Below are positions 1 to 64,000 of a stretch of DNA of 64,000 bases, in pieces. Numbering within the stretch: the first letter of the stretch is position 1; the number at the start of each line of letters is the position of its first letter. The translations under genes were made by a program, and so were the position numbers. The stretch lies in contig JAYODW010000003.1 of assembly GCA_038116745.1 (NCBI GenBank), forward strand, positions 64,274 through 128,273. The letters are read 5' to 3'. The notes under the pieces are model-generated. The model saw only the letters and a program-made list of their open reading frames with translations. It searched no databases and had not been told where the DNA came from. The DNA is from Gammaproteobacteria bacterium. Its GTDB lineage: Bacteria > Pseudomonadota > Gammaproteobacteria > Ga0077536.

Positions 1-1604
1 TGGAATTCAACAACCTGCGCCTGGAGGACGCTGCCGACGGTGTCGTGCTGGTCACGCTGGATATGCCCGGTCGACCGTTCAATGTTTTCTCAGAGGACAT
101 GATTGACGAGCTCGAGGCGCTCATTGATACGCTGGCCGCGCGGGCGGACAGCTGGCGGGGTGTGGTTATTACCTCGGGCAAGAACGCGTTCATGGCCGGT
201 GCCGATCTGGCCATGGTGGAGGGTTTTACCACCCTTCGTCACCGCGCCGCGCCGGACGCAATCCGCGCGACTTTTTCACGCCTGAGCTACCTCCTGCGTC
301 GGCTTGAACGTCTGCCGCAGACGCTGGTTGCCGCGGTCGAGGGACTGGCACTTGGCGGCGGGCTGGAGCTGGCCATGGCCTGTCATCATCGCGTGGCGGC
401 CATCGGTGACAAGCCGTCTCTGGGATTGCCGGAAGTGCTGTTGGGCCTGCTGCCAGGTGCGGGCGGCACGCAACGTCTGCCGCGGCTCACCGCCCCCGCG
501 TTCGCGGCGCGCATGCTGCTGAGTGGCGCGCCGGTCACACCGCAGGCGGCGCTCGACGCCGGTCTGGTCGATCGGCTGGTGCCGGCCGAGGCGCTGTTCG
601 CGAGCGCGGTGGAAATGGCGCAGCGCGCAGCGCCCGGTGCGCGCTGGGATCAGCCCGGTTGGACTCCGCCCGCGGATCCGACCGGTCTGCTGGATGGTGC
701 CGACGCCGAAGCGGCGCTGCTGCAGTCCGGCTGGACGGACCCGGCCGTCGCGCACTGCTATCCGGCGCTCCGCGCCATCCTCAACTGCATCCGCGAGGGG
801 CGCGGCCGCGATTTCGACGCCGCGATGGAGCTCGAGTTCGACCAGTTCCTCGGGCTGATGCTCGACCCCGTGGCCGGGAACATGGTGAATACCGGCTTTC
901 TCGCGAAAACCGCCGCCGTACGCCGGGCGCGCGAGCGTCTCGGCGAGGCGACACACCAGCCTGCGCGGATTGCGCTCACCTGTGCCGGTCCGGTTCCGGC
1001 GCGACTGGCTTCCCGCCTGGACGTGGTGAACAGCGCGGACGCGGATCTGCATCTCGGTCTGCGCGAGGTGACCAGTGAGGCGGACAGCGGCTGCGCGGTC
1101 GAAGCGCGCTATGCGGGTGATTTCGCCCGAGCGCAGGCGGTGGAACTGGCAGCGGCCCCGGGTGAGCCCGCGGCGCAGGCTGTCGCGGCGCTGAGTCGTG
1201 TGGGGCTCATACCGATTGCGGTCAGTCGTACCGACAGCGGTCCGGCCGCACGCCTGCTACAGGCCGCCCGACGCTGGCTGACGGAACACGCAGCGTCAGA
1301 CGAGCAGCGCGCGCAGATCGCGACCGCGATTGACGGCGCCGCGTTCTTTGCGGCAGCCGGTCTCAAGACGCACCACACGGCGAGTTTTGAGGCCAGCGAT
1401 CGTGAGCGGGGTCTGGCTCTGCTGGCCGCCGTCGCCGCTGAGGCGGCCGCTTGCGTACGCGAAGGACTGGTCGTCGCAGCACAGGATCTCGACGTGCTCG
1501 CGGTCTTCGTGCTCGGCTTTCCGGCCTGGACCGGCGGTCCGCTGCGCCTGCTCGAGGACGCGCGGCGTGGCGACGTGCCCGGCCTGACGCTGCCTGCGCA
1601 CTGA
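1..1604 (+). CDS. Enoyl-CoA hydratase (crotonase) fused to a 3-hydroxyacyl-CoA dehydrogenase C-terminal-like domain; 5'-truncated by the window edge
   Basis: The reading frame is already open at base 3 (EFNNLRLEDAADGVVLVTLDMPGRPFNVF...), with the crotonase motif GKNAFMAGADL. The C-terminal stretch GFPAWTGGPLRLLED resembles a 3HCDH_C domain. No GxGxxG Rossmann motif is seen between the two parts. Confidence 0.7.
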   Translation, partial: EFNNLRLEDAADGVVLVTLDMPGRPFNVFSEDMIDELEALIDTLAARADSWRGVVITSGKNAFMAGADLAMVEGFTTLRHRAAPDAIRATFSRLSYLLRRLERLPQTLVAAVEGLALGGGLELAMACHHRVAAIGDKPSLGLPEVLLGLLPGAGGTQRLPRLTAPAFAARMLLSGAPVTPQAALDAGLVDRLVPAEALFASAVEMAQRAAPGARWDQPGWTPPADPTGLLDGADAEAALLQSGWTDPAVAHCYPALRAILNCIREGRGRDFDAAMELEFDQFLGLMLDPVAGNMVNTGFLAKTAAVRRARERLGEATHQPARIALTCAGPVPARLASRLDVVNSADADLHLGLREVTSEADSGCAVEARYAGDFARAQAVELAAAPGEPAAQAVAALSRVGLIPIAVSRTDSGPAARLLQAARRWLTEHAASDEQRAQIATAIDGAAFFAAAGLKTHHTASFEASDRERGLALLAAVAAEAAACVREGLVVAAQDLDVLAVFVLGFPAWTGGPLRLLEDARRGDVPGLTLPAH

Positions 1605-1682
1605 CTGTGGCGCCGCCGTCAGCGGAGGCTGGCGGCCACGCCCTGCACGGTTTTAAAAAACGTTTTGATGGATTGAGGAATC

Positions 1683-2849
1683 ATGATCCCACGCACGCTG
1701 TTTGAACCTGAACACGACATCTTCCGCGCCTCGGTAAGGCGCTTCATTGAGCGTGAGATCACGCCGTACCACGACCAATGGGAAAAAGACGGCGCGGTGC
1801 CCCGGGAGCTCTGGCTCAAGGCCGGCGAAGCGGGGCTCCTGTGCTGCTCGGTGCCGGAGGAATACGGCGGTGCGGGCGCGGATTATCTGTATGACGTGGT
1901 CGTGTTCGAAGAAATGGCGCGCGCCGGGGCAACCGGTCCTGGCTTCATGATCCATACCGATCTGGTGTCGACCTATATCCGCTCTTTCGGCACGGAAGAG
2001 CAGAAGCAGGCCTGGCTGCCGAAGATGGTGCGCGGCGAGGCGATCGGCTCGCTCGGTATGACCGAACCCCACGCGGGTTCCGATCTGAAAAACATCCACA
2101 CCCGCGCGGTGCTCGATGGCGACGAGTTCGTGATTAACGGCCAGAAAGTCTTCATCTCGAACGGGCAGCTGTGCGACATCCTGGTGCTGGCGACCAAAAC
2201 TGATTCCGCCGCTGGCGCCAAGGGGGTGACCCTGTTCCTCGTCGAAGGCGATCGCCCTGGATTCACCCGTGGGAGAAACCTCGACAAGCTCGGCATGAAG
2301 GCGCAGGACACCTCAGAGCTTTTCTTCGAGGATGTGCGGGTGCCGGTGTCGAACATGCTCGGCGGTGAAGGGCAGGGATTCGGCATGATGATGACCAAGC
2401 TCGCGCAGGAACGTCTGGCTCAGGCGATCCGCAGTGCTGCTGTGGTCGAGGCCGTGATCGACTGGACCGTCGCCTATACCGCAGAGCGCAAGGCTTTCGG
2501 TCAGACCATCGGCGATTTTCAGAACACCCAGTTCAAGCTGGCCGAGCTCAAGACTGAAGCGACCGCCGGGCGCATCATGACTGACCGCTGCATCGAAGCC
2601 TTCATGGCCGGTGAGCTGGATGCCATCGATGCCGCGATGGCGAAGATGTTCCTGTCCAACCTGCATTGCAAAACGGTGGACGAGTGCCTGCAGCTGTTCG
2701 GCGGCTGGGGCTATATGTGGGAGTACCCGATCGCGCGTGCCTACGCCGACGCACGGGTGGTGAAGATCGCCGGCGGCTCGATCGAGATCATGAAATACCT
2801 GATCGGACGGGACATGTTCCGGCACTATCGGGAAGGGCAGGGCGGCTAG
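1683..2849 (+). CDS. Acyl-CoA dehydrogenase
   Basis: 388 aa with typical ACAD N- to C-terminal layout (ITPYHDQWEKDG..., GMTEPHAGSD, C-terminal helical domain ending IGRDMF). An ATG and a plausible upstream RBS are present. Confidence 0.9.
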   Translation: MIPRTLFEPEHDIFRASVRRFIEREITPYHDQWEKDGAVPRELWLKAGEAGLLCCSVPEEYGGAGADYLYDVVVFEEMARAGATGPGFMIHTDLVSTYIRSFGTEEQKQAWLPKMVRGEAIGSLGMTEPHAGSDLKNIHTRAVLDGDEFVINGQKVFISNGQLCDILVLATKTDSAAGAKGVTLFLVEGDRPGFTRGRNLDKLGMKAQDTSELFFEDVRVPVSNMLGGEGQGFGMMMTKLAQERLAQAIRSAAVVEAVIDWTVAYTAERKAFGQTIGDFQNTQFKLAELKTEATAGRIMTDRCIEAFMAGELDAIDAAMAKMFLSNLHCKTVDECLQLFGGWGYMWEYPIARAYADARVVKIAGGSIEIMKYLIGRDMFRHYREGQGG

Positions 2850-3026
2850 CCGCGCGCGTGGCCAGATCCAGGTGCGCTGGAGTTTGGTGCCCGTTTATTG
2901 ATTAAAACTTCAATAGAAGTTAGCGTCGGTGTCGATAGCGCCGCCTCGAGGAGCGTATCGCGGTGGCAAATGCGTGGCACAGATTGTCTCAGCAGAGCTG
3001 TGGTGAAGAGAAAGAAGGAGTGCACA

Positions 3027-4136
3027 ATGTTTTTTGACTATGCGCGTTACTACCTAACCTTCGGCTTGCAGCTGATGACCGCCGCCGGTCTGCTGCTCGG
3101 CGGCGCGTGGGCGTGGCTGGGTCTGAGCACGCTGTTCGTGTTCGCTGTTGCCGACGAACTTCTGCCGCTGGATCTGGCGCCGCGCCGCATGAATAACCAG
3201 GCGCTGGCCAGCGTGCCGCTGTGGCTGTGCACCCTGAGCGGCCCGCTGCTGGTGCTGCTGCTGGCGTGGACCGCAGCGCAGGGGAACTTCGCAGGGCTCG
3301 ACTGGGCCGGTGCGGTGATCAGCACCGCCTGGCTGTCGGTCATCGGCTACGTCCCTTCGAGCCACGAGCTCTACCATCAGCGCAGCTGGCTCGCGCAGTT
3401 TGTCGGCAACTATGGGCAGGTGGTGTACCTCGACTGCACGCGCAGCGTCGGGCACACGGTGGGCCACCATATCGACGTCGGTACCAAGGAGGATTCGGAT
3501 ACCGCACCGCGCGGCAAGGATCTGTACTCGTTCACCCTGAAGGCGCTGGTCGACAGCACTATCCTGTCTTCGAAGATCGAAAGCGACGCGCTCGAGAAGC
3601 GTGGCTACAGCCGCTGGTCGTGGCGCCATCGGGCGTGGAAGGCCGTGCTTGCGCAGCTCGTGTTTCACGCGGTCGCCTATGCCATCGCCGGCTGGACGGG
3701 CGTCGCTGCCGCGCTGGCGTCGATGCTGGTCGCCCGTCTCTGGGTCGAGTCGTTCAACTACTTTCAGCATTACGGCATCGTGCGCGCACCGGGTAAGCCA
3801 GTGGCGCGCCGCCATCTGTGGAATCATCTGGGCTACCTGACCCGCCCGGTGGCGATGGAGATTACCAACCACGCCGATCACCACCTGGATTCCTACATCC
3901 CCTACTACAAGCTGCAGCCCGATCCGACCGCGATCCGCATGCCGAACGTCTTCCTGTGTTTTCTGGCCGCGCTGGTGCCGCCGCTGTGGCACCGCTACAT
4001 CATCATGCCTGCGCTGAAAGAGTGGGATCTCAAGTTCGCCAGTGCCGAGGAGCGCGAGATCGCGCGTGCGCAGAATCTCGCTGCAGGGTGGCCGGACTGG
4101 TTCAGCGAGGCGCCGCAGCAGGCGGTCGCCGCATAG
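3027..4136 (+). CDS. Integral-membrane di-iron hydroxylase of the AlkB/XylM/fatty-acid-desaturase family
   Basis: Multiple TM helices and three histidine boxes (HELYHQ, GHTVGHH, NHADHH). The ATG at 3027 is preceded by AAGGAG at 3015-3020. The longer ORF listed from 2898 is unlikely to be the real start. Confidence 0.75.
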   Translation: MFFDYARYYLTFGLQLMTAAGLLLGGAWAWLGLSTLFVFAVADELLPLDLAPRRMNNQALASVPLWLCTLSGPLLVLLLAWTAAQGNFAGLDWAGAVISTAWLSVIGYVPSSHELYHQRSWLAQFVGNYGQVVYLDCTRSVGHTVGHHIDVGTKEDSDTAPRGKDLYSFTLKALVDSTILSSKIESDALEKRGYSRWSWRHRAWKAVLAQLVFHAVAYAIAGWTGVAAALASMLVARLWVESFNYFQHYGIVRAPGKPVARRHLWNHLGYLTRPVAMEITNHADHHLDSYIPYYKLQPDPTAIRMPNVFLCFLAALVPPLWHRYIIMPALKEWDLKFASAEEREIARAQNLAAGWPDWFSEAPQQAVAA

Positions 4137-4145
4137 TTCAACCGC

Positions 4146-4174
4146 GCCGCGTCCGCTTCTGGACGCGGCATTTT
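4146..4174. terminator. Bidirectional rho-independent terminator between convergent genes
   Basis: Perfect 9-bp stem gccgcgtcc/ggacgcggc with a 6-nt loop, followed by ATTTTCC. It lies between the AlkB-like stop (4136) and the amidohydrolase stop (4189). Confidence 0.55.
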
Positions 4175-4188
4175 CCTCCCGCCTCCGG

Positions 4189-5169
4189 TCAGTTCGAGGC
4201 GCTCAGGCCCAGGAAGCGTGCTGCCGCGCCGTCCCAGTCGTGCGCCCCGGCGCCGTTGAGGAAGGCGGCCAGCTCGGTCTGCTGGATCACATACGGGTAA
4301 TCCGTCCCGGGAAATACCTGACCCGGGGCGAAGGTGCCGGCCAGATGGTCCAGGTACCCCGGGTCGTAAACCAGACTGTCGTAGAAGAAGCCGGCTGCGA
4401 CCACACTCGGTGATGCCCGCAGCGCTTCCTGAAAGCCGTCACTCAGTTCCCAGCTCCGGGTCAGGCGGTGCGCGAGCGGCACGATAGCGCCGCCGCCATG
4501 GCTGAAGCCGAAGCGCAGCGCGGGGAAACGCTCGCTGACGCCGGCCCGGATCAGGGTCGCCGCGGCGAGTCCGGTATCCAGTGGGAAATTGGCGAACGGC
4601 ACCAGATCCGGCCAGGTGCTGACCCGCTCGACGCCGATCGGATGCAGCGCGTGGACGAAAATCGCCAGTCCAAGCCGCTCGGCCTCGGCGTAGAACGGAT
4701 TGAACCGCGCGTCGCCCGGCATCACGCCATCGATGTTTGATCCGATCTCGACACCGGCGAAGCCATCCGCTTTCAGGCGCGACAGTTCCCGGGCGGCGAG
4801 TTCGACGTCCTGCAGTGGTACGCTGCCCAGGCCGTAAAAGCGTCCCGGCGCGGCGCTGCACAGTTCGGCAATGGCGTGATTCACCCAGCGGTTGAGTTCG
4901 AGGGCCGACGCTGGCTGCATCCAGTAGGACAGCAGTTCCGGCATCGGCGAGAGCGCCTGGGCTGTCAGTCCCTCGCGCTCCATGTCGTCGATGCGGCGCC
5001 CCATCTCCCAGGAACGCGGGTCCAGCTCGCGGAAAGGTTTACCGTCGAATTCGATCGTGGCGCGACCGGCCGCGTGATGCCGCATGCACGGCCAGCGCCC
5101 GCCGCAGCCGGGCGCAGGGTCGGCAGGAAAGGAAGCCGGCACGAGATGGGTATGGACGTCGATCAGCAT
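4189..5169 (-). CDS. Amidohydrolase-2 family metal-dependent hydrolase/decarboxylase (ACMSD/LigW-like)
   Basis: Starts MLIDVHTHLVP (metal-binding HxH) and is 326 aa. It is the last gene of the minus-strand aromatic operon. Confidence 0.7.
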   Translation of the reverse strand: MLIDVHTHLVPASFPADPAPGCGGRWPCMRHHAAGRATIEFDGKPFRELDPRSWEMGRRIDDMEREGLTAQALSPMPELLSYWMQPASALELNRWVNHAIAELCSAAPGRFYGLGSVPLQDVELAARELSRLKADGFAGVEIGSNIDGVMPGDARFNPFYAEAERLGLAIFVHALHPIGVERVSTWPDLVPFANFPLDTGLAAATLIRAGVSERFPALRFGFSHGGGAIVPLAHRLTRSWELSDGFQEALRASPSVVAAGFFYDSLVYDPGYLDHLAGTFAPGQVFPGTDYPYVIQQTELAAFLNGAGAHDWDGAAARFLGLSASN

Positions 5170-5230
5170 GGGTGTTCAGGCTTTGCGCACGCAGCAGGGC
5201 GATCGCGGTGGTCTGCTGTGGAGGAAAAGC

Positions 5231-5974
5231 TCACAGCATGGTGCTGCCGCCGTTGACGCTGATGACCTGGCCGGTGACGAAGCTCGCTTCATCGCTCGCC
5301 AGGTAGGCCACCATCGATGCGACTTCGGCCATGGTCGCGGGTCGGCCCATGGGGATGACGTTGTTGAACTGCATCACCCAGGGGTCCTGCCGCGCCATCA
5401 GTTCAGCCACCATGGGGGTGGCGACCATGCAGGGTGCCACCGTGTTGATGGTGATGTTGCGCTCGGCGAACTCGCGCGCGAGGCCGGTAGTCAGGCCGTG
5501 CATACCTCCCTTGGCTGCGTTGTAGGCGGCGTGTTCGGGCAGACCGTTGCGCACTGAATCCGCACCGAGATTGATGATGCGGCCGCCACCTTGTTCCAGC
5601 ATCACCGGCAGTACGCGATGGCAGCACCAGAGCACGGTCCACAGGTTGCGGTCGATGGTCTGTTTCAGCGATTCGGCGGTGTGCTCGAGAAACGGCCGGA
5701 TGACGCCGCCGCCGGCGTTGTTGACCAGGATGTCGATCTGCCCCAACCCGCTGCGGGCAGTTTTGACAAGACCGGCCACGGTGTCCTCCTCACAGAGGTC
5801 GCCCACAAAGCTGAGCGCGTCCGGTGCCAGCGCCGCCGCAACGGCAGGTGTGCTCTCCGCGAGATCGGCGAGGCACACGCGCGCGCCCTCGGCGACCAGG
5901 CGTTCGGCGATGGCCAGTCCGATCCCTGCTGCGCCCCCGGTGACGATGGCGGTTTTTCCCTCGAGTCGAGGCAT
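5231..5974 (-). CDS. Short-chain dehydrogenase/reductase (probable cis-dihydrodiol dehydrogenase)
   Basis: N-terminal sequence MPRLEGKTAIVTGGAAGIGLAIAERL (the TGxxxGxG motif) plus NNAG and YxxxK-type SDR motifs. The start at 5974 lies 1 nt after the upstream stop. The longer ORF to 6214 overlaps the upstream gene. Confidence 0.85.
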   Translation of the reverse strand: MPRLEGKTAIVTGGAAGIGLAIAERLVAEGARVCLADLAESTPAVAAALAPDALSFVGDLCEEDTVAGLVKTARSGLGQIDILVNNAGGGVIRPFLEHTAESLKQTIDRNLWTVLWCCHRVLPVMLEQGGGRIINLGADSVRNGLPEHAAYNAAKGGMHGLTTGLAREFAERNITINTVAPCMVATPMVAELMARQDPWVMQFNNVIPMGRPATMAEVASMVAYLASDEASFVTGQVISVNGGSTML

Positions 5975-5975
5975 A

Positions 5976-6878
5976 TCAGATCTCCAGTGTTTCCAGTGCG
6001 CCGCTGCTGCCGAAGCGGGCCTCGGGGACGGCGCCCCAGTAGTCGATCGACTCGAGTGTGGGTGGCAGCCGCCGCGGCGGGCGCGGATCCTGCTCGGGAA
6101 ACTCTTCCATGCCGAAGCTGTATTCGAGGGTGATGCCGTCCGGGTCGAGAAAGTAGAAGAAGATAGACTCTGACGGTGGATGACGTCCGGGCCCGAAGAC
6201 CACCGGGGCATCAAGCCTGCGGGCGCGGTACAGCGCGCGCCCGATGTCGTCGATGTCGGTCACCATGAAGTTGACGTGATGCAGCTGATTGCGCTCTGCG
6301 CGGCTCAGGCCCAGCGAGTGATGCAGCGGATTCGGGAAGCAGCGCAGAAACGTCACCGCACCGTCGATGCGGTCGGATACGCGGTAGTTCAGCTGCTCGG
6401 TGAAAAACCGCTCCGACGCGTCATGTTCCGCGCAGCCGAGCACCACGTGTCCGAGCCGCACGATCCGGGCCACGGTCGGTGTAAAAGCGCTCGCGGCGGC
6501 GGCAAAGCCCGCGAAATATTCAAAGGTCGCGCCGGTGGAAGGCTCGGTCACGCGAAACGCGCTGCCAAGCCCGAGTGCCGCACAGTGCTCCTCGGCAAGG
6601 TCGTAGCAGGTCAGCCCCTGCTGTTCCAGGTGTCGCCTCAGGGTGACGCAGTCTTCCTCCGTCGCCATCTCCCAGCCCACCCGGCGCAGGCCCGGACGGT
6701 CAGACTGGTGCAGGATGACATCGTGATGACGAGCGCTGCAGCGATAGAGAAATTCTTTATCTGGCGCTTCACCGGCAGGCTGCAGGCCCACCATGGCCTG
6801 ATAGAAGTCGTGCGCGCGCACCTGATCGGTGACGTTCAGCGCAACGTAGGCGAGGCGCCGGTAGCGGAAAGCAGTCAT
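5976..6878 (-). CDS. Type I extradiol ring-cleavage dioxygenase (VOC/glyoxalase superfamily, catechol 2,3-dioxygenase-like)
   Basis: 300 aa with the two-domain VOC architecture (YRRLAYVALNVTD..., HHVNFMVTDIDD...). It sits between the Rieske beta subunit and the SDR. Confidence 0.75.
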   Translation of the reverse strand: MTAFRYRRLAYVALNVTDQVRAHDFYQAMVGLQPAGEAPDKEFLYRCSARHHDVILHQSDRPGLRRVGWEMATEEDCVTLRRHLEQQGLTCYDLAEEHCAALGLGSAFRVTEPSTGATFEYFAGFAAAASAFTPTVARIVRLGHVVLGCAEHDASERFFTEQLNYRVSDRIDGAVTFLRCFPNPLHHSLGLSRAERNQLHHVNFMVTDIDDIGRALYRARRLDAPVVFGPGRHPPSESIFFYFLDPDGITLEYSFGMEEFPEQDPRPPRRLPPTLESIDYWGAVPEARFGSSGALETLEI

Positions 6879-6889
6879 GGTGAAGGTCT

Positions 6890-7396
6890 CTAAAGAATGA
6901 TGCTCACCTTACCCTGCTCGCGGATGTCGTCCTGGTCGATGAACGTGGTTTTTTCCAGGATCCTGGGCGCGCCCTCAGAGCAGGTCAGCAGGTAGCGGTG
7001 ATGGCCAAAAAAAGTGTCGGTGCGCCCCATCTTGCTACGCCAGGTGACGTAGTTGGCGCAGGCTTCAAAGCGCGCGTCGTTGCCACCGAGGATACGAACG
7101 TTGCTGATCATGCGTCGACAGCGGGAGCGGGGGAATTCGGCGTGCGCGGTGCGCTTCTTGAGTCTTTTGACCCGCTCGGTGAGACGGTGGTAGTCGTCGG
7201 CGACATAGAACAGGGTCGTCGCCGGAACCGCTGAGTCATCCGCGCCGGCAGGTGGCACCAGGTAGCGCGCCCCTTCCGCGAACAGCGCGAGCCAGCCGTC
7301 GAGGTCCCACTGGTCAAGCAGGGCGGCTTCGAGATAGAGAAAATCCTCCAGCTCGGAGCGGCTCAGCGAAGGCATCTCGGTTGTGGCGCCACGCAT
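6890..7396 (-). CDS. Aromatic ring-hydroxylating dioxygenase beta (small) subunit
   Basis: SnoaL-like beta-subunit sequence (ELEDFLYLEAALLDQWDLDGWLALF). Its ATG overlaps the alpha-subunit TGA (TGATG), indicating translational coupling. The longer ORF to 7543 would overlap the alpha subunit. Confidence 0.8.
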   Translation of the reverse strand: MRGATTEMPSLSRSELEDFLYLEAALLDQWDLDGWLALFAEGARYLVPPAGADDSAVPATTLFYVADDYHRLTERVKRLKKRTAHAEFPRSRCRRMISNVRILGGNDARFEACANYVTWRSKMGRTDTFFGHHRYLLTCSEGAPRILEKTTFIDQDDIREQGKVSIIL

Positions 7397-8670
7397 CACT
7401 GCGCTCCGGCGACGCGACGGTGCCACTCGCGCCAGAAGGCACGCATCTGCGCCTCGTCGTCCACTCGGGGTGTGACGCTCTGATAGCCCTTGGAAATGTC
7501 GTTCCAGCCGGCCCCGTCGAGATTGCTGTAGCCACGCTGACACAGCGCGAGGGCCTCGCAGTCGTCAGGTGTGGCGAAACCGCCTGGACCGAGGAACTCG
7601 AGGAAGTTGTACAGGCGGAGCTCACGCATCCGCGCTGACTCTTCTTTGGGTGCCAGCGCCCAGGCGTGCACCAGCTGCCGGTCCGGGGCCTGCGGGAAGA
7701 AGGTTCTCACGGTGATCGCCATGATGTCGTTGATCACGAGGTTCGGAAAAATGAGCAGGTTGCGATTGACGGTTGCCATCCGCCTGGCGCGCTCGGCGCC
7801 GAAGCGCTCGACCAGCCGGGCGTAGCTGGCCGCCACTTCGCGCCCGGCCTCCTCGCCCCAGGCGGGGACCGCCTGGGCCACCGGTCGCCCCCACGGTGCG
7901 GTGTACTCGACGACCGCGTGGCCCTGGCCAAGATCGTGGGCCTGACCCTCGATGGCGATATCGACCAGCGCGCCCGGTTTGGAGCGCACGTAGTCGAAGT
8001 AGCTCACATGGGTCGGCAGGCCGTGATAGCCGTCAAAGCTGTTTTCGCACAGCAGTTTCCAGTTGGCAGAAAAGCCGTAGGTCTGCGTGCCGCCGACAAT
8101 CTCCATTTCGTTCTCTGCCTGATCGAGGATCAGATCGATGAACTCGATCGCAGCGCCGAGGTAGTCGCGCAGGCTGTCCGTGCCCTGCTGGAAGTGGACG
8201 AAGCACAGACCGCGGTAGCTCTCGAGGCGCGCCACAGGCACCAGGTTGTGCAGACCGCTGTCACGGGTTTCAGCGGCGTAATCCTCGTCGCCGGGACGGT
8301 TGATCAGCTGTCCTTCCAGGCTGAAGGTCCAGGAGTGATAAAAACAGCGGAACAGGCTGCCGTTACCCTGCTGTTCGCGGCAGACCATGGCGCCTCGGTG
8401 CGGACAGCTGTTGTAGAAGCAACGCAGGCCTGCGTCTTTGCCGCGCACCAGCAGCAGCTCCCGACCGCCGACGGTGCGGGTCAGAAAGTCGCCGGCATCG
8501 GGTACTTCCGAGGCGTGGCCGACGTAAAGCCAGCAGCCGGCGAAGATCTGTCGGCGCTCGGCTTCGAGCACGGATTCATCGGTAAACACGCGGCGCGCGA
8601 CGCGGAACAGACCCCGGGCCTGGTCGTCTTCTATGAGGCTCATCGGGGACTGGTCGGGAGAAGCTGCCAT
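7396..8670 (-). CDS. Rieske non-haem iron ring-hydroxylating dioxygenase alpha (large) subunit
   Basis: Rieske motif CPHRGAMVC...CFYHSWTF followed by a catalytic domain. The start is uncertain: ATG at 8670 or 8643. The ORF start at 8823 would overlap the divergent mtoX start. Confidence 0.85.
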   Translation of the reverse strand: MAASPDQSPMSLIEDDQARGLFRVARRVFTDESVLEAERRQIFAGCWLYVGHASEVPDAGDFLTRTVGGRELLLVRGKDAGLRCFYNSCPHRGAMVCREQQGNGSLFRCFYHSWTFSLEGQLINRPGDEDYAAETRDSGLHNLVPVARLESYRGLCFVHFQQGTDSLRDYLGAAIEFIDLILDQAENEMEIVGGTQTYGFSANWKLLCENSFDGYHGLPTHVSYFDYVRSKPGALVDIAIEGQAHDLGQGHAVVEYTAPWGRPVAQAVPAWGEEAGREVAASYARLVERFGAERARRMATVNRNLLIFPNLVINDIMAITVRTFFPQAPDRQLVHAWALAPKEESARMRELRLYNFLEFLGPGGFATPDDCEALALCQRGYSNLDGAGWNDISKGYQSVTPRVDDEAQMRAFWREWHRRVAGAQ

Positions 8671-8821
8671 GCTGTAACTGGCCTGTGTGGTCGGGCTGGC
8701 GAAGGTAGCGTGCCCGTTCATGCAAGTAAATTCGGAGCGGCGTTCAAAGGCCGGCGTAGCGCACACGCGCGCTCGATGCGACACTCCGCTCTCCCAGGAG
8801 TAAACGTCAGGAGTGGAAGCC

Positions 8822-10153
8822 ATGGCTCATTCGTCGTTCAGTGCGCGCGTGCGGCGCGGCGCAGGGATGCTTGCGCTGGCGGTGAGTATGACCGCGTTTG
8901 CGGACGAAACCTGCCAATCGCCATACATGACGCCCATCAAGGGGCAGGAAGAATTTGTCTACGTCTGGACCCTTGGCGTTGACGGCGTCGGTGACGAGTC
9001 GGACAAGCTGGTGACGGTGGACGTCCGTCCGGGCAGTGAGACCTACGGCAAGGTTATCAATACTTACTCAGTCGGCGGTCAGCACGAGGCGCACCATTCG
9101 GGGCTGAGCGATGACCGCCGCACCCTGTGGGCCGGCACGCTGGATGACAGCCAGCTCTACCTCTTCGACATCGCGAGCGACCCGGCGAAGCCGCGCCTGA
9201 GAAAACACATTACAGATTTTGTCGAGGCGACCGGCGGCGCGACCGGGCCGCATACCGTATTTGCGCTGCCCGGCCGGGTGCTGATCACCGCCACCTCGAA
9301 CAACCGCGACCATGGCGGGCGCAGCGCGCTGGTCGAGTACAGCAACGAAGGCGACTACATCGCGACCCACTGGATCCCGACGCCCGACAACATGCAGGGT
9401 GCCACCGGCGCCGAGTTTGCAGACGGCTACAACTACGACGTGCGTGCGCTGCCGCGCAAGAACGTGATGCTGACCTCGAGCTGGACCGGCTGGTCAAACT
9501 ACATGCGTAACGCCAGCGAGGTGATGAGCGACCCGGTGGCGATGAAACGCTTCGGCAACTCGATCACCGTGTGGAATCTGCATACCCGCCAGCCGCTCAA
9601 GGTACTGCAGGTGCCCGGCACCCCCCTGGAGATCCGCTGGGCGCTCAGTCCTGAGCACAACTATGCTTTCACGCATGCCAGCCTGACCTCAAAGCTGTGG
9701 CTGATTTATGAAGACGCGCAGGGTGAGTGGCAGGCTAAGGAGGTGGCCACAGTCGGCGATCCCGAGAAGCCCACATTTCCGGGCTCCATCATGATCACCA
9801 ATGATGATCAGTATCTCTGGTGGCAGGGGATCGGCGACGGCACTACACGCCTGCTGGACATCCGCGACCCGTTCAATCCCAAAGAGATCTACGCCAAACG
9901 CATCGGCAGCCAGATCAACATGGGCTCGACCAGCTGGGACGGCAAGCGGCTCTATTTCACCTCCTCAGCGCTGTCTAAATGGGACCGTAACGATGAGCAG
10001 GCTGAGCAGTTTCTGCGCGCCTATGATTGGGACGGGAAGGAGCTGGTGCAGACGTTCAGCATCGATTTCATTGCTGAGGGGCTGGGGCGGGCCCACCAGA
10101 TGCGCTTCGGTGCCTATAGCCTGTATTCCGATGTGACAACGGCCCAGCGCTGA
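8822..10153 (+). CDS. mtoX: Selenium-binding-protein (SBP56) family methanethiol oxidase
   Basis: Extended similarity to the SBP56 family, for example VTVDVRPGSETYGKVIN...HHSG and TSWDGKRLYFTSSALSKWD against human SELENBP1 LSLDGKRLYITTSLYSAWD. It has an N-terminal signal peptide. The ATG at 8822 is preceded by AGGAG. Confidence 0.85.
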   Translation: MAHSSFSARVRRGAGMLALAVSMTAFADETCQSPYMTPIKGQEEFVYVWTLGVDGVGDESDKLVTVDVRPGSETYGKVINTYSVGGQHEAHHSGLSDDRRTLWAGTLDDSQLYLFDIASDPAKPRLRKHITDFVEATGGATGPHTVFALPGRVLITATSNNRDHGGRSALVEYSNEGDYIATHWIPTPDNMQGATGAEFADGYNYDVRALPRKNVMLTSSWTGWSNYMRNASEVMSDPVAMKRFGNSITVWNLHTRQPLKVLQVPGTPLEIRWALSPEHNYAFTHASLTSKLWLIYEDAQGEWQAKEVATVGDPEKPTFPGSIMITNDDQYLWWQGIGDGTTRLLDIRDPFNPKEIYAKRIGSQINMGSTSWDGKRLYFTSSALSKWDRNDEQAEQFLRAYDWDGKELVQTFSIDFIAEGLGRAHQMRFGAYSLYSDVTTAQR

Positions 10154-10187
10154 CCCCGCGCTTGGAATAATTGCACGGGCCTGCCGG

Positions 10188-10994
10188 GTGAACCGCACCG
10201 ATCGCACGCCGTGGGTGGTGGCTGGTGTTGCGCTGCTCGTGGCCCTGGGGCTCAAACTGCAGACAACTGGACCCTCACCCGCGCCGCGCCGCACTGCGCC
10301 TGCAATAGTTGAGGAGAGCAACGCTGCGGCGCATGAGCCCGCCCACGCGCACGCCGCGATGATGCCGGCAGCGGGGTTGGATCTGTCCCGCACGGCCGAG
10401 TTTGATTTTGATCCCCCGGTAGCAGGGACCTATAGGCTCCCGGTGATCCGGCCGGCGGCTGACGGCGCCGTGCTCGATAGCGCCGGGACCGCGCGCACGC
10501 TGCACGAGCTCTACGCCGGACGCATCGTTCTGCTCAGCTTTATCTACACCCGCTGCACAGATGCCAACGGCTGCCCGCTGGCGACGGCGGTGCTGTATCG
10601 CATTTTCGGCGCCAGTCAGGCGGACGCAGAGCTGGCCGCAAACCTGCGCCTGGTCAGCCTGAGCTTCGACCCGGAACATGACACCCCCGAGGTCATGGCT
10701 GGCTACCGGGATGGTGCAGGGCCGCAGTGGGCAGATGGGGCCGAGTGGTTGGATCTCACAACTGCATCAGAGGCTGAGCTGCAGCCTATCCTCAACGACT
10801 ACGATCAGCTTGCGCGGCGACGGGTCGATGACGCAGGCCGGCCGACGGATGTGTTCGGCCACCAGCTGCGCGCCTATCTCATCGATCGGCAGCAGCGGAT
10901 CAGGAACATCTATGGCCTCGGCTTCATGGATCCGCGGCTGCTGGTGGCGGACGTGCGGACCCTGCTGGCCGAGGAACGCGGCGCGGCGCACTGA
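10188..10994 (+). CDS. SCO1/SenC-family thioredoxin-fold copper chaperone
   Basis: N-terminal TM/signal segment and a thioredoxin-like core with YTRCTDANGCP...H. It lies directly downstream of the SBP56 gene. GTG start. Confidence 0.7.
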   Translation: MNRTDRTPWVVAGVALLVALGLKLQTTGPSPAPRRTAPAIVEESNAAAHEPAHAHAAMMPAAGLDLSRTAEFDFDPPVAGTYRLPVIRPAADGAVLDSAGTARTLHELYAGRIVLLSFIYTRCTDANGCPLATAVLYRIFGASQADAELAANLRLVSLSFDPEHDTPEVMAGYRDGAGPQWADGAEWLDLTTASEAELQPILNDYDQLARRRVDDAGRPTDVFGHQLRAYLIDRQQRIRNIYGLGFMDPRLLVADVRTLLAEERGAAH

Positions 10995-10998
10995 GCTG

Positions 10999-12210
10999 GT
11001 GAGCGTGTCGGTAGCGCAGGCGGGGCCCCTCGTGGCGGGTTTTCAGGCCCGCCGATCCAAGCGATGGCTCGCGCTGTTTGCGGGCCTGCTGGCGTCCTGC
11101 GCAGTGGCGGCCATGGACATGGACCAGCGCGCGCTTGCACGCTTGCGACAGCCACCCCTCGGCCTGCCGGCGGTCCCCGTGCCCGCTGACAACCCGCCGA
11201 CCTCGGCGAAGATTGCACTGGGACGCAAGCTTTTTTTCGACCGCCGCCTGTCGCACAACCGCACCATGTCCTGTGCCATGTGCCACATCCCGGAGCAGGG
11301 TTTTACCAATAATGAAGTTGCCACGCCGGTCGGCGTGAAGGGGCGCAGCCTGCCGCGCAATGCGCCGACTGTGTTCAACGTTGCGTACGAGACCCGCCTG
11401 TTCCACGACGCGCGCGAAACCTCGCTCGAGAACCAGGTACTGAGTCCGCTCCTCGCCCGCGAGGAGATGGCGAATCCCTCGGTTGGGTACCTGCTTGAGA
11501 CCATCACCGCAGCGCCTGACTATGACGGGCAGTTCGAGCAGGCTTTCGGCGCGCCCGCTGATGTGCGCAATATCGGCCAGGCGCTGGCGAGCTATCAGCG
11601 CACCCTGGTGTCGGCAAACGCGCCGTTTGATCGCTGGTATTTCGGCGGCGATGCGGATGCCCTGTCGCTGAGCGCGCAGCGCGGGTTCAAGCTGTTCATG
11701 GAGAAGAGCGGCTGCGTGCAGTGCCATAGCCTGGGCGGTGACAGCGCGCTGTTCACTGACCAGCGCCTGCATGTCACCGGCGCCGGGCGCCGACCTTCAG
11801 GCAATGCGGGAGCGGCAGGCGCGGCAGTGACGGTGGAACTGGTGCCGGGGGTGGTGACCCCGGTGCAGCTGAAGCCCGGTGCCGACAGCCTGCGCCACGA
11901 GCTGCCGGACACCGGACGTATGGCGATCACACACGACCCGGTCGATCAGTTCGCGTTCAAGACCCCGGGACTGCGCAACGTGGCGCTGACGGCGCCCTAC
12001 ATGCACGACGGCTCGCTCGAAACGCTGGAGGCGGTGGTGCGCTTTTATCGTGCCGGCGGCGGTGAACTACCGGGACGCGATCCGCTGTTGCGGCCGCTGA
12101 CGCTCGATGCTGAAGAGATTGCGGATCTGGTCGCTTTCCTGGAAAGCCTGACCGGGGATAACGTCGCAGAGTTGATTGACGACGCGCGCAGCGCGCCTAT
12201 TGGTAATTGA
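10999..12210 (+). CDS. Di-haem cytochrome c peroxidase / MauG-like protein
   Basis: Two CxxCH haem motifs (CAMCH, CVQCH) and a CCP/MauG-like fold. It probably starts at GTG 10999, just after the SCO1 stop, with a lipoprotein-like leader (LLASC). The listed ORF from 10678 overlaps SCO1. Confidence 0.75.
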   Translation: MSVSVAQAGPLVAGFQARRSKRWLALFAGLLASCAVAAMDMDQRALARLRQPPLGLPAVPVPADNPPTSAKIALGRKLFFDRRLSHNRTMSCAMCHIPEQGFTNNEVATPVGVKGRSLPRNAPTVFNVAYETRLFHDARETSLENQVLSPLLAREEMANPSVGYLLETITAAPDYDGQFEQAFGAPADVRNIGQALASYQRTLVSANAPFDRWYFGGDADALSLSAQRGFKLFMEKSGCVQCHSLGGDSALFTDQRLHVTGAGRRPSGNAGAAGAAVTVELVPGVVTPVQLKPGADSLRHELPDTGRMAITHDPVDQFAFKTPGLRNVALTAPYMHDGSLETLEAVVRFYRAGGGELPGRDPLLRPLTLDAEEIADLVAFLESLTGDNVAELIDDARSAPIGN

Positions 12211-12233
12211 GCGGTAGCGAACGGGGTCGCAGC

Positions 12234-12908
12234 TCAGTCGATCAGGATCAGCTGGTCCGGCAGTTCGTTGACGTCACCGCTGTCGCGCGGCAGCAGTCTT
12301 GTGAGCAGACTGCCGGCCAGCGCAAGACCGTCGAGCAGGCCCTGCGTCGGATCGTCCCGACGCATGCCGTCGACCACCGCCGCGCAGATCGCATCCCATT
12401 CAGCCAGTGAGACGCGCGCGTCGACCGCGTCGTCGCCGAGAACCCGCACACGATGCTCGTAGAGCGAGACGTAGATCAGCAGCCCGGTGCCGCCCGCCGT
12501 TCCTCTGACGCGGTGGGTCTGGAACGCGGCGCGCGCTGCACGGTCCACCTCGGCGTCAATCTCTGCGCTGCTGATGAAGGGCAAGCGCAGCAGCGGTACA
12601 CGGCTTGCCAGCCACGCGCCGCCGATGAAACCCAGAGCGAAGATCGCCAGCACCCCGATTAAGCCGAGGCGGGGCGCGGCCGCGCCGCTCCACGCAGCCT
12701 CGCCAGTCCCCTGCTGGACGAACCAGATGGCGCTTACTGCAGCCAGAGCAACGACGAGCCCGAACAGATCCTCTGCCCGGTCATAGCGCCCGGAGCTGGT
12801 TGCAACTACCGGCACGATCTCGCCGGCAGTGCCCGATTCCGCAGCTGCAATCGCCGCACTGATGCGGGTGCGGTCCTGCTCGCTGAACAGACTGCTGGCG
12901 CTTTTCAT
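12234..12908 (-). CDS. TPM-domain (DUF477/YgcG-like) membrane protein
   Basis: Contains GEIVPVVATSSGRYDRAEDLFGL, a TPM-phosphatase-like sequence, followed by a TM helix. The ATG at 12908 is preceded by GAGGAGA. The longer ORF overlaps the upstream gene. Confidence 0.55.
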   Translation of the reverse strand: MKSASSLFSEQDRTRISAAIAAAESGTAGEIVPVVATSSGRYDRAEDLFGLVVALAAVSAIWFVQQGTGEAAWSGAAAPRLGLIGVLAIFALGFIGGAWLASRVPLLRLPFISSAEIDAEVDRAARAAFQTHRVRGTAGGTGLLIYVSLYEHRVRVLGDDAVDARVSLAEWDAICAAVVDGMRRDDPTQGLLDGLALAGSLLTRLLPRDSGDVNELPDQLILID

Positions 12909-12918
12909 CGACGTCTCC

Positions 12919-13668
12919 TCACCACGAGCCGCTGGCGCCACCGCCACCGGAGGAGCCGCCGCCGAAGCCGCCGCCCGATCCGCTGGACGCAGCCCGCAGG
13001 GCAAAGAAAAGCAGCGCCGCCATGGCCAGGATCAAAGCCCACGCCCAGCCCTTGCGGCCGGTCTTGAACAGGTTGACGACCAGCAGGACGAAGCCGATGG
13101 CGCCCACAATCAGCAGCGGCAGAACCCAGGCCGGCCGCGTTGGCCGCGGCAGACCAAGTCCCCGGGCAACGGCGTCGAGCCCACGCACGCCGTCCATGAT
13201 GCCGACGGCGAAGTCGCCCCGCTTAAACGCCGGCACGATCAGCGATTGCATGATGTCCATGGCCTGAGCGTCGTATTGATGCTCAAAGCCGGCGCCGAAC
13301 TCGATGCGCGCTTTGCGGTCGCCGCGGGAGACCAGCAGGAGCATGCCGTAGTTACGGTCCTCAGAGCCGATTCCCCAATGGTCGAACAGCGCGGTGGCAT
13401 ATCCCTCAATGCCCATGCCGGTCGCTTCGTATTGCGCCAGTGACGCGATGGTTACTACGAACAGGGGAATCTGCTCATCACGCAGCAGGAGCAACGCCGT
13501 CTCGTTGACCTTGGCTTTAGCTGCATCATCGAGCATGCCCGCCTCGTCGACGAAGAAATCGGCATCCGGCGGCTTGTCCGGAAAGGAGGCGGCGAGCACC
13601 ATGCTGTGAAACAGGCATGACAACGCCATCAGAAAACAGAAAACCAGACGTTGTCTGAACGGAGTCAT
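12919..13668 (-). CDS. TPM-domain protein with signal peptide, C-terminal TM helix and glycine-rich tail
   Basis: Signal peptide, then a TPM-like core (FVVTIASLAQYE..., LLLVSRGDRKARIEFGAG), a TM helix and a GGGFGGGSSGGGGASGSW tail. Confidence 0.6.
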   Translation of the reverse strand: MTPFRQRLVFCFLMALSCLFHSMVLAASFPDKPPDADFFVDEAGMLDDAAKAKVNETALLLLRDEQIPLFVVTIASLAQYEATGMGIEGYATALFDHWGIGSEDRNYGMLLLVSRGDRKARIEFGAGFEHQYDAQAMDIMQSLIVPAFKRGDFAVGIMDGVRGLDAVARGLGLPRPTRPAWVLPLLIVGAIGFVLLVVNLFKTGRKGWAWALILAMAALLFFALRAASSGSGGGFGGGSSGGGGASGSW

Positions 13669-13826
13669 GCCTCAAGGATAGCGGCTATGCGCTGCAGGGG
13701 CGAACCCGGAACGCAGCGGGGGCCACGCAGGCTGCGTTCGTCGCGGTCCCTCGTTGTCAGGGGGAGATGGTGGCGCCGGGAGGGGGACGTAAGATGCGGC
13801 AGCGTCATTGAAGGGAGAATCGACTC

Positions 13827-15677
13827 ATGGAACGACATCATCTGGTCTTGCTGCTCCTCGCTGGCCTGGCAGGCAACGCCTCCGCCGCCGAGCCTGCGGT
13901 CGCCGGTTCAGCATCCACTTTCTCCAGCGGCGCCGAGTGGCTGAGCTACAACAAGTCGCTGGATGGCCAGCGCTATTCGCCCCTGACGCAGATCAACCGC
14001 ACCAACGCGGCAGAGCTCACAGAAGTCTGCCGTGTGCAGGTCGACGACAGCGGCTCATTCCAGGCCGGCCTCATTGTGGTCGACGACGTCATGTACGCAA
14101 CGACCGCCACCGATACGCTGGCGCTGAATCCGGTGAACTGTGAGGTTATCTGGCGCGTCAGCTATCGGCGCGAGGACGCCGCACCTTTCCCGGTCAATCG
14201 CGGGGTGGCATACAACGGCGGGCGGCTGTTCCGCGGGACTGATGACGGTCGTGTGATTGCGCTTGACGCGCGCACCGGACAGGAGCTGTGGTCGAACATC
14301 GTCGGCGAGCCTGGCTACGGCGAGGTGGTGACCGGCTCACCGCTGGTCTGGAACGGTTTGTTAATCGTCGGCACGGCGGTGTCCGAATTCGGCTCCCGCG
14401 GACGGGTGATTGCTTTCGACACGGTTTCAGGGCGGGAGATCTGGCGCTTCAACACCGTGCCGGCCGAGGGCGAGCCGAATTACGAGACCTGGGGCGGAAG
14501 CGTCTGGAACACCATCACCGGCGGCGGAGGCGGCAGCTGGTCGCATTTCGCGCTGGATCCGTCAACGGCGGAAGTGTTCATCCCGGTCGGCAACCCGATC
14601 CCGGACTTCGTGCCCGCAGAGCGCCCCGGCGACAACCTTTACACCAACTGCGTGCTGGTGCTCGACGCGCGTACCGGCCAGCTCAAGTGGTGGTATCAGC
14701 TCGCGCCCAGCGACGGTCTGGACCATGACCTCGCAGCGGCCCCTGTGCTGTATCGAGACTCCAAGGGCAAGCGGCGCGTCGCGGCGGCGGGCAAGGACGG
14801 CTACCTGCACATCATCGACCGTGAAACCCACCAGCGGCTGGCGCGTACCGCCGTCACTACGGTCACCGAGCCGGTCGCGGTGCCGACCCCGGAAGGGATC
14901 GAGGCCTGCCCCGGCCCTGCTGGTGGCGTGGAATGGAACGGACCGGCGTTTCACCCGGAACTGAACCGGCTGTTCGTCGGTTCGCTCGACTACTGTGCGC
15001 TGTTCATGGCTGAGCCGGGCACGAAACCTGCCGTCGGCGGTTACAACATGGGCGGCACGTGGAGTGGTCTCGGTACCCCGCGCGGCTGGATCGTCGGCAT
15101 CGATGCCGACAGTGGCGAAGTCGCCTGGCGCTACCACGCGGACTACCCGGTCGTCGGGGCGCTCACAGCTACTGCCGGCAATGTCCTTTTCGGCGGCGAT
15201 AACGCCGGCAAGTTTCTGGTGTTCGATGCGGACACGGGCGAGATATTGAAAGAAGTGGCTACCGGCGGGTCGTTGTCGGGTGGTCTGATCACCTACGCAC
15301 AGCGCGGGCGGCAGTACGTGGCGATGACTTCGGGCAATATCTCGCGCTCCCTGTTCGGGGCGATGGGGCGCCCGTCGATTCTGATCATGGCGTTGCCGCA
15401 AGCGGTGATCGCGGCCGGGCAGAATACGGCGGCGTCGAGCGCAGCGCGCGGGCATGTGGCGTACGGACGCTATTGCGCTGTTTGTCATGGCGCGCAGGGC
15501 AGCGACTGGCAGAACGTCGATCTGAAAGCGGTCAAGCGCAAAATGAACGCCGAGCAGCTCGTGGCGTTCATGCGCAACCCACGCGCACCGATGCCTAAAC
15601 CGTTTGCCGAGCCCTGGTCGTCGGCGGACGAACAGCGGGCGCGGGATATCGCTGCGTTTCTGATGCAGTGGCAATAA
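13827..15677 (+). CDS. PQQ-dependent quinohaemoprotein dehydrogenase (type II alcohol dehydrogenase-like) with C-terminal cytochrome c domain
   Basis: Signal peptide and PQQ beta-propeller repeats (repeated W..G motifs). The C-terminal CAVCHG is a haem c site. RBS AGGGAGA lies upstream of the ATG. Confidence 0.8.
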   Translation: MERHHLVLLLLAGLAGNASAAEPAVAGSASTFSSGAEWLSYNKSLDGQRYSPLTQINRTNAAELTEVCRVQVDDSGSFQAGLIVVDDVMYATTATDTLALNPVNCEVIWRVSYRREDAAPFPVNRGVAYNGGRLFRGTDDGRVIALDARTGQELWSNIVGEPGYGEVVTGSPLVWNGLLIVGTAVSEFGSRGRVIAFDTVSGREIWRFNTVPAEGEPNYETWGGSVWNTITGGGGGSWSHFALDPSTAEVFIPVGNPIPDFVPAERPGDNLYTNCVLVLDARTGQLKWWYQLAPSDGLDHDLAAAPVLYRDSKGKRRVAAAGKDGYLHIIDRETHQRLARTAVTTVTEPVAVPTPEGIEACPGPAGGVEWNGPAFHPELNRLFVGSLDYCALFMAEPGTKPAVGGYNMGGTWSGLGTPRGWIVGIDADSGEVAWRYHADYPVVGALTATAGNVLFGGDNAGKFLVFDADTGEILKEVATGGSLSGGLITYAQRGRQYVAMTSGNISRSLFGAMGRPSILIMALPQAVIAAGQNTAASSAARGHVAYGRYCAVCHGAQGSDWQNVDLKAVKRKMNAEQLVAFMRNPRAPMPKPFAEPWSSADEQRARDIAAFLMQWQ

Positions 15678-15728
15678 ACGCCTGCAGGCGCACCGCACTC
15701 AGCAGGCGTCCAACCGAGGAGTAGAGCA

Positions 15729-16196
15729 ATGAGCGACGATTTTCCCCCTGAGGTGATGCAGGCGTTCGCCGAGCATGAACAGCAGTACCTGACCGATCCG
15801 GATGCCGCCCGGTTGTGGGATCCGATCTGCATCGGCGTGCCCGGCGGGCCGGTGCCCTGTCTGCTGCTGTTCCATACCGGCCGCCGCTCGGGTAAGCGCC
15901 TGAAGTCGGTGCTGCAGTACTACACGCGCAACGGACAGATCGCGATCGTCGCCTCCAAGGGTGGCGCGCCGAGCCATCCCAAGTGGTATCTGAACCTGGT
16001 GGCGGACCCCACCTGCGAGGTCTGGATCGGCAGCCACAAAACTGCCGCGACGGCGCGTGCAATGACGCCGGATGAACACGCCTACTGGTGGCCGGAGATG
16101 AAGGCCGAGCAGCCGGCCCAGGTCGAGTACGAGAAACGGACCTCGCGGCAGATCCCCCTGCTGATCCTTGAACTCGAGAAACCGATGCCGGCCTGA
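15729..16196 (+). CDS. Deazaflavin-dependent nitroreductase-family protein (DUF385, PNPOx-like split barrel)
   Basis: LLLFHTGRRSGK...ASKGGAPSHPKWYLNL...EVWIG matches the DUF385 consensus. GAGGAG RBS. Confidence 0.65.
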   Translation: MSDDFPPEVMQAFAEHEQQYLTDPDAARLWDPICIGVPGGPVPCLLLFHTGRRSGKRLKSVLQYYTRNGQIAIVASKGGAPSHPKWYLNLVADPTCEVWIGSHKTAATARAMTPDEHAYWWPEMKAEQPAQVEYEKRTSRQIPLLILELEKPMPA

Positions 16197-16301
16197 GCGT
16201 CTCGCCCGGGGCCCCTCGGCAGCGGTGCTCTGCCGGGGCGTCAGCGGGGGATCGAGCGCCGGCAGGGAATCAGCGGCGCCTGCAGGCGGTGTTCGCCGGG
16301 A

Positions 16302-17474
16302 TTACTCGATACTGAAAACTGGTTTCCAGCCGGCCGGGGCGAGGGTGGTCGTTGTGTCGAAGGCCTGAAGCGTCTGAGGCGTCACCGCGACGGGAAGCGG
16401 CTGCACGTGTTCAGCCAGACGTCCCAGATCGGTTAATTGCGGTCGGCCGCCTGTGGCCATCGGTTTTCCTTCGAGCAGACGGACCGCCTGGTCGACCGCT
16501 ATGCGGGCCTGCAAGATGACCTGGTCTGTGGGTGCCATGGCAACCTGACCCTGCGCGATCAGCTCATGCACGCTCTGCGTGTAGTAATACACCACGATTT
16601 TGACGCGGTCCGTCATTCCTCGGTCACGCAGCACGGCGATGGCGCTCTCTGCCGTTGGTGAGGTTCCGACGATATAGGCCAGGTCGGGATAGGCGTTCAG
16701 CCCTGCTTCAACCAGCTCGCGCTGTGCCTCGATGCTGGTGTCTCCCCAACGGGTGTCGACGATCTCGGCGGCGCTGCCCTCTACTGCAGCGCGGCAACCC
16801 TGATCACCGCCCAGTGACCAGCCGGCGCCATAGGGGCCCGGATACCATCCGATCCTGACGGTCGGGGTTCCCGCAGGGTGCCGCTCGGCGACCCAGCTGC
16901 AGGCCATGTACCCCATGCTGAAATAACTCTCGACTGATTTGGCATCGACCGCGTTATTGGTGCCGTTGATGAGGTCAACCACCTTCACGCCCTGAGCCCG
17001 CAGGGCGTCCACCTGCGGCGCGTTGCCGTCGCTCGAGATAGCGCCGAGCAGGACCGCTTCCGCCCCGCCGGTGGCGCAGGTGTCGATCTGGGCGAGCTGC
17101 TTGCTGAGGTTGCCATAGCCGCCGGCTTCGACCAGCGTGATTTTCTGGCCCAGCCGTCGGCCCTCCTCGATGATGCCGTAGGCTGCCGCCAGCCAGTAGG
17201 AATCTTCGTTCAGATGTGGAAACGAGACGCAGAGATGATGCTTCCCCGTCACCGCCGCCGGCATCAGGGGTTCGTAATAGGCTTGCTCGAGCCGGTTCGC
17301 GCTGTTCCGCGGATCGTTCACGCAGGCAGCCGTACCGTCGGTGCAGGCGGGGTTGAAGACCTGTACCCTGGCGGGCCACCACGGCGGGACCTCATCCGCT
17401 CCCGCAGTCAGGGCCAACAACGCGCTCAGGGTGAGGATGATGCCGCGGCTGGTATGTTGGGTAAGCGCTTTCAT
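16302..17474 (-). CDS. Periplasmic binding protein, sugar-binding/TorT-like (Peripla_BP family); orphan, no permease nearby
   Basis: Signal peptide (MKALTQHTSRGIILTLSALLALTAGA) followed by a two-lobe PBP fold. Start chosen at the ATG at 17474. Confidence 0.6.
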   Translation of the reverse strand: MKALTQHTSRGIILTLSALLALTAGADEVPPWWPARVQVFNPACTDGTAACVNDPRNSANRLEQAYYEPLMPAAVTGKHHLCVSFPHLNEDSYWLAAAYGIIEEGRRLGQKITLVEAGGYGNLSKQLAQIDTCATGGAEAVLLGAISSDGNAPQVDALRAQGVKVVDLINGTNNAVDAKSVESYFSMGYMACSWVAERHPAGTPTVRIGWYPGPYGAGWSLGGDQGCRAAVEGSAAEIVDTRWGDTSIEAQRELVEAGLNAYPDLAYIVGTSPTAESAIAVLRDRGMTDRVKIVVYYYTQSVHELIAQGQVAMAPTDQVILQARIAVDQAVRLLEGKPMATGGRPQLTDLGRLAEHVQPLPVAVTPQTLQAFDTTTTLAPAGWKPVFSIE

Positions 17475-17884
17475 TGCTGAGGTTCCTTCGTCCGGTGGCC
17501 GCACATGATGCTCCATCGTCATTGCCGGATGCGCCGACATCGACCGGTTGGTGCTGGCCCGCCTGGAAGCCAGTAGGCGCCGTATATGGGGCCGTCTTCA
17601 TCCTACCTTTCTGGTCGGGTGGCCGCGATCCCGCCGCAACCGCCACGCCTCAGTGGTCCCGCCGCAGTGTTATCAGTGACGCCAGCCGGTTTATAGTCCG
17701 ACCCCGCATCAATTCACGAAAGCGGCGCCTCAATGCGCCAGAACACCCATGCCAAGAAACCGGTCGTCGCAATTGATGAGCGTGCCGCCCGAGGATCAGA
17801 CGCAGCACCTCAGCGGCGCCAGCGGAGGCAGGCAGGAGCGGACAGGTGACGCCGTTGGATCAATGGACCTGATGGAGAAACGAC

Positions 17885-18745
17885 ATGAATGTGCTTGAGG
17901 GCGAACGCTTTGAGCAGCGCCGGATCCTGTTTCAGGGGCGGCCGGAATGGACAACGGTCGATGGTGACAGTCTGCGGCTGATGGACGGGCGGCAGCTGGC
18001 TGAATCTGAGGCTGTCTATCTGCCGCCCTGCGAGCCGACCAAGATCCTGTGTATTCACCTCAACTACGAGTCACGGCGCATCGAATTCCGCGCGCCCGAT
18101 CTGGTGACGCCGACCTACTTCCAAAAACCCGTCAGCGCGCTGAACAGCCACCGGGGCATGCTCAACCGGCCCGACAACTGTCAGTACCTCAACTACGAAG
18201 GTGAAGTCGCCGCCATCATCGGCCGGCCGATGAAGAACGTGCCGCGTGATGAGACCTGGCACTACATTGCCGGTTTTGCGCCGGCCAATGATGTCGGCGC
18301 GCAGGATTTCCGGGATACCGATGCCGGCGGCATGACCCGGGTCAAGGGCATGGATGGCTTCTGCCCCATCGGTCCCGGGATCGTGCGAGGAGTCGACGTG
18401 CGCCGCTCAACCCTGCGCACCTATCTGAACGGTAAAGTCGTGCAGGAAGGGGAAGTCGCTGAAATGACCTTCGGTATTGATTACCAGCTTGCCGATCTGT
18501 GTCGCCACATCACCCTCATGCCCGGGGATATTGTCCTTACCGGCACGCCGGCTAACTCGCGCCCCATGCAACCCGGCGACCGGGTCGAGGTCGAGGTTAC
18601 GGGGCTCGGCCGTCTGAGCAACACGGTGCAGAATGTTCCGGCACCGGCGCATGATGTCGGTCATGATCCGACCGATACTGATGCCGTGCGTCGGGTCGCC
18701 CTCGGCGGCGACTGGTGGGCCGAGCAGGAGGCAAAGCAAGGCTGA
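17885..18745 (+). CDS. Fumarylacetoacetate hydrolase (FAH) family hydratase/hydrolase
   Basis: FAH-family motifs (ILCIHLNYE, NYEGEVAAIIGR, GDIVLTGTP). GGAGAA RBS. Confidence 0.8.
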   Translation: MNVLEGERFEQRRILFQGRPEWTTVDGDSLRLMDGRQLAESEAVYLPPCEPTKILCIHLNYESRRIEFRAPDLVTPTYFQKPVSALNSHRGMLNRPDNCQYLNYEGEVAAIIGRPMKNVPRDETWHYIAGFAPANDVGAQDFRDTDAGGMTRVKGMDGFCPIGPGIVRGVDVRRSTLRTYLNGKVVQEGEVAEMTFGIDYQLADLCRHITLMPGDIVLTGTPANSRPMQPGDRVEVEVTGLGRLSNTVQNVPAPAHDVGHDPTDTDAVRRVALGGDWWAEQEAKQG

Positions 18746-18912
18746 GCTGGCTGAACACTTGGCTGGGCTCCGCGCGTCGGTGGAGGCTGCTCTGCGATGC
18801 AGAGAAAGACCAACTCCGCGAGCGCTCTGAGCCGCGCGGTGCATACATACGTATCACCAGGCAGAACCAAACGCACTTCCCGAGCAACGGAAGCCACTGA
18901 GAAGAGAACCTT

Positions 18913-20559
18913 ATGGCTGAGAACACATCCCCGAACAGTCCGCCGGATTGCGACGTTGTCGTGGTTGGCGCAGGATTTGCCGGCATCTACGCCCTGTGGC
19001 AGGCGCGCCAGCGTGGCTTTTCGGTGCGCGGCTTCGAGCGCGGATCAGACGTCGGCGGCACCTGGTACTGGAACGCGTACCCCGGCGCGCGCTGCGACGT
19101 CGAAAGCTACAACTACGCCTATTTTTTCCGCGACGACATCGTGCGGGACTGGGACTGGAGCGATGCCTGCGCCGGTCAGGCCGAGATCCAGCGCTACCTG
19201 CGCTTTGTCGCCGAGCGCTGCGAGGTGCTCGGGGACATTACCTTCAACACGCCGATCGGCGCGGCCCGCTACGACGACGAAAGCGGTCTTTGGCGGGTCG
19301 AGACAGCGGGCGGTGAGACCGTTGTGTGTCGCTACCTGGTGCTCGCGATCGGTGCTCTGTCCGATCCCAAGGCACCGGATATCGAGGGCGTGGACGATTT
19401 CGCCGGCGAGGCCTACTTCACCTCCAGCTGGCCAAAAGACGGCCGAGTGGATCTCCGGGGTAAACGGGTCGGCATCATCGGTACGGGATCCTCCGGGGTA
19501 CAGGTCGTTCCCGAGATCGCAAAGCTCGCCGGGGAGGTCCATGTTTTCCAGCGCACGGCGAACTTCGTGACGCCCACGCATGCAGGTCCGATGGATCCGG
19601 AGCTGGTGGCAGCCCTTCGCGAAGATCCGCAGGCGGTGCGGCGGGCGTTCCGTGAGACCTACGGGGGGCACACCCCGCTCAGCATGGGCAGCGAGCGCTA
19701 TCTGGAACTTGATGAGGCCGGCCGCGCTCGCGTGCTGCAGCAGGCATGGGACGAAAACTACATCGCGCTCGCGTTCCGGGACGCCTACCTACCGGAAGCC
19801 AATGCCGCAATCTCCGATTTCATCCGCCAGCGTATGCAGGAAGTTGTAAAAGACCCCTGGACCGCGCATCACCTGGTGCCCTGGGATCATCCCTACGGCG
19901 GCAAGCGGCCCTGTCAGAGCGACGTCTACCTGCAGACTTTCAACGAGCCGCATGTGCACCTGGTGTCTTTGCGCGAGACGCCGATTGAGCGCATTGAGCA
20001 GGGCGGGATCCGCACGAGCGAAAAAATCATTCCTCTCGATGTGATCGTCTACGCGACCGGCTTTGATGCGATATCCGGCCCAGTGTTCGCGATCGACATC
20101 AGTGGGGTCGGCGGCCGTTCCATGCGGGAGACCTGGGCTGATGGCCCGCTGAACTATCTCGGCACCATGGTTAACGGTTTCCCCAACCTGTTTCTGCCCT
20201 CGAGCGCGATGTCGCCGTCAGTGCTGTCCAACATGGCGACGCTAGCTGAGCAGCAGGTGGACTTCATTTTCGACACGGCGGAATGGCTGGATCAGCACGG
20301 CCGACCGCGGCTGCATCCCCTCCCGGAGTCGCAGATGTTCTGGCGTGAGGAGACGCTACGGTACGCCAAACGCAGACCCGGCGCGCTGACCACGCGCAGC
20401 TGGTACTCTGGCGCCAACATTCCGGGGAAGCCACGCATGTTCATGGTCTACTGCGGAGGCTTTAAGCGCTATAACGAGACCTGCTACGACGAGCTCAGCG
20501 CCGGCTTCCCGGGCTATGAACTGCTCCCGCCGCCGCACCTGGAGCGCGGTGCAGCTTGA
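18913..20559 (+). CDS. Baeyer-Villiger-type flavin monooxygenase (class B), paralog 1
   Basis: VVVVGAGFAG FAD Rossmann, GGTWYWNAYPGARCD, second Rossmann GIIGTGSSG. The BVMO fingerprint reads FAGEAYFTSSWP, with Phe in place of the canonical His. Confidence 0.8.
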   Translation: MAENTSPNSPPDCDVVVVGAGFAGIYALWQARQRGFSVRGFERGSDVGGTWYWNAYPGARCDVESYNYAYFFRDDIVRDWDWSDACAGQAEIQRYLRFVAERCEVLGDITFNTPIGAARYDDESGLWRVETAGGETVVCRYLVLAIGALSDPKAPDIEGVDDFAGEAYFTSSWPKDGRVDLRGKRVGIIGTGSSGVQVVPEIAKLAGEVHVFQRTANFVTPTHAGPMDPELVAALREDPQAVRRAFRETYGGHTPLSMGSERYLELDEAGRARVLQQAWDENYIALAFRDAYLPEANAAISDFIRQRMQEVVKDPWTAHHLVPWDHPYGGKRPCQSDVYLQTFNEPHVHLVSLRETPIERIEQGGIRTSEKIIPLDVIVYATGFDAISGPVFAIDISGVGGRSMRETWADGPLNYLGTMVNGFPNLFLPSSAMSPSVLSNMATLAEQQVDFIFDTAEWLDQHGRPRLHPLPESQMFWREETLRYAKRRPGALTTRSWYSGANIPGKPRMFMVYCGGFKRYNETCYDELSAGFPGYELLPPPHLERGAA

Positions 20560-20639
20560 GCCACGGCCGGTCATCGGGCAGCCGGGGGTCCCGGTTACTC
20601 AGGTCTGCTGATGCAGCTAGACACTCATAGAGGATTCTG

Positions 20640-21134
20640 ATGCCCCTGGCTCGTCCGTCTGCCAAATCCATCGTTGAGGCGGTCGCTACGCTGTCCGTGC
20701 TGGGGTCTCTGCTTTTGGTCATTCTCGAGCTTGCTGCCAACGAGCGTGCTGTGCGCTCTGCGACGGCCAGCGACGTCGCGCTCTCTCTCGGACAGTACTA
20801 CGCGAATGTCGGTCTTTACGGTCAGGCCGGAAAGTTGTTCCGTCGAGGCATGCGCGAACCTGCTGAACTGACCGAGGAAGAGCTTGCCGATTTTATTTTT
20901 CTCCTGCACGGAGGCGTGCTGCTTTACCAGAACGCGTTCGTACTCGGTCAGGAGGGAACACTGGACCAGAGTCTGCGCACCGTAACTTTGGAAACGCTTT
21001 CTTCGATCGTTTCCACACCAGGGTTCAAGGTCTACTGGTCCCAGCGTCACTCCGTTTTTACCCAGGAGTTTCAGGACTACGTGCTGGAGCTCGAATCGCA
21101 TGCGCCGAGCGCACTGCATCGTCTCTACGAATAA
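20640..21134 (+). CDS. Hypothetical protein with one N-terminal TM helix
   Basis: 164-aa ORF with an AGAGGA RBS. No recognisable family. Confidence 0.4.
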   Translation: MPLARPSAKSIVEAVATLSVLGSLLLVILELAANERAVRSATASDVALSLGQYYANVGLYGQAGKLFRRGMREPAELTEEELADFIFLLHGGVLLYQNAFVLGQEGTLDQSLRTVTLETLSSIVSTPGFKVYWSQRHSVFTQEFQDYVLELESHAPSALHRLYE

Positions 21135-21349
21135 CCTCAGGCCCGTCCAACACAGCCGCCTTCCATACAGGTAGTCACTAACGGCGCAACTCGAAGTTGG
21201 CATGCGAGCGTGCGCACCGGGCTTCCAGCCTGTTTGGTAAAAAACAAACTATAGTTTAGACAGTACCGTTCAATTCGTTTATAAAGACTCGACAGTCTCA
21301 CTGTCAGTGGCAGTAACCCCAACGAGTAGCGCATGAGGTACGGACCTCG

Positions 21350-24300
21350 GTGATTTACTTTCGTCTCCCGCTGAATGCCCACGAAGCCGAGGGCTGTCAT
21401 GCGCTGCCTGATGCTGCCCCGGCGGGGGGCAACGATGCGATCTTCGGACTGCTCGAAGCGCTGACGTCGTCTACTGGAGCGACGGCCGCGACGCTTTATC
21501 TCGGGACTGGAGAGCAGAGTACCCTGGAGTCGTCTGTCGGGACCGCATGCTTCGGAGGAGGGCAGCAGCTGCGTCCCTTGCTCCTGCCCGTGCTGCTGTG
21601 CCCGGAACTGGCAGGAGAGGACGCACAAGCCAGCACCCAGCAGAACGTTGGTGCTGGAGGCGAGGACGGGACGCTCTGCCTCGGTCTCGCTGTTGTGACC
21701 GGTTCTGGAGAGGTTCTGGGCAGCGCGTTTCTTATTGGACTGGCCGACGATCAACAGCTGTCAGCGCCGCAGGCTGCTCAGCTGCAAACGCTGACCAAAG
21801 CGCTCGCCAATCTGCTCGAATACGAACAGGTGACGGGCAATGAGTTTGCTGATCTGCAGGCCCGGGTTCACCGTTCCGAAGCGCTATATGCCCGCACGCC
21901 CGCCATGCTGCACTCGTTCAACGGCGAGCGCAGGATGGTCGATGTCAATCAGGCCTGGCTGGACGTCATGGGCTACACGCGTGACGAGATCATCGGTCAG
22001 GAACCTTCTACTTTTATGACGGAGGCATCGCTGCAGTATGCGCGTGAGGTTACCTGGCCGGAATTTTTTCGGACCGGGTATTCCGAGAATGTTGAATACC
22101 AGTACATCAAGAAAGACGGAGCGGTGATTGACGTACTGGTTTCCGCTGTGCTTGAGCGGGACAGTGATGGCAATGTTTTGCGCTCTATTGCGCATGTGGA
22201 GGATGTGACCCGTCGGAAGGCGGCAGAGCGGGCGCTGCACGGCAGCCGGGACCGACTGCAGAATATCCTGCAGGGCACCAACGCGGGGACCTGGGAATGG
22301 AATATCAAGACCGGTGAGCTCAGGGTTGACCGACGATGGGCTGAAATCGTCGGCTATGAGCTGGAGGAGCTTGAGCCGATCTCGATTGCTACGTGGGAAA
22401 AACTGGCCCACCCGGACGATCTCAAGGCATCAGAAGCCCTGCTGCGCCTGCATTTTGATGGGCGCACCGATTCCTACCAGCACGTCTCACGGATGCGCCA
22501 CAAGCGCGGTCGTTGGGTTACGGTGCGGGATTACGGCATGGTCACTGAGCGTGACGCCACTGGCGCGCCCGAGTGGGTTCGGGGTACGCATATCGACATT
22601 TCCCAGTTCACCGAGCTGCAGGCCCGGATGGAGCGGGAACAGCGATTTCTTAAACAGACCGGCACTATCGCGAAGGTGGGCGGCTGGTCTATGGTCATCG
22701 GCGGCGAGCATATAACCCTGACCGAAGAGGCCTGTCGTGTTTTCGAGATAGAAGTCCGACCGGTGCACCTGCTTGAGACCATTACCGCCCGAATGGACGC
22801 ATCGGCGCGCGACCTGTTTCGGCAGCGAACTGATGCACAGGCGCCGTTTGCTGAATCCTGGGAGCTGGATTCGAATATCGAAGCAGGTGCTCACGGCCCC
22901 AAGCGGGTGAGGCTCTCCTGCGAGCCAGAATTGCGCGACGGCGGCGTGTCGTTGCTGACCGGCGCCGTCCAGGACATTTCTGAGCAATACAGCGCCGAAC
23001 GCATGGTAGAAACTGTGTTGCAGCAGAGACAGGCTACCCTGGATGCGATTCAGGACGGCGTGATTTTTGTCGGCGCTGACGGCTGCGTTGAGTGGATGAA
23101 CCCGGCCGCGCAGCGGCTGACCCATCTGTCCAAAGTGTTCGCGCATGGACGCCCGCTGTCCGAGGTCTTGCCGATCGTCAGTGAGGCTAACGGAAAGCCA
23201 GCAGCGCCTCTGCTTGAACGCTGTCTGTCTCAGGGGCGCTCTTATTCGCGGAACGGTGACACGCTGCTGGTGGTGCCGGCTGGGGCACCTGTTCCCGTTT
23301 ACGAGACCTATTCTCCGGTGCGGCGCGCAGACGGAGAGCTCGCGGGTGCAGTGGTCGTATTTGGCGATGAGTCAGAAACGCGCGCAGCCGCGCTGGAAAT
23401 GAGCTTCAGGGCCGCACACGATGCCCTGACCGGGCTCGCGAATCGCGCTGAATTCGAGCGCTGTCTGACGCAAGCAATGGAGGCGCAGCGGATCGGAGCA
23501 CAGGTTTTGTCGTTGCTGTTTATCGATCTGGACAATTTCAAGCTGGTTAACGACAGCTGTGGGCATGCGGCGGGCGATCGCCTGCTGGTGGAACTGGCGC
23601 AGCTGTTGCGGCGTTGTACCCGACAGGAAGACCTGGTCGCCCGACTTGGCGGTGATGAGTTCTGCGTCATTCTGGGTAACTGCCCTGAGGCCGAAGCCTT
23701 GCTGGTGGCTGAGAAGCTGTGTCGCGAAGTGGCCGCCTATCAATTCCACGAACAGGGGCAGCGCTATCGCGTGGGCGCGAGCATTGGTCTGGTGACGCAT
23801 GACGGGCTGATGGATCAGGAGGCTCTGAGCGGCGCCGGCGACAAAGCCTGCTACGCCGCAAAAAAAGCCGGGCGGAACCAGGTCGTCGTATGGCGGCCGG
23901 AGGTAGGCGCTGATCAAGACCACAGGCGGACTGAAGACTGGGAAAAGCGTGTTCGGCATGCGATGCAGGACGGGTCGTTGAAGCTTTTTTTTCAGTCGGC
24001 CGTGGCGGCTGCGGCGCCACAGGAACCTGCTTATCGGGAAGCGCTTCTGAGGCTTGATGATCTGGAGGGCGGTTGTGTGGTGGCCAGTGCGTTTCTCCCC
24101 GCGCTGGAGAGGCGGGGATTGATGGCCGAGATCGATGCCTGGGTCGTGAAACAGGTCGCAGACACCCTACTGGCGAGCGGGTCGCAGCGCAGATCGGACG
24201 GCATCCTGGCGGTAAACCTGTCGCTGCAGTCGATGCGCGACCCGGCATTTCATCAAAAGGTCTGGGACACCGCTGTGACCCTTGGTAGCGCGGCGAGCAG

Positions 24301-24676
24301 GCTGTGCTTCGAGATTGACGAGGCGCATATCGCCGGACACACGGCGGTGCGCGAATTCGTGTCGGGATGTCGCGAGCGGGGGATCAAGGTTGCTCTCTCA
24401 GGGTTCGGGCTATCTGCCGCGGCGCTGGACTATCTCAAGGCTGCACCGGTTGATTTTCTGAAGATAGATCCGGGCATCACGGACGAGCTTGACTCGAACC
24501 AGCTCAGCGGCAATGCGCTGCGCTGGGTTCAGGAGACCGCCCGGGCTATCGGTGCCCGGACCGTGGCGGAGCGTGTCGAATGCGCGTCTCTCGGCAGGCG
24601 TCTGCGCGAGTTCGAAGTCGATCTGCTGCAGGGAGATGGCATCCATCTGCCGGCCCCGCTGGACGGCGACGCCTGA
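21350..24676 (+). CDS. Multidomain c-di-GMP signalling protein (N-terminal GAF-like region, PAS domains, GGDEF, EAL)
   Basis: PAS-like repeats, an intact RLGGDEF motif and an EAL domain with YREALLRL. The metal-binding DDFGTG motif is replaced by SGFGLS. The GTG start is uncertain. Confidence 0.75.
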   Translation: MIYFRLPLNAHEAEGCHALPDAAPAGGNDAIFGLLEALTSSTGATAATLYLGTGEQSTLESSVGTACFGGGQQLRPLLLPVLLCPELAGEDAQASTQQNVGAGGEDGTLCLGLAVVTGSGEVLGSAFLIGLADDQQLSAPQAAQLQTLTKALANLLEYEQVTGNEFADLQARVHRSEALYARTPAMLHSFNGERRMVDVNQAWLDVMGYTRDEIIGQEPSTFMTEASLQYAREVTWPEFFRTGYSENVEYQYIKKDGAVIDVLVSAVLERDSDGNVLRSIAHVEDVTRRKAAERALHGSRDRLQNILQGTNAGTWEWNIKTGELRVDRRWAEIVGYELEELEPISIATWEKLAHPDDLKASEALLRLHFDGRTDSYQHVSRMRHKRGRWVTVRDYGMVTERDATGAPEWVRGTHIDISQFTELQARMEREQRFLKQTGTIAKVGGWSMVIGGEHITLTEEACRVFEIEVRPVHLLETITARMDASARDLFRQRTDAQAPFAESWELDSNIEAGAHGPKRVRLSCEPELRDGGVSLLTGAVQDISEQYSAERMVETVLQQRQATLDAIQDGVIFVGADGCVEWMNPAAQRLTHLSKVFAHGRPLSEVLPIVSEANGKPAAPLLERCLSQGRSYSRNGDTLLVVPAGAPVPVYETYSPVRRADGELAGAVVVFGDESETRAAALEMSFRAAHDALTGLANRAEFERCLTQAMEAQRIGAQVLSLLFIDLDNFKLVNDSCGHAAGDRLLVELAQLLRRCTRQEDLVARLGGDEFCVILGNCPEAEALLVAEKLCREVAAYQFHEQGQRYRVGASIGLVTHDGLMDQEALSGAGDKACYAAKKAGRNQVVVWRPEVGADQDHRRTEDWEKRVRHAMQDGSLKLFFQSAVAAAAPQEPAYREALLRLDDLEGGCVVASAFLPALERRGLMAEIDAWVVKQVADTLLASGSQRRSDGILAVNLSLQSMRDPAFHQKVWDTAVTLGSAASRLCFEIDEAHIAGHTAVREFVSGCRERGIKVALSGFGLSAAALDYLKAAPVDFLKIDPGITDELDSNQLSGNALRWVQETARAIGARTVAERVECASLGRRLREFEVDLLQGDGIHLPAPLDGDA

Positions 24677-25056
24677 CCCAGTCGGGGAGTTCTGCGTGTT
24701 GACGGTTGTAGCGGGGCACGTGAGCGTAGCGGCTACCGCCGATCCAGCGTGTCGCTCTGCCAGGGAGGCAGGTCGCAATCGGGAGGTTGGTTGGGCGATG
24801 GCGAGACAAGCAGCGGGCGAACAGCGCCGCAGCTGTGACGTTCTGCGAGCCTGTAGATCAGCGCTATAAACGACACCACGGAAGACCGTTCGGGCTCTGA
24901 TTTCTGAGCCCTGTATGCCGGGGCCAGGCATCTCTGCAGTTGCGCTGGTGGTCAGGTGTGGCGCGAGCTTGATGTTTCCCAAGGCGTGCTAACCTCACTG
25001 CTCCTTGTTCCAGGCGCCCTGTGCACTCGTTGCTTATGATGGATTCAGACCCGGTC

Positions 25057-28000
25057 ATGCACCCTCGCTGGCAGTTCTGGATCGACCGGGGTGGTACGTT
25101 CACCGATATCGTCGGCCGCGGCCCTGACGGGCTGATCAAAACGCACAAGCTGCTCTCCGAGAATCCGGAGCAGTACCTTGATGCGGCGCTCGCGGGGATC
25201 AGAGATCTGCTCGGCCTGCGGCGCGATGCGGTGATTCCGGCGGCGGCTATTGAATCCGTGAAGATGGGCACGACGGTGGCCACTAATGCGCTGCTCGAAC
25301 GCAAGGGGGAGCCGACCGCGCTTTTCGTGACCCAGGGCTTCGGTGATGTGCTGCGCATCGGCTACCAGAACCGGCCGCAGCTGTTTGCGCTCGATATCGT
25401 GCTCCCAGAGCTGCTTTATTGCGAAGTGTGTGAGGTCCGCGAACGTCTGGGCGCACACGGCGACGTCGTCGTGCGGCTGGACGAAGAGCAGGTGCGGAAG
25501 GACCTCAAGCGTGTCTTTCGTGCCGGGCTGCGCTCGATTGCCATCGTTTTCATGCATGCCTACCGTTTTCCAGAACACGAGCAGCGCGTCGCCGCGCTCG
25601 CGCGCGAGGTCGGCTTCACCCAGGTTTCCGTGTCCCACGAGGTCAGTCCGCTGATGAAGATCGTCGGGCGGGGTGATACGACCGTGGTCGATGCCTACCT
25701 GTCTCCTATCCTGCGGCGCTATGTCGACCGGGTGGTGGCAGAACTCGGTGGCGCGCGACTGATGTTCATGCAGTCCAGCGGTGGCCTCACCGATGCGACG
25801 GTGTTCCAGGGTAAGGACGCCATCCTGTCTGGGCCCGCCGGCGGGATCGTCGGTGCGGCGCGGACCGCCGCCGCCGCCGGCTTCGAGGCGGTAATCGGCT
25901 TTGACATGGGGGGTACCTCGACCGACGTGTCGCACTACGCCGGCGAGTTTGAACGCGCTTTCGAGACCGAGGTCGCCGGCGTGCGCATGCGCGCGCCGAT
26001 GATGAGCATTCATACCGTCGCTGCCGGTGGCGGTTCGATTCTGCACTTCGATGGCGCGCGCTACCGCGTAGGGCCTGATTCGGCAGGTGCCGATCCGGGA
26101 CCAGCATGTTACCGGCGCGGCGGGCCGCTGACCGTGACTGACGCCAACGTCATGCTGGGTAAGGTGCATCCGGCATTTTTTCCACACTGTTTCGGACCGC
26201 AGGGTGACCAGCCGCTGGATGCCGAACTCGTCCGTTCGCGATTTGACGAACTCGCCGCGGAGATCCGGTCCCAGACCGGCGACGCACGCTCCGCGGAGGA
26301 CGTTGCGGAGGGTTTTATCGCAATCGCGGTCGACAACATGGCCAACGCGATCAAGCGGATCTCGGTGCAGCGCGGTCATGACGTCACGCGCTACACCCTG
26401 TGCTGCTTCGGCGGGGCGGGCGGTCAGCACGCCTGCCTCGTGGCTGACGCGCTGGGGATGGAGCGGGTCCTGATCCATCCCTATGCCGGGGTGCTATCGG
26501 CCTACGGGATGGGCCTCGCCGATGTGACCGCGATGCGCGAGCGGGCGATCGAGGCGCGCCTGGGTTCCGGTGAGAAGGCGCTGCTCGAAACGGTCATCGC
26601 TGAGCTGGCAAAGGCGGCCTGCGATGAGCTTGAAAGCCAGGGGATTGCCCCCGATGCGATCACGCTGCAGCGGCGGGTGCATCTGCGCTACGAGGGCACC
26701 GATGCAGCGCTACTGGTGCCATACAGCTCGGCTGAGGCGATGCGGGAAGCTTTCGAAACCGCCTACCGACGTGGTTTCGGGTTTCTCATGCCCGATCGCG
26801 CGCTTACGGTCGAGGCGGTCTCGGTCGAAGCGCTGGGTGGCTCCGGCCACGGCGAGGAGACCGAAGGGTGCCCGTCTGCCGCGACCGCGGACAACGCCTC
26901 GCCGGCATCAGGGACGGCTATCGCGCAGGTGCGCATGTTCAGCGGCGGCGTGGCCCACGAGGCACCGGTGTATCAGCGCGAGCAGCTTGTCGCGGGACGC
27001 GGTGTGGCCGGCCCGGCCATGATTGCCGAGGCCAACGCGACGACGGTGGTCGAGCCTGGCTGGGAGGCGGTGCTCAGTGCACGCGGCGATCTCGTGCTGA
27101 GCCGGGTGGTGGCGCGACCATCACGAGTGGCCATCGGCACCCGCGCCGATCCGGTGATGCTCGAGATCTTCAACAACCTTTTCATGTCTATTGCCGAACA
27201 GATGGGCGCCACCCTGGCGAAGACGGCTTACTCGGTGAACATCAAGGAGCGTCTCGATTTCTCCTGCGCGCTGTTCGACGCCGATGGCAGCCTGATTGCG
27301 AACGCGCCGCACATGCCGGTCCATCTCGGCTCGATGGGGGAATCGGTGAAGTGCGTGATAGCCGACAACGCCGGGCGCATGCGGCCCGGCCAGGTCTACA
27401 TGCTGAACGACCCTTATCGTGGCGGGACGCACCTGCCTGACATCACGGTGATTACGCCGGTGTTTGATGCTGCCGGCGAACGGCTGCTGTTTTATGTCGG
27501 TTCGCGCGGGCATCACGCGGATGTCGGCGGCATCACGCCAGGATCGATGCCGCCGACCAGCCGCACGGTGGACGAAGAGGGGGTGCTGGTCAGCAATTTC
27601 CTGCTCGTTGAAAACGGCGAGCTGCGCGAGCACGCCACCGTTGATCTGCTGCAATCGGGTCGCTGGCCGGCGCGCAACGTGGCGCAGAACCTGGCCGATC
27701 TGCGCGCCATGATTGCGGCGAACGAGAAAGGCGTACAGGAGCTGCGCCGCATGGTGGCGCAGTTCGGCCTTGAGACTGTGCATGCCTACATGGCCCATGT
27801 GCAGGACAACGCCGAAGAGGCGGTGCGCCGCGTGATTGAGGCGCTCAGGGACGGTCACTTCGTGTGCGAACTCGACAATGGTGCACGCATTGAGGCCTCC
27901 ATCCGCGTGGACCGTGCGCGGCGCCGGGCGGTGATTGATTTCACCGGGACCAGCACCCAGCTCGAAGACAATTTCAATGCGCCGACGGCGGTCACCATGG

Positions 28001-28674
28001 CGGCCGTGCTGTACGTGTTTCGCACGCTGGTTGTGGACGATATTCCTCTCAATGCCGGCTGTCTGAAACCGCTTGAGGTCCGGATCCCTGCAGGTTCGCT
28101 GCTCAATCCGCGTTATCCGGGCGCGGTAGTGGCGGGTAACGTCGAGACGTCCCAGTGTGTGACCGATACCCTTTACGGCGCGCTCGGCGTGATGGCGGCT
28201 GCGCAGGGCACCATGAACAACTTCACTTTCGGCAATGCCCGTTACCAGTATTACGAAACCCTGTGCGGCGGGTCCGGTGGTGGACCCACCTGGGATGGCT
28301 GCGATGCGGTGCACACGCATATGACCAATTCCCGTCTGACCGATCCGGAGGTCCTGGAGTGGCGGTTTCCGGTGCGCCTGGAACGCTTTGAGATTCGACG
28401 CGGCAGCGGCGGCGCTGGACGCCACCGCGGCGGCGACGGTACCGAGCGGCAGATCCGTTTTCTCGAGCCTATGACGGCCGCTATCCTGGCGGGTCGGCGG
28501 CGCGTGCCCCCGTACGGCATTGCGGGCGGAGCAAGCGGCGCCCCGGGACGCAACTGGGTGGAGCGCACCGATGGCCGCAGAGAGGATTTCGGGCCGACCC
28601 ATGAAGTGGAGATGCAGGCCGGGGACGTGTTTGTGATCCAGACCCCGGGCGGCGGAGGCTACGGCGCGCCCTAG
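25057..28674 (+). CDS. Fused hydantoinase A/B / 5-oxoprolinase-family ATP-dependent cyclic-amide hydrolase
   Basis: N-terminal sequence [21 protein letters not shown], a hallmark of OplAH/HyuA. The HyuA and HyuB halves sit on one ~1200-aa polypeptide. Confidence 0.8.
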
Positions 28675-28693
28675 GTTTCCGCGCCGGTCTTCC

Positions 28694-28999
28694 GTGAAGT
28701 CGTTACCGCCCACGGTGCGCGCTTACCGGCAGACGCCGGTTTTCAGCGAGGAAGATGTGCCCGCAGGTCTGTTGGCCGAGCACACGACCAAATCCGGCAC
28801 CTGGGCGCGGATCGTGGTGCTCGAAGGGGTGCTGCGCTACCGCATTTTTACGTCGGAGCCGGAGGAGGTCCGGCTGACGCCCTACTGCGTGGGCATTGTC
28901 GAGCCGGGGGTGGTGCACTCGGTGTTTCCGCTCGGCGCGGTGCGCTTTTATGTTGAGTTTCTGCGGGAGGACAACAGCACTCTCTCCGCGGGGCACTGA
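28694..28999 (+). CDS. DUF1971-domain small protein
   Basis: 101 aa with a TehB-N-like DUF1971 pattern (WARIVVLEG...RY...PGVVHSV). Confidence 0.45.
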   Translation: MKSLPPTVRAYRQTPVFSEEDVPAGLLAEHTTKSGTWARIVVLEGVLRYRIFTSEPEEVRLTPYCVGIVEPGVVHSVFPLGAVRFYVEFLREDNSTLSAGH

Positions 29000-29094
29000 A
29001 CACGACAGCGGCCGGCAGGACATGCGACACTGCCCCCACGCAACAACCGGTCGATGGGTGCGGATGTGCTCTGCGACCCGGTGAAATCCGTTTG

Positions 29095-30723
29095 ATGAAT
29101 CAGGGGTATGCCATGGACCAGCAGAAAAAAGGACAGACAGACTACGACGCGATTGTGATCGGAGCCGGCTTCGGCGGCCTGCGCATGCTGCATGAGCTGC
29201 GTGAGCTCGGATTAACCGCACTGGTGGTTGAGGCGGGAACTGACGTCGGCGGCACCTGGTACTACAACCGCTATCCCGGGGCCCGGACCGACAGCGAAGC
29301 CTGGCTCTATGCCTTTTCCTTTTCGCAGGAGATCCAGGACCGTTGGGACTGGGCCGAGCGCTTTCCCAGTCAGGGGGAGGCCCTGTCTTACCTGCAGTAC
29401 GTCGCCGAACACTGCGATATGCGTAAGGACATCCGGTTCAGTACCCGGGTAACCGGTGCGTGTTACCAGGAGTCTGACGACCGCTGGGAGGTGGCCACCG
29501 ATGACGGTAAGACCCTGACGTGCCGTTATTTCATTACCGCGACAGGACCCCTGTCGACGCCGTATCGACCGAACTTTCCCGGGATCGATGAGTTCCGCGG
29601 TGAGTGGTACCTGACGGGCAACTGGCCGAAAGAGCCGGTGAGCTTCAACAATAAACGGGTCGCTGTGATCGGCACCGGCGCCACGGCCGTCCAGGCGATC
29701 CCGCTGATCGCACAGACCGCGGCGGAGGTGACCGTCTTCCAGCGCACGCCGAATTACGTTCTGCCGGCGCGTAACGCGCCGCTGAGCGACCACGATCGTG
29801 AGCGCTACCGCAAGAACTATGACGCTATCTGGGCGCGCACCCGTGAGCAGGCGTTTGCGTTCGATTTCAATGACGCCGGGCGTAACCTGGGGGATGTCTC
29901 ACCGGAGGAGTGCCGCCGCATTCTCGAGCGCGGCTGGGAGATCGGTACCTTCCGTTTCCTGTTTGAGACCTTCGACGACATTTTCGTCGACGAGCATGCC
30001 AACGAAGTCGTGTCAGAGTTCGTGCGCGACAAGATCCGCTCGATCGTGACCGATCCCGAAACCGCCGAGCTGCTCTGTCCTAAGGATCATCCCCTCGGGG
30101 CCAAGCGTCCGCCGCTGGGACACTTCTATTACGAGACCTTCAACCGCGACAACGTGAAGCTGGTCAATATCCGTGACAACCCGATCACCGGGATCAGCGA
30201 GAAGGGTGTGCTGGTGGGCGATGCAGAGTACGAGGCGGACCTCATCGTCTTCGCCACCGGATTCGACGCCGTGACGGGCACGCTCAACCGGCTCGATATC
30301 CGTGGCCGCGATGGTGTGGCGCTGAATGACCGGTGGCTGGGCGGACCGAGTACCTATCTCGGGATCACGGTGGACGGCTTTCCGAACCTGTTCATGGTCG
30401 GCGGCCCGCAGACGCCTTTCGCCAATATCCCGGTGATCATCGACGGCTGCGTCGACTGGATCGGGCGCGCCATCAAGCATCTGCGCGACTCCGGCAGCGC
30501 GGTCATGGAGCCGCGCTCAGAGGCCGTGAGCAGCTGGGGCCAGCATATGAACGAGCTGGTGAATATGACGGTGCTGCCGCGCTCTCAGGGCTCCTGGTTC
30601 ATGGGCGGCAACATACCCGGCAAGCCGCGTGCGGTGCTCTTCTACTTCGGCGGCGCCGGTAACTACCGCAAGGAATGCGACGCGGAAGCGGAGAGCGGGT
30701 ACCCGGAATTCAAGGTCGCCTGA
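29095..30723 (+). CDS. Baeyer-Villiger-type flavin monooxygenase, paralog 2
   Basis: AIVIGAGFGG, GGTWYYNRYPGARTD, fingerprint FRGEWYLTGNWP (Leu in place of His), VIGTGATAVQ. An alternative ATG at 29113 is preceded by AGGGG. Confidence 0.8.
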   Translation: MNQGYAMDQQKKGQTDYDAIVIGAGFGGLRMLHELRELGLTALVVEAGTDVGGTWYYNRYPGARTDSEAWLYAFSFSQEIQDRWDWAERFPSQGEALSYLQYVAEHCDMRKDIRFSTRVTGACYQESDDRWEVATDDGKTLTCRYFITATGPLSTPYRPNFPGIDEFRGEWYLTGNWPKEPVSFNNKRVAVIGTGATAVQAIPLIAQTAAEVTVFQRTPNYVLPARNAPLSDHDRERYRKNYDAIWARTREQAFAFDFNDAGRNLGDVSPEECRRILERGWEIGTFRFLFETFDDIFVDEHANEVVSEFVRDKIRSIVTDPETAELLCPKDHPLGAKRPPLGHFYYETFNRDNVKLVNIRDNPITGISEKGVLVGDAEYEADLIVFATGFDAVTGTLNRLDIRGRDGVALNDRWLGGPSTYLGITVDGFPNLFMVGGPQTPFANIPVIIDGCVDWIGRAIKHLRDSGSAVMEPRSEAVSSWGQHMNELVNMTVLPRSQGSWFMGGNIPGKPRAVLFYFGGAGNYRKECDAEAESGYPEFKVA

Positions 30724-30742
30724 AGCCGGCCTGAGTCCGCGC

Positions 30743-31726
30743 TCAGGACGCCCGGCAGCCGGCGCTCTGAGCGCGTTGCTGCACCAGCGCGAGCACCATA
30801 TCGAGCGTCGGCGTGGGCGTGCCGGTGAGGCGGCCAAGTTCCTGCACGGCCGTCACCAGCGCATCTATTTCCAGCGGCCGGCCGCGCTCCAGGTCCTGCA
30901 GCATGGACGTCCTGTGCTCACCCACCTCGCGGGCGCCTTCGATGCGGCGCTCGACGTCAATCGCAAAGCGTACGCCCAGCGCCTTGCCTACGGCCTCGGC
31001 TTCGAGCATGAGGGTGCGGACGATGGCGCATACCCCCGGGTCGTCGAGCATCGCCGCGATAGTCGCGCCGGTGAGCGCGCTGACCGGGTTCAGGCTGCAG
31101 TTACCCCACAGCTTGATCCAGATCTCGTCGCGGATCCGAGGCCTTACAGGTACCCGGAATCCGGCGCTGCTGAGGGCCTGCGCCAGCGTCTGTACGCGCT
31201 CGCTCTTCGTGCCGTCGGGTTCGCCCAGCGCAAAGCGGTTGCCATGGTCGTGACGCACGACGCCGGGCGCAACGAGCTCCGCAGCCGGGTAGACCACGCA
31301 GCCGAGCGCCCGCGCCGGACCGATAACGTCCCACTGCAGGTTGCCGGGATCGACGCTGCTCAGGCGGGTGCCGTCGAGCGCGCCGCCGTGCCGATAGAAA
31401 TACCACCACGGCACGCCGTTCTGCGCCGTGACCACGCTGGTGTCGGCGCCGAGCAGGGGGGCCATGTGCCCGGCAACCCTGGCGGCTGCGGGAGCTTTCA
31501 GCGCGAGGATGACAAAATCCTGTTCGCCTGCCGCGGCCGGGTCGTCGGTAGCGGACACCCGTGCGACCCGGGTTTCACCGCCGATCAGCAGCGTGAGTCC
31601 GTTTTGACGAATTGCTTCGAGCTGCGCGCCGCGGGCGATACAGGTGACCTCCGCCGCGCCGCTGCGCGCCAGTTCCACGGCCAGATAGCCGCCGATCGCG
31701 CCGGCGCCATAGATGCAGATCTTCAC
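30743..31726 (-). CDS. Ketopantoate reductase (PanE/ApbA) family oxidoreductase
   Basis: VKICIYGAGAIGGYLAVELARSG Rossmann motif plus an ApbA C-terminal domain. Probable GTG start at 31726, 16 nt after the upstream ligase stop. Confidence 0.6.
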   Translation of the reverse strand: MKICIYGAGAIGGYLAVELARSGAAEVTCIARGAQLEAIRQNGLTLLIGGETRVARVSATDDPAAAGEQDFVILALKAPAAARVAGHMAPLLGADTSVVTAQNGVPWWYFYRHGGALDGTRLSSVDPGNLQWDVIGPARALGCVVYPAAELVAPGVVRHDHGNRFALGEPDGTKSERVQTLAQALSSAGFRVPVRPRIRDEIWIKLWGNCSLNPVSALTGATIAAMLDDPGVCAIVRTLMLEAEAVGKALGVRFAIDVERRIEGAREVGEHRTSMLQDLERGRPLEIDALVTAVQELGRLTGTPTPTLDMVLALVQQRAQSAGCRAS

Positions 31727-31742
31727 GCCGCGCGCCGCCGCT

Positions 31743-33254
31743 CTACAGGCCCAGTTTTTCGTGCAGGCCGATACGCTGCACCTTGCCAGTCGCCCCCTTG
31801 GGGATCTCTTCCAGGATAAGTACCTGCCGGGGCACTTTGAAATCCGCCAGGCGCACGGCGGCGAACCCACGCAGCTCGTCCGTGCTCGCCTGCGCGCCTT
31901 CGCGCAGGACGACGGCCGCTGCGACCTCTTCGCCGAGCTTGTCATGTGGCACGGCGAAGGTCACCGCCTGGGCCACGGCCGGATGGTCGAGCAGGACCTC
32001 ATCGACCTCCCGCGGACTGATCTTCTCGCCGCCGCGGTTGATGATCTCCTTAAGCCGTCCAGTCAGGGCGAGATAGCCGTCGGCATCGATGACACCCTGA
32101 TCCCCGGTGCGGAACCATCCGGCGCTGAACGCGTCTGCGTTCGCGCCCGGATTGCTCTCGTAACCGGCGGTCACGTTAGGGCCACGGATCACGACTTCTC
32201 CGATCTCTCCGTCGGCGAGGAGCTGCCCGTCGGCATCCATGATGGCGACTTCCGGACCGGCGGGCAGTCCGACTGCGCCGGGCTTGCGCGCCGCCGGGGG
32301 CAAAGGGTTAGAGGTCATCTGATGCGCGGCCTCGGTCATGCCGTAGGCCTCGATGACCGGACAGCCGAAGGCGGCTTCCAGCTCCGCCATGACCTGCGGC
32401 GGCAGCGAGGAAGAGGACGACCGGATGAGGCGCAGCGCGAGGCGGCTGATCAGCTCGGCCTGACGCGCTGCGCGGGCAAGGATCGCCTGGTGCATGGTGG
32501 GGACGGCGGTGTACCAGGTGGGCGCGGCGTCCTCCAGCCAGCTGAACACGCGCAGCGCGTTGAAGCCCGGGGTGCAGTACACCGAGCCACCAGCGGCGAG
32601 GCTCGACAGCACGGCCGCGATCAGGCCGTGAATGTGGAACAGCGGCATGATGTTCAGGCAGCGATCGTCCGGCGTCAGCGCCAGCGAAGCGCCGATGTGA
32701 CGGGCAGACGCGCAGATGTTGGTGTGGCTCAGAGGCACGATTTTCGGGCGTGAAGTCGTGCCGGAGGTGTGCAGCACGAGGGCGGTGTCCTCAGGCGCCG
32801 CGGGACCACCATGGCTGATCGTGCGGTCGCCGGTGGGCAGGGTGAAAGCGCCGGCGGGCGCGTCTTCTGCAACCGCGATTTCATACACCGGCACACCGAG
32901 TTCGCTGGCGACGTCGCGCGCGGGCGACGTGCTGCCGGTTTCGATCAGCAAGGCCCGGGCGTTCAGATCCTCCAGATAAAACCTGAATTCCTCGGCACGA
33001 TAGGCCGGATTCAGCGGTGCCGTGGTCGCGCCCGCGGCCACGGCAATAAACGCAGCTGCCATTTCCGGACCGTTGGGCAGCACGATCGCTACCCGATCAT
33101 TGCGGCCGATCCCCAGCCGGTTGAGCCCGGCGATGGTGTCAGCGATCAGCGCGCGCAGGGCGGCGTAGTGCAGCACAGGGCGCTGCGGCGCACAGAGCGC
33201 GACAGCGTCATCTGGTGCTGCGTGCAGCAGTTCGCGCAGGGTGACGGCGGACAT
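31743..33254 (-). CDS. AMP-dependent synthetase/ligase (acyl-CoA synthetase family)
   Basis: AMP-binding motif TSGTTSRPKIV and a C-terminal lysine region (PKGATGKVQR). 503 aa. Confidence 0.85.
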   Translation of the reverse strand: MSAVTLRELLHAAPDDAVALCAPQRPVLHYAALRALIADTIAGLNRLGIGRNDRVAIVLPNGPEMAAAFIAVAAGATTAPLNPAYRAEEFRFYLEDLNARALLIETGSTSPARDVASELGVPVYEIAVAEDAPAGAFTLPTGDRTISHGGPAAPEDTALVLHTSGTTSRPKIVPLSHTNICASARHIGASLALTPDDRCLNIMPLFHIHGLIAAVLSSLAAGGSVYCTPGFNALRVFSWLEDAAPTWYTAVPTMHQAILARAARQAELISRLALRLIRSSSSSLPPQVMAELEAAFGCPVIEAYGMTEAAHQMTSNPLPPAARKPGAVGLPAGPEVAIMDADGQLLADGEIGEVVIRGPNVTAGYESNPGANADAFSAGWFRTGDQGVIDADGYLALTGRLKEIINRGGEKISPREVDEVLLDHPAVAQAVTFAVPHDKLGEEVAAAVVLREGAQASTDELRGFAAVRLADFKVPRQVLILEEIPKGATGKVQRIGLHEKLGL

Positions 33255-33666
33255 GGCAGGGGCGGGCTCCTATGCAGATTAGATGGGTGCTGTGCCGTGG
33301 CGCCGGCGGGGCGCACGATAGCAATCACTGTTGTGCTTGTCAGCGGAATACCAACGCTGGGACGGTGCCGGCCGGACGCGTAAGTGGGTGAGAAAATCAG
33401 CCATCAGGCCTTTCCCCCTTCGGGCACGCTGCATCGTGTTCTGCGCTCCGACAATTCTCTGTGCGGAATGGTGCCAGGACTCTGTGCGCCGCCCCTCGCT
33501 GTCCGTATGTCTTGTCCGGGCAGGATGGCTGCCCGAAAGGACCGGCTGCATCCGACTTACCGTACCGGCCTTTTCGTCTGATACCTCTCTGCGGTCGTGT
33601 TGCCCTATAAGCCGAGCTTTGAGGACCCCGTGCGAACGCGCAGCGGGACCCTGTTCGGGTGAACTC

Positions 33667-34416
33667 TCAGGCCCGGGTGGCAGAAATAATGACCGCCGGT
33701 GGCTGCCTGAGAAAAGGCGCCCAGAATGCGCTGTCGTCAGCACCGTCGCGTGCAGGCTCAAGGCGTAGCGGGTGGAAGGTGATCTCCTCGAACCCTGCAT
33801 CAGCGAGGCCCGCAGCGTAGGCTGCTGCCGGCAGGTAGTAGTTCTCTACGTCGAGCGAGATCCCGTCGAGGTGAAAGCGGAACACCAACGGCGCGCCTTC
33901 GACGGCCGACGGCGGCAGCAGTACCTCAAAACCATAGGGCCGGAAGTCTGGCGGCGTTGCCTGCCAGGTATACATTTCAGGGTTGGTAATGAGCTGCACA
34001 CAGCGGCCGCCGTGACGCACCTGGCGCGCCAGCCCGTCGCACATGCGGGCCAGCTCAGCGCGATCCCGCGCGTAGACCAGCAACCAGTTCGATGTCACCA
34101 GATCGCAATCGCGCTCGGGCCTTGTGGCGCGGGCGTCTTCAACGGCGTAGTCAATGTCAAGCGGTTGCGCAGTCTCTGCGTCCCGCGCGAGCGCGATCAT
34201 ATCCGGCGAGAGATCGAGACCGAGGATCCTGCGCGCGCCGGCCCGTTTCAAGGCGCGCGTCAGCCAGCCGTCGCCGCAGGCACAGTCGACGACAGAGAGT
34301 CCGGTCACGTCACCGACGATCTCGAGCATGGAAAAAAGCTCTGAACGCTCGCGCCAGGCCTGCGCTTTGGCAGCGCGATAGCGCGCGGCATTCTCCTCGT
34401 CGTAGCGGGTCTTCAT
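33667..34416 (-). CDS. Class I SAM-dependent methyltransferase
   Basis: SAM motif I VVDCACGDGWL and LDLSPDM. Start at ATG 34416 (MKTRYDEE). Confidence 0.7.
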   Translation of the reverse strand: MKTRYDEENAARYRAAKAQAWRERSELFSMLEIVGDVTGLSVVDCACGDGWLTRALKRAGARRILGLDLSPDMIALARDAETAQPLDIDYAVEDARATRPERDCDLVTSNWLLVYARDRAELARMCDGLARQVRHGGRCVQLITNPEMYTWQATPPDFRPYGFEVLLPPSAVEGAPLVFRFHLDGISLDVENYYLPAAAYAAGLADAGFEEITFHPLRLEPARDGADDSAFWAPFLRQPPAVIISATRA

Positions 34417-34825
34417 GGTTGCTTGCTCGCAGAAAAGGGACAAACGGCGCCCCGGCGCAGGCCAGTGTCGTCCTCTCGAACAAATAGGTCCAGCAGGGGG
34501 CACGCCCCATGAGGCGTTTTGCTATGTCCTTACGCCTGACGCGAGCAGAGGGCTCGCACTTTCGGGGGCTGTGCAGCACGCCGAGAAGGCCAACCGCGAG
34601 ACCGGAGGCCGATCCTGGAGGGTAGCGGAGGCAGCGTTGCACAATCAGCGCGGTGAAGGCCTGATGGTATAAACGCGTAGCTTCGCTCGGTCTTGGGATT
34701 TATCCTGTGCTCCGGGCAGCGTGGCCGATTGGAGCACTAGTGACTGGCACGTTTGACGCCAAACCCAGGAAGCAACTGCCGCGATTTTTCTTCCTCGCTA
34801 TTCCGACTATGAGGACCGTTCTGTT

Positions 34826-36100
34826 TTGAACCCAGGCGCACTGCTGAAACACCCGCTGCTTGTCGCAGGACTGGTCGCGGTCGTCATCGCCCTAGTGATG
34901 TTTCGTCCGCGTGCCGCGGATGAGTCGCCAATCCGGATCGGGATCCTGCACTCGCTGACCGGCGCCATGGCGATAAGTGAGCGCAGTATGGTCGACGCCG
35001 AGCTGCTGGCGGTCGAGGAAATCAATCGTGGTGGCGGTCTGCTCGGGCGACAGGTCGAGGCCGTTGTCGCTGATGGTCAGTCGGACTGGCCGACCTTTGC
35101 GCGAGAGGCAGAACGACTGATCTCGGAAGAGAAAGTGGTGACGGTGTTCGGCTGCTGGACGTCGGCCAGTCGAAAGACCGTGAAGCCGGTGTTTGAACAG
35201 CATGATCACCTGCTGGTTTACCCCATGGCCTACGAGGGCCTCGAACAATCTCGCAATATCGCCTACATCGGCGCCGCACCTAATCAGCAGGTCACGCCGG
35301 CCCTGACCTGGGGCGTCGAAAATCTGGGCAAGCGCGTGTTCCTGGTGGGTTCGGACTACGTGTGGCCGCGCACCATCAACGCGATCATGAAGGACATGCT
35401 GCCAAGCCTCGGCGCGGAGCTGGTCGGCGAGAGCTACGTGTTTTTCGGGAGCACGAAACTCGACCAGACCGTGGCAAAGATCAAGGCTGCCGCACCGGAC
35501 TTGGTCATCAGCTCAGTGGTGGGCGACAGCAATCCCGCGTTTTATCGTGCGCTGCGTGAAGCCGGCATCAGCGCTGAATCGACACCCGTTCTGACCTTCA
35601 GCATCGGTGAGTCGGAGCTGCTAGAGATGGATCCGCTGGATGTCAGCGGGCACTTTGCCGCCTGGAGCTATCTGCAGAGCCTGCCGGGGCAAACCAATCA
35701 GGAGTTCATCGCTCGATTCCGCGAGCGGTTTGGCGCTGAGCGGGTAACCAGCGACGTGATTGCTACCGCCTACAGCAGCGTCCTGCTGTGGGCACAGGCA
35801 GTGGAACAGGCGCAGAGCATCGAAGTCGATCAGATCCGTACTGCGCTGTACGGGCAGAGCATCGCAGCGCCGGAAGGGATCATTTCGGTGGATGCAGCGA
35901 CCGGGCATGCATGGCGCTCGATCTCGATCGGCCGAATCAATAAGTCGCGCGGTATCGATCAGGTATGGGCGCTGGAGCGACCCATTCGCCCGGTGCCTTT
36001 TCCCAGCAGCCGCACGCCGGCAGCCTGGCGCATGTACCTGGACCACCTGTATCAGGCCTGGGGCAACAGCTGGGCTAACCCGGAGGAGAGCGCGCTGTGA
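34826..36100 (+). CDS. Periplasmic ligand-binding protein of the LivK/UrtA/AmiC family (Peripla_BP_6)
   Basis: Signal/TM leader followed by [39 protein letters not shown], which is UrtA/AmiC-like. Probable TTG start. Its stop overlaps the next gene's GTG (GTGA). Confidence 0.7.
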
Positions 36101-38469
36101 AGGATATTCCAGGGCTATCTCTTAATCCGCTCAGTGAAAATTTTGCGGCCTCACCGCAGCTGACGCTGGAAGATCTTGAACGCCTGGCGGATGCCGGGTT
36201 CAAGAGTGTGATCAACAATCGCCCTGATTTCGAGGGCGGCCCCGAGCAGCCAACCAGCGCGCAGATGGCGCGTGCTGCAGAAGCGCTGGGGCTGCAGTTC
36301 GCGGCCCTGCCGGTGGTCATGAGCCAGATCAACGATGCCGACGTCGCGGCTTTCTCCAGGCTGTTGAAGACCTTGCCCGCGCCTGTCTGCGGCTACTGCG
36401 CAGTGGGTGGTCGCGTGAAAAAACTCTACGAGCTCGCGCAGGCCCGCCGGCGCCCCATCGTTCCACTCGCCCGGCGTCTGGTCCTGGGCATGGTGCTGAT
36501 AGCGGTGCTCGCCTGCTCAGTGCTCGCGCTGGTGGTTGACAGGATGTCGGGGCGGTCGCTCGAGCAGACCTCCCTAAAGAATCTCCTCGCGGTGAGTCAG
36601 CGGAAGGTCAGCCGTCTTGAGGAGTTCGCGTCGGAACTGCTGCGCGGCGTGCATGCCGCGGGTCACAGCACAGAGCTTCAGCAGCTGGTCGCCGATCTGC
36701 AGCGTTCCGCAGACGATGGCAATGACCTGCGGGATACGGCAACTGTTCGGGCACAACTGAAGTCCTATCTCGAGCGTACCTCCGCGCTTTATGGTTTTGT
36801 CAACGCCCTGGTGGCAGCGCCTGATGGCGAGATCCTGTTTGCGCTGAATAGCCAGAGCGCAGAACTTGATGTCGGGGGGAACCTACAGCAGGGCGCTCTT
36901 GAAGATTCGGAGCTGGCGCGTCTGTTCGCGAGGACCAGGGCGCTGAAGCAGGAGGAGATATCCCGCTATGGGGTCTATTCCGGGATGGTGGCGCCTGCTG
37001 TTTTTGTGGCCGGCCCGGTCCTGCATCGCAACCATCTTCAGGGCGTGTTGCTGCTTCAGATCGACAACATGGCGCTGCGGCGCATCCTGTTGGATTACAC
37101 CGGGCTGTACAGCACCGGAGAGGTGTTGGTTGCGCAACGTGACGGAGACGCCGCCGTGCTGGTTGCCCCGACCCGCTTCCGGCCTGGAGCCGCTTTTGCG
37201 GAAGAATCCCGCGTGCCGCTGGGATCGGAGCGCGCGCTGCCGGTGCAGAAAGCTGTGCTGGGAAGTCGATGGTATGGGCTGTACGTTGACGAGCGCGGTG
37301 AGCAGACCATTGCGATTGCGAGCTACTCGCCCGCGTTCGAGTGGGGCATCGTGGTCAAACAGGATGTCGACGAAGCGCTGGCGCTGGTGGACGAGCAGAG
37401 ATCGATGACCGCCTACGTACTGCTCGCGCTCTCTCTGCCGATCGTTCTCGGCGCCCTTGTTTTCACGCGCAGCATCACGTCCCCGGTCCGGTTTGCGGCT
37501 ACCGCCGCGGAGCAGCTGCAGGCTGGTGATCTGACAGTTGCTGTCTCAGATCCGAAGCGCAACGATGAGACGGGTGTGCTGATCTCCGCGCTCAAGTCGC
37601 TGGTCACCTATCTGCGCACGCTGGTGAGCAATTTCAAAAGCGTCAACGCGACCATCGGCGCGGCGACCGAAAGCATGGTCGCCACGACCCGGGTGCAGGA
37701 AGAAGGAGTCCAGACCGTCAGCACATCGAGCGCTGAGATTGCCGCCAGCGCGCGGCAGATCGCTGCAACGGCGGAGGCGCTGCTGACATCAATGCGCGAA
37801 GTGGCGGACCGACTGCGGGAGACCGCCGAGCTGGCTACCAAGGGGCGGGACAACATCGCCAGCATGAACAGCAACATCAGGGACATGTCGGATGGCAGCG
37901 AGGCGATCAGTGGACGACTGGACGTGATTGCACAGCGGGCGGAGAAAATTACTGAAGTGGTCAGCACCATCACCAAAGTCGCGGACCAGACCAACATGCT
38001 GTCCCTGAACGCCGCCATTGAAGCCGAGGTTGCCGGAGAAGCGGGCCGTGGCTTCGCTGTGGTGGCGCAGGAGATCAGACGTCTGGCCGACCAGACCGCC
38101 GTCGGCACGCTGGATATCGAGCAGATGGTGAGGGAAATGCAGGCCGCGGTAGCCGGCGGCGTGCAGGAGATGGCTGCGTTTGAAAACATGGTCGAGAGCC
38201 GTGTGCAGGCCTCGGTGGCGACCTTTGAGCAGCTGGGCCTGATCATCGAGCAGGTCGAACTGCTGCAGCCGCAGTTTGAAACCGTCAATGAAGGAATGCG
38301 GTCGCAGGCGGTCGGCGCTACCCAGATAGCCGGTGCTATGAGTCAGTTGACCGACGTGGCTGCCGGCACCCGCGATTCGATCGCCGAGCTGATTAAGATC
38401 ACCAACGAAATGAATGCGGCGGTGGCGGTTCTCAATTCGGCGACACTCCGCTTCCATACCGGTGACTAG
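36097..38469 (+). CDS. Methyl-accepting chemotaxis protein with an N-terminal DUF442-like (Blh/sulfur-transferase-like phosphatase) domain
   Basis: The C-terminal MCP signalling domain [33 protein letters not shown] is highly conserved. HAMP and TM segments are present. The N-terminal ~125 aa ([18 protein letters not shown]...CGYCAVGGR) resemble DUF442. GTG start overlapping the upstream stop. Confidence 0.7.
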
Positions 38470-38695
38470 CGCGCTTCTTGATGACCTGTCGTCGTCACCA
38501 TTTTCGAGCTCGCTTGGCGCTGCAGCCCGTTTTTTCCTGTTGACTGCCAGCGTTGGTGGTCACCCGACCCGCACCTTTCTCCCGCTGACTGCTCGCCCTG
38601 ACTTTGAGTGCCGTGGTCAGCGCGGCGTGCTTCTGCATGAAGCGACTCATGCCCGGCGACTTCGACCGGCTCTAACTCCGATGGCTGATTGATCT

Positions 38696-39535
38696 TTGGA
38701 CGCGGTCGCCGCTCTGGCCGAGCATCTGCCGCTGGTGCTCACTCTCTGCGCCGCGGGGGCGGTCGCGGGTATGACCGCGGGTCTGTTCGGCAACGGCGGT
38801 GGCTTTGTCATCGTGCCCGCGCTGGTGACCTTGCTGGATGCTTACGCTGGCACTCAGCGGGAGCTGATTTACACCGCGATAGGGACCTCTCTTGCATGCA
38901 TCACGCTCACGACCGCGCGGGCGGTGCTGGCGCACCGGCGGCAAGGCGCGGTTGATTTCGGCGTCGTGCTCAGCTGGGCCGGGTGGGTATTTCTAGGCGT
39001 GCTGGCCGGGCTCAGCGTGGCCTCTCACGTCAATGCCAATGCGCTGTTTTTTTTGTTCAGCGGGGGGGTATTGGTTTACTCGGTGTATTTCCTCTTTCCT
39101 GACCGTTTCAATCTGCGCCGCAAACAAGCGCAGATGCCGGCGGGGATCGCCCGCGCCGCACTCGCAGCTGCACTCGGGGCATTTTCTTCGATCCTCGGGA
39201 TCGGTGGCGGGACGATTACCGTGATCACCATGGTTACCTGTGGGCGTCCCATACATCAGGCTGTGGCGACGGCGTCGGGCGTCGGTTTCGTGATCGGCTT
39301 GACCGGCGCGCTGGGTTTTCTCTGGATGGGCCTGGGACAGCCGAGCGCGGTGTTCGGCTCGATCGGCTATATGAACGTGCCTGCGTTGCTTGCGATAAGC
39401 AGCCTGTCTCTCGTGACAGCGCCGATTGGCGCTGCCTGGGCGCACCGTCTTGATGGCCGCAGGCTCAAACAGATTTTTGGTGTCTATCTGCTGCTGGTGT
39501 CATGCTCCATGTTCTATAAGGGCTTGACTCTTTAA
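38696..39535 (+). CDS. TauE/SafE (TSUP, DUF81) family anion exporter
   Basis: Eight TM helices with an internal repeat (GxGGG) typical of TSUP permeases. Confidence 0.75.
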   Translation: MDAVAALAEHLPLVLTLCAAGAVAGMTAGLFGNGGGFVIVPALVTLLDAYAGTQRELIYTAIGTSLACITLTTARAVLAHRRQGAVDFGVVLSWAGWVFLGVLAGLSVASHVNANALFFLFSGGVLVYSVYFLFPDRFNLRRKQAQMPAGIARAALAAALGAFSSILGIGGGTITVITMVTCGRPIHQAVATASGVGFVIGLTGALGFLWMGLGQPSAVFGSIGYMNVPALLAISSLSLVTAPIGAAWAHRLDGRRLKQIFGVYLLLVSCSMFYKGLTL

Positions 39536-39578
39536 CGTGACTGCCGGTGGATCCGAGCGACTGACGGGAGGACTGAAA

Positions 39579-40718
39579 ATGGACGGAATAAACGACAGAC
39601 GCATCTTTCTCAAAGGCGCTGCAGCGGCGGCCGGATTGTCGGCGCTGTCGGGATTAGTTGGCGCGCGGGCAGTGACGGACGGTTCTGACATCCTCGTGCC
39701 TGAGCCCGGGATCGCCAAGCTCAACGCTAATGAAAACCCGACCGGACCCAGCGCCAGGGCCAAAAAAGCGATCGCGGAAGCTGCGCAGTACAGTGCGTAC
39801 TACGTTGGAGAAAACGTCAGGCGGCTCAAGTCAATGATTGCAGAGCGTCACGGTTTGAGTACCAGCAACGTTGCGCTCAGCTCAGGTTCCAGCGGGGTAT
39901 TGACCTATCTGGCTGTGGCGGCATCTCGCCGCGGTGAGATCCTCTGCGCCGATCTGTTCTGGGACACCACTGCCAAGGCGGCAGAGCGACAGGGGGCGGT
40001 GCTTCGTCGGCTGCCGAAATCTCCGGACCTCAGCATCGACCTTGGACAGATGGCGGCTGGGATCACGTCCGCCATCGCGCTGGTGCATGTCACCAATCCG
40101 AACAATCCCACCGGCCTGATGCAGGAGCCCGAGGCGTTACGGAAATTCTGCCGCACGGCGGCGGCCAAGACCTACGTACTGGTCGACGAGGCTTACAACG
40201 AGGTCACTGACGATCCGGCACGAAACTCGATGGTCGATCTGGTCCGTGAGGGTCACAACGTAGCGGTCGCGCGCACCTTCTCCAAAATCTACGGGCTTGC
40301 CGGCCTGCGCATCGGGTACATGCTCGGTAGTGAGGAGATCATCGAGCAGGTCAATCAATTCAGTCTGGGAGACTACGCGCTCAATCAGGCGGGTGTTGCG
40401 GCGGCGCTTGCCAGCTATAACGACGAGGCGTTTATTCGCTATTCCAAAGCCATCATCCTGGAGGGTCGCGGGATGATTGAAGAAGCGGTGCGCTCACACG
40501 GGCTGCGCTCTCTGCCGTCACAAACCAATTTTTTGTTTGTGGATCTGGGTGGGCTCAATGCGGAGACTTTCCGCGCGGAGATGGCGCAGCGTGGCGTTCT
40601 CATTCGAGGCATTTATCGGGACTACACCAACTGGTCCCGCGTCAGCATGGGGCGCCTGTCCGACGTGCAGAGCTACGTCGACGTGCTGCCGCAGGTGCTG
40701 GAAGCGATGAACGCCTGA
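39579..40718 (+). CDS. Class I/II PLP-dependent aminotransferase (HisC family) with a twin-arginine (Tat) signal peptide
   Basis: MDGINDRRIFLKGAAAAAGLSALSGLVGARA is a Tat-type leader. The mature part has LNANENPTGPS and the conserved YGLAGLRIGY region. GGGAGG RBS 7 nt upstream of the ATG. Confidence 0.75.
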   Translation: MDGINDRRIFLKGAAAAAGLSALSGLVGARAVTDGSDILVPEPGIAKLNANENPTGPSARAKKAIAEAAQYSAYYVGENVRRLKSMIAERHGLSTSNVALSSGSSGVLTYLAVAASRRGEILCADLFWDTTAKAAERQGAVLRRLPKSPDLSIDLGQMAAGITSAIALVHVTNPNNPTGLMQEPEALRKFCRTAAAKTYVLVDEAYNEVTDDPARNSMVDLVREGHNVAVARTFSKIYGLAGLRIGYMLGSEEIIEQVNQFSLGDYALNQAGVAAALASYNDEAFIRYSKAIILEGRGMIEEAVRSHGLRSLPSQTNFLFVDLGGLNAETFRAEMAQRGVLIRGIYRDYTNWSRVSMGRLSDVQSYVDVLPQVLEAMNA

Positions 40719-41997
40719 ACAAAAGGACGTGAAGCACCAGGGACCTCCAGCCCAGCGGTAGCCTGGCGTGGCCGCCGCGCCTGATGCAGGCGGCAGTGCA
40801 AACGATGCGGTCTTGCGGTGTGCGATGGATTCGAAGGCTTGCTTTTCCTGGGTGAGGTTTCGCGACAATTCGCGCAGGATCGGCTGGCGTCCGCGAGGGC
40901 TTTTGCGGCCATCAGAGCGGTCTGTCTGCCAGGTCAGGCACTTTCCTGAGAAATGACAAGGACAGACTGGTATCGGTGCTGTGTCATTGTCTGTGAAGAC
41001 GTTTCAGGAGATTCGTTTCAGCAGCCTGGCGCGGCGTCAAGCCTCCGGTTTTGCATCCAATCAAAAGCCACTGGCGACTAGGCTTCGGGTTACCTTCAAC
41101 CAGGTCCTGAGTCTCGGTCCCGAGGATTAACCTGTAGCCCTCGTGCGTCTACTACCAGATTGAAAGCCAGATCAGTCGTCGGCGCTGAGTTTTTTCAGAT
41201 ACTGACGTGCGGGGGAAATCGCGAATATGGTTCATTTATTTACTGAAAAGGAATTAATTAATAAGCCGTGCAGCGGTTATCCATCATAGTTAGAGCGGAT
41301 GAGGGCGCAGACGAGCGAGCGAAGATGGGCAGCTTTGGGTGCGCGTGACTGAAGCGCAGGGGGATTCTCGACGCTTTGCATGCGGAAGCAGTATTGCGAA
41401 TCCCAGCCTGTCGTCGCGACTGAGGCCGGTCGATTTGCGAACAAGTGGCAGATGAAAGAGCCGCTCAAAATAAAGTACCGAACAGGAAATTTATTACAAA
41501 TAAAACGCGCTCTTGCTGCTTCAAAGGATGTCTGACGTGAGAAGTGTGTTGGAAGCGTTTTGAACTGCTTACGTTTTTGAAACCCACGCCCGGGTGGCTG
41601 CGGTCGCATTCACGGAGGCAGCCCGTCGGACGGAGAGAGCCGTGGCGACGCCGCCTACCTGGACGCAGACGCGAGCAGAATCCAGTGGACTCCAGGCTGC
41701 CTAATGGATACAGCGCCTGTCGGCGCTGAATAAGCACGTGCAGCCGCGTGTCCCCGCGGTCCTCGCGTGTAGTGCGCGCAACCTTATGGGACGTCCATGC
41801 ACTCGAGCTTCGCTGTGGACAAGCGCACCTCCAAACAGCTGCAGCAACACCCATCAGACCATCGCATCAGGTCATGGCATTCATGTTCTGGACACGACTG
41901 GCGCGAGACCGCACACGCCGGTTGTGGAGACAGGGATCTCCTCTGATGAGAGCTCCGCGGAGATCGGAGGCGATTGACCAGACCCCGACGAAGAACT

Positions 41998-42699
41998 TCA
42001 GAAGTTCAGTAGGAGCGTGACTGAGAGCACGTGATTGACCGCGTCCGGCTGCCCGCTGCGCGTAATCCACTGATTTAGATAGCCAACCTCCCCGCGCGCG
42101 CTGGGCGCGAGACGCACGCCCACACCTGCAAACAGTCGGTTCTGATCCAGACCGTCATCAGCACCCCAGTCAGTGTCGTTGAGATTGACGAAAAATTCGT
42201 CCCAGGCTGACAGATAAAGCCGTCCGTCGAAGGCCAGCGGGCGCGACACCTTGCTCAGGTGTCGGAAGCGCCATCCGGTATCGTCGAAGCTCTCGACGGT
42301 GCGCTGCTCGAGCCGTGTGCGGGTCGAGAGCGAAAACCCCAGCAGCGGCGCTTCTTTGCTCCAGGTCAGCTGCTGCCAGTAACGGTGCTCGGTTACGTCT
42401 TCATCTGTTCCCTGCGGATCGTTATTGATATGTCCGTAGCCCGCCCAGAGGACCGTCCGCGGTCTTATGCGGTAGCCCGCGGCAGCTCGCAGCAGGCTCT
42501 GGTTGAGATGTGAGCTGTCATCGTCGTACCGCCCCTGAGCTTCGAGCCAGACGCGATAAGGGGCTTCTTTTCCGGCTGGCGAAACGGTGGCAATGACTGC
42601 CGCCCAGGTCTGGAAGTCCTCGACCGTGTCGGCTATGACGCTCAATGGGAGCAGCGCAAGAATCAGGAGACTGCTGAGAATAATCGTTCGAAATTTCAT
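41998..42699 (-). CDS. DUF2490-family outer-membrane beta-barrel protein
   Basis: Signal peptide, alternating amphipathic beta-strands and a C-terminal Phe. Confidence 0.55.
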   Translation of the reverse strand: MKFRTIILSSLLILALLPLSVIADTVEDFQTWAAVIATVSPAGKEAPYRVWLEAQGRYDDDSSHLNQSLLRAAAGYRIRPRTVLWAGYGHINNDPQGTDEDVTEHRYWQQLTWSKEAPLLGFSLSTRTRLEQRTVESFDDTGWRFRHLSKVSRPLAFDGRLYLSAWDEFFVNLNDTDWGADDGLDQNRLFAGVGVRLAPSARGEVGYLNQWITRSGQPDAVNHVLSVTLLLNF

Positions 42700-42895
42700 A
42701 GTTTTTTTACGGGAAAGGTCGTTAATCGGCTCACTCGGAAAGGGCTCAGGGTAGCGTCGGATGGCGCAGCTGGGAAACCGCCCCCGATCAGCACTGTCGG
42801 GAGAGCGACCGTTTTCCGCCTCGTTCAGACCTGTTTGACACGCGCGTCGAGCTTACGGAAGCATCTCGTCGGGACATTCATGTGGAGTAGAGCAA

Positions 42896-43684
42896 ATGCA
42901 GGTCACTCAGCTCGGGCGGGTCTTCGTGAAGGCAACGCGCTTTCTGCATCCGGCAGAGGTGGCGGTGGACGCGGACGGGATCCGGCATGACCGGTCTTTC
43001 GGTCTGGTCGAGGCTGACGATCGCTTTGTCGGCTCGGCGCAACACAGCGAGTTCATTCCACTCACCTTTGAGCTATCGGACGACGCTTCCGAGCTCCAGC
43101 TGACGTGGCCGGATGGCAGTTCCCTGTCGGGTCCAGCAGCGGCAACCGGGCGCGCTTTTGAAATTGATCATCACGGACTCCGCGGGGTAAGCGTGCGCGA
43201 GGTGGCGGGTCCATGGCAGGAGGCGCTTTCTGCGTTTGCCGGGCGTCCTCTGCGGCTGGTGCGCTGTCTTTCTGCCGGCGGCGCTATCGACGTGCTGCCC
43301 GTTACCCTGACGACCACCGGCTCATTGCGGCGCCTCGCCGGAGTGGTCGGTGCGGAGGTCGATGCAGCTCGTTTTCGCGCCGGTATCGTGCTGGCGAACG
43401 ACGAAGCCCACGCGGAGGACGGCTGGGACGGACAGCAGCTGCGGGTGGGCGATGTGTTGCTGCGTATGCGCACTGCGGTGCCGCGTTGCCAGATCACCGG
43501 CTTCAATCCGGCATCCGGCATTGCAGACCAGGCCGTGATGCAGGCGCTGATCAAGTATCGGGAAAAAGTACACCTGCCGGACGGCATGCTGCCCGACTAC
43601 GCGACGCCGGGTTTTGCTTCTTATTGCGAGGTGATCGAACCGGGGCGGATTAAGCTCGGAGACAGCGCCGAACTGCTTCCCTGA
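42896..43684 (+). CDS. MOSC-domain protein (YcbX-like, MOSC_N beta-barrel plus MOSC)
   Basis: The conserved cysteine is in its usual context (AVPRCQITGFNP). 262 aa. Confidence 0.7.
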   Translation: MQVTQLGRVFVKATRFLHPAEVAVDADGIRHDRSFGLVEADDRFVGSAQHSEFIPLTFELSDDASELQLTWPDGSSLSGPAAATGRAFEIDHHGLRGVSVREVAGPWQEALSAFAGRPLRLVRCLSAGGAIDVLPVTLTTTGSLRRLAGVVGAEVDAARFRAGIVLANDEAHAEDGWDGQQLRVGDVLLRMRTAVPRCQITGFNPASGIADQAVMQALIKYREKVHLPDGMLPDYATPGFASYCEVIEPGRIKLGDSAELLP

Positions 43685-43803
43685 AAAGCATCTTTCCTGA
43701 CTTCTGCGCTCGGGGTGGGCGCTTCGCGAGCGCGCCACCGGGCCCTGTTGCTAGACTCACAGATGAAACGCAGCAGCGCCGTCACCGCGGAGGGGAGGAA
43801 ACG

Positions 43804-45930
43804 ATGTCAGCAGTTATGAAATCTACGCATCACGGAGGCTGTCCCCATGACTGCCCCGATACCTGTTCCATGGTCTTTGAAGTTGAGGACGGCAAGCTGG
43901 TGGGTGTACGGGGAAATCCCGAACATCCGATGACCCGCGGCGGTCTCTGCGTCAAGCTGCGTGACTACGAGAAGCGCCACTACCACCCGGAACGTCTGCT
44001 TTATCCGATGCGCCGCACGGGGCCCAAGGGCAGCGCGAGTTTCGAGCGTATCAGCTGGGAGGAGGCGCTCGATGCGATAGAAAACCGATGGCGGGCCATC
44101 ATTGACCAGTATGGTGCGCAGGCCATCGCGCCTTACAGCTACCTGGGACACCAGGGGCTGGTCCACGGTCTGAACGGTGGCGATGCATTTTTTAATCGCC
44201 TCGGCGCGACCGTCATGGAACGGACGTTCTGCGGTGAGGGATCGGCCACCGCGTGGCTCATGACCTACGGTCCGAGCGGCGGACTTGACCCTGAATCATT
44301 CCGGCACGCCCGCTACATCGTGATCTGGGCATGCAATAGCGTGAGCACCAATCTGCATCACTGGCATATCGTCAAAGATGCGCAGAAATCCGGCGCTAAA
44401 GTCGTCGTCATAGATGCCTACGCGTCGCGGACCGCCAAAGAGGCTGACTGGCATATTGCGCCCCGGCCGGGAACTGACGGCGCGCTGGCGATGGCGCTGA
44501 TCAACGTGCTGTGCGCCGAGGGTCTGGTCGATCGGGACTATGTCGACAACTACACTGTCGGCTTTGACGAGCTCGCCGAAAGGGCCGCGGACCGCACACC
44601 CGAGTGGGCGGCTGATATCACCGGGGTCCCGGCCGAGGAGATCCGCCGACTCGCGCGGGAGTACGCCGCAACCCAGCCCGCGGCCATGCGTATCGGTGTG
44701 GCGCTTGAACGGCATCGTGGCGGAGGCCAGACCATCCGCGCAGTGTGCTGTCTGCCGGCGCTGACCGGCGCCTGGCGGCACGTCGGTGGCGGGATCCTGG
44801 CGATGCCCGTGTGGGAACACCCCTACAACTTCCAGGCTATCTGTCGACCGGACTGGATCCCGTCCGGGACCCGCGTCGTGAACAACCTGCAGCTGGGGCG
44901 CCTGTTAACGGGTGAGATCCCGCTCGACCCGCCCATTAAATCGCTCATGTGCTGGAACTCGAACCCGGTTACACAGGCGCCGGAAGGCGACCGGATCGTA
45001 GCCGGGCTTGAGCGTGAAGATCTGTTCCTCGTCGTGGCTGAACACTTCGTCACGGATGTGGCAGCCTACGCGGACATCCTGCTGCCGGCCTCAATGGGTG
45101 CCGAGATGGAAGACATCATTCTGTCCTGGGGCCACAACTACCTGACATATAACGCGAAATGCGTCGAGTCGCCGGGTGAAGCGGTACCTAACCGTGAGAT
45201 CTTCCGCCGTCTCGCTGCGCGGATGGGCTTCGATGAACCGGAATTCCAGTGGTCGGACGGGGAGTGCCTCGAACATTTTGTTGACTGGGCATCGCCGGCC
45301 TGTGCCGGTTTCGATCTGACGCATCTGCGCGAGCACGGGTTCGCGCGTCTGGCGCTGGGCGGTGCTGACGAGCGCGCGCCGCATCGTGAAGGCGCGTTTC
45401 CAACGCCCTCCGGTAAGTGTGAGTTCAAGTCGAGCATTGCCGCGGGCGGTAACTTCGTCGCGCCGCCGTTCCGTCAGATGTACGAGCACCTGCAGGGCGC
45501 AGAGCCGCTGGATGCGCTGCCGGACTACGTGCCTTCGCGCGAAAGCCCGGCGAGTAACCCGGCGCTGGCCAGGCGCTATCCGCTCAACATCGTATCTCCC
45601 AAGAGTCACGGTTTTCTGAATTCCTGCTACGCCAACATGACTCAGAAGATCCGCGGTCAGGGCGAGCAGTTCGTCATGGTCAGTCCTGTGGATGCCGCTG
45701 CCCGCGGTATCAGGGAGGGGGATGTGGTCCGCGTGTTCAACGATCGCGGTGCGTTCGAAGCCGCAGCGCAGATTACCGCTGATGTGAATCCCGGTGTGGT
45801 GGTTGCCACCCTGGGCTATTGGCGACAGCTGAACCGCGGCACGGTCAACGTCGTCAGCTCAGCAGAGTTTGCCAATATGGGGCACGCGCCGAGTTTTTCT
45901 GACAACCTGGTCGAAGTGCAGAAAGCCTGA
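43804..45930 (+). CDS. Molybdopterin-dependent oxidoreductase (MopB superfamily) with N-terminal Fe-S cysteine cluster; cytoplasmic
   Basis: HHGGCPHDCPDTCS...LC cysteine motif followed by the MopB molybdopterin-binding domains. No Tat signal. Confidence 0.7.
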   Translation: MSAVMKSTHHGGCPHDCPDTCSMVFEVEDGKLVGVRGNPEHPMTRGGLCVKLRDYEKRHYHPERLLYPMRRTGPKGSASFERISWEEALDAIENRWRAIIDQYGAQAIAPYSYLGHQGLVHGLNGGDAFFNRLGATVMERTFCGEGSATAWLMTYGPSGGLDPESFRHARYIVIWACNSVSTNLHHWHIVKDAQKSGAKVVVIDAYASRTAKEADWHIAPRPGTDGALAMALINVLCAEGLVDRDYVDNYTVGFDELAERAADRTPEWAADITGVPAEEIRRLAREYAATQPAAMRIGVALERHRGGGQTIRAVCCLPALTGAWRHVGGGILAMPVWEHPYNFQAICRPDWIPSGTRVVNNLQLGRLLTGEIPLDPPIKSLMCWNSNPVTQAPEGDRIVAGLEREDLFLVVAEHFVTDVAAYADILLPASMGAEMEDIILSWGHNYLTYNAKCVESPGEAVPNREIFRRLAARMGFDEPEFQWSDGECLEHFVDWASPACAGFDLTHLREHGFARLALGGADERAPHREGAFPTPSGKCEFKSSIAAGGNFVAPPFRQMYEHLQGAEPLDALPDYVPSRESPASNPALARRYPLNIVSPKSHGFLNSCYANMTQKIRGQGEQFVMVSPVDAAARGIREGDVVRVFNDRGAFEAAAQITADVNPGVVVATLGYWRQLNRGTVNVVSSAEFANMGHAPSFSDNLVEVQKA

Positions 45931-45981
45931 ACACGGCCTCAGCCTGCGACCGGCCCTGCGTAAACCTCACCTGCCGCTGAA

Positions 45982-47643
45982 ATGCGCAACGCGCAAAGTG
46001 GTTCGGCCGCGATGCCCGTCGGGGCTATAGCCCATGTCGATGTGGTCATCGTCGGCGCCGGTTTCGCCGGCCTGCAGGCACTCTATCGACTGCGCGAACA
46101 CGGTCTCAGCGTGCGTCTGCTCGAAGCGGGCGATGGGGTCGGCGGGACCTGGTTCTGGAATCGCTATCCCGGTGCACGGGTCGATTTCGAGAGCTTCGAG
46201 TACTCGTTCTCTTTTTCCAGCGAGCTCGAACAGGACTGGTGCTGGTCCGAGCGTTTTCCCGCCCAGCCCGAGCTGCAGCGCTATCTGGAACATGTCTGCG
46301 CACGCTTTGATCTGGCTCGCGACATACAGCTTGAAGCGCGAGTGCAGGAGGCGATATTCGACGCCGAGTCTTGCCGCTGGCGGCTCCGCACGGAAAACGA
46401 CGAAACGATTTCCTGCAGCTTCTGCATCATGGCCACCGGTCTGCTCTCTGCGCCCAGAGAGCCTGAATTTCGCGGACTTGAGGAGTTCCGTGGCGCGCGC
46501 TACCTCACGGCGCGCTGGCCGAAAGAATCCGTCGATTTCAGCGGGCTCCGGGTCGGGGTGATCGGGACCGGGTCGAGCGGCGTGCAGGTGATTGGTGCGC
46601 TGGCGCGGGAGGTTGAAGAACTGTTCGTGTTCCAGCGCACCGCGCCTTTCGTGGTGCCGGCTCATAACAGGCCGATGGACTCCGCGTACGAACGTGCGAT
46701 CAAGGCGCAGTACGCCACCCTGCGGCGCCACGAGTTCCTGTCCGAAACCGGGATAGGACTGCTCGATGGCGCAGTCGAGGCGTTGCCTTTGCCGCGTCAT
46801 GTCAGTGCGCTGGCGGTGGATGCGACGACACGTGAAGCGGAGTTCGAACGGCGCTGGCGGAACGGCTCGCTGTGTTTTCTGAACGCGTTCAACGATCTCA
46901 TTTTCGACCTCGAGGCTAACGAGACGCTGGCGGAGTTCCTGCGCGAAAAAATTCGCGCCCAGATCGATGACCCGGCTCTGGCGCAGAAGCTCCTGCCGCA
47001 GGGCTATCCGGTATTTTCGCGGCGACTCTCGGTCAGCGACGACTACTACGCGAGCTTCAACCGCGGCAACGTGACGCTGGTTGACCTCAACGAAACCCCT
47101 TTAACTCGTTTTACGCCTGGCGGGCTCACGGTGGGTAAGCGCGAGATAGCGCTCGATGCGGTGATCTTTGCAACCGGCTTCGATGCCCAGACCGGCGCGC
47201 TGACGCGGATTGATATCCAGGGACGCGACGGGTGCGAGCTGCGCAGCAGCTGGCAGCAGGGGCCGGATAATTACCTGGGACTCATGACCCCCTGCTTCCC
47301 GAATCTTTTCTATCTCTGCGGACCGGGTAGTCCGACCGCCTTTTACCCACCGATCCTGCTGGCTGAATATCAGACAGATTGGTTGATCAAGATCTTTGAT
47401 GCGATGAAAGCGCGCGGCAAGCGGACTATTGAGCCGCGAACCGCAGCGGCGCAACGCTGGCTGCATCATTCACGCGAGATGGCGAACGCGACAGTCTTTC
47501 CGCGCGGCCACTCGTGGTACATGGGCACGAACGTCGCCGGCAAACCGGTTGGCCTGCTTTCCTACATCGGCGGGTTTACGCAGTACCGCAGCTGGATGGA
47601 AGAAACCATCGCCGGTGGTCTGACAGACTTCGAAGTGGATTAG
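45982..47643 (+). CDS. Baeyer-Villiger-type flavin monooxygenase, paralog 3
   Basis: VVIVGAGFAG, GGTWFWNRYPGARVD, fingerprint FRGARYLTARWP (Leu in place of His), VIGTGSSGVQ. Confidence 0.8.
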   Translation: MRNAQSGSAAMPVGAIAHVDVVIVGAGFAGLQALYRLREHGLSVRLLEAGDGVGGTWFWNRYPGARVDFESFEYSFSFSSELEQDWCWSERFPAQPELQRYLEHVCARFDLARDIQLEARVQEAIFDAESCRWRLRTENDETISCSFCIMATGLLSAPREPEFRGLEEFRGARYLTARWPKESVDFSGLRVGVIGTGSSGVQVIGALAREVEELFVFQRTAPFVVPAHNRPMDSAYERAIKAQYATLRRHEFLSETGIGLLDGAVEALPLPRHVSALAVDATTREAEFERRWRNGSLCFLNAFNDLIFDLEANETLAEFLREKIRAQIDDPALAQKLLPQGYPVFSRRLSVSDDYYASFNRGNVTLVDLNETPLTRFTPGGLTVGKREIALDAVIFATGFDAQTGALTRIDIQGRDGCELRSSWQQGPDNYLGLMTPCFPNLFYLCGPGSPTAFYPPILLAEYQTDWLIKIFDAMKARGKRTIEPRTAAAQRWLHHSREMANATVFPRGHSWYMGTNVAGKPVGLLSYIGGFTQYRSWMEETIAGGLTDFEVD

Positions 47644-47653
47644 CCGTGACCTT

Positions 47654-48256
47654 TCAGCTCGTGCGCAGGTTGAATGAGACCGATACGCGGAGCTCGTCGG
47701 TCAGATTCGGCGTGACCCAGTGCTTGAGCCAGCCAGGGAAAAAGAGAATCTCGCCCTCGCGTGGGGCGACCGAGACGACTCCCTGGGTGAGCTCGGTATC
47801 GGCGGAGAGCTGAACGAAACTGCGCCAGTGGGACGCAGGTGCACCCTCACGCGCATCGAAGAACTGGATCACGCCCTGATCCTCGCGCGACACGCTTAGA
47901 TAGAGCACCCCGGACAGCAGCGAGTCCGCGTGCGCGTGCACCGAGTTGAAGTTGAAGCGGCCATTCACGTTGGCCCACAGAATGCCGTTGTCGAAGCGCA
48001 GGTCGGGCGCGTAGCTCGGCGCGATCTCGTTGGCGTACTGGAAAAGTCGTTCGAGTAGCCAGGCAAATTCCGGAAATCGGTACAGGTCGTCTGCGCTCTG
48101 CCAGCCGCCGAAATTGGTTTTTGCGACGCTGGTTTCGCTTTTTATCAGCTCGCCGATGCGGTCGAGCATGGCCTGACGCATCTGCGTCCAATGCGGCTCG
48201 GTCTCCGGCATGCTGGTCTGCCACAGCGGGGTGTAGAACAGCCGCCTTTCGTGCAT
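47654..48256 (-). CDS. Putative 2OG-Fe(II) oxygenase-like protein (TIGR02466-type conserved hypothetical)
   Basis: 200 aa with an HxD...H-like arrangement (HAHADS...H). Confidence 0.45.
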   Translation of the reverse strand: MHERRLFYTPLWQTSMPETEPHWTQMRQAMLDRIGELIKSETSVAKTNFGGWQSADDLYRFPEFAWLLERLFQYANEIAPSYAPDLRFDNGILWANVNGRFNFNSVHAHADSLLSGVLYLSVSREDQGVIQFFDAREGAPASHWRSFVQLSADTELTQGVVSVAPREGEILFFPGWLKHWVTPNLTDELRVSVSFNLRTS

Positions 48257-48384
48257 CAGCGGTTCCTCGTGGCGCGGGTCTCAGTGGACCGAGGCGGGGA
48301 GACGCCTGTGTGGTTCGTCTGCACAGCGGGGCTGGCGTGAGAGCGGGCGGGGCGCAGATATCCCCCCGCTCCGCGCCCCTGCAC

Positions 48385-49662
48385 TCAAGCCGAGACCGTC
48401 TGGTCCTGGGCGGATAGGGTGCATTTCACAAACTCGCCGCCTTTCATAATCCCGAGCAGCCGGTCGCGGTCCTGCAGTACGCGCAGATCCTTCGAGGGGT
48501 CGCCGTCGACGATCAGGAGATCGGCGAGCTTGCCCGCCTCGATGGTTCCTAGATCTTCCGACCGCCCCTGGAGCGCGGCCCCGTTTACGGTCGCCCAGCG
48601 GATCACATCGAGATTGCTGACGCCGCAGAGTTCCGGATAGACCGCGAGTTCCTTGGCGTAGTCGCCGTGTGGCATCAACGACCCGAATCCGAAATCGTCG
48701 CCGAGGACAATCGGTACGCCGGCCTCGTCGGCGCGTTTGACGACTTCTGGAAATTCTTCGAGCGTGCGCTCGAGGTCCGGGATCATGGGCGCGAGTCCGG
48801 GCGCTTCACCGCTCAGGTAGCCACTGACGAGACGGGACGGGAAGTACAAGCTTGGCGCCAGAAAGCTGCCCTTCTCGAGGAAAAGCTCGATACATTCGTC
48901 ATCCGTTCCGTCTCCGTGATCGACCACGTCGATGCCCGCCTGGAGGGCCGCCTTTACGCCCCGCTGGCTGATCAGATGACCACGGATTTTGACGCCGCGC
49001 TGGTGAGCAGTGCTCACCGCCATGTTCAGCTCTTCCTCGGTCATGCTCATCATTTCACGACCGTGCGGCAGGCCATGCCCCCCGGTCGGATAGAGCTTGA
49101 CGATATCGACGCCGTTTTTGGCTTCCTCGCGAACTGCTTTGCGAAAATCCTCCGGGCCGTCGCACACGCAGGCCAGTCCCGAGAGACCCAGGCCCCACCA
49201 CTCGGGATGGGAGTCAACCGAGTCTCCAGTCGTGACCACATCGCGCCCGCAGGCCATGACCCGCGGTCCCCGGATCAGCCCGCGGTTAATGGCATTACGT
49301 AGCACGACATCAATGTAGTGTGCGGCGCCGGCGCCCACGGACATGGTGTAGCCGCACATGAGCAGCAGCTCAGCGTTCTTGGCTGCGACCAGGGTCAGCA
49401 TGGTCGGCGGATGCTTGAGATCGATCTCCTGAATGCTGTTTACGTCATCGTAGGCAGGGTGGTAATGACAGAAGGCCATTCCCGGCATGACGCTCTTGCC
49501 ACCGAGGTCGAACACCGTGTCTTTTTTCCGAGGAGCCGGTGCTTTCGCGGCAGGGACGACACGTGAGATGCGGTCACCGGTAATCACAATGACCATGTCA
49601 TTGCAGGGTTTGTTCAGGCCATCGATCAGTCGCGCGCCGCGCAGAAAAGTATTGCAAGCCAT
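48385..49662 (-). CDS. Metal-dependent amidohydrolase (imidazolonepropionase/prolidase-like TIM barrel)
   Basis: Amidohydrolase motifs (PGMAFCHYH, VKLYPTGGHG, histidine and aspartate ligand positions). Confidence 0.7.
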   Translation of the reverse strand: MACNTFLRGARLIDGLNKPCNDMVIVITGDRISRVVPAAKAPAPRKKDTVFDLGGKSVMPGMAFCHYHPAYDDVNSIQEIDLKHPPTMLTLVAAKNAELLLMCGYTMSVGAGAAHYIDVVLRNAINRGLIRGPRVMACGRDVVTTGDSVDSHPEWWGLGLSGLACVCDGPEDFRKAVREEAKNGVDIVKLYPTGGHGLPHGREMMSMTEEELNMAVSTAHQRGVKIRGHLISQRGVKAALQAGIDVVDHGDGTDDECIELFLEKGSFLAPSLYFPSRLVSGYLSGEAPGLAPMIPDLERTLEEFPEVVKRADEAGVPIVLGDDFGFGSLMPHGDYAKELAVYPELCGVSNLDVIRWATVNGAALQGRSEDLGTIEAGKLADLLIVDGDPSKDLRVLQDRDRLLGIMKGGEFVKCTLSAQDQTVSA

Positions 49663-49969
49663 GATTTTCCTCCCCAGGGTTGGTCAACGCTGCTGGAACG
49701 ATTGTAGGGCCAGCCGTGTGTGAAGCGGTACCGCGTAGGGGTAGCGGAAATGGAGTTAAGGCAAGGGCATCGCAGTAACGACCAGCCAGCGCCCAGGGGC
49801 TCAGTGCTCAGTTCAGGAGACCATGGGTGTACGACCGGCGTGCCGGTCAGACGCCGAGCGCAAGAGTCGTCGGCTTGGGCAGGCCGTGCTCGATACGGCG
49901 CAAAGTCTGCTTTGAAGACGTTCCCGCAGGTCCAGGGCACGTCTCGTTCGGGTCTGACCGTGCGCAGGC

Positions 49970-50881
49970 TCAGGTCGCGGTCTGATGCGAGCGAATCCAT
50001 TCGGCGGTGCTGATAGCGCCGCCAAAACCGAAGACGTGGATCCCGCTGACGTTGCCCAGACGACCCTGGGTACGCTGTGTGGCAATGGCTTCAACCAGCG
50101 GTCCCGGGTCGGTGTGCAGCGCCAGTCGTGCGATCCCTGTTCCCAGCTGGCTGAGCGCTCGGCGGCTGGCGCTCACCCCGCAGAGACGGGCATAGCGCAG
50201 AAGTTTGAGCGGATCCGTGGGTCCTGCAATGCCGACCTGCAGGCCCAGAGTGGGAAACGCCCGTGCGAGGCTTGCGCAGTAGGCGAGCACCCGCTGGGGT
50301 GAAAAACAGAACTGCGTGACGATGAAGGGTTTGATGCCCTGAGCCTCGAGATACTGCACCTTGAGTTCCAGAGTCTGCATCGCCTGGCCCGGGTTGAGAT
50401 GCGGGTGCCCTTCCGGAAAGCCGGCCAGTCCAGCCTGGACGATACCGTGATCACGCAGCAGGTCGTCGCGCAGAAAGCTTGAGCAATCTTTATATGGCCC
50501 GTCGCTGGCGATGATGTCACCGGCAATTAACAGGATCTGCTCTACTCGTGCCGCTTCATGAAGCCGCGACAAAAATTCGGTCGCATCAGCGCGCGAGGCG
50601 AGGCGACGCGCCGCGATGTGCGGGACAGGATTGAAACCGGCGGTGCGAACCCGCTCCGCTGCTTTCACGAGCTCCGCGCTGCTCGTACCTTCCGGCGAAG
50701 GGATAAAGATCGACGTGCCTGGCGCGAGATGGTCGCGAAGCTTCGGGAGCTCGAACAGTGCGCGGGGCAGCAGCTCCAGTGACCAGGGGCCGCTGCTGCC
50801 CGGCCGGCCACTCGGTTCTGCATGCTGCGACGCCGGAGATGGCGCTTCAGGTACGTTTTCGCGAAATGACATAAGACTCAT
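49970..50881 (-). CDS. metF: Methylenetetrahydrofolate reductase (MetF family)
   Basis: Pattern-level match to MetF (LSLELLPR for SFEFFPP, PHIAA for PHLTC, LIAGD for ALRGD, TQFCFS for TQFFFD). Start at ATG 50881 or 50872, just downstream of the upstream gene's stop. Confidence 0.65.
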   Translation of the reverse strand: MSLMSFRENVPEAPSPASQHAEPSGRPGSSGPWSLELLPRALFELPKLRDHLAPGTSIFIPSPEGTSSAELVKAAERVRTAGFNPVPHIAARRLASRADATEFLSRLHEAARVEQILLIAGDIIASDGPYKDCSSFLRDDLLRDHGIVQAGLAGFPEGHPHLNPGQAMQTLELKVQYLEAQGIKPFIVTQFCFSPQRVLAYCASLARAFPTLGLQVGIAGPTDPLKLLRYARLCGVSASRRALSQLGTGIARLALHTDPGPLVEAIATQRTQGRLGNVSGIHVFGFGGAISTAEWIRSHQTAT

Positions 50882-52250
50882 CCAGAAACCAGAGGCTGCC
50901 GCAGCGCTGGAGTATTTCGCTGGTAGCGTCCAGATAACTACGGTCGCCAACCACCTGAGCGAGACGTTCGTCCTCAATTTGAGCAACGTAGGTTGCTGCG
51001 TTCCATGCGGCGAACAGGGTTGAGGTTCCGATGCTCTCTGAGATCTCGGTTGGCAGGGTGTGCATGTCGTAGCGGAAGATCGCACGTGAGTCGGCATAAG
51101 CGTTGAAATTGAAATCCCGTGCGTCTCGTCCCAGCGCTCTTCTTACAGCGCGCAGCAGGTCGTGGCGGCTGGTGGTAAAGGGATCTTCACCCGGCCAGAT
51201 CTGCCGGACTATTTCCATGCCCGGATCGTTGCCGCAGGAATGGATTCCGAGCAGACGCCCCCCGGGGCCGAGCGCGCGTGTGAGCGGTGAGATGACCCGC
51301 TCTGCCTTGAAATCGAGCGATACCCGCGCGCGGTAAGGCTGCGAGGCGATGATCAGGTCAAAACCGGCGGTCGCGCCGGCCTGCCTAGGGATGACGTCGT
51401 GCAGCAGAAACTGGTAATCGCGGCGGTAAATCACGAGCACGACCGGGCTTTCGTAGACCGGATTACCGGATACCGGACTGGGCCGGGCCTGCCAGGCTTT
51501 GGCGAGAAACGGCTCGAGTTCCTCGATCTGCTCTGCGAACTGGTGCGCGGTATCCCCTTCCAGAGCAAGTTCCTTCCACACCATAGCGGTGGCTGCACTC
51601 AGCGAGCGCGGCGTCAGCCATGGTGCTTCCGTGTAGTACATGTTGGTCACAACCAGAACCGTGGCCGGGTGTTCCGATAGGCGATCGGCCATTTTCTGCA
51701 AGGACAGGCGGACGTCTTCGAGGCTGATCTCCTTGCCCACGATATAGAACGGCAGGGTCGGCAGGCGCCTGTGCATTTCCCGCATCACGCTATCGAGCAC
51801 GCTGCCATCGCCCATGCCGGCATCGAAAAGACGCAGCGCGGGCGGTCGGGGATGAAGATGGGAGATCTCCAGGCCGACGCGCCTGGCGACGACGGCTTTC
51901 TCGCTGCAGGTGTTGACGAACAGGAGGTACTTCTGTCGGTTATCGAAGAAGCGGAAATTCTGCGAGCGGGAGCGCTGATCGGGCAGAGGTTGCGGCGGTT
52001 CGGAAGCGGCGCCGACGTCAATGAGCTCTGAAAGTTCGTGCGCAGCCGGGGCGGCCGGTGCGGCGCCGTGGCGGGCGAGATACTGGTTCAGTCGCGCCAG
52101 AGTAGCCGGCGTGATTCGCGCGCCATCACGGAGTCGGCCGACGAATTTACCGTCGTTGACCGCCTGGCGACCGAAGGTTGTCTCTGCGACCCCTCGTTGC
52201 CGGCAGAAATCGGCGATTGTCTGCAGCAGGTTGGCGGCTCGTTCCCCCAC
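50847..52250 (-). CDS. Class I SAM-methyltransferase-like protein with a ~110-aa N-terminal extension and a long C-terminal extension
   Basis: Motif-I-like LRLFDAGMGDGSVL and a second glycine-rich segment. GTG start with a GAGGAGG RBS. The function is unclear. Confidence 0.4.
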   Translation of the reverse strand: MGERAANLLQTIADFCRQRGVAETTFGRQAVNDGKFVGRLRDGARITPATLARLNQYLARHGAAPAAPAAHELSELIDVGAASEPPQPLPDQRSRSQNFRFFDNRQKYLLFVNTCSEKAVVARRVGLEISHLHPRPPALRLFDAGMGDGSVLDSVMREMHRRLPTLPFYIVGKEISLEDVRLSLQKMADRLSEHPATVLVVTNMYYTEAPWLTPRSLSAATAMVWKELALEGDTAHQFAEQIEELEPFLAKAWQARPSPVSGNPVYESPVVLVIYRRDYQFLLHDVIPRQAGATAGFDLIIASQPYRARVSLDFKAERVISPLTRALGPGGRLLGIHSCGNDPGMEIVRQIWPGEDPFTTSRHDLLRAVRRALGRDARDFNFNAYADSRAIFRYDMHTLPTEISESIGTSTLFAAWNAATYVAQIEDERLAQVVGDRSYLDATSEILQRCGSLWFLDESYVISRKRT

Positions 52251-52416
52251 GGTGCCTCCTCGCCCTGGTGTCCATAAATCGATCCTGCAGCGACGAGAAG
52301 TGGGATAACAACCACAAAATTTTCAAGACCATAAGTGGGATTCATCCCACTGGACGACTCGCTGTGCCCGAGTACTCCGCAGACAGCCGGGGGCCGCCAA
52401 CAGCCTCGGCGAAGGG

Positions 52417-54081
52417 CTATCCCCGATGCACTGAGAAGTGCGCGTAGCCGTCAGCTTCGCCCGCCGTGCACTGCTGCCGGTAGTTTTCCAGGCCGCCAAG
52501 ATAGGACAGCAGCGCGCGGGGTTTGCCAGGAATATTGGCGCCCACGTACCAGCTGTTGGCTTTGAACAGCAGACTGCCTTCACCCACCTCGTGCATGTGC
52601 TGCATCCAACCCTCTTCGGCCTCGACAGTAGCTTCAATGACCGTCTCTTCCGCGAAACCCAGGTGCTCGAGACAGCGGTCTATCCATTCCACCTGGTATT
52701 CCGACAACAGCATCGGGCTGACCAGAGCGCCATTGGCGCAGGGCCCGTCGAGAAAAAACAGGTTGGGGAAGCCGACGCTGGCCAGGCCGAGGTAGGCGCG
52801 TGGGGCGCCGGTCCAGTGGTCGTTCAAATCGTGGCCGTTCTTACCCAGCACCTCTATCTGGCTGATCGCGCCGGTGACCGCATCGAATCCTGTCGCGAAC
52901 ACGATGCTGTCGACAGCGTACTCTTCGCCCCGCACGACGAGTCCCGCAGCCGTTAGTTTTTCGATCGGCGAATCTTTGATGGAGATCAGAGTGACGTTAT
53001 CCCTGTTGTAGGTCTCGTAATAGTTAGTGTCTGCGCACAGGCGTTTTGCCATGATGGGATAGCCGCGCGGCAGCAGCATCTCTGCGACCTCGGGATCGTT
53101 AACCCGCGCGCGCGTTTTTTCGCGCACGAAGTCGGCGAGCGTGTCGTTTGCTGCCTGATTGGTCAGCAGATCGATGAACGACGCGTAAAAACACAGGCCG
53201 CCCGACTGCCAGCGGTTTTCATAATCCGCCAGGCGATCCGCACTGCTGACGGCGAGGGCGCTGTTGTCGTTGGAGAGTGTTGGCTGATTGTTGACCGCGA
53301 TGAACCCTACGCGGGATTCGTAGCGTTGCAGCCGCCGCCATTCCGGGTACATGGCTTTGACGCGGGCTTCGAATTCAGGGTCCAGCGGACCGTTGCGCAG
53401 CGGGATAGAAAACGGTGGTGTGCGCTGGAAGACGAACAGGTGGTCCACCTGTTGCGCAATGATCGGAATGGCCTGGACCGCCGACGAGCCTGTGCCGATG
53501 ACGGCAACTCGCTGTCCGCTGAAATCAACGCCCCCCTCCGGCCAGCGCGAAGTCAGGTATTTGTTCCCGGCATAGTCATCGAGGCCTGCAAAATCAGGGA
53601 TGTTGCCTGAGGAAAGAAAGCCCGTGGCGAGGATGCAGTATTTCGCCCTGACGGTTTCTCCGGACGTGGTTTCGACCTGCCAGTCCCGTGAGGCTTCCTG
53701 ATACCGAGCCGCTGTAACCCGGGTGTTGAGCTGTATGTTCGGCCACAGATTGAAGCGTTCAGCGCAGTGGTTGATGTAACGCTGCAGCTCCGGTTGGCCC
53801 GCGTAGCGCTCGCTCCATGACCATTCCTGCTGCAGGGCTTCGTCGAAAGAGTAGGAATATTCCATGCTCTCGACATCCACCCGCGCGCCGGGATAGCGGT
53901 TCCAGAACCAGGTGCCGCCGATCCCGCTGCCCGCTTCGAACAGGCGGACGCGCAGTCCGCGTTGCTGCATTCGATGCAGCATGTAAAGGCCCGCAAAACC
54001 CGCGCCTACGATGAGCACGTCCAGTTGCTGCTGGTCACAGGAGGTGCTGACAGTCTGTGAACTTGTGCGTGCCTGACTCAT
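52417..54081 (-). CDS. Baeyer-Villiger-type flavin monooxygenase, paralog 4
   Basis: VLIVGAGFAG, GGTWFWNRYPGARVD, fingerprint YAGNKYLTSRWP (Leu in place of His), VIGTGSSAVQ. AAGGAGA RBS. Confidence 0.8.
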   Translation of the reverse strand: MSQARTSSQTVSTSCDQQQLDVLIVGAGFAGLYMLHRMQQRGLRVRLFEAGSGIGGTWFWNRYPGARVDVESMEYSYSFDEALQQEWSWSERYAGQPELQRYINHCAERFNLWPNIQLNTRVTAARYQEASRDWQVETTSGETVRAKYCILATGFLSSGNIPDFAGLDDYAGNKYLTSRWPEGGVDFSGQRVAVIGTGSSAVQAIPIIAQQVDHLFVFQRTPPFSIPLRNGPLDPEFEARVKAMYPEWRRLQRYESRVGFIAVNNQPTLSNDNSALAVSSADRLADYENRWQSGGLCFYASFIDLLTNQAANDTLADFVREKTRARVNDPEVAEMLLPRGYPIMAKRLCADTNYYETYNRDNVTLISIKDSPIEKLTAAGLVVRGEEYAVDSIVFATGFDAVTGAISQIEVLGKNGHDLNDHWTGAPRAYLGLASVGFPNLFFLDGPCANGALVSPMLLSEYQVEWIDRCLEHLGFAEETVIEATVEAEEGWMQHMHEVGEGSLLFKANSWYVGANIPGKPRALLSYLGGLENYRQQCTAGEADGYAHFSVHRG

Positions 54082-54384
54082 GCAAAGGTCTCCTTGTTCG
54101 GGTAGAAGGCGTCTACCGCAACGTAGGGCGAGAGTCTGCTCTGCAGTGCGGAAAGGCGGGGGAGTATATCCTTCCCGTCCGCGAGGCCGGCTCGCGAAAT
54201 CCGGCGCGCTCGTGGCCCCTCTGTACGCGAATCGCGCTGTCGCCGGGATTCAAAATGACACCATCTGAAAACGAGCCCGGCTCTATCCGGTATGCTCCGG
54301 TCGACGAACTCTCCTCGGAGTTTTCTTTGCGCACGTGATGGCTCCGGGGTTGGCGACCGGGTTGCGGTTATCCAGGAGCGAGAT

Positions 54385-55059
54385 GTGGGCATTGAATCGA
54401 TAGCAGCACTTTCCATGGCCGGCGGGGCGGCGTGGGCCAGCGGTCTTAACCTCTACGCCACGCTCCTCGCGCTTGGCATCATGGGGAGTACCGGAACGGC
54501 GACCTTGCCGCCGGATCTGGCGGTGCTGGAGCATCCGCTGGTCATGACTGCGGCCGGCTTCATGTACTGCGTTGAGTTTTTCGCCGACAAGATCCCGGGT
54601 TTCGATTCGCTGTGGGACGCGCTGCACACGTTTGTTCGGATCCCGGCCGGCGCGGTGCTGGCAGCAGGCGCTGTTGGCGAGGTAGATCCTGCCGTGCAAT
54701 TCGCAGCGCTCATCGTCGGCGGCGCGCTGGCTGCGTCTACCCACGCTGCAAAGAGCAGCACCCGGGCGGTGATCAATACCTCGCCGGAGCCGTTTACCAA
54801 TTGGACAGCGTCAGTGACAGAGGACGTTGTCGCAATTACCGGCCTGTGGGCCGCGTTGACCCATCCATATCTTTTTCTGAGTTTGCTAGTGGTGTTCCTG
54901 CTGGTGCTGGCCTGGCTGCTGCCGAAAATTTTCAGGCTGTTGCGATCTGTTTTCAGTCGGCTGGTGGGTTTGTTCAAAAGAGGCCCTGCGACGGCAAGCC
55001 AACCGTCATCTGAGATGCCTCAGGCGTCAGTTGATAGCGATGCCGGAGGCGGGCGCTGA
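54385..55059 (+). CDS. DUF4126-family inner-membrane protein
   Basis: Several TM helices with a DUF4126-like N-terminal region (AWASGLNLYATLLALG). GTG start preceded by AGGAG. Confidence 0.5.
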   Translation: MGIESIAALSMAGGAAWASGLNLYATLLALGIMGSTGTATLPPDLAVLEHPLVMTAAGFMYCVEFFADKIPGFDSLWDALHTFVRIPAGAVLAAGAVGEVDPAVQFAALIVGGALAASTHAAKSSTRAVINTSPEPFTNWTASVTEDVVAITGLWAALTHPYLFLSLLVVFLLVLAWLLPKIFRLLRSVFSRLVGLFKRGPATASQPSSEMPQASVDSDAGGGR

Positions 55060-55175
55060 CGCCTGCTCTAGACCACTGATCCGGATTTTCGGGACTGGAG
55101 GAAAAATCATCCGGGCCGGTTGGCGCCTTGCGGTAATCCCCCTGGCGTGATGCGGAACCTTTGCGCAGCCGACGC

Positions 55176-55619
55176 TCAACCCGGCGCGCGCAAGCGGAAG
55201 AGATAGGCCTCTGCCACATTTTCATTCCGAGGTCTGCGGTCGTATTTCACCTCATACGCATCTGCGAACTGCGCGAACTCGTCGGTGCCGGTCACACGTT
55301 CCGCGAGGAGGTCGTAAATCTGGTCGCCAACACGAAGGCGTACGCGAGGATCCGCCTCCATATGCTGGACCCAACTGGCGTGGTTTGCGCCGGCGTGAAC
55401 ATAGATGAGCTGTCCGAGTCCGATAGCCCAGATATTCACGGAGTACGGGTCGGCCGGCCGTGTTTCGAGCTGAATGGTGTCGATTTCGCGAAGCAACGAC
55501 CAGTCTGCGGGTATTTCAGCAGTTGACCCTGAGAGTTTTCCTCCGGGCAACATGAATACGGGGTCGCAACCGGTGAGCAGAATCAACCATAGTGGCAGGA
55601 GGAGTTTGTTCATGCGCAT
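55176..55619 (-). CDS. Lipoprotein, PNPOx-like/DUF385-like split-barrel fold (hypothetical)
   Basis: Lipobox LLTGC after a signal peptide. GAGGAA RBS before the ATG at 55619. Confidence 0.45.
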   Translation of the reverse strand: MRMNKLLLPLWLILLTGCDPVFMLPGGKLSGSTAEIPADWSLLREIDTIQLETRPADPYSVNIWAIGLGQLIYVHAGANHASWVQHMEADPRVRLRVGDQIYDLLAERVTGTDEFAQFADAYEVKYDRRPRNENVAEAYLFRLRAPG

Positions 55620-55883
55620 CTGAGTTCCTCGGTTTTTTCGCAGGGGGTGTGCGGCAGTCAACGCGATCCGGTGTGTCCTGATCAGACGCGCTCAGCGGTG
55701 CTGCGACGCATCGGACTTTCAGTTGATGCACGTTAACCCAACAAGAAGACCCAAACAGCTAGCGCTTCGCTTTAACATGCGGCGCCCTGCTGTTGCGCGG
55801 ATGATGAGTCAGCGTACGGCCGGCCCTGACCGCGATGCGTCCGGAGCGCGGCACAAAATCTTTCCTCAGGAGAACCTCTCGTT

Positions 55884-56510
55884 ATGTCTACTATGCTCTA
55901 CATTGAAGCGTCACCCCGTGGTGAGCGTTCTCATTCAGTCAAAGTGGCTGAGCAATTTCTCAGCGCTTACGCGGCCGCGAATGCAGGCGACACGATAGAC
56001 CGCTTGAATCTGTGGGCAGAAGACCTGCCCCAGTTCGACGGGGATATGCTGAATGCGAAGTACCGCATCATGCACGGCACGGATCCGTCTGCGGCAGAGA
56101 AGTCGGCGTGGGGAACTGTGGAGACACTGTTCGCCCGCTTCAATCAGGCGGACAAGTATCTTTTCTCGGTTCCGATGTGGAATTTCGGTCTGCCTTACCG
56201 ACTGAAGCAATACATCGATGTGATCACCCAGCCGGGGCTCGCATGGAGCTTTTCTCCAGACAGTGGCTACAGCGGCCTGGTCACCGGCAAAGCCGCGGTG
56301 GTCTATGCCAGTGCAGGTGTGTATCACGCAGGCAGCGGTGCAGAAGCGTTCGATCTGCAGAAGCCCGCCTTCGAAGGCTGGCTCGGGTTTATCGGGATCA
56401 CCGACGTCAGTCGTCTGATTGTTGCCCCGACGCTGGGAGCGCCGGACGACGTCGCGGCGGCGGAAGCAACGGCTGCCGAACAGGCGCGGACTCTCGCGGC
56501 GACGTTCTGA
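55884..56510 (+). CDS. azoR: FMN-dependent NADH-azoreductase (AzoR family)
   Basis: Flavodoxin-like N-terminus (MSTMLYIEASPRGERSHS). 208 aa. Confidence 0.75.
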   Translation: MSTMLYIEASPRGERSHSVKVAEQFLSAYAAANAGDTIDRLNLWAEDLPQFDGDMLNAKYRIMHGTDPSAAEKSAWGTVETLFARFNQADKYLFSVPMWNFGLPYRLKQYIDVITQPGLAWSFSPDSGYSGLVTGKAAVVYASAGVYHAGSGAEAFDLQKPAFEGWLGFIGITDVSRLIVAPTLGAPDDVAAAEATAAEQARTLAATF

Positions 56511-56568
56511 CTCTAATGAATGCTCGTTTCCTAGGGCGCAAGCAGGCGACAGCAGACTGAAGTCTGAG

Positions 56569-57270
56569 ATGGGACTTTCATCTCAGGAACTGATCGGACG
56601 CGCGCATGAGCTGACGCCGATGCTGGCAAGGAGCGCGCTTGAGACCGAACGGAATCGAGCGCTTCCGGATGCGATCGTCGAAGCGCTGGTTGATGCGGAA
56701 CTGCTCGCTACCCTCGTGCCAAAAGTCTACGGCGGGCACGAGCTGCCGGTGTCGACCATGGCTGAAATTGTGCGCGTGCTCAGTTCGGCGTGTCCCTCGA
56801 CCGGATGGGTCTCTGCGTTTTACCAGGGGGCCGGCTGGAGGCTGCTTGCTTTTCCTGAGCGGGCGCAGCGCGAGGTGTTCAGTAAGCCTTACGTCCTTTC
56901 CGCCGGACAGGCGGCGCCTTTAATAGAGGCCGTGCGGGTCTCCGGGGGCTATCGGATCTCGGGTCAGACCCCATGGGGTTCGGGTTCCTCCCACGCGGAG
57001 TGGATCTTGTTCATGGGCGCAGTCGAGCAGGCGAACGGAGCGGTGCATCCCCGGATGTTCCTGGTACCACGTACGGAGACGACACTGGTCGACACCTGGT
57101 TTGCGGCCGGTATGCGCGGCACCGCCGGCAATGACCTACGGGTCGACGAGGTGTTCGTGCCGGAGCATCGGTCGACGTCTTTTGTTGCTGCGCTGAACGG
57201 CGAAGCCGAGGGTATGGCGTTGCATCCGAACCCGATGTACCACCGCCCATTTGTGCCGTTTCTATTCTGA
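56569..57270 (+). CDS. N-terminal ~233 codons of an ACAD-fold (HpaH/DszC-like) flavin monooxygenase or acyl-CoA-dehydrogenase-type gene, terminated by an in-frame TGA
   Basis: ACAD N-terminal and middle domains. The frame is identical to the downstream fragment. The TGA at 57268-57270 is the only interruption. Confidence 0.5.
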   Translation: MGLSSQELIGRAHELTPMLARSALETERNRALPDAIVEALVDAELLATLVPKVYGGHELPVSTMAEIVRVLSSACPSTGWVSAFYQGAGWRLLAFPERAQREVFSKPYVLSAGQAAPLIEAVRVSGGYRISGQTPWGSGSSHAEWILFMGAVEQANGAVHPRMFLVPRTETTLVDTWFAAGMRGTAGNDLRVDEVFVPEHRSTSFVAALNGEAEGMALHPNPMYHRPFVPFLF

Positions 57271-57273
57271 GAA

Positions 57274-57729
57274 GTGGTGCCGGTTCTGGTAGGCGCACTG
57301 CGCGGGGCAGCGGAATCCTTCGTACAGCGCGTTCAAGGCCGGCAAGGGACCATCAGTGGACAGCGCGCAAGGGACAAGCCCGCCTCGCAGATGCGTCTCG
57401 CGCGCGGTCTGGCAGCGGCCGATGCAGCCGAAGTGCTCTTGCAGGCCTACCTGGCGCGGTTTGAGTCCGACGAGCCTGACCAGAGCACTGTCGCCAGTCG
57501 GGTGGCAATGAAGCTGCAGGCCTCGTTTCTGAGCGATTTCTGCCGCAACGCGGTCAATGAACTGGCGCGTGGTTTTGGCGCGGACGGCTTTCGGGACGCT
57601 AGCCCGCTGCAGAGGTATTTCCGCGATCTGAACATGCTTGCTGTGCATGCTTTTCTGGATATCGAGACGGCCGCGGAAACCGCTGGACGGCTGGCTCTGG
57701 GACTTCAGCCTGAGGACCCGATTATCTGA
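57274..57729 (+). CDS. C-terminal helical domain of the same ACAD-fold protein (continues in frame after the TGA)
   Basis: ACAD C-terminal four-helix region. No RBS or start of its own other than the GTG at 57274. Confidence 0.5.
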   Translation: MVPVLVGALRGAAESFVQRVQGRQGTISGQRARDKPASQMRLARGLAAADAAEVLLQAYLARFESDEPDQSTVASRVAMKLQASFLSDFCRNAVNELARGFGADGFRDASPLQRYFRDLNMLAVHAFLDIETAAETAGRLALGLQPEDPII

Positions 57730-57768
57730 ACAATCGATGGGGGATGCCTTGCGGCATGGCGGTTAAGC

Positions 57769-57844
57769 TGGCGCCCTGAGCAGGATTCGAACCTGCGACC
57801 TACCGCTTAGGAGGCGGTCGCTCTATCCCCTGAGCTACCAGGGC
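57769..57844 (-). tRNA. tRNA-Arg (anticodon CCT)
   Basis: Folded by eye as a cloverleaf: acceptor GCCCTGG/TCAGGGC, D arm GCTC-AGGGGATA-GAGC, anticodon arm ACCGC-CTCCTAA-GCGGT, T arm GCAGG-TTCGAAT-CCTGC, discriminator G and an encoded CCA. 76 nt. Confidence 0.85.
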
Positions 57845-57911
57845 GGAGGGAACACTGGCGCAGTCTAGCAAACCCTGATCTGCGGGCGAGGGCAGGATAA
57901 TGACCCGACAG

Positions 57912-59570
57912 TTAGCTGTTCTGCGTCCTGGCCCAGGTATCGCGCAAGGTTGCGGTCCGATTGAACACTCTGCGCTCTGGGCCATCGTCCTTTGAGTCGC
58001 AGCAGAAATACCCCAGACGCTCGAACTGAAACACTTTCTGCCGACTGGTCGCAAGCGCCTGTTCGCCCTGCGCGCCGCTTACCACCTGTAACGACGCGGG
58101 GTTCAGATGCGCCAGGAATTCCTCCGCGCCTCCTGGGTCTGGAACGTCGAAGAGGCGATCGAACAGTCTTACTTCCAGCGGCACTGCCTGGTTGCACGCC
58201 ACCCAATGGATGATTCCTTTCACTTTCCGACCGTCGGCAGTCTGGCCATTGGCTGAGTCGGGATCGTAGCTGCAGCGCAGTTCGATAATTTCACCTGCGT
58301 CATCACGCCGGACTTCGTCGCAGCGAATGACGTAGCCGTAGCGCAGACGAACCTCGCGCCCGGGGGAGAGACGGTGAAACTTTTTCGAGGGCTCTTCCAT
58401 GAAGTCGTCGCGCTCAATGAACACTTCCCGGGTTAAGGGAACCTGTCTGGTGCCGAATGCGGGATCCTTGGGGTGGTTGGGGGCAGAAAGCCACTCTATG
58501 TGGCCCGCTGGAAAGTTCTCAATCACGACACGGATGGGGTCAAGTACCGCCATCGCCCGGGGCGCGCTCTGGTCGAGCGCTTCGCGGACACAGTTTTCCA
58601 GTACCGCAAAGTCGATCACGGTCTCTTTTTTGGTGATGCCCACGCGGTCACAGAAATCCCGCAGGGCCGCGGGCGGGTAGCCTCTGCGTCGCATGCCTTT
58701 AATGGTCGGCAGGCGCGGGTCGTCCCACCCGTTGACATGTCCGTCGCGCACCAGCGTGAGCAGCTTGCGTTTGCTGGTCAGGGTGTAGCTCAGCTCGAGG
58801 CGGGCGAATTCAATCTGCTGCGGGTGGCAGGGAACATCGAGCTGCTCGAGAATCCAGTCGTACAGGGGGCGATGGTCCTCGAACTCCAGTGTGCACAGTG
58901 AGTGAGTGATCCCCTCCAGCGCATCAGAAATGCAGTGCGCGTAGTCGTACATCGGATAGACATGCCAATCGCTGCCCGTGCGATGGTGCGGCTCCCGGCG
59001 GATCCTGTACAGCGTGGGGTCGCGCATGTTGATGTTCGGTGCTGCCATATCTATCCGGGCACGCAGCACATAGCGCCCGTCCTCGAATTCGCCGGCGCGC
59101 ATGCGTTCAAACAGCGCCAGGCTTTCCTCGGGCGGGCGATTTCTGTCCGGACTGTTCTGGCCGGGTTCGGTCAGCGAGCCGCGAGCAGCGCGGATTTCCT
59201 CATTCGATGAACTGTCGACATAAGCTTTCCCCGCGCGGATCAGGTCGCAGGCATAGTCAAAAAATTGCGGGAAGTAGTCGGACGCGTGATAGAGATGACC
59301 GGACCAGTCGAAGCCCAGCCAACGGACGTCTTCGGCGATGGCATCCGCGTATTCCACTTTTTCGGTTGACGGGTTGGTGTCATCGAAGCGGAGGTTGCAA
59401 CGGCCGGCGTAATCGACAGCGAGACCGAAATTCAGGCAGATCGACTTCGCGTGGCCGATGTGCAGATAGCCATTCGGCTCTGGCGGGAAGCGTGTCAGCA
59501 CCCTGCCGTTGTTCTTTTGGGCAGCGATATCGTCGTCGATGATGTGCCTGATGAAATTTGAAGTGCTCAT
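57912..59570 (-). CDS. glnS: Glutamine--tRNA ligase
   Basis: HIGH motif (PEPNGYLHIGHAKS), a KMSKS-like LTSKR, and full-length similarity to GlnS. Confidence 0.9.
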   Translation of the reverse strand: MSTSNFIRHIIDDDIAAQKNNGRVLTRFPPEPNGYLHIGHAKSICLNFGLAVDYAGRCNLRFDDTNPSTEKVEYADAIAEDVRWLGFDWSGHLYHASDYFPQFFDYACDLIRAGKAYVDSSSNEEIRAARGSLTEPGQNSPDRNRPPEESLALFERMRAGEFEDGRYVLRARIDMAAPNINMRDPTLYRIRREPHHRTGSDWHVYPMYDYAHCISDALEGITHSLCTLEFEDHRPLYDWILEQLDVPCHPQQIEFARLELSYTLTSKRKLLTLVRDGHVNGWDDPRLPTIKGMRRRGYPPAALRDFCDRVGITKKETVIDFAVLENCVREALDQSAPRAMAVLDPIRVVIENFPAGHIEWLSAPNHPKDPAFGTRQVPLTREVFIERDDFMEEPSKKFHRLSPGREVRLRYGYVIRCDEVRRDDAGEIIELRCSYDPDSANGQTADGRKVKGIIHWVACNQAVPLEVRLFDRLFDVPDPGGAEEFLAHLNPASLQVVSGAQGEQALATSRQKVFQFERLGYFCCDSKDDGPERRVFNRTATLRDTWARTQNS

Positions 59571-59855
59571 GTGATGCGCGGTGTTTTGACGGTACTTTCA
59601 CTGGCAGCGGAGTGGTCTCCGCGGCCGCAGATTATAGAGAGCTCAGCCCGCACATAGGTGGACAGCGAGTCTTGGCGTTCTTTCGCTTGGAATCATATGA
59701 TTAACGTTCGAACTTAGAGTGTTGCGGCACTTTAGGTCGCGGGGATGGAATGAGGCTTCACACGTCTGATCATTTTTGTCTCAAGCTCCGACCGACTATC
59801 CGGGCGAGAAAAAAGCTCTGGTTAACGAGGGTCCTGCAGCGGAAGCGCGCATTGA

Positions 59856-62800
59856 GTGATGGCTAACGGCAACGATCAACCTCAAGGTGCGTCCAGACGC
59901 AAATTCACGCGCATTCCTGTCAATCTTCCAGGTTACGTGCGGGTCGGCGGGAACACACCCGTGGCCTGCACGGTCCGCGACTATTGCCCGGGCGGCATGT
60001 TCATTGCCCCCGATTCCGGTTCGTTCGCTGATCTGGCAACCCCAGCGAAGGCGGAGCTGCTCTTCGCGCTTATCGTTGATGGAGAACAGCGCGACCTGAG
60101 TTTGAATCTCATGGTGGTCCGCGCAGCCGATCAGGGCATGGGTGTGTCCTTCGTCGAGCCGGACCCGTTAGTGCTGGAGACTCTGCGACAGCTTGCGGAC
60201 AGCGTCAGTCATGCGGATGCCGCGACAGGTAACAGCACGGCTCTCGATGGCACGCTGAGTGGCTTTGCACCGGAACATGCTGCACTGAGAGAGCCGCTTA
60301 AGCAGGCGGTCGAAGCGCCGCTGACAGGTCTTGGCGAGCGCTTTTTCAAGCAGGCCTGCGACGCCCTGTTCGTCGCTGCGAGGGACGCGGGGAGTAACGT
60401 CGAGGAGCGGCGATTCCTGGATGCCCAACGTCAGATGCTGGCGCTGAGTGCCGGGGTAAAAACGCAGTTCATTCCGGACCTCCAGGGTGGTGTTGAGATT
60501 CTTGGGAATCCTGTCGCGAGGACTGAACAATCCTCGGGTCTGTCGCTGGAGTCCGGCGGACTCTCTCTCATCGATAAGGGTGATTTCGAGGACTTTTTGG
60601 CAATTTCCGAAGCAGCGGCAGAACTGGAGGCCCGGTTCAAAGACGCGTTGTTTGATCTGGGCGCACGGCTATCGCATCTGGCCAAACGTGAGGTCACCTT
60701 AAGTAATAATCCTCTTGGCCCCAGCGCGCTATGCAATCTGCTGGCTGGATTGTTCAAAGAGCTTGACGCAGACCATCGGGTAAAAACGATGGTCTACCGG
60801 GAGCTCAAAGGCACGCTCCACGCTGAACTCGGGGCGATTTACGAGCAGCTGAACCGCTTTCTTGCGGGGCAGGGAATACTGCCCGATGTCGTCAAAGAGC
60901 AGCCTGACTATCGGCCGAGACCGTCAGCTGACGTTGGTTTCGGCGTTTCCGGAAACGCGCGGTCACGTCGACCTGAGGCAAATGCGTTTGCTGAGGAGGC
61001 GCTTGATGACCTCATGCCCGGCCCTGAGAACTATGATGGCAGCGCGGTTCCGGCATCTCTGGAACCGGCTGATTTCGTCGCGCCTTCCGCCTCTGTCAGG
61101 GCGGTGCGGCCGGCCGCGCCTCCAGGGGCACAACCGCTTTCTTCGGGGTCATCGGTGACCGCTGAACCGCCGCTGTCTGAACGTCCAAGCGCAGCCGCTG
61201 AACCGTCAGTGGCAAGCTGGGGCAGGACGCCGGTGAATGCGCTTGCGCGCACTGCGCCCAGAGTCCACTCAGCAGTGCAGGCGCAGCTTGCGCTGCGGCG
61301 TCAGATACGCGAACAGCCGCAGGGTCCCGTTCTGGCTGCAGCTGCAGAATCAAGCCTGGGCGGCGTTAGCGAGGGTGCAGGTCAGCGCGCCATTGCGCGC
61401 GTCTCTGCGGGCTTGCTGAATGTCCAGCGCAACATCGGCGCCGATGCTTCATCTGGCGATGAAGAGCACATAGACAGCCTGGTCCAGGCGGCGCTCGCGC
61501 AGGCAGATCCAGCCGACGAAGCATTGAATGCTGATGATGCCGATGCCATGGAGGTAGTCGGGAACCTGTTCTCCGCGATGATGGACGATGAGCTGGTCGC
61601 CACGTCTGCCAAAGCGCAGCTCGCCCAGCTTCGGCCGGCTTCGCATCGTGCCGCGCTGCTCGACCCTGAATTCTTCGCCTCCAACCAGCATCCTGTGCGA
61701 CAGGTCATCAATCGCGTGTCCCGAGTCCGTGGAGGAAACAGCCCCGAGCAGATCGAACGCCGCGCCCGTGTTCAAGGTCTTCTGGAACAGGTGAATAAAG
61801 ACTTCGTCGACGATGTGCGGGTGTTCGAGCCAGTGTCCGCAGCGCTTGATGCAGTTCTGTTGGAACAGGAAAACGCTTTTCAGGATCGCCTGTCAGACAT
61901 CGTTCGGTCCTGTGATGAACAGCAGCGCATCCTGGATAACCGACGCGTTGTCGGGAATGTTGACGCTCAGGCCGCCGATGCAGAGAAAGCCGATACCCCG
62001 GAAGAGTGGCACAAGTGGCTCGAGCGTGCGGACCGACTCAAGGTCGGCGACCGCGTCATCATCAACGCCAAGAGTCCTCGTGCAACTCCCGGGCAGGTGG
62101 CCTGGAAGGAAGCGACGGGGAAGCTTTTTGTATTCGTCGATGATGCGGGCAACAAGGCGAGCACGCTGACGCGGCAACAGGTTGCCATGTACCTGCGACG
62201 CGGCCTCCTGCGCGTTCTTGGCGAGAGTGCCGATGCGCCTGGCGTCGATCGCGCCATGCTGAGTGTTGTTGATCGGGTACATAAGCAGGTCGAATCCGAC
62301 GCTACCAAGGATCCGCTGAGCGGTTATCTGGCGCGGCGCTTTTTCGAGGAGGCGGTGGAGAAACATATTCAGGACGCGGACCCCGCCGCGGGCAAAAATC
62401 TCGCGATGTGTTATGTGTCGCTCGAGAATCTGCGCGACGTGAATGACAAGATGAGCGAGTCTGTGGGCGACTCGCTGCTCAAAGAGTTTGCAGAGGAATT
62501 GACGCAGCGACTTGCTGAAGAACCGGTGATCTGTGGCCGACTGAGCGGCTCCATCCTGGCGCTGTTCTGGAAAAGCGGAGGGACGGCAGCGGCGCACAAG
62601 AAGCTGCGCGCCAGCGTCGAGATGCTTCGAGAACTGAGCGTCGGGGTGCCTTATGAGGCTATGGACGAAGGGGAGCTTGCGCACGCTGAAAGTGAAACTC
62701 AGGAAATCGATCATCGGCGGGTCAGTCCCGTTTTTGTGATTGGAATTGCCGGCAGCGAAGATAATGCTGTTGACGCCGAAGGCCTGATCAGCGCTGCTCG

Positions 62801-63626
62801 AGAGGCTTGTGACCACGCACGCGAGAGCGCCGCGGAGCCTCCCATCCACGTCAGCGGCTCCGAGAGCGAGCAGCGCGCACAACTTGAGCGCATGGTTGCG
62901 TATGCTGATAAAGCGCTGGAGAAAGACCGTCTTACGCTATCCGGCCAGAAGATTTCCAGCCTGACCGACGAACGTCTGCCGCCCGCATTGTCGATGACGC
63001 TGGGGGCTGTGGATCGGTCGCGGAGAAAGATCCCAGAGAAGCTGATAACCCCGGCGCTGAAACGTTGCAGCCAGCTTGCTGCCTACGACCGATGGGCGTT
63101 GCATCGTGCGTTTGAGTGGGTGCTGGCGAATGAAGAACTGGCGGAGCGCTACGCCATGTTTGTGCTGCCACTCTCTCGCGCTGCCATTGAAAATGAGGAG
63201 CTGCCGAACGAACTTATCGGTGAGTTCATGGAGTCACCCGTTCAGCCAGGTCAGGTTTGTTTCAGCCTCCCCGATCAGGCGGTGGTCGATAACCAGTCTC
63301 TGGTTTCGGATCTGGTGGACGCTCTCAAAGCCTATGGCTGTCGTTTCATTCTGGAAGATTTCGGCAGCGGCCACGACAGCTATGACTACATCAAGAGCAT
63401 AGATATCGACTTCGTGGAAATTCGCACAAGCTTCATCGAGGATGCGGACAAGAACCCTAAAGACCTGGCCATGGCGAAATCAATCAATGAACTCGCCCAT
63501 TTCCTGGGGAAGAAAACCATCGGGCGTCAGCATCTGGGTAAAGACCTCGCAGAGACGATGCGGGCGATTGGCATCGACTTCATGCACCAGCAAGCCGGAC
63601 AGGTCGAGATCGTGAAGCGAACATGA
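59856..63626 (+). CDS. Large c-di-GMP-related protein: N-terminal PilZ domain, ~700-aa uncharacterised Ala-rich middle region, degenerate GGDEF domain and EAL domain with degenerate motif
   Basis: PilZ motifs RRKFTRIP and DYCPGGMF. The GGDEF-fold region has GRLSGS in place of GGDEF. The EAL-fold region has EDFGSG (the DDFGTG position) but PAL in place of EAL. Confidence 0.65.
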   Translation: MMANGNDQPQGASRRKFTRIPVNLPGYVRVGGNTPVACTVRDYCPGGMFIAPDSGSFADLATPAKAELLFALIVDGEQRDLSLNLMVVRAADQGMGVSFVEPDPLVLETLRQLADSVSHADAATGNSTALDGTLSGFAPEHAALREPLKQAVEAPLTGLGERFFKQACDALFVAARDAGSNVEERRFLDAQRQMLALSAGVKTQFIPDLQGGVEILGNPVARTEQSSGLSLESGGLSLIDKGDFEDFLAISEAAAELEARFKDALFDLGARLSHLAKREVTLSNNPLGPSALCNLLAGLFKELDADHRVKTMVYRELKGTLHAELGAIYEQLNRFLAGQGILPDVVKEQPDYRPRPSADVGFGVSGNARSRRPEANAFAEEALDDLMPGPENYDGSAVPASLEPADFVAPSASVRAVRPAAPPGAQPLSSGSSVTAEPPLSERPSAAAEPSVASWGRTPVNALARTAPRVHSAVQAQLALRRQIREQPQGPVLAAAAESSLGGVSEGAGQRAIARVSAGLLNVQRNIGADASSGDEEHIDSLVQAALAQADPADEALNADDADAMEVVGNLFSAMMDDELVATSAKAQLAQLRPASHRAALLDPEFFASNQHPVRQVINRVSRVRGGNSPEQIERRARVQGLLEQVNKDFVDDVRVFEPVSAALDAVLLEQENAFQDRLSDIVRSCDEQQRILDNRRVVGNVDAQAADAEKADTPEEWHKWLERADRLKVGDRVIINAKSPRATPGQVAWKEATGKLFVFVDDAGNKASTLTRQQVAMYLRRGLLRVLGESADAPGVDRAMLSVVDRVHKQVESDATKDPLSGYLARRFFEEAVEKHIQDADPAAGKNLAMCYVSLENLRDVNDKMSESVGDSLLKEFAEELTQRLAEEPVICGRLSGSILALFWKSGGTAAAHKKLRASVEMLRELSVGVPYEAMDEGELAHAESETQEIDHRRVSPVFVIGIAGSEDNAVDAEGLISAAREACDHARESAAEPPIHVSGSESEQRAQLERMVAYADKALEKDRLTLSGQKISSLTDERLPPALSMTLGAVDRSRRKIPEKLITPALKRCSQLAAYDRWALHRAFEWVLANEELAERYAMFVLPLSRAAIENEELPNELIGEFMESPVQPGQVCFSLPDQAVVDNQSLVSDLVDALKAYGCRFILEDFGSGHDSYDYIKSIDIDFVEIRTSFIEDADKNPKDLAMAKSINELAHFLGKKTIGRQHLGKDLAETMRAIGIDFMHQQAGQVEIVKRT

Positions 63627-63636
63627 GCAAAGAGCA

Positions 63637-64000
63637 TGCTTGATACGCCAGAAAAGATCGGGAAATACGAGATTACCGAGGTCATCGGCAAAGGCTCGAT
63701 GGGGGTGGTTTATAAAGGTCACGACAGCTACGTCGATCGCACGGTGGCGATTAAGGTTGCGACCAATGCAGATGCAGATGCAGATGCCCAGAGCGTGGCC
63801 AAGCGACTCTTCATCAACGAGACCCGGTCGGTCGGCCGTCTGGATCACCCCAACATATTGAAAGTCTACGAGGCGGGAGAGGACCAGGGCCTGCCGTACA
63901 TGGTGATGGAGTATGTGAGTGGCGGCGATACGCTGCGCGCTTATTGCAAGGCGCCCAAGCTTCTGCCGATCAAGCGCGTCTGTGAACTGATTCAGCAGGT
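63637..64000 (+). CDS. Hanks-type serine/threonine protein kinase (3'-truncated by the window edge)
   Basis: Gly-rich loop IGKGSMGVVYKG and VAIKV lysine motif. It begins 10 nt after the stop of the preceding gene. Confidence 0.8.

Follow-up and report, generated by a model that had tools for sequence, protein, structure and literature searches.

An intact copy of the three-gene methanethiol oxidase operon in an uncultured marine gammaproteobacterium

The methanethiol oxidase (MtoX) of Hyphomicrobium sp. VS (KY242492) is a purified copper enzyme, a periplasmic SBP56 protein with a signal peptide, for which four conserved histidines (His89, His90, His140 and His412) were proposed as copper ligands. 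Separate SCO1/SenC and mauG genes lie downstream of its gene (PMC5739008). In Ruegeria pomeroyi DSS-3, SPOA0268-0272 encode IclR, MtoX, SCO, a cytochrome c peroxidase/MauG-like protein and a GSH-dependent formaldehyde dehydrogenase. Knockout of mtoX abolishes methanethiol oxidation in this organism, and transcription of the gene is induced by methanethiol (PMC5739008). The catalytic Cys28 of the R. pomeroyi enzyme (RpMTO) lies in the motif TCQSPYM, is the only cysteine of the protein and forms a Cys-S-S-CH3 adduct; recombinant RpMTO from E. coli is active, with no co-expression of sco or mauG reported (PMC10936201). A gammaproteobacterial mtoX with downstream SCO and MauG functions, induced on DMS, is found in Methylophaga thiooxydans (PMC6548844). 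The SBP56 fold and the four histidines are also found in two cytoplasmic methanethiol oxidases of cluster 1, human SELENBP1 and Roseobacter denitrificans RdMTO, and in S. tokodaii 2ECE; all are copper-dependent thiol oxidases (PMC13603461).

The chemistry of these enzymes is disputed. Sulfane sulfur and no H2O2 were reported for the RpMTO type (PMC10936201), while H2S, H2O2 and HCHO have been reasserted as products from measurements on RdMTO and human SELENBP1 (PMC13603461). The latter two proteins belong to another, SELENBP1-like enzyme cluster.

We analysed a 64-kb stretch of DNA (the window) from the metagenome-assembled genome of an uncultured marine gammaproteobacterium of a high-GC lineage. 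It contains an intact copy of the operon already described, and not a new kind of system: three tightly packed genes in the same orientation. The features are as follows.

7396-8670 (probable), minus strand: alpha gene of a Rieske dioxygenase alpha/beta pair, upstream of mtoX and divergent from it
8671-8821, no strand: 151-bp intergenic region between Rieske alpha (minus) and mtoX (plus)
8822-10153, plus strand: mtoX, 443 aa; ATG at 8822, AGGAG 8 nt 5' of the ATG
10188-10994, plus strand: SCO1/SenC-like gene, 268 aa, 34 nt 3' of mtoX
11005-12210, plus strand: MauG-like di-haem gene, 401 aa, GTG start, 10 nt 3' of sco
12234-13668, minus strand: two TPM-domain genes, convergent with the operon
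13827-15677: PQQ dehydrogenase with a C-terminal cytochrome c domain (Pfam and NCBIfam)
36097-38469: BLH/DUF442-dCache-HAMP-MCP gene
38696-39535: TauE gene, which together with the MCP gene lies ~24-26 kb past the operon end

A preliminary description of this DNA had placed an SBP56 gene, a SCO1/SenC gene and a di-haem MauG-like gene at 8822-12210, coordinates that the open reading frames and Pfam matches confirm. The divergent Rieske pair, the TPM genes and the PQQ dehydrogenase that it named around the operon are also present, the TPM genes on the opposite strand. The maximal MauG-like reading frame begins at 10678; the plausible start is the GTG at 11005, which is annotated on a public contig (L082), and 10999 and 11032 are alternatives. 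The Rieske alpha start was placed by reference to a 424-aa gene call on contig L083. The mtoX promoter presumably lies in the 151-bp intergenic region, where neither a sigma-70 consensus nor a significant inverted repeat was found. No sigma-70-like promoter or terminator was found inside the operon or at its ends, and the sole terminator-like match falls in the TPM genes (13644-13658, minus strand). No regulator gene adjoins the operon, in contrast to the iclR of roseobacters. Unlike in R. pomeroyi, the upstream IclR and the downstream formaldehyde dehydrogenase are absent from the window, and the divergent Rieske and convergent TPM genes are found instead.

The wider neighbourhood had been linked to the operon as a common theme, a claim that is not supported. 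By tblastn of all 40 window proteins against the loci flanking mtoX homologues, the TPM, PQQ dehydrogenase, TauE/SafE and DUF442-MCP genes occur beside mtoX in none of 80 related loci, the closest relatives (78-85% identity) included. TPM, PQQ dehydrogenase, Rieske, TorT, TauE and MCP were considered as components and rejected; lacking conservation beside mtoX, the TPM, PQQ dehydrogenase, Rieske, TauE and MCP genes are not supported as members of the system. In the closest-relative loci (L002 and L003) the neighbours are instead an MFS transporter, a luciferase-like monooxygenase and a molybdopterin enzyme. No sulfide or persulfide oxidation genes adjoin the operon.

The first gene product scores 661.1 bits against the NCBIfam 'methanethiol oxidase' equivalog NF052453 (cutoff 650, E 4e-199), over model positions 1-407 of 408, and matches Pfam SBP56 at 2e-43. 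These Pfam and NCBIfam scores are far beyond chance. The protein, a 100% match to database protein P0001, has 61% identity to the R. pomeroyi MtoX (SPOA0269), an enzyme validated genetically, and only ~25-28% to SELENBP1, RdMTO and 2ECE. Its margin above the NF052453 cutoff is just 11 bits and its clade branches outside all characterised MtoX in a neighbour-joining (NJ) tree, both of which we count against our reading; the R. pomeroyi lineage, unlike that of the window, does not branch so early, and the host here is an uncultured gammaproteobacterium.

Every ligand and catalytic residue reported in PMC5739008 and PMC10936201 is kept: Cys31, His91, His92, His144, His425, Trp224 and Trp387. The preliminary description had named conservation of the copper ligands as one check of its MtoX assignment, and all four histidines are conserved. 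They align to RpMTO His88, His89, His141 and His424, do not vary in any of the 64 homologues with context, and correspond to the Hyphomicrobium ligands in the order given above, as set via RpMTO and 2ECE. Cys31 is the sole cysteine of the protein and belongs to a TCQSPYM motif starting at residue 30. Trp224 and Trp387 are the counterparts of RpMTO Trp223 and Trp386, the pair proposed for a TTQ-like cofactor. In SELENBP1, RdMTO and 2ECE the TCQSPYM cysteine, the signal peptide and the SCO or MauG partners are missing, and a Pro is aligned at the Trp224 position. A PDB sequence search for a solved MtoX or SELENBP1 structure gave only 2ECE.

A signal peptide is predicted at about residues 1-27, MAHSSFSARVRRGAGMLALAVSMTAFA followed by DETC, with cleavage between MTAFA and DETCQSPYM. 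Its hydrophobic core and A-x-A site are conserved among homologues, in which A-x-A is followed by DETCQSPYM. Tat export, considered for an RR in the signal peptide, was rejected; the RR is not conserved among homologues.

We consider it about 85% probable that the operon encodes a periplasmic copper-dependent methanethiol oxidase together with two dedicated accessory proteins. From the identity, residues and order of the genes we infer both the activity in this organism and the two accessory roles. MtoX would be exported by its cleavable signal peptide, giving a mature N-terminus DETCQSPYM, and would hold copper through His91, His92, His144 and His425 and the N-terminal Cys31, the equivalent of the adduct-forming RpMTO cysteine. 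With O2 it would break the C-S bond in methanethiol and, probably, in further short alkyl thiols, giving formaldehyde and an inorganic sulfur product: H2S accompanied by H2O2, or else sulfane sulfur and water. The earlier proposal of methanethiol oxidation to formaldehyde, sulfide and H2O2 is supported by the sequence as regards the oxidation, while its products are those under dispute (PMC10936201 versus PMC13603461).

The third gene encodes a protein with a signal peptide and a Pfam CCP_MauG match (6e-51, 173 bits), whose haem motifs are CAMCH (C90/C93/H94) and CVQCH (C237/C240/H241). MbnH is its best match in the PDB (6E1C, 2e-44) and in NCBIfam, yet the protein falls below the equivalog cutoffs for both MbnH (TIGR04039, 250 bits, cutoff 362.85) and MauG (TIGR03791, 219 bits, cutoff 443.85). 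In common with MbnH, MauG (3L4M) and BthA (6NX0), it combines two c-haems with axial ligation by Tyr: Tyr348 takes the alignment position of MauG Tyr294, where bCCPs have Met. Both CxxCH motifs and the Tyr348 position are invariant in 22 of 22 MauG-like homologues, and the R. pomeroyi protein has the same Tyr.

The motif LFHDAR (LFHDGR in R. pomeroyi) aligns to QFWDGRA of bCCPs and places His134 at the position of the inter-haem Trp, which is His, Val or Gln across the homologues; the equivalence of the bCCP Trp with MauG Trp93 is taken from PMC6405878, not from a direct MauG alignment. BthA likewise has no Trp between its haems (PMC6405878). This Trp is held important for MauG chemistry, and we counted its absence against a MauG-like maturation role. 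Unlike MbnH and MauG, the protein has neither an MbnP nor a methylamine dehydrogenase partner, with no mbnP-like gene adjoining it and no mauA or mauB in the window; its presumed substrate is MtoX. Assignment as a lipoprotein, considered for an LLASC motif, was rejected as a family feature since homologues lack the motif.

Across the 80 related genome loci around mtoX homologues, sco directly follows mtoX in nearly all. A mauG-like gene comes after sco in 22 of them (R. pomeroyi and 21 others), which span Alpha-, Beta- and Gammaproteobacteria, Myxococcota and Rokubacteria. This shared order, the equivalog match above cutoff, the conserved ligand and catalytic residues and the 61% identity to the R. 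pomeroyi enzyme uphold the view that the arrangement is the mtoX cluster of methanethiol degraders. SCO::MauG fusions occur in two loci (L005 and L056), as in M. thiooxydans, where the fused gene is followed by tlpA, pdo, sqrB and sulP; in the window the genes are separate. All 22 MauG-linked MtoX have Trp224, which is replaced by Leu, Met or His in 13 of 42 without a linked mauG. This constraint fits a MauG-dependent role of that Trp but is only suggestive, since the NJ tree points to one loss event and the co-variation of mauG with MtoX residues probably does not stem from repeated independent events. MauG linkage tracks an MtoX subfamily with Thr145, Trp333, Leu344 and the invariant Trp224. 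No ORF family that could replace the partner is common to more than 7 of 41 mauG-less loci.

In our preferred reading, the MauG-like enzyme, with a Tyr-ligated haem like that of MauG, MbnH and BthA, most likely uses H2O2 and would oxidise MtoX Trp224, with or without Trp387, to a protein-derived cofactor or ligand. The idea of the preliminary description that SCO1 and a MauG-like partner mature the copper site is one that the literature, too, puts forward as an inference. No TTQ or other Trp modification has been demonstrated in the literature for any MtoX, and none appears in a 2025 review of protein-derived cofactors. A more specific version, which we regard as possible but somewhat doubtful, would have mauG-like mark a distinct MtoX subfamily in which the di-haem enzyme installs a Trp-derived modification and the C-x5-C SCO acts as the matching dedicated copper insertase, the mauG-less enzymes carrying out the same reaction with an unmodified site. 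By analogy with MbnH, the closest relative of the MauG-like protein, this modification could be a kynurenine-type copper ligand and not the TTQ proposed in 2018.

The MauG-like protein might instead be a periplasmic peroxidase that scavenges H2O2 beside MtoX, which we think unlikely. It belongs to the bCCP/MauG superfamily, and canonical peroxidases score near MbnH (1e-42 to 1e-44). BthA, similar in its Tyr-ligated haem and missing inter-haem Trp, catalyses H2O2 turnover (PMC6405878), and M. thiooxydans on DMS induces catalase and peroxiredoxin, a sign of H2O2 stress (PMC6548844). Since RpMTO is active from E. coli (PMC10936201) and a large MtoX subfamily is mauG-less, the MauG-like protein is not universally required, as would suit a scavenger. 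However, the replacement of the canonical Met haem ligand by Tyr in 22 of 22 homologues is a hallmark of the protein-oxidising MauG and MbnH, and the recurrent fusion to a SCO domain (also PMC6548844) suits a maturation module better than a detoxifier. H2O2 was not detected from this type of MtoX (PMC10936201), and Trp224 is constrained only in mauG-linked MtoX.

The second protein matches Pfam SCO1-SenC (PF02630) at 5e-14 (52.9 bits, gathering score 22.8) and has no NCBIfam match. The protein has the thioredoxin fold and is tethered to the membrane by an N-terminal anchor; its His/Met-rich linker, AAAHEPAHAHAAMMP, is a copper-binding-like element added in the window's clade. Its motif CTDANGCP (CGDVNGCP in R. 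pomeroyi) is C-x5-C-P and not the canonical copper-binding CxxxC(P), with a 2-residue insertion between the cysteines relative to the Bradyrhizobium ScoI structure 4WBJ. C-x5-C is found in 75 of 77 mtoX-linked homologues and CxxxC in 2. This departure from CxxxC was counted against a copper-chaperone role. The distal His of FGHQLRAYLID aligns to that of MDHTALIYLMD in 4WBJ, the third Cu ligand, and each of the 14 homologues inspected has it. The SCO copper triad of two Cys and one His is complete in the protein.

SCO proteins have thiol-disulfide reductase activity. The SCO-like protein could act as a thiol:disulfide oxidoreductase or persulfide acceptor and not as a copper chaperone, reducing Cys31 of MtoX or taking the sulfane sulfur of Cys31-SSH. 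The thioredoxin fold, the atypical C-x5-C and the retention of sco beside mtoX even in mauG-less loci fit this role, as do the reported Cys-S-S-CH3 and Cys-SSH intermediates of MtoX catalysis (PMC10936201). The conserved third-ligand His and the His/Met-rich linker argue against it, as does the strict copper dependence of MtoX and SELENBP1 activity (PMC5739008, PMC13603461), and we judge it improbable. Our reading remains that the membrane-anchored protein, with its two Cys, His and linker, most likely hands periplasmic copper to MtoX.

That the SBP56 protein is a selenium-binding or other thiol-detoxifying protein with a different physiological thiol is very unlikely. In favour of this view, the family name derives from selenium binding, and several alkyl thiols are substrates of relatives (PMC13603461); the clade of the window shares just ~60% identity with characterised enzymes and clears the HMM cutoff narrowly, and the 64-kb window showed no gene for methionine-gamma-lyase and none for DMSP or DMS. 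Against it, no selenium was detected in purified MtoX and every mtoX-carrying strain tested degraded methanethiol (PMC5739008), and the catalytic and ligand residues and operon partners are all conserved here.

Marine breakdown of DMSP, DMS and methionine has methanethiol as a central intermediate, and mtoX serves as a marker gene for methanethiol consumption. While understanding of the pathway is unchanged by this locus, it puts an uncultured marine gammaproteobacterial lineage with an intact mtoX operon among the likely methanethiol sinks, and its protein cluster has members in Tara and other metagenomes. The new details are minor: the C-x5-C motif of the mtoX-linked SCO, the Tyr-ligated, Trp-less di-haem enzyme and the MauG-linked subfamily with invariant Trp224. 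The SCO variant, the Trp-less enzyme and the Trp224 constraint could guide experiments on the accessory roles and on the disputed mechanism.

The window contains a three-gene operon at 8822-12210, with all ORFs in the same orientation on the plus strand. The span and the gene identities are exactly those assigned in the preliminary description, which had recognized a methanethiol oxidase cluster from the sequence alone.

8822-10153, plus strand: mtoX, ATG start with AGGAG 8 nt before it, 443 aa, Pfam SBP56
10188-10994, plus strand: SCO-like gene, 268 aa, Pfam SCO1-SenC
11005-12210, plus strand: MauG-like gene, GTG start, 401 aa, Pfam CCP_MauG

The genes are separated by gaps of 34 nt (mtoX/sco) and 10 nt (sco/MauG-like). 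The raw MauG-like ORF begins at 10678 with a long upstream extension; the GTG at 11005, called on the public contig, is the realistic start, with GTG 10999 and 11032 as alternatives. The window MtoX is identical to the database protein P0001, which is encoded on short contigs of the NCBI metagenome-assembled genome GCA_038120055.1. In the best-supported reading, MtoX would be a periplasmic copper-dependent methanethiol oxidase, served by one protein that delivers copper and another that oxidizes tryptophan during maturation. The comparisons below establish which genes these are and that their key residues and the operon are conserved; from them we infer this activity, as well as both accessory roles, for the window organism.

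The methanethiol oxidase assignment is borne out by several features of the protein. MtoX matches the curated MtoX equivalog NF052453 of NCBIfam end to end, scoring 661 bits (cutoff 650), and shares 61% identity with the product of mtoX on the megaplasmid of Ruegeria pomeroyi DSS-3 (RpMTO). When the R. pomeroyi gene is disrupted, methanethiol is no longer oxidized, and methanethiol induces transcription of the gene (PMC5739008). In an alignment with RpMTO and nine database homologues, all residues named in the literature are present in the window protein. Its sole cysteine, Cys31, lies within an exact TCQSPYM motif and is the counterpart of RpMTO Cys28, on which activity depends and at which a Cys-S-S-CH3 adduct forms (PMC10936201). 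The proposed copper ligands (PMC5739008) are also conserved: His91, His92, His144 and His425 correspond to His88/89/141/424 in RpMTO and His89/90/140/412 in the Hyphomicrobium enzyme. The four histidines align as well in the archaeal SBP56 structure 2ECE, the only solved relative. Trp224 and Trp387 match RpMTO Trp223 and Trp386, the proposed TTQ precursors. A signal peptide forms the N-terminus and ends in A-F-A|DETCQSPYM, a pattern common to all aligned homologues.

The SCO-like protein begins with a membrane anchor, followed by a linker rich in His and Met and a domain with the thioredoxin fold. In the alignment to Bradyrhizobium ScoI (4WBJ), the third copper ligand, a His, is kept, while the cysteines are two residues further apart, forming CTDANGCP (C-x5-C-P) rather than CxxxCP. 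The C-x5-C spacing is a family trait of mtoX-linked SCO proteins, found in 75 of 77 homologues, the R. pomeroyi protein included. The motif of this subfamily can be written C-x5-C(P/L/M), compared with the canonical CxxxCP, and SCO proteins of the window clade carry an extra His-rich linker (e.g. AHAGHHQHA in locus L002). The SCO-like protein probably delivers copper to MtoX; a rival role is that of a thiol/persulfide oxidoreductase working on MtoX Cys31.

The third protein carries two CxxCH motifs. MbnH heads its matches in NCBIfam, with 250 bits that fall short of the 363 cutoff, and also in the PDB (6E1C, 2e-44), where canonical peroxidases follow and MauG ranks lower. In a fragment alignment to MauG (3L4M), Tyr348 sits on the axial haem ligand Tyr294, a position occupied by Met in canonical peroxidases. 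None of the 22 mtoX-linked homologues deviates from this Tyr or from either haem motif. Since Tyr348 falls on MauG Tyr294 and the family scores are below cutoff, the protein is MauG-like in haem ligation and lies outside both the MauG and MbnH equivalog families. Where peroxidases and MauG have an inter-haem Trp (motif FWDGR), the window protein has His, and some homologues have Val or Gln. The same pairing, a Tyr ligand and a missing inter-haem Trp, occurs in Burkholderia BthA, the sole characterized enzyme of this kind that we found. BthA still forms the bis-Fe(IV) state, and it also reduces H2O2 (PMC6405878). The rival to a maturation role is that the MauG-like protein acts as a local H2O2 peroxidase.

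As a maturation enzyme, the MauG-like protein would oxidize tryptophan in MtoX. No MtoX has been shown to carry a cofactor derived from Trp, and none is included in a 2025 review of protein-derived cofactors. MbnH generates a kynurenine that serves as a copper ligand in MbnP. Because MbnH is the closest characterized relative of the di-haem enzyme, a kynurenine-type modification of MtoX is no less plausible than TTQ.

A scan of species-representative genomes yielded 80 loci with MtoX relatives (56-85% identity), whose neighbours were compared by tblastn of the window proteins. The SCO gene lies directly 3' of mtoX in virtually all loci with enough sequence. The MauG-like gene is next in line in 22 loci from Alpha-, Beta- and Gammaproteobacteria, Myxococcota and Rokubacteria; in two of these (L005 and L056) it is fused to SCO, an arrangement known from Methylophaga (PMC6548844). 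Beyond these, none of the window genes is conserved next to mtoX in the 80 loci, the nearest relatives included, and the conserved unit is therefore the three-gene cassette. The TPM pair (two genes on the strand opposite to the operon), the PQQ dehydrogenase, the Rieske dioxygenase, TorT, TauE and the MCP are ruled out as components on these grounds, and the wider sulfur theme of the preliminary description finds no comparative support. The nearest relatives instead have an MFS transporter, a luciferase-like monooxygenase and a molybdoenzyme. In locus L003, a 458-aa luciferase-like monooxygenase (5039-6415, minus strand) with no counterpart in the window lies ~1.6 kb upstream of mtoX. The DMS monooxygenase DmoA belongs to the luciferase-like monooxygenase family. 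Tandem mtoX copies precede a single sco-mauG pair in locus L004 (6521-7792 and 8001-9305) and on the contig of the database protein P0008.

MtoX proteins split into two signature types.

Signature types of MtoX by alignment positions 145/333/344
Type A (including the window protein): Thr/Trp/Leu (Ala344 in L005); Trp224 invariant; linked mauG-like gene in 22/22
Type b: Gly/Phe/Val; Trp224 replaced by Leu, Met or His in 13/42; linked mauG-like gene in 0/42 (loci extending 3 kb or more downstream)

Hosts of type b are chiefly Verrucomicrobia, with two Alphaproteobacteria and one myxobacterium; no conserved replacement third gene was found in its loci. MtoX enzymes can thus occur with no mauG linked to them. 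When a neighbour-joining tree is rooted with cytoplasmic SBP56 proteins, the window clade (the window and loci L001-L004) is the first branch, and the proteins of the mauG-less type group essentially into a single clade, so mauG was probably lost in a single event. The co-variation of Trp224 and mauG is consequently not statistically independent; it is suggestive, fitting a constraint on Trp224 by a MauG-dependent function.

The reaction products of methanethiol oxidases are disputed. RpMTO-type enzymes produced in E. coli are reported to give sulfane sulfur and no H2O2 (PMC10936201). The SELENBP1-like Roseobacter denitrificans enzyme (RdMTO) and human SELENBP1 are reported to form H2S, H2O2 and formaldehyde with a strict dependence on copper (PMC13603461).

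The host is an uncultured marine gammaproteobacterium, and members of the protein cluster occur in NCBI MAGs and in Tara, ENA and JGI data. The region is rich in catabolic oxygenases; DMSP/DMS genes are absent from the 64-kb window, as are genes for sulfide or formaldehyde oxidation. Other features of the window are:

4189-8670: cluster of Rieske dioxygenase, extradiol dioxygenase, SDR and amidohydrolase
13827-15677, plus strand: atypical PQQ quinohaemoprotein dehydrogenase
16302-17540, minus strand: TorT-like periplasmic binding protein above the PRK10936 cutoff (279 bits), with no adjoining TorS/TorR or TMAO reductase gene
18913-20559, 29092-30723 and 45982-47643, plus strand, and 52417-54081, minus strand: four Baeyer-Villiger/FMO-like flavin monooxygenases, ~550 aa
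25021-28674: fused hydantoinase A/B gene
36097-38469, plus strand: chemoreceptor with an N-terminal BLH/DUF442 phosphatase-like domain, then dCache, HAMP and MCP signalling domains, located after a Peripla_BP_5/6 binding protein and before TauE
50847-52250, minus strand: 467-aa ORF with no Pfam match
59856-63626, plus strand: PilZ-DUF1631-GGDEF-EAL protein, 1256 aa

The top PDB match of the PQQ dehydrogenase is the type II ADH 1KV9. The vicinal Cys-Cys found in PQQ alcohol dehydrogenases is missing (AAPFPVNRG versus SCCDAVNRG in 1KV9), and the protein falls below the NCBIfam methanol/ethanol-family cutoff (318 versus 480). Its catalytic Asp is part of D-H-D, with Asp at +2, where 1KV9 has D-F-T. 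Asp at this position is a signature of lanthanide-dependent enzymes. The BLH/DUF442-MCP fusion is unusual and has no mtoX linkage in other genomes.

The flavin monooxygenases, the Rieske-extradiol cluster and the hydantoinase gene suggest that the window organism is a versatile hydrocarbon/ketone degrader. Its mtoX operon is real and was correctly read in the preliminary description; it represents a system that is well described and already named by standard annotation pipelines.

Follow-up and report, generated by a model that had tools for sequence, protein, structure and literature searches.

Four Baeyer-Villiger-type genes in the window

The DNA analysed here, a stretch of 64,000 nt referred to below as the window, comes from an uncultured gammaproteobacterium whose habitat is probably aquatic. 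It holds four intact Baeyer-Villiger-type flavin monooxygenase ORFs inside 36 kb, designated B1 to B4, and all four lie where the initial annotation had placed its BVMO paralogs:

18913..20559, plus strand: B1, type I BVMO-like flavoprotein of 548 aa
29095..30723, plus strand: B2, type I BVMO-like flavoprotein of 542 aa
45982..47643, plus strand: B3, type I BVMO-like flavoprotein of 553 aa
52417..54081, minus strand: B4, type I BVMO-like flavoprotein of 554 aa

Each ORF has an ATG start and a stop codon. A TTG at position 29092 is a possible alternative start for B2, and relatives of B2 are annotated from a downstream Met, as proteins of 536 aa. Pairwise identity among the four proteins is 36–47%, B4 and B3 sharing 47%. 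No fifth BVMO paralog was detected in the 64,000-nt window by tblastn, and no NCBIfam equivalog scored above its cutoff for any of the four proteins. Promoter and terminator scans gave counts no different from those obtained with shuffled sequence. A methanethiol-oxidase-like SBP56 gene is also present within the window.

The two Rossmann motifs ascribed earlier to each copy were found in all four proteins: GAGFAG or GAGFGG close to the N-terminus and, in mid-protein, GTGSSG (B1 and B3), GTGATA (B2) or GTGSSA (B4). A second BVMO motif, reportedly described by Riebel in 2012 as [A/G]GxWxxxx[F/Y]P[G/M]xxxD, is said to include an active-site Asp. This motif is present in all four copies, as GGTWYWNAYPGARCD, GGTWYYNRYPGARTD and GGTWFWNRYPGARVD, the last being common to B3 and B4. 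In B1 it reads GGTWYWNAYPG, with Ala for Arg, and the published pattern is still satisfied; the earlier description of GGTWYWNRYPGxxxD in each copy is thus correct as to the presence of the motif and incorrect as to the Arg of B1. The motif Asp aligned with D66 of PAMO and is invariant in B1 to B4. Also invariant are the catalytic Arg equivalent to PAMO R337 (R332 in B1) and, in the PAMO alignment, the FQRT NADPH motif (equivalents of PAMO R217/T218).

Homology to STMO, PAMO, CHMO and OTEMO extends over the full length of the proteins (E values of 1e-96 to 1e-149 over ∼530 residues); FMOs match just the N-terminal 200 residues, at E ∼1e-11. The full-length matches to solved type I BVMOs, at E ∼1e-147 to 1e-149, are far above chance. 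For B1, PAMO from Thermobifida fusca (PDB 1W4X) aligned over the full length with an E value of 7e-147 and 44% identity over HMM match columns. B1 shares with PAMO the Rossmann motifs, the GGxWxxxxYPGxxxD motif and the D66, R337 and R217/T218 equivalents, and it retains a PAMO-like SPSxLSNM active-site loop. The top solved match for B3 was STMO from Rhodococcus rhodochrous (PDB 4AOS; E value of 2e-149), which is 46–50% identical to B3 and B4 over match columns. Both motifs, the catalytic residues and the full-length homology to solved enzymes bear out the original assignment to type I BVMO-like proteins. A scan of genome contigs gave no close genome, the top match to B3 reaching 46%. We conclude that B1 to B4 are uncharacterised additions to a very large, already known BVMO family, of which roughly 5,700 members scored E values below 1e-30.

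The central fingerprint residue and its published variants

The BVMO fingerprint is, reportedly since Fraaije in 2002, FxGxxxHxxxW[P/D]. The corresponding segments of the four proteins are as follows:

19399..19434, plus strand: B1 fingerprint FAGEAYFTSSWP, centre Phe169 (TTC, 19417-19419)
29593..29628, plus strand: B2 fingerprint FRGEWYLTGNWP, centre Leu173 (CTG)
46486..46521, plus strand: B3 fingerprint FRGARYLTARWP, centre Leu175 (CTC)
53539..53574, minus strand: B4 fingerprint YAGNKYLTSRWP, centre Leu176 (CTG), first residue Tyr for Phe

None of the four conforms to the strict fingerprint: the central His is missing from every one, and B4 additionally lacks the first Phe. The fingerprint Gly, Trp and Pro are kept throughout. 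In ungapped HMMER alignments, Phe169 of B1 and Leu173 of B2 stand opposite His173 of PAMO, which lies in FAGNLYHTGNWP, and Leu175 of B3 stands opposite the fingerprint His of STMO, which reads FTGDIVHTARWP in this segment. An HMM alignment of all sequences likewise placed the central residues of B1 to B4 in the PAMO-173 column. Since these alignments put Phe or Leu in the His column, the fingerprint His is not located elsewhere in the proteins. The motif strings and the replacements (Phe, Leu, Leu and Leu) given in the initial annotation are accurate.

The fingerprint is not strictly conserved across BVMOs, only its Gly and Trp being invariant, and the motif forms a loop without a direct role in catalysis (PMC3427485). 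The initial annotation had stated that its proposal would fail if the variant was already a described one. It is: Leu, Ser and Gln forms have been published as active enzymes (PMC3427485, PMC3762062). BVMO14 (ro03437) of Rhodococcus jostii RHA1 carries FxGxxxLxxxWP, the same His to Leu change as B2, B3 and B4 when compared by the published motif alone, and converted 99% of phenylacetone, 97% of bicycloheptenone and 99% of thioanisole (PMC3427485). BVMO24 (ro05323) of the same strain is a natural type I BVMO with Ser at the His position (FxGxxxSxxxWN) and was called a very potent biocatalyst; both proteins were expressed, and both were active toward ketones and sulfides (PMC3427485). Their host is an actinobacterium, in contrast to the gammaproteobacterial source of B1 to B4. 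BVMOAf1 of Aspergillus fumigatus, active and highly stereoselective with a natural H173Q replacement in PAMO numbering (PMC3762062), resembles B1 to B4 in having a natural non-His fingerprint; it differs in being eukaryotic, in having Gln and not Leu or Phe, and in its fused extra C-terminal domain. These natural precedents demonstrate that the His can be replaced with full activity retained.

Mutational data bear on the idea that the diagnostic His is essential and that B1 to B4 are decaying or catalytically dead paralogs. According to work cited in PMC3762062, HAPMO was inactivated by a His to Ala mutation and the efficiency of CHMO was lowered by a His mutation. Yet natural enzymes with Leu, Ser or Gln at this position show activity, the four ORFs are intact with invariant catalytic residues, and orthologs at 66–85% identity occur in many MAGs with the same residue, so that we regard dead paralogs as extremely improbable. 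The impaired HAPMO and CHMO mutants indicate that the His matters in His-type backgrounds; compensating changes must therefore exist. No residue covarying with the His or non-His state rose above the permutation baseline in a mutual information analysis, which gave a weak, unreliable trend at PAMO positions 157/158.

Conservation within orthogroups and variation across the family

B1, B2, B3 and B4 each belong to a separate orthogroup, and residue counts at the fingerprint position were taken by HMM-column extraction. Phe was found in 117 of 120 relatives of B1. Among the best 120 relatives of B2 none has His, the main residues being Leu (51) and Val (44). The clade of B2 is large, with Leu, Val, Ile or Met as the central fingerprint residue, and among its members are proteins from Rhodococcus, Nocardia and Pseudonocardia; those from Rhodococcus, the genus of BVMO14, include proteins of similar length with Leu, Val, Met or Phe. 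The relatives of B3 at 98% and 63% identity have Leu, as do all eight orthologs of B4 (74–97% identity), every one of which retains Y.G..YLTSRWP. Because the non-His residue is conserved inside the orthogroup of each copy, the substitution is maintained by selection and does not reflect decay. On this point the original proposal holds up, the catalytic Asp, Arg and FQRT motif being intact.

The accompanying proposal, that a shared substitution marks one distinct subfamily, fared differently. Among the best 120 matches to B3, the central residue is His in 56, Met in 33, Gln in 19, Leu in 5, Phe in 3, Tyr in 2 and Val and Ala in one each. In the best 150 representatives of 50%-identity clusters, 94 have His, followed by Gln (10), Tyr (9), Phe (8), Arg (5), Met and Ser (4 each), Val and Leu (3 each) and others; non-His residues thus account for about 36% of these nearest representatives. 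A neighbour-joining tree of 130 sequences was computed from a simple distance and midpoint-rooted, without support values. In this tree B1 to B4 are not monophyletic: their common ancestor is that of the entire 130-sequence tree, including PAMO, STMO and 76 His-bearing proteins, and at the fingerprint position at least 24 switches separate the His and non-His states. Of the four, B3 and B4 alone fall together in a small clade, in which the residues are mixed (Leu in 4, His in 2, Met and Val in one each). B1 is nearer to PAMO (44%) than to B2, B3 or B4.

If B1 to B4 formed a single selected subfamily with the His to Leu/Phe change as its hallmark, together with a shared mechanistic or functional novelty, one would point to the missing His in all four copies of the window and to the conservation of the non-His residue in each orthogroup. 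Against this, identity among the four proteins is 36–47%, compared with 43–50% to PAMO and STMO, their ancestor spans the whole sample with its repeated state switches, and many kinds of non-His residue occur throughout the family. We consider a single subfamily very improbable. With the copies treated as independent, four BVMOs in one window all lacking His would be a somewhat unusual set, with a probability of ∼2–15% depending on the background rate used. We conclude that the missing His is common, already documented, activity-compatible natural variation and not the mark of a new subfamily.

Predicted activity, gene neighbourhoods and significance

B1 to B4 fall into different orthogroups of the PAMO/STMO/CHMO-like branch. 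We favour, with a probability of roughly 0.85, the interpretation that they are type I BVMOs (class B, FAD/NADPH-dependent) that diverged long ago and were inherited independently, and in which the His position is replaceable. Their enzymatic activity is most likely canonical BVMO function, as predicted from sequence. FAD would be reduced by NADPH, and the reduced flavin would react with O2 to form a C4a-peroxyflavin, which bound NADP+ and the conserved Arg corresponding to PAMO R337 would stabilise. Attack of the peroxyflavin on a ketone, sulfide or other heteroatom would yield an ester, lactone or sulfoxide. In the fingerprint, the central His lies in an inter-domain linker loop outside the active site, at a replaceable position that has become fixed as Leu or Phe in the lineages of B1 to B4. 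The four enzymes probably differ in substrate, because the loops equivalent to PAMO 440-446, the substrate-loop region, diverge strongly among them.

The genes next to the four copies are as follows:

17885..18745, plus strand: fumarylacetoacetate-hydrolase-family gene upstream of B1, adjacent to it only in same-species contigs
25021..28999, plus strand: same-strand genes upstream of B2, for a fused hydantoinase A/B (oxoprolinase/caprolactamase-like, 1217 aa) and a DUF1971 protein
42896..45930, plus strand: same-strand genes upstream of B3, for a MOSC-domain protein and a molybdopterin oxidoreductase of the DMSO-reductase family (708 aa)
47654..52250, minus strand: genes downstream of B4, for two proteins without a family match (467 aa and 375 aa), an amidohydrolase and a 2OG-Fe(II) oxygenase

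It is literally true, as proposed earlier, that each copy adjoins a different enzyme. The suggested pairing was, however, not kept in other organisms: beyond same-species contigs, no conserved partner gene was found beside orthologs of B1, B2, B3 or B4, and no typical BVMO-pathway esterase or lactonase occurs among the neighbours of B1 to B4. The hydantoinase A/B and DUF1971 neighbours are absent beside B2 orthologs elsewhere, and the genes downstream of B4, of which the amidohydrolase is Xaa-Pro dipeptidase-like, recur only in L018, a contig of the same species. B1 is followed by a small ORF, which is unrelated to the one that follows the NRL2 ortholog.

B3 starts 51 nt past the gene for the molybdopterin oxidoreductase. 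This enzyme is S/N-oxide-reductase-like and its gene itself follows the MOSC gene, an arrangement that would suit a mainly non-Baeyer-Villiger role of the hydrophobic-linker variants in vivo, such as the S- or N-oxygenation of small compounds containing sulfur or nitrogen, or an activity like that of NADPH oxidases, with B3 possibly paired with the molybdoenzyme and the MOSC protein. The efficient oxidation of sulfides by BVMO14 and BVMO24 and the SBP56 gene of the window are consistent with such a role. However, BVMO14 and BVMO24 oxidise ketones too, neither the MOSC gene nor the molybdopterin oxidoreductase gene lies beside the 63% ortholog of B3, and no sequence feature separates S-oxygenation from ketone oxygenation. 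We therefore judge this role improbable and retain the assignment of B1 to B4 as independently inherited type I BVMOs.

As four uncharacterised BVMOs added to a very large family, these genes are of little fundamental importance. It is conceivable, though improbable, that the His-less, hydrophobic-linker BVMOs (Leu, Val, Met or Phe), which may account for about one third of PAMO/STMO-like space and for whole clades devoid of His, form a kinetically distinct class that motif-filtered surveys and mining studies have systematically missed. Were this true, the kinetic distinction could lie, for example, in how the domains rotate, how NADP+ is retained or how far the reaction is uncoupled, and the class might be over-represented among aquatic heterotrophs like the gammaproteobacterium of the window. 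PHI-BLAST with FxGxxxHxxxW[P/D] has been used as a BVMO filter (PMC4498894). Whole clades and about one third of the nearest family representatives lack the textbook fingerprint His; motif filters that require His therefore under-sample natural BVMO diversity, and the well-conserved Phe orthogroup of B1 and the Leu/Val clade of B2 are possible targets in biocatalyst mining.

Four BVMO paralogs and their fingerprint residue

Four intact open reading frames in the window (64 kb, G+C 59–66%) encode proteins resembling type I Baeyer-Villiger monooxygenases (BVMOs), referred to here as B1–B4:

18913–20559, plus strand: B1
29095–30723, plus strand: B2
45982–47643, plus strand: B3
52417–54081, minus strand: B4

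Each of the four has matches to the Pfam families FMO-like, Pyr_redox_2/3 and NAD_binding_8, and their pairwise identity is 36–47%; tblastn found no fifth paralog in the 64-kb window. Their closest solved structures are steroid monooxygenase (STMO) and phenylacetone monooxygenase (PAMO), matched over the full length (E ~1e-147 to 1e-149). Invariant in B1–B4 are the two Rossmann motifs, the second BVMO motif [A/G]GxWxxxx[F/Y]P[G/M]xxxD with the Asp that corresponds to PAMO D66, the catalytic Arg (R337 in PAMO) and the NADPH-binding segment FQRT. The loop equivalent to PAMO 440–446 is strongly divergent, with the PAMO-like SPSVLSNM retained in B1, a two-residue deletion in B2 and differing sequences in B3 and B4, a pattern that would fit differing substrate preferences.

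The strings of the fingerprint FxGxxxHxxxW[P/D] were identical on re-reading to those of the initial annotation, and its observation that the central His is replaced in all four copies was confirmed by ungapped and HMM alignments. Gaps are absent around the fingerprint in alignments to PAMO and STMO: PAMO His173 faces B1 Phe169 (B1 FAGNLYHTGNWP versus PAMO FAGEAYFTSSWP) and B2 Leu173, the STMO His faces B3 Leu175 (B3 FTGDIVHTARWP versus STMO FRGARYLTARWP), and the PAMO-173 column of the HMM alignment holds the fingerprint residue of all four copies. A true fingerprint His elsewhere in B1–B4 was ruled out by the alignments to this column. The central codons are TTC, CTG, CTC and CTG in B1–B4, respectively; His, Gln, Tyr, Leu, Met, Val and Phe are interconnected by single-nucleotide codon changes, His CAC being, for example, one step from Leu CTC.

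Distribution and descent of the non-His residue

Absence of the fingerprint His is nothing unusual in the BVMO family. When 1.84 billion cluster representatives were searched exhaustively with a profile, 5,688 family members emerged at E < 1e-30, and among the best 150 of these 5,688 representatives (50%-identity clusters) the central residue was H94, Q10, Y9, F8, R5, M4, S4, V3, L3, W2, T2 and one each of N, E, D and A, giving a non-His share of 36%. Among B3's 120 best database relatives the position reads H56, M33, Q19, L5, F3, Y2, V1 and A1. That all four copies in the window are non-His is mildly unusual (~2–15% for independent copies, according to the background rate chosen), and lineage or habitat bias could be the source of their occurrence together.

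His-less BVMOs have also been published with function (PMC3427485, PMC3762062), which, by the initial annotation's own standard, essentially refutes its proposal of a distinct subfamily. In R. jostii RHA1, BVMO14 has the fingerprint FxGxxxLxxxWP and BVMO24 has FxGxxxSxxxWN (Riebel et al. 2012, PMC3427485); BVMO14 converted phenylacetone (99%), bicycloheptenone (97%), thioanisole (99%) and benzylethyl sulfide (72%), and BVMO24 was termed a very potent biocatalyst (PMC3427485). BVMOAf1, with a natural H173Q (Mascotti et al. 2013, PMC3762062), is active and stereoselective, although His mutations harmed HAPMO and CHMO (PMC3762062). A His-containing pattern served as search or curation filter in some evolutionary and mining studies (PMC4498894, PMC5408260), and such filtering may be why the literature portrays His as more invariant than the sequence databases do.

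Each of B1–B4 forms a separate orthogroup with its own retained residue. Phe is present in 117 of the 120 best relatives of B1 (66–99% identity). These relatives derive from MAGs of Gamma- and Alphaproteobacteria, Minwuia and Rhizobiales bacterium NRL2 among them. No His was found among the 120 best relatives of B2 (56–99% identity; L51, V44, M8, I6, Q6, F2 and three others), a set that includes Rhodococcus, Nocardia and Pseudonocardia proteins. Leu is kept in the 98% and 63% relatives of B3, remoter ones being mixed, and Y.G..YLTSRWP occurs in 8/8 metagenomic B4 orthologs (74–97% identity), relatives of B4 at ≤52% identity having His, Lys or Glu. A neighbour-joining tree was built on HMM match columns from 130 sequences, PAMO and STMO among them, and in it B1–B4 have no common ancestor short of that of the whole tree. 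A small clade, of mixed composition (L4, H2, M1, V1), is shared by B3 and B4 alone, and B1 is 44% identical to PAMO versus 36–39% to the window paralogs. Fitch parsimony requires at least 24 His/non-His switches on this tree. The earlier inference that the non-His residue is selected and not decayed therefore holds, since each orthogroup retains its own residue, whereas the assignment of the four copies to one distinct subfamily is contradicted by the tree-wide ancestor and the repeated switches.

Gene neighbourhoods

The neighbours of the four copies are as follows:

before B1: FAA-hydrolase-family gene
before B2: fused hydantoinase A/B (caprolactamase/oxoprolinase-like) gene and DUF1971 gene
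42896–45930, plus strand, before B3: MOSC-domain gene, then 708-aa DMSO-reductase/BisC-like molybdopterin oxidoreductase
49970–52250, minus strand, directly downstream of B4: 467-aa and 375-aa ORFs
also after B4: amidohydrolase and 2OG-Fe(II) oxygenase

No classical BVMO-pathway esterase or lactonase is among them. Neighbours do differ between copies, as the initial annotation had noted in proposing substrate-diversified oxygenation modules, but they are not conserved: the layout is repeated only in near-identical same-species contigs, and orthologs of B1, B2, B3 and B4 in other organisms lie in unrelated neighbourhoods. The module idea is therefore left without conservation support, and synteny gives no substrate inference. 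Scans for promoters and terminators gave chance-level results.

The molybdopterin oxidoreductase, which has an N-terminal Fe4S4 domain, ends 51 nt from B3. An S/N-oxide reductase adjoining an S/N-oxygenating flavoprotein is a suggestive pairing; the MOSC/molybdoenzyme pair is absent beside the 63% B3 ortholog (contig L008). The 467-aa and 375-aa proteins had no family match in Pfam or NCBIfam, and their ORFs overlap by ~250 nt at the predicted ends. The 467-aa protein has >90% identity matches in many metagenomic contigs and is labelled a SAM-dependent methyltransferase in one JGI record.

Other genes in the window are:

1–7000: enoyl-CoA hydratase, acyl-CoA dehydrogenase, fatty-acid-desaturase/alkane-hydroxylase-family protein, Amidohydro_2 protein and SDR
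7396–8823, minus strand: Rieske ring-hydroxylating oxygenase alpha subunit, divergent, upstream of the SBP56 gene
8813–12210, plus strand: SBP56 (selenium-binding protein/methanethiol-oxidase-like) gene, then MauG-like di-haem cytochrome c peroxidase
13827–15677, plus strand: PQQ-dependent dehydrogenase with C-terminal cytochrome c domain
21350–24676, plus strand: 1108-aa multi-PAS GGDEF-EAL protein
36097–38469, plus strand: 790-aa methyl-accepting chemotaxis protein with unusual N-terminal BLH-phosphatase-like domain

Counted with the BVMOs, the genes in 1–7000 give the region a high content of oxidative catabolic genes, between which the large signalling proteins are scattered. The SBP56/MauG-like layout is reminiscent of a methanethiol oxidation cluster, and related contigs have a SCO1/SenC gene between the two. 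At the site of the PQQ-dehydrogenase, the near-identical contigs L009, L010 and L011 have TPM-domain genes and a short ORF only; this difference, which lies shortly upstream of the B1 region, resembles a strain-level indel. The B1 ortholog of a marine MAG (GCA_902597385.1, contig L014, 4168–7638) is divergent beside a second BVMO-like gene, with genes for a beta-lactamase-family (esterase-like) protein and a fatty-acid desaturase close by, indicating that multi-BVMO clustering recurs in other aquatic genomes.

Predicted function of B1–B4

B1–B4 would follow the standard route through NADPH, FAD and a C4a-peroxyflavin, and the change of the linker-loop His to Leu or Phe is tolerated, lineage-stable variation. 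The most likely reading, with activity and substrates inferred, is that B1–B4 are all functional type I BVMOs that have diversified in substrate.

Follow-up and report, generated by a model that had tools for sequence, protein, structure and literature searches.

What does a chemoreceptor sense, and what does it control, if its N-terminus carries a domain of the sulfurtransferase-like DUF442 family and its gene is preceded by a gene for a periplasmic binding protein? We asked this question for two adjacent genes in a 64,000-nucleotide stretch of DNA from a gammaproteobacterium (the window; assembly GCA_038116745.1, contig JAYODW010000003.1). Our analysis shows that the two genes are one conserved sensory unit: a membrane receptor of the MCP type together with its own periplasmic binding protein. 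The features on which our argument is built are listed in Table 1.

Table 1. Features of the binding-protein and receptor genes (positions in the window; residue numbers are those of the respective protein)
Feature	Position	Strand	Description and basis
Shine-Dalgarno-like GAGGA	34811-34815	+	10 nt 5' of the binding-protein TTG; read from sequence
Binding-protein gene	34826-36100	+	424 aa, TTG start; AmiC/UrtA-family (Peripla_BP_5); proposed co-receptor
Codon Ala135	35228-35230	+	aligns with urea-binding Gln144 of Prochlorococcus UrtA
Codon Trp180	35363-35365	+	aligns with UrtA Phe192
Codon Val232	35519-35521	+	aligns with urea-binding Asn246 of UrtA; AmiC likewise has Val
Shine-Dalgarno GGAGGA for the MCP gene	36082-36087	+	within the 3' end of the binding-protein gene
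GTGA overlap, binding-protein TGA stop/MCP GTG start	36097-36100	+	translational coupling; read from sequence
MCP gene (DUF442-dCache-HAMP-MCP transducer)	36097-38469	+	790 aa, GTG start
DUF442/TIGR01244 sulfurtransferase-like domain, residues 12-116	36130-36444	+	PF04273, TIGR01244, 2f46
Active-site loop Cys101-Ala-Val-Gly-Gly-Arg106	36397-36414	+	alignment with stand-alone enzymes
TM1, residues 129-147	36481-36537	+	hydropathy; model helix 124-150
Periplasmic dCache (double Cache) sensor, residues ~150-437	36544-37407	+	AlphaFold2 model and Foldseek
TM2, residues 438-456	37408-37464	+	hydropathy
HAMP, residues 456-507	37462-37617	+	PF00672, E 3e-7, 31.1 bits (gathering score 25)
MCP signaling domain, residues 605-754	37909-38358	+	PF00015, E 6.7e-29

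A first-pass annotation of this DNA had proposed that the GTG of the MCP gene overlaps the TGA of the binding-protein gene and that the two are translated together. The overlap is indeed present, and an equivalent overlap of four nucleotides, either ATGA (in Luminiphilus) or GTGA, recurs in homologous loci (L001, L003, L007 and L090). A neighboring TauE gene is reminiscent of the Blh-TauE pairing in the bigR operon. This neighbor is confined to the present lineage, and hence lends our explanation no real support.

The receptor consists of the DUF442 domain, TM1, a dCache domain, TM2, HAMP and the MCP signaling domain, in this order. Pfam, hydropathy and the structural model agree on the previously suggested succession of membrane segments, periplasmic region, HAMP and signaling domain. 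There are exactly two hydrophobic segments (residues 129-147 and 438-456), and five Lys/Arg residues immediately precede the first. A topology prediction had been suggested for the DUF442 part; because of the two segments and the Lys/Arg residues, the domain is placed in the cytoplasm, together with HAMP and the MCP domain. The linker in front of TM1 (residues 117-128) is rich in arginine and contains prolines, which makes a rigid helical coupling between DUF442 and TM1 unlikely. With MCPsignal and HAMP domains, two membrane segments flanking an extracytoplasmic sensor and a helical hairpin in the model, the protein is a transmembrane MCP of class I topology. The arms of the hairpin are estimated from the model at about 140 residues each, and a helix break places its tip at about residues 645-649 (nucleotides 38029-38043). 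The model of the full-length protein has low global confidence (pTM 0.40) and is uninformative on a contact between DUF442 and HAMP.

The AlphaFold2 model of the periplasmic region has a pLDDT of 87.7 and a pTM of 0.83. A Foldseek search of the PDB with this model returned DvhD, McpH, DctB, Mlp24, PctA and Tlp3 (E 1e-8 to 3e-10, TM about 0.6-0.7). By this modeled similarity to solved dCache domains, and by the long N-terminal helix with two PAS-like alpha/beta modules behind it that marks the family, the region is a dCache domain. Pfam dCache_1 gives 22 bits for the window receptor, below its gathering score of 45, and is recorded for the homologs P0008-P0013.

A further observation concerns the genes around this sensor domain. 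In 32 of the 36 loci whose receptor shares it, a Peripla_BP_5 gene precedes the receptor gene on the same strand at a distance of 0-300 nt; the other four have no upstream binding-protein gene. Represented among these loci are Gammaproteobacteria, Planctomycetota, Ca. Kuenenia, Acidobacteriota and Verrucomicrobiia. In one locus (L088) the same sensor domain is part of a hybrid histidine kinase, with the binding-protein gene arranged in the same way. Judged by this gene order, the binding protein and the dCache domain are an older, widespread unit that has been wired to MCP or histidine-kinase outputs. We found no published description of such a unit, in literature that was not searched for this pair specifically.

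Since the binding-protein and sensor genes stay together in different phyla and with different outputs, the comparative evidence for indirect sensing through the binding protein is strong, and the two proteins presumably interact physically. The dCache domain could also have a ligand of its own, which would be an argument against purely indirect sensing. Binding-protein sensing and an input by DUF442 had initially been offered as alternatives. The synteny in 32 of 36 loci strongly supports the first; the choice between them falls away, as the two are not exclusive.

What, then, does the DUF442 domain contribute? That the N-terminus resembles DUF442/Blh proteins had been proposed from the letters of the sequence, and profile searches substantiate it. 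On residues 12-116, PF04273 (BLH_phosphatase/DUF442) reaches 70.5 bits (E 1.8e-19; gathering score 26.1), and TIGR01244 reaches 87.7 bits at a cutoff of 85.85. The solved DUF442 structure 2f46 matches as well (E 3.7e-13), stand-alone TIGR01244 proteins of about 113 aa are 50-57% identical, and the domain is modeled as an alpha/beta fold (block pLDDT 66-90). It was added to the older unit of binding protein and dCache by a small group of gammaproteobacteria. The fusion is rare, with only 2 cases among 1.84 billion 50%-identity representatives.

Experiments have shown that DUF442 domains are sulfurtransferases that form Cys-SSH (PMC5823870, PMC8533005, PMC9163753), and that the catalytic Cys and the Arg at the end of the loop are essential (PMC8533005). 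In our alignment, Cys101, Gly104 and Arg106 are invariant across the MCP-fused domains. The loop itself reads C-[AG]-[VL]-G-G-R in the fused clade and C-R-[ST]-G-x-R in stand-alone enzymes. The Arg beside the Cys and the Ser/Thr have thus been lost throughout the fused clade, replaced by Ala/Gly and Val/Leu. With a loop altered in this way, sulfur-transfer chemistry may be reduced or abolished.

One could argue that the domain provides no signal at all. It could be an active sulfurtransferase that the receptor simply carries along, or a degenerate module with a structural or dimerizing function, and the receptor would then have a periplasmic input only. This would fit the departure of the C-A-V-G-G-R loop from that of active enzymes, the flexible linker with its prolines and the fact that relatives without DUF442 are far more numerous and evidently functional. 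We nevertheless consider it rather improbable, for the following reasons. First, the domain is intact, and its Cys, Gly and Arg are invariant across lineages that are only 46-60% identical. Second, purifying selection acts on the DUF442 codons with the same strength as on the rest of the protein (dN/dS of 0.07 between the window and L007; pN of 0.26 against pS of 0.75 between the window and L001). Third, the domain has a fixed place directly before TM1 of a signaling protein, where input domains are typically found, for example the PAS domain in Aer. We infer that the DUF442 domain has some sensing role; persulfide or redox sensing as a second input is plausible, as an addition seen only in one small clade of gammaproteobacteria.

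The next question is what the receptor controls. Most related MCPs head Wsp-like operons of the order CheW-CheR-CheW-CheA-REC-CheB, followed in several loci by REC-PP2C; one such locus (L089) reads BP-MCP-CheW-CheR(TPR)-CheW-CheA-REC-CheB. Nineteen of the loci that share the sensor encode CheA, five of these with a strong REC-PP2C match. Among loci that share the signaling domain only, CheA is found in 32 of 45 and REC-PP2C in 22. Loci of the Luminiphilus type read CheA-REC, CheB, REC-PP2C, STAS ... RsbW-like, BP, DUF442-MCP. CheR-TPR together with multidomain response regulators, PP2C types included, marks pathways of "alternative cellular function" (ACF; PMC3447774). The relatives' gene order points to a role of our receptor in such a pathway, with a partner-switching output, and not in flagellar chemotaxis. 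For the present organism, the assignment is carried over from orthologs and from similarity of the signaling domain, as che, STAS, RsbW and REC-PP2C genes are all absent from the 64 kb of the window.

It is possible that the receptor is an ordinary flagellar chemoreceptor, and that the pair drives chemotaxis toward urea or amides through the binding protein by feeding the motility CheA, like maltose-binding protein and Tar. The canonical architecture with two membrane segments, the well-known cases of taxis that depend on binding proteins (PMC8050422) and the position of the window pair away from any ACF cluster are all compatible with this. We think it quite unlikely, because related receptors head Wsp-like operons with CheR-TPR and CheA-REC, several of them with a REC-PP2C regulator, and because none of the related loci combines a plain CheY with flagellar genes. 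Furthermore, the receptor hardly differs in its hairpin region from the Luminiphilus orthologs, which are encoded beside a PP2C/STAS/RsbW module. The output of the receptor is probably regulatory, that is, a gene-regulation cascade and not motility. Given that its relatives head Wsp-like ACF operons, we would expect chemotaxis assays to be negative.

The signal itself should be reflected in the pocket of the binding protein. The protein had been described as LivK/AmiC-type, and half of this description holds: it belongs to the UrtA/AmiC branch and to Peripla_BP_5 (E 4.9e-147), not to LivK. The nearest structures are 8tg1 (E 5e-116), UrtA (7s6e/8hic, about 1e-90) and AmiC (1pea, 2e-53). In UrtA, urea is contacted by W120, S122, Y141, Q144, E146, Y190, F192, N246 and S274 (PMC10392092). 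The aligned residues in the window protein are W, S, Y, A, E, Y, W, V and S. Ser122, Gln144, Tyr190 and Asn246 form hydrogen bonds with urea; Ser and Tyr are kept, while Gln is replaced by Ala135 and Asn by Val232. At the positions of Gln144, Phe192 and Asn246, AmiC has P/Y/V, and about 30 sensor-linked binding proteins share the signature A/W/V(A) with its conserved Ala. As only two of the four residues that hydrogen-bond urea are retained and the pocket is AmiC-like there, the ligand is predicted to be a small, short-chain amide-like molecule and probably not urea. Compared with UrtA and AmiC, the window protein has the same Peripla_BP_5 fold and retains the pocket scaffold W-S-Y-x-E-Y. It differs from UrtA in Ala/Trp/Val, in a score of 451.8 bits with the UrtA model TIGR03407, which is below the equivalog cutoff of 492.75, and in that no urtBCDE permease or ATPase genes occur among the 32 window ORFs scanned. 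In contrast to AmiC, it carries one hydrophobic stretch near the N-terminus (residues 6-24), either a signal peptide or an anchor in the membrane, and is paired with a membrane receptor and not with AmiR.

The UrtA score and the closest structures, which are urea-binding proteins, could also mean that the protein is the substrate-binding part of an ABC transporter for urea or amides whose other genes lie elsewhere, and that its place next to the MCP gene is incidental operon packing. This is very unlikely: the score is below the equivalog cutoff, half of the hydrogen-bonding residues are replaced, precomputed Pfam tables list no ABC-transporter genes, and thus no permease or ATPase, within 10 kb of the pair, and the gene adjoins this sensor domain across phyla and outputs.

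That separate DUF442 and MCP genes were joined by a frameshift, a lost stop or an assembly error, or that the MCP has an internal start, is suggested by the short stand-alone relatives of the domain and by an ATG and a GTG at residues 131-132, but we reject this as next to impossible, since at least nine 90%-identity clusters, drawn from independent metagenomes and MAGs, have the same unbroken ORF of 790-794 aa, Met131 lies inside TM1 and is not conserved, no internal start is conserved, and pN is far below pS across the DUF442-MCP junction region. A check for frameshifts in the N-terminal segment had been recommended, and the same full-length architecture in nine homolog clusters from independent samples (P0001-P0009, 46-97% identity) excludes a frameshift as well as mis-assembly.

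Our preferred explanation, which we hold with slightly more confidence than doubt, combines indirect sensing in the periplasm, an ACF output with a partner switch and DUF442 as a second, intracellular input. Translational coupling would set a fixed proportion of binding protein to receptor, and the hydrophobic stretch near its N-terminus might anchor the binding protein in the membrane. The protein would take up a small amide-like ligand and dock on the dCache domain of the receptor. The resulting conformational change would reach the MCP hairpin by way of TM2 and HAMP, and the hairpin would control CheA of a Wsp-like ACF pathway. In the nearest relatives the response regulator is a REC-PP2C phosphatase that would act on a STAS/RsbW-like partner-switching module; with such a regulator the output would be regulatory and not flagellar. 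Inside the cell, Cys101 of DUF442 would accept sulfane sulfur as a persulfide or be oxidized in another way, and the modified domain would bias signaling, for example through contact with HAMP, as the N-terminal PAS domain does in Aer. The more specific proposal, that DUF442 is a true cytoplasmic reactive-sulfur sensor that acts via Cys101, is integrated with the periplasmic amide signal and drives a PP2C/STAS/RsbW partner switch, is tentative, and we regard it as doubtful.

If true, this would be the first known case of a sulfurtransferase fold serving as input module in a transducer of the chemoreceptor type, and intracellular sulfane-sulfur status would be combined with an amide signal delivered by a periplasmic binding protein in a Che-type pathway. 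The rare DUF442 fusion is a natural test of the sulfurtransferase fold as sensory input and bears on how bacteria sense reactive sulfur. The binding protein and dCache represent a widespread two-gene sensory unit, found in Planctomycetota, anammox bacteria, Gammaproteobacteria, Acidobacteriota and Verrucomicrobiia. From its pocket signature, Ala/Trp/Val where UrtA has Gln/Phe/Asn, the ligand is predicted not to be urea. To our knowledge, few input signals of ACF pathways have been identified; here, Che-type ACF pathways with REC-PP2C partner-switching output would be tied to a defined extracellular input. Existing concepts (indirect sensing by binding proteins, receptors with multiple inputs, ACF pathways) are extended by our results and not overturned.

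Several known systems resemble parts of this one. The Wsp system (WspA-F, WspR) and other ACF systems share with the relatives of our receptor the gene order MCP-CheW-CheR(TPR)-CheW-CheA-REC-CheB, with a multidomain response regulator next in line. In contrast to Wsp, where a regulator was found it is REC-PP2C, with STAS and RsbW-like partners, instead of REC-GGDEF, a binding protein with dCache serves as the input, and the window pair is not clustered with che genes. The DUF442/TIGR01244 enzymes (Blh of Xylella and Agrobacterium, the N-terminal domain of Cupriavidus SQR, stand-alone proteins and 2f46) share with our domain the family, the length of the C-X4-R loop, the catalytic Cys and the loop-end Arg. 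Our domain differs in that it is joined to a transmembrane receptor and not to a sulfide-oxidation enzyme, has Ala-Val and not Arg-Ser/Thr at loop positions 2 and 3, and has no sqr or pdo context. Aer also carries a cytoplasmic sensory domain at the N-terminus, before the membrane segment of an MCP, and this domain acts on HAMP; it may serve as a mechanistic analogy for DUF442. Aer, however, uses PAS-FAD and has no periplasmic domain, and the contact between DUF442 and HAMP is hypothetical.

For the periplasmic half, the binding-protein-dependent precedents are BasB/BasT, CosB/CosT and LuxP/LuxQ (PMC8050422). In Halobacterium salinarum, the solute-binding genes for BasB and CosB adjoin those for transducers (BasT and CosT) with a dCache-like extracytoplasmic domain, sensing is indirect, and BasB belongs to the related Peripla_BP_6 (PMC8050422). 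These pairs differ from ours in being archaeal and linked to taxis, in the subfamily of their binding proteins and in having neither an N-terminal cytoplasmic domain nor a Wsp-like or PP2C pathway. LuxP likewise acts via a tandem-PAS/dCache sensor, and LuxQ itself binds no ligand; its output is a histidine kinase. Finally, a fold search with our dCache model recovered Dret_0059 (5ERE), with a dCache at residues 322-562. We take Dret_0059 to be a c-di-GMP-related protein, and its N-terminal part is presumably a solute-binding domain, which would make it a covalent fusion of both partners. The binding proteins of the LuxP/LuxQ and Dret_0059 systems belong to other subfamilies than that of the window pair.

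The binding-protein gene and the MCP gene are both present as the first-pass annotation had described them. The coordinates, the GTGA in which the MCP start GTG overlaps the binding-protein stop TGA, and the Shine-Dalgarno-like motifs can all be read from the sequence. The 4-nt overlap is kept among relatives, either as GTGA or as ATGA. The product of the first gene matches Peripla_BP_5 (Pfam, E 4.9e-147) and belongs to the AmiC/UrtA branch of type I binding proteins. A search at a permissive threshold detected neither a riboswitch nor any other RNA family in 33000-41500, the region around the pair, and a sigma-70 promoter scan of 34300-38800 returned no sites. Terminator-like matches near the pair were rejected as chance-like and inside coding sequence.

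Features of the window and of related loci (L001, L003 and L090 are Luminiphilus-type loci, each in its own coordinates)
Feature	Position	Strand	Remarks
Binding-protein gene	34826-36100	+	424 aa, TTG start; GAGGA 10 nt before start
MCP gene	36097-38469	+	790 aa, GTG start; GGAGGA 9 nt before start, within first gene
CxxC	36388-36399 (MCP residues 98-101)		Cys98-Gly-Tyr-Cys101, includes DUF442 catalytic Cys
TauE/SafE sulfite-exporter-family gene	38696-39535	+	PF01925, E 1e-42; 226 nt downstream of DUF442-MCP
Class I/II aminotransferase	39537-40718	+	PF00155, E 6e-44; starts 2 nt past TauE end
SBP56-family protein, then di-haem cytochrome c peroxidase/MauG-type gene	8813-12210	+	SBP56: PF05694, E 2e-43
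c-di-GMP protein	21350-24676	+	PAS-PAS-PAS-GGDEF-EAL, 1108 aa
c-di-GMP protein	59856-63626	+	PilZ-DUF1631-GGDEF-EAL, 1256 aa
FMO-like/Baeyer-Villiger-type flavin monooxygenases	18913-20559, 29092-30723, 45982-47643	+	three genes
FMO-like/Baeyer-Villiger-type flavin monooxygenase	52417-54081	-	fourth gene
Hydantoinase A/B fusion	25021-28674		1217 aa
MOSC + molybdopterin oxidoreductase pair	42896-45930		
Conserved protein directly after DUF442-MCP	L001 10417-11535; L003 10329-11444; L090 12421-13536		~371 aa; no Pfam match
Xan_ur_permease/TrkA_N insertion	L001 2530-5638; L003 2450-5535; L090 4533-7641	-	

The claim that the MCP begins with a DUF442-like domain also held up. Residues 12-116 match PF04273 (DUF442/BLH_phosphatase; E 1.8e-19, 70.5 bits vs a gathering score of 26.1), and the protein exceeds the cutoff of the NCBIfam model TIGR01244 (87.7 vs 85.85 bits). 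The N-terminus matches 2f46, the sole solved DUF442 protein, with the catalytic Cys aligned (E 3.7e-13). Pfam further assigns residues 456-507 to HAMP and 605-754 to MCPsignal, with a sub-threshold dCache_1 match at 154-420. Hydropathy predicts exactly two transmembrane segments, 129-147 (TM1) and 438-456, and five Lys/Arg stand directly N-terminal to TM1. Two membrane passes thus separate DUF442 from the HAMP and signalling domains. Hence, on the predicted topology DUF442 must be cytoplasmic, which is where the first reading had put it.

One could argue that the fusion is a frameshift, a fusion artefact or the product of an overlooked internal start. We reject this for the following reasons. 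First, the PF04273, HAMP and MCPsignal architecture occurs in nine protein clusters (P0001-P0009; 46-97% identity, 772-794 aa) among 5.8 billion proteins searched, and these clusters come from independent metagenomes and MAGs. Second, the MCP alignment contains no conserved internal start; Met131 is variable and lies inside TM1. Third, purifying selection acts on the DUF442 codons as it does on the remainder of the gene: dN/dS is 0.07 between the window and L007, pN is 0.26 vs pS 0.75 between the window and L001, and pN is 0.16 vs pS 0.83 between L001 and L003. The DUF442-MCP fusion is real.

Such a fusion is rare, too. When 1.84 billion 50%-identity representatives were searched exhaustively with HMMER, the alignment extended to the N-terminus in just two matches (P0005 and P0008). 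About 40 of the best 150 matches start at query residue 113-129 and hence comprise the sensor and signalling domains without DUF442; gammaproteobacterial relatives without DUF442 are found at three loci (L010, L013 and L023). The DUF442-MCP clade consists of the window organism, Luminiphilus and freshwater gammaproteobacterial MAGs, and among genomes that carry the pair, those of Luminiphilus and of unclassified gammaproteobacterial MAGs come closest (48-56% identity). The simplest history would be a single gain of DUF442 in a small clade.

The binding protein and the periplasmic sensor form a much more widespread unit. Scanning species-representative genomes, we obtained 80 loci and compared them by tblastn; 36 were non-redundant, encoded a receptor with the common periplasmic domain and had sufficient upstream sequence. 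In 32 of these 36 a Peripla_BP_5 gene lies upstream on the same strand, 0-300 nt away. The loci belong to Gammaproteobacteria, many Planctomycetota including Ca. Kuenenia, Acidobacteriota and Verrucomicrobiia. A hybrid histidine kinase (P0012, 36% identity, locus L088) has the common sensor domain and, with overlapping codons, a Peripla_BP_5 gene upstream. ABC-transporter genes were found neither within 10 kb of the window pair nor among the 32 window ORFs scanned.

The AlphaFold2 model of MCP residues 150-440 is confident (pLDDT 87.7, pTM 0.83) and resembles the solved dCache domains of DvhD, McpH, DctB, Mlp24, PctA and Tlp3 (E 1e-8 to 3e-10, TM ~0.6-0.7). It also matches Dret_0059 (5ERE), whose N-terminal part we take to be a solute-binding domain. 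Dret_0059 is listed with a dCache domain at residues 322-562, and LuxQ as a Cache domain that binds no ligand (PMC8694187). In BasB/BasT, CosB/CosT and LuxP/LuxQ, binding proteins are known to signal via a dCache-like domain (PMC8050422). Given this synteny and these precedents, we read the binding protein as a dedicated co-receptor of the dCache receptor. It may be held at the membrane: its N-terminal hydrophobic segment stands just 8-10 residues ahead of the folded domain, in the gammaproteobacterial binding proteins this segment has no obvious small-x-small cleavage site, and it may be an uncleaved anchor.

What the binding protein recognizes can be approached through its pocket. The closest structures are 8tg1 (E 5e-116), for which a literature search found no paper and whose pocket bears the urea signature, the cyanobacterial UrtA structures 7s6e, 7s6f and 8hic (~1e-90), and AmiC (2e-53). 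The protein scores under the cutoff of the UrtA equivalog model. The structure of Prochlorococcus UrtA with urea defines nine pocket residues, of which Ser122, Gln144, Tyr190 and Asn246 form six hydrogen bonds; mutating any of these four reduces or abolishes binding (PMC10392092). We compared the UrtA positions W120, S122, Y141, Q144, E146, Y190, F192, N246 and S274. UrtA (8hic) has W, S, Y, Q, E, Y, F, N, S; the window protein has W111, S113, Y132, A135, E137, Y178, W180, V232, S259; and AmiC, which binds acetamide, has Y, S, Y, P, E, Y, Y, V, T. In the window protein Ala and Val thus stand in for Gln144 and Asn246, whose side chains hold one urea NH2, and Trp for Phe192. With moderate to low confidence, we take the pocket to retain its amide-recognizing half and to be apolar in the other, which would fit a short-chain amide-like ligand, not urea. 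The Ala/Trp/Val(Ala) signature recurs in about 30 sensor-linked binding proteins from all of the phyla named above, including the kinase-linked one. Three loci of the pair family retain the urea signature Gln/Phe/Asn (L016, L039 and L040), and four have a different pocket (L011, L012, L018 and L020; e.g., L/S/H/x/E/D/S/V/R). This suggests that the family of binding proteins plus receptors has diversified in ligand specificity.

The DUF442 domain is closest to stand-alone TIGR01244 proteins (~113 aa; 50-57% identity), most of them from Burkholderiales. Experiments on Xylella Blh and Cupriavidus SQR have established that their DUF442 domains are sulfurtransferases, which form a Cys persulfide with thiosulfate, GSSH or polysulfide as sulfur donor. 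Their loop is CRTGTR, and neither its Cys nor its loop-end Arg is dispensable (PMC5823870, PMC8533005, PMC9163753). In the receptor clade the loop reads C101-[A/G]-[V/L]-G-G-R106. Three of its positions do not vary, namely the Cys, a Gly and the loop-end Arg, and the C-X4-R spacing is unchanged; throughout the clade other residues take the place of the Ser/Thr and of the Arg that adjoins the Cys. This pattern would fit a domain that still accepts sulfane sulfur but whose chemistry has shifted, e.g., to a modification that lasts longer and would suit sensing. It is also compatible with loss of sulfur chemistry. The CxxC is not a family feature: apart from the window and P0001 (97% identity), Ile, Val or Leu stands at the position of Cys98.

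The linker to TM1 (residues 117-128) is Arg-rich, contains prolines and is non-helical in the model, which makes transmission of a signal through a rigid helix unlikely. By the analogy that we favour, DUF442 would touch HAMP side-on, much as happens in Aer. Global confidence in the full-length AlphaFold model is low (pTM 0.40); we read secondary structure and the limits of the domains from it, but no inter-domain contacts such as DUF442-HAMP. We searched the literature for rhodanese or persulfide-sensing domains in chemoreceptors and found nothing relevant. DUF442 is a rare and probably functional addition to the receptor; that it would serve as a reactive-sulfur input module seems to us rather unlikely.

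In the bigR system, the genes for Blh (DUF442) and TauE share an operon. By analogy, the TauE gene downstream of the receptor could be a conserved DUF442 partner. We reject this idea and regard their proximity as chance: TauE, like the aminotransferase and the methyltransferase upstream, stands beside the pair only in the window lineage (L006 and L007), not at other DUF442-MCP loci. The aminotransferase has a twin-arginine-type N-terminus (NDRRIFLKGAAAAAGLSAL), which suggests an exported PLP enzyme. About 25 kb away from the receptor gene lies the SBP56 gene. The SBP56 family includes bacterial methanethiol oxidase, and an enzyme of this type would produce H2S, which may supply reactive sulfur from inside the cell.

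No che, STAS, RsbW(-like) or REC-PP2C genes were found in the window by tblastn. Relatives are more informative about the pathway. A DUF442-less homologue (P0010) heads an operon in the order binding protein, MCP, CheW, CheR (with TPR), CheW, CheA-REC, CheB. CheA is present in 19 sensor-sharing loci, with a strong REC-PP2C match in 5 of them (e.g., L013 and L041). Among loci with only the signalling domain in common (n=45), CheA occurs in 32 and a REC-PP2C regulator in 22. Luminiphilus-type DUF442-MCP loci encode, in this order, CheA (Hpt-HATPase-CheW-REC), CheB, REC-PP2C (SpoIIE), STAS, two divergent genes, a Zn-ribbon protein, an RsbW-like kinase, the binding protein, DUF442-MCP and the ~371-aa protein. 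The divergent insertion, between the STAS and RsbW-like genes, encodes two proteins: one is a transporter of the Xan_ur_permease family, the other matches TrkA_N faintly. The ~371-aa protein, Zn-ribbon and RsbW-like kinase genes are all absent from the window.

The che operons of the relatives follow the gene order of Wsp. CheR-TPR together with multidomain response regulators, protein phosphatase 2C types included, is a hallmark of ACF pathways (PMC3447774). Stage-1 F7, another Che class, also has anti-sigma antagonist and serine-phosphatase genes but in a different order (PMC7184735). Given Wsp-order operons with REC-PP2C in relatives, the output is likely a partner-switching cascade rather than the flagellar motor, by orthology probably also in the window organism.

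In our reading, the receptor is of the dCache type and depends on a binding protein, and it most likely works in an ACF chemosensory pathway whose output is a PP2C partner switch. Its cytoplasmic sulfurtransferase-like domain is a rare addition that is probably functional. The first-pass annotation had observed the gene pair and the DUF442-MCP architecture correctly. Its two functional ideas, indirect chemosensing through the binding protein and a cytoplasmic persulfide- or redox-sensing input, were both reasonable; it gave them as alternatives, and they are best combined and re-framed as parts of one receptor. Read in this way, the pair extends themes that are already known: indirect sensing via a binding protein, MCPs with multiple inputs, and ACF pathways.

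Follow-up and report, generated by a model that had tools for sequence, protein, structure and literature searches.

A stretch of 64,000 nucleotides of gammaproteobacterial DNA, here called the window, carries a TauE/SafE permease gene followed directly by a gene for a HisC-fold aminotransferase with a twin-arginine (Tat) leader, and this pair is conserved in relatives. Pyoverdine synthesis has already furnished exported, Tat-dependent HisC-like transaminases; the apparent novelty is the conserved partnership of TauE with a Tat-aminotransferase, which seems not to have been described before. With moderate confidence, we propose a periplasmic transamination module made up of the two proteins: the permease would carry an anion that takes part in the reaction, probably a 2-oxo acid, through the inner membrane.

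The gene pair, its Tat leader and its active site

The pair and its parts are laid out as follows:

38696..39535, + strand: gene for a TauE/SafE (TSUP family) inner-membrane anion permease, 279 aa, TTG start (Pfam PF01925)
39536..39578, + strand: spacer from the TauE stop to the aminotransferase ATG, 43 nt, with the Shine-Dalgarno sequence GGGAGGA at 39566-39572 (sequence reading)
39579..40718, + strand: gene for the Tat-leader HisC-fold PLP aminotransferase precursor, 379 aa (Pfam PF00155, NCBIfam, AF2 model)
39579..39671, + strand: predicted twin-arginine signal peptide, residues 1-31, with RRIFLK at 39597-39614 and ARA as residues 29-31
39672..40715, + strand: predicted mature periplasmic enzyme, residues 32-379, with the codon of the catalytic Lys236 at 40284-40286

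In its longest form, the aminotransferase reading frame opens at GTG 39537, with its stop ending at 40718. The ATG at 39579 yields precisely the N-terminus given in an earlier note on this DNA, MDGINDRRIFLKGAAAAAGLSALSGLVGARA, and the Shine-Dalgarno sequence lies some 6-7 nt 5' of it. That note had counted 44 nt between the two genes, one more than the 43 nt measured from the TauE stop to the ATG. A scan of 38300-41300 for sigma-70-like and terminator-like sites came back empty, which fits a single transcript for both genes. Rfam searches of the window and four relatives, at gathering thresholds, returned only rRNA and tRNA and no riboswitch.

Motif analysis of the aminotransferase leader places DRRIFLK at residues 6-12 (RRIFL at 7-11), then an uncharged h-region of 17 residues with a mean hydropathy of 1.45, and the ARA cleavage motif at 29-31. 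The protein therefore shows the combination expected of a Tat substrate, namely an N-terminal (S/T)RRxFLK motif, an uncharged h-region and an AxA site. Of the 120 nearest homologues (57-70% identity), 114 have an RR leader, as do 117/120 members of a second, more distant family, PRK09105. Moreover, R7 and R8 are invariant in an alignment of 57 sequences in which the other leader positions are poorly conserved, and the AF2 model has low confidence at residues 1-39, as expected of a flexible leader. Conservation of the leader in this family is far beyond chance, and the leader of the window protein is no start-codon artefact. These findings bear out the earlier description of a HisC-fold PLP enzyme whose Tat leader is real, and they show that the leader is conserved. 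Such a leader implies export as a folded holoenzyme, and the window aminotransferase is thus predicted to reach the periplasm. No tat genes lie within the 64-kb window; in SAR86 relatives, the pair is found directly 3' of tatB-tatC.

The earlier note had itself named what would overturn this picture: a true start beyond the RR motif, together with orthologues that lack the leader. Codons 20, 32 and 40 are in-frame TTG or GTG triplets and could in principle provide such a start, leaving the leader untranslated and the product an ordinary cytoplasmic HisC or aromatic aminotransferase. We regard this as extremely improbable, because the orthologues retain the leader, the RR pair is invariant although the rest of the leader drifts, GGGAGGA precedes the leader ATG only and none of the three internal codons has a Shine-Dalgarno sequence. 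In addition, the protein misses the HisC equivalog cut-off and is changed at two positions aligned to HisC, as set out below.

The aminotransferase is recognized by Pfam Aminotran_1_2 (PF00155; E = 5.6e-44, 151.2 bits against a cut-off of 19.7), and its best NCBIfam matches are HisC-type models, all of them under their cut-offs. NF006580 (PRK09105) gives 228.3 bits against 444, with an alignment over residues 6-375 that includes the leader, and TIGR01141 (the HisC equivalog) gives 210.5 bits against 276.55. The score for NF051461 (PtaA) is 188.5 bits against 500, although a Tat leader on a HisC fold is shared with PtaA. The AF2 model (pLDDT 89.7) has PDB 3LY1 as its top fold match, followed by HisC structures, with TM-scores of 0.7-0.9 to HisC-type structures.

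Mapping onto E. coli HisC, whose sequence is identical to that of PDB 1FG3, puts Y75, N176, D203, Y206, T233, S235, K236 and R244 at PLP-binding and catalytic positions. Six of these (K236, N176, D203, Y206, S235 and R244) correspond to HisC K214, N157, D184, Y187, S213 and R222 and are invariant in the 57 sequences. The active site thus has the complete set of transaminase residues, and the beta-elimination step that the earlier note had raised is left unsupported. R343 and R354 stand at both anion-binding arginine positions of HisC and, since both are kept, the substrate is probably an amino compound with an anionic group. The marine clade has invariant S105 and W128 where HisC has D85 and Y110, which we take to be the contacts with the imidazole ring, so the presumed imidazole contacts of HisC are missing here. 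The window enzyme therefore resembles HisC (TIGR01141; PDB 1FG3) in its fold, PLP-binding residues, catalytic lysine and both phosphate/carboxylate-binding arginines, and differs from it at these two positions and in its predicted export, HisC being cytoplasmic. It falls within a large and distinct clade from marine Gammaproteobacteria, and in our model its substrate would not be histidinol phosphate.

The permease and its conserved company

The upstream gene encodes a clear member of the TSUP family (TauE/SafE/TsaS/KbuT). PF01925 matches at 146.8 bits against a gathering threshold of 32.6, over residues 17-272 and the entire profile (1-237 of 237), and a number of hydrophobic segments show up in a crude hydropathy scan. 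The search for an NCBIfam equivalog gave no match, and a PDB sequence search gave no relative. Orthologues of this TauE (48-71% identity) adjoin the aminotransferase gene in 79/80 genome loci, and the two genes share a strand in 78 out of 78, a count restricted to loci whose two matches were both of sufficient length for scoring. The link to the upstream TauE gene, already suspected in the earlier note, is real and highly conserved. The pairwise divergences of the two proteins correlate (r = 0.77), and a further search for TauE homologues returned only orthologues with at least 56% identity.

The founding TauE/SafE members of the TSUP family handle sulfite and sulfoacetate (PMC11535334, PMC12671195), another member imports sulfate (PMC11535334) and yet another is required for the use of alpha-ketobutyrate (PMC12671195). 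Characterised TSUP permeases adjoin cytoplasmic sulfonate, sulfate or methylcitrate genes, whereas the partner of the window TauE is a predicted periplasmic PLP enzyme.

A third gene recurs in part of the clade. A TonB-dependent receptor (cluster 2) adjoins the pair in 44/80 loci, corresponding to 10 of 33 dereplicated lineages, and in Novosphingobium and Shewanella a receptor is likewise the immediate neighbour of more distant Tat-aminotransferases. When the specificity of the receptor was sought by NCBIfam and PDB sequence searches, generic plug and barrel regions alone were matched. Sigma-54-like boxes (at least 9 of 11 positions) precede TauE in 18/77 loci and the receptor in 19/42, against 2.6% of random windows and 8.3% of regions upstream of other genes, figures that are inflated by the phylogenetic non-independence of related loci. 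Where a LysR regulator adjoins the pair in relatives, its best score is against Nac. Fur boxes were sought 5' of every TauE and receptor gene and the best candidate matched 13/19 positions, the background level, so a siderophore-type role is unsupported.

The window itself is simpler. Within its 64 kb, a tblastn search with the families that recur beside the pair gave no TonB-dependent receptor and neither a LysR nor an MBL homologue, and no sigma-54 box was found near the cassette. The regulatory and uptake inferences are consequently drawn from the relatives. The same tblastn search matched only four flavin monooxygenase paralogues and one acyl-CoA ligase. A paper on the Alteromonas transport transcriptome does not mention the TauE or aminotransferase genes.

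Possible roles of the pair

In the model that we favour, the aminotransferase would fold and take up PLP in the cytoplasm, be directed into the Tat pathway by RRIFLK in its leader and be cleaved after ARA, and the mature enzyme would then work in the periplasm, as a transaminase of HisC fold similar to PtaA. The co-transcribed permease would take one anionic partner of the transamination over the inner membrane, either by uptake of the 2-oxo-acid product or by delivery of a 2-oxo acid that accepts the amino group and so returns PMP to PLP. About one third of the related lineages have a dedicated TonB-dependent receptor, which would bring an external substrate into the periplasm, and there the module often appears to be controlled by promoters of the sigma-54 type or to have a Nac-like LysR regulator beside it. 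This context points to the scavenging of a nutrient in short supply, probably nitrogen, rather than to biosynthesis. The comparisons show the class of the enzyme, the conservation of the leader and of the gene pair, and the association with receptor and promoters in relatives, whereas export itself, the substrate and the direction of transport are what we infer; the direction in which a TSUP protein transports is not readable from its own sequence. Counting against the model, only about one third of the lineages have the receptor. Similarly, the permease is no general need of periplasmic transaminases, because the PRK09105/3LY1 family has no TSUP neighbour.

It is tempting to go further and to read the pair as a periplasmic nitrogen-harvesting shuttle, a tentative idea that we hold to be possible rather than probable. 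Here, the TSUP permease would export a 2-oxo acid (2-oxoglutarate or pyruvate) accumulating under nitrogen limitation, and the transaminase would transfer onto it amino groups from compounds that the cell cannot directly import, supplied in some lineages by the dedicated TonB-dependent receptor. The glutamate or alanine so formed would then be taken up by ordinary transporters. A review of pyoverdine lists the regeneration of PLP from pyridoxamine in the periplasm as an unsolved question (PMC6206403), and such a cycle, if true, would answer how periplasmic transaminases regenerate PLP from PMP.

The earlier note had placed the pair in sulfur metabolism, with periplasmic transamination or beta-elimination of an amino-sulfonate or sulfur amino compound (taurine, cysteate or cysteinolate) and TauE moving the sulfonate or sulfite. 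This would agree with the substrates of the founding TauE/SafE members and with the conserved TauE pairing, and the two retained arginines could accommodate a sulfonate where HisC binds phosphate. We nevertheless consider it unlikely. No sulfonate or sulfite metabolism families recur among the ORFs next to the pair, of which 112 in 32 lineages were classified with Pfam, or in the conserved neighbour clusters, and TSUP permeases also carry non-sulfur anions such as alpha-ketobutyrate, so the sulfonate reading is unsupported. Moreover, release of sulfite in the periplasm would make an exporter needless. Quite improbable, in turn, is a tailoring function like that of PtaA, in which the enzyme would act on an N-terminal glutamate or other amino group of a metallophore, secreted or recycled, or of another periplasmic metabolite, with TauE exporting the precursor and the receptor re-importing the product. 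PtaA, the only characterised relative, does act in this way on pyoverdine, and receptors adjoin the gene in several clades. However, the score against the PtaA model is far under its cut-off, the neighbourhoods hold no NRPS or siderophore biosynthetic genes, the receptor and TauE genes lack a Fur box, and the pair is found in streamlined SAR86 genomes.

Finally, the permease might carry no substrate at all and instead export PLP or remove PMP, keeping the periplasmic enzyme loaded with cofactor. This we judge to be very improbable, since we know of no TSUP member that carries vitamin B6 compounds and the PRK09105 family works with no TSUP neighbour, even though PMP is non-covalently bound and could escape from the periplasm and PLP is an organic anion. 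The regeneration of cofactor in the periplasm is, for its part, a recognised open issue (PMC6206403).

Exported transaminases and the meaning of the partnership

An exported aminotransferase is less singular than the earlier note implied, given that PtaA/PA2531, PRK09105 and PDB 3LY1 are already known and that NCBIfam already has models for PtaA (NF051461) and PRK09105 (NF006580). PtaA is a periplasmic, Tat-dependent, HisC-like transaminase acting on pyoverdine (PMC6206403). The P. aeruginosa protein, PA2531, has been validated as a Tat substrate (PMC6085387), and PtaA is exported as a folded holoenzyme that works in the periplasm (PMC6085387, PMC6206403). Like PtaA, the window aminotransferase is a HisC-fold PLP transaminase with a twin-arginine leader, encoded outside any histidine operon. 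It differs in falling well short of the PtaA model and in the lack of pyoverdine genes from the neighbourhoods examined. The marine clade, for its part, has a near-obligate TSUP partner. Our full-text literature search on periplasmic or exported aminotransferases returned work on PvdN and PtaA only.

The closest match in both NCBIfam and fold is PRK09105, represented by PDB 3LY1 from Pectobacterium atrosepticum (TM-score 0.83-0.90). The model alignment starts in the leader, at residue 6, but identity to the window protein is just 26-31% and the score lies well below the cut-off. In PRK09105, the arginine aligned with HisC R322 is shifted by one position (G343/R344 in window numbering). PRK09105 genes are solitary or stand beside a receptor, without TauE, and the loci in Pectobacterium, Gilliamella, Kushneria and Shewanella have no shared partner, the receptor being present in Shewanella only.

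Very few examples of PLP chemistry in the periplasm are known, chiefly PvdN and PtaA, which act in the maturation of pyoverdine. The clade described here indicates that HisC-like transaminases predicted to be exported are common in abundant marine Gammaproteobacteria, including Alteromonas, Paraglaciecola, Microbulbifer, Halieaceae, SAR86 and Azotimanducaceae, where they are accompanied by a dedicated inner-membrane anion permease and often by their own outer-membrane receptor. Recognizing the pair would correct thousands of annotations as 'histidinol-phosphate aminotransferase' and 'sulfite exporter'. In addition, the pair offers a simple, genetically tractable two-gene system for co-substrate supply and cofactor recycling in periplasmic transamination, and it suggests that marine heterotrophs may process amino compounds ahead of uptake by a route so far overlooked.

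The gene pair and its Tat leader

The TauE/SafE permease and the HisC-fold aminotransferase are encoded on the same strand, the latter behind a recognizable ribosome-binding site.

38696-39535, +: full-length TauE/SafE (TSUP) permease, 279 aa (Pfam PF01925, 146.8 bits)
TauE stop codon to ATG 39579, +: spacer of 43 nt, read from the sequence
39566-39572, +: Shine-Dalgarno sequence GGGAGGA, ahead of the aminotransferase ATG
39579 (ATG) to 40718, +: aminotransferase, 379 aa (Pfam Aminotran_1_2, E = 5.6e-44)

Because the intergenic region holds neither a terminator-like nor a sigma-70-like site, the two genes are probably co-transcribed. GenBank assembly GCA_038120055.1 has a second, 99% identical copy of the locus, in which the aminotransferase gene is likewise called at 379 aa. 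The product of the ATG 39579 reading frame begins MDGINDRRIFLKGAAAAAGLSALSGLVGARA, exactly as the earlier note gave it, and fits the Tat consensus, with DRRIFLK followed by 17 uncharged residues and by ARA at positions 29-31. That note had considered a better downstream start, with orthologues lacking the leader. The leader is nevertheless genuine: no Shine-Dalgarno sequence precedes the in-frame TTG/GTG codons at positions 20, 32 and 40, and the RR leader is shared by 114 of the 120 nearest homologues (57-70% identity), the other six resembling truncated gene calls. Moreover, R7 and R8 are invariant in a 57-sequence alignment while the remaining leader is hardly conserved, the pattern left when a Tat motif is translated and kept by selection. 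A mis-called start codon is essentially excluded, and we consider it very likely that this is a periplasmic PLP enzyme.

Several other genes of the window deserve mention. Upstream, at 34826-38469 (+), a UrtA-like periplasmic binding-protein gene (TIGR03407, 451.8 bits, just below the cut-off) overlaps by 4 nt the gene of a 790-aa methyl-accepting chemotaxis protein, whose N-terminal BLH_phosphatase/TIGR01244 'sulfur transferase' domain is followed by Cache-like, HAMP and MCP signalling domains. Such a domain order is unusual for a chemoreceptor and may point to a binding-protein-dependent chemosensor. On the 3' side of the pair, 41998-45930 encodes a DUF2490 protein (-), a MOSC-domain protein and a 708-aa molybdopterin oxidoreductase; the last has an Fe4S4 domain and is presumably cytoplasmic, since it lacks a Tat leader. 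Within 35 kb of the window lie four paralogous genes for flavin (FMO/Baeyer-Villiger type) monooxygenases of ~550 aa, accompanied by an acyl-CoA ligase gene (31752-33131, -) and a ketopantoate-reductase-like gene.

19036-20373, +: flavin monooxygenase paralogue
29221-30570, +: flavin monooxygenase paralogue
46117-47493, +: flavin monooxygenase paralogue
52555-53943, -: flavin monooxygenase paralogue

Active site and relation to known exported transaminases

An AlphaFold2 model built from a 57-sequence alignment has high confidence for residues 40-379 (mean pLDDT 89.7), with residues 1-39 unstructured or of low confidence. Its best structural match is PDB 3LY1, followed by many histidinol-phosphate aminotransferases and CobD, and the top NCBIfam matches are likewise HisC-type models. 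When the family was aligned to E. coli HisC (a sequence identical to PDB 1FG3), all PLP-binding and catalytic residues were found to be kept and invariant.

Window aminotransferase residues and their E. coli HisC counterparts
Y75: Y55
N176: N157
D203: D184
Y206: Y187
T233: T211
S235: S213
K236: K214
R244: R222

Also retained are R343 and R354, the two arginines that in HisC grip the substrate's phosphate or carboxylate, while the clade-invariant S105 and W128 replace HisC D85 and Y110, which we take to be the imidazole contacts. From the residue pattern, this is a PLP enzyme of transaminase type, equipped for catalysis and for binding an anion in its pocket, but not the HisC of the histidine pathway; its HisC equivalog score, 210.5 bits, is also below the cut-off of 276.55.

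Exported enzymes of this kind have been described. The pyoverdine transaminase PtaA is a normal PLP transaminase, exported by Tat together with its cofactor and found also in non-producers of pyoverdine, and pyridoxamine must 'somehow' be turned back into PLP in the periplasm (PMC6206403); PA2531, its P. aeruginosa representative, is an experimentally validated Tat substrate (PMC6085387). A full-text search for periplasmic or exported aminotransferases returned nothing beyond the PvdN/PtaA papers. NCBIfam has models for PtaA and for the PRK09105 subfamily, which includes PDB 3LY1; 117 of 120 homologues of 3LY1 have an RR leader, and the PRK09105 alignment begins at residue 6 of the window protein, so that the leader is covered. 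However, the window protein scores only 188.5 bits with the PtaA model (cut-off 500) and 228.3 bits with PRK09105 (cut-off 444). With scores below the cut-offs of all these models and no more than 26-31% identity to the 3LY1 group, it is placed by sequence in a third clade beside PtaA and PRK09105. The kind of system is already known; the clade is a distinct one, and its conserved architecture appears new.

A conserved partnership and its neighbourhood

A genome scan confirmed at least 504 relatives, mostly marine Gammaproteobacteria (Alteromonas, Paraglaciecola, Microbulbifer, Halieaceae/Congregibacter, Azotimanducaceae, SAR86), with one alphaproteobacterial carrier, Nitratireductor. The pairing, noticed earlier in a single genome, proved to be a conserved two-gene module: a TauE orthologue (48-71% identity) directly adjoins the aminotransferase gene in 79 of 80 retrieved loci, co-directionally in all 78 that gave matches of scorable length to both genes. 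Loci that differ more in one of the two proteins also differ more in the other (pairwise divergences, Pearson r = 0.77), and the window TauE as query recovers 120 orthologues (56-98% identity) in the same kinds of organisms. Functional coupling of enzyme and permease is, in our judgement, highly probable. In three Azotimanducaceae loci (L032, L034, L069), TauE is flanked by two aminotransferase paralogues; here the module is duplicated on one strand, as MBL-fold gene, aminotransferase, TauE and second Tat-aminotransferase, with a DUF3108 gene on the opposite strand. In two SAR86 loci (L071, L074; about 8033-11161), the pair lies immediately 3' of tatB-tatC, in the ubiE-ubiB-tat region.

When the ORFs of all 80 loci (33 dereplicated lineages at <80% identity) were grouped into clusters, few neighbours recurred.

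Recurrent neighbours of the pair
TonB-dependent receptor, ~880 aa: 44/80 loci, 10/33 lineages
LysR regulator, best match Nac: 27/80 loci, 4/33 lineages
Cytoplasmic MBL-fold protein: 23/80 loci, 4/33 lineages

Among 112 ORFs flanking the pair in 32 lineages, Pfam showed only TonB-dependent receptors, LysR regulators and outer-membrane barrels as families that repeat. The receptor link reaches beyond the clade: a Novosphingobium Tat-aminotransferase gene (42% identical) starts on the last base of a receptor gene's stop codon, and a Shewanella 3LY1-type gene comes after a receptor gene. The window itself lacks these neighbours: its 64 kb contain no TonB-dependent receptor and no homologue of the LysR or MBL-fold families. 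A ~370-aa secreted protein without Pfam match (cluster c13) adjoins the pair in nine loci (L010, L017, L031, L036, L049, L052, L061, L065, L075) from 6/33 lineages. In Paraglaciecola (L013, L015, L020 and others), a DASS/CitMHS anion symporter gene (dicarboxylate/sulfate) immediately precedes TauE in the same orientation, and a CsiV-family peptidoglycan-binding protein gene lies past the receptor.

The regions upstream of TauE and the receptor contained no Fur box, and Rfam gave no riboswitch in the window and four relatives. Sigma-54-type -24/-12 elements (at least 9/11 positions matched) are strikingly frequent, upstream of TauE in 18/77 loci and of the receptor in 19/42, against 2.6% of random windows and 8.3% of upstream regions of other genes, although these statistics overstate independence because the loci are related. 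Several separate lineages have such boxes, Microbulbifer, Paraglaciecola, Congregibacter and SAR86 among them; the window cassette has none. The SAR86 loci L071/L074 carry TGGCATGTAGATTGCA just 5' of TauE. In Microbulbifer (L064, L068, L081, L046), a well-conserved box, CTGGCACGCTTATTGCT, lies about 200-300 nt before the receptor start codon, and the long leader after it holds conserved blocks, such as TCTCTGCACCAAAAG, which may be a regulatory element.

Possible permease cargo and a proposed role of the module

The name 'sulfite exporter' derives from two founding TauE/SafE members. Together with the anion pocket, it lends some probability to the sulfonate or sulfur substrate proposed in the earlier note; while the leader and the pairing on which that proposal was built have held, the substrate lacks contextual support, as no sulfonate, sulfite or taurine gene occurs among the 112 flanking ORFs of the 32 lineages. 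A TauE homologue restores sulfate uptake in E. coli by complementation (PMC11535334), while the TSUP protein KbuT is needed for alpha-ketobutyrate utilisation in Neisseria meningitidis, and the KbuT paper reviews indications that TSUP proteins also take amino and organic acids (PMC12671195). By analogy with these members, an organic 2-oxo acid is a plausible cargo. Against a tailoring role like that of PtaA, the neighbourhoods hold no biosynthetic genes and show no iron control. That the permease supplies the cofactor is possible, but without precedent.

The most economical reading, which we favour with modest confidence, is a periplasmic transamination module. Tat would export the aminotransferase as a holoenzyme, an amino compound bearing an anionic group would enter via porins or a dedicated receptor and be transaminated in the periplasm, and the TSUP permease would carry one anionic partner over the inner membrane. 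The permease might import the 2-oxo-acid product, completing a route of receptor, enzyme and permease, a direction we put forward only tentatively. Equally speculative is the opposite direction, which fits the data as well and in which it would export a 2-oxo-acid acceptor and so recycle PMP to PLP. This second direction would suit nitrogen scavenging, at which the Nac-like regulator, the sigma-54 promoters and the Paraglaciecola DASS symporter hint. If true, export of the acceptor would also explain how the cofactor is regenerated, the difficulty noted for PtaA, and a permease supplying the amino acceptor would raise the interest of the module considerably.
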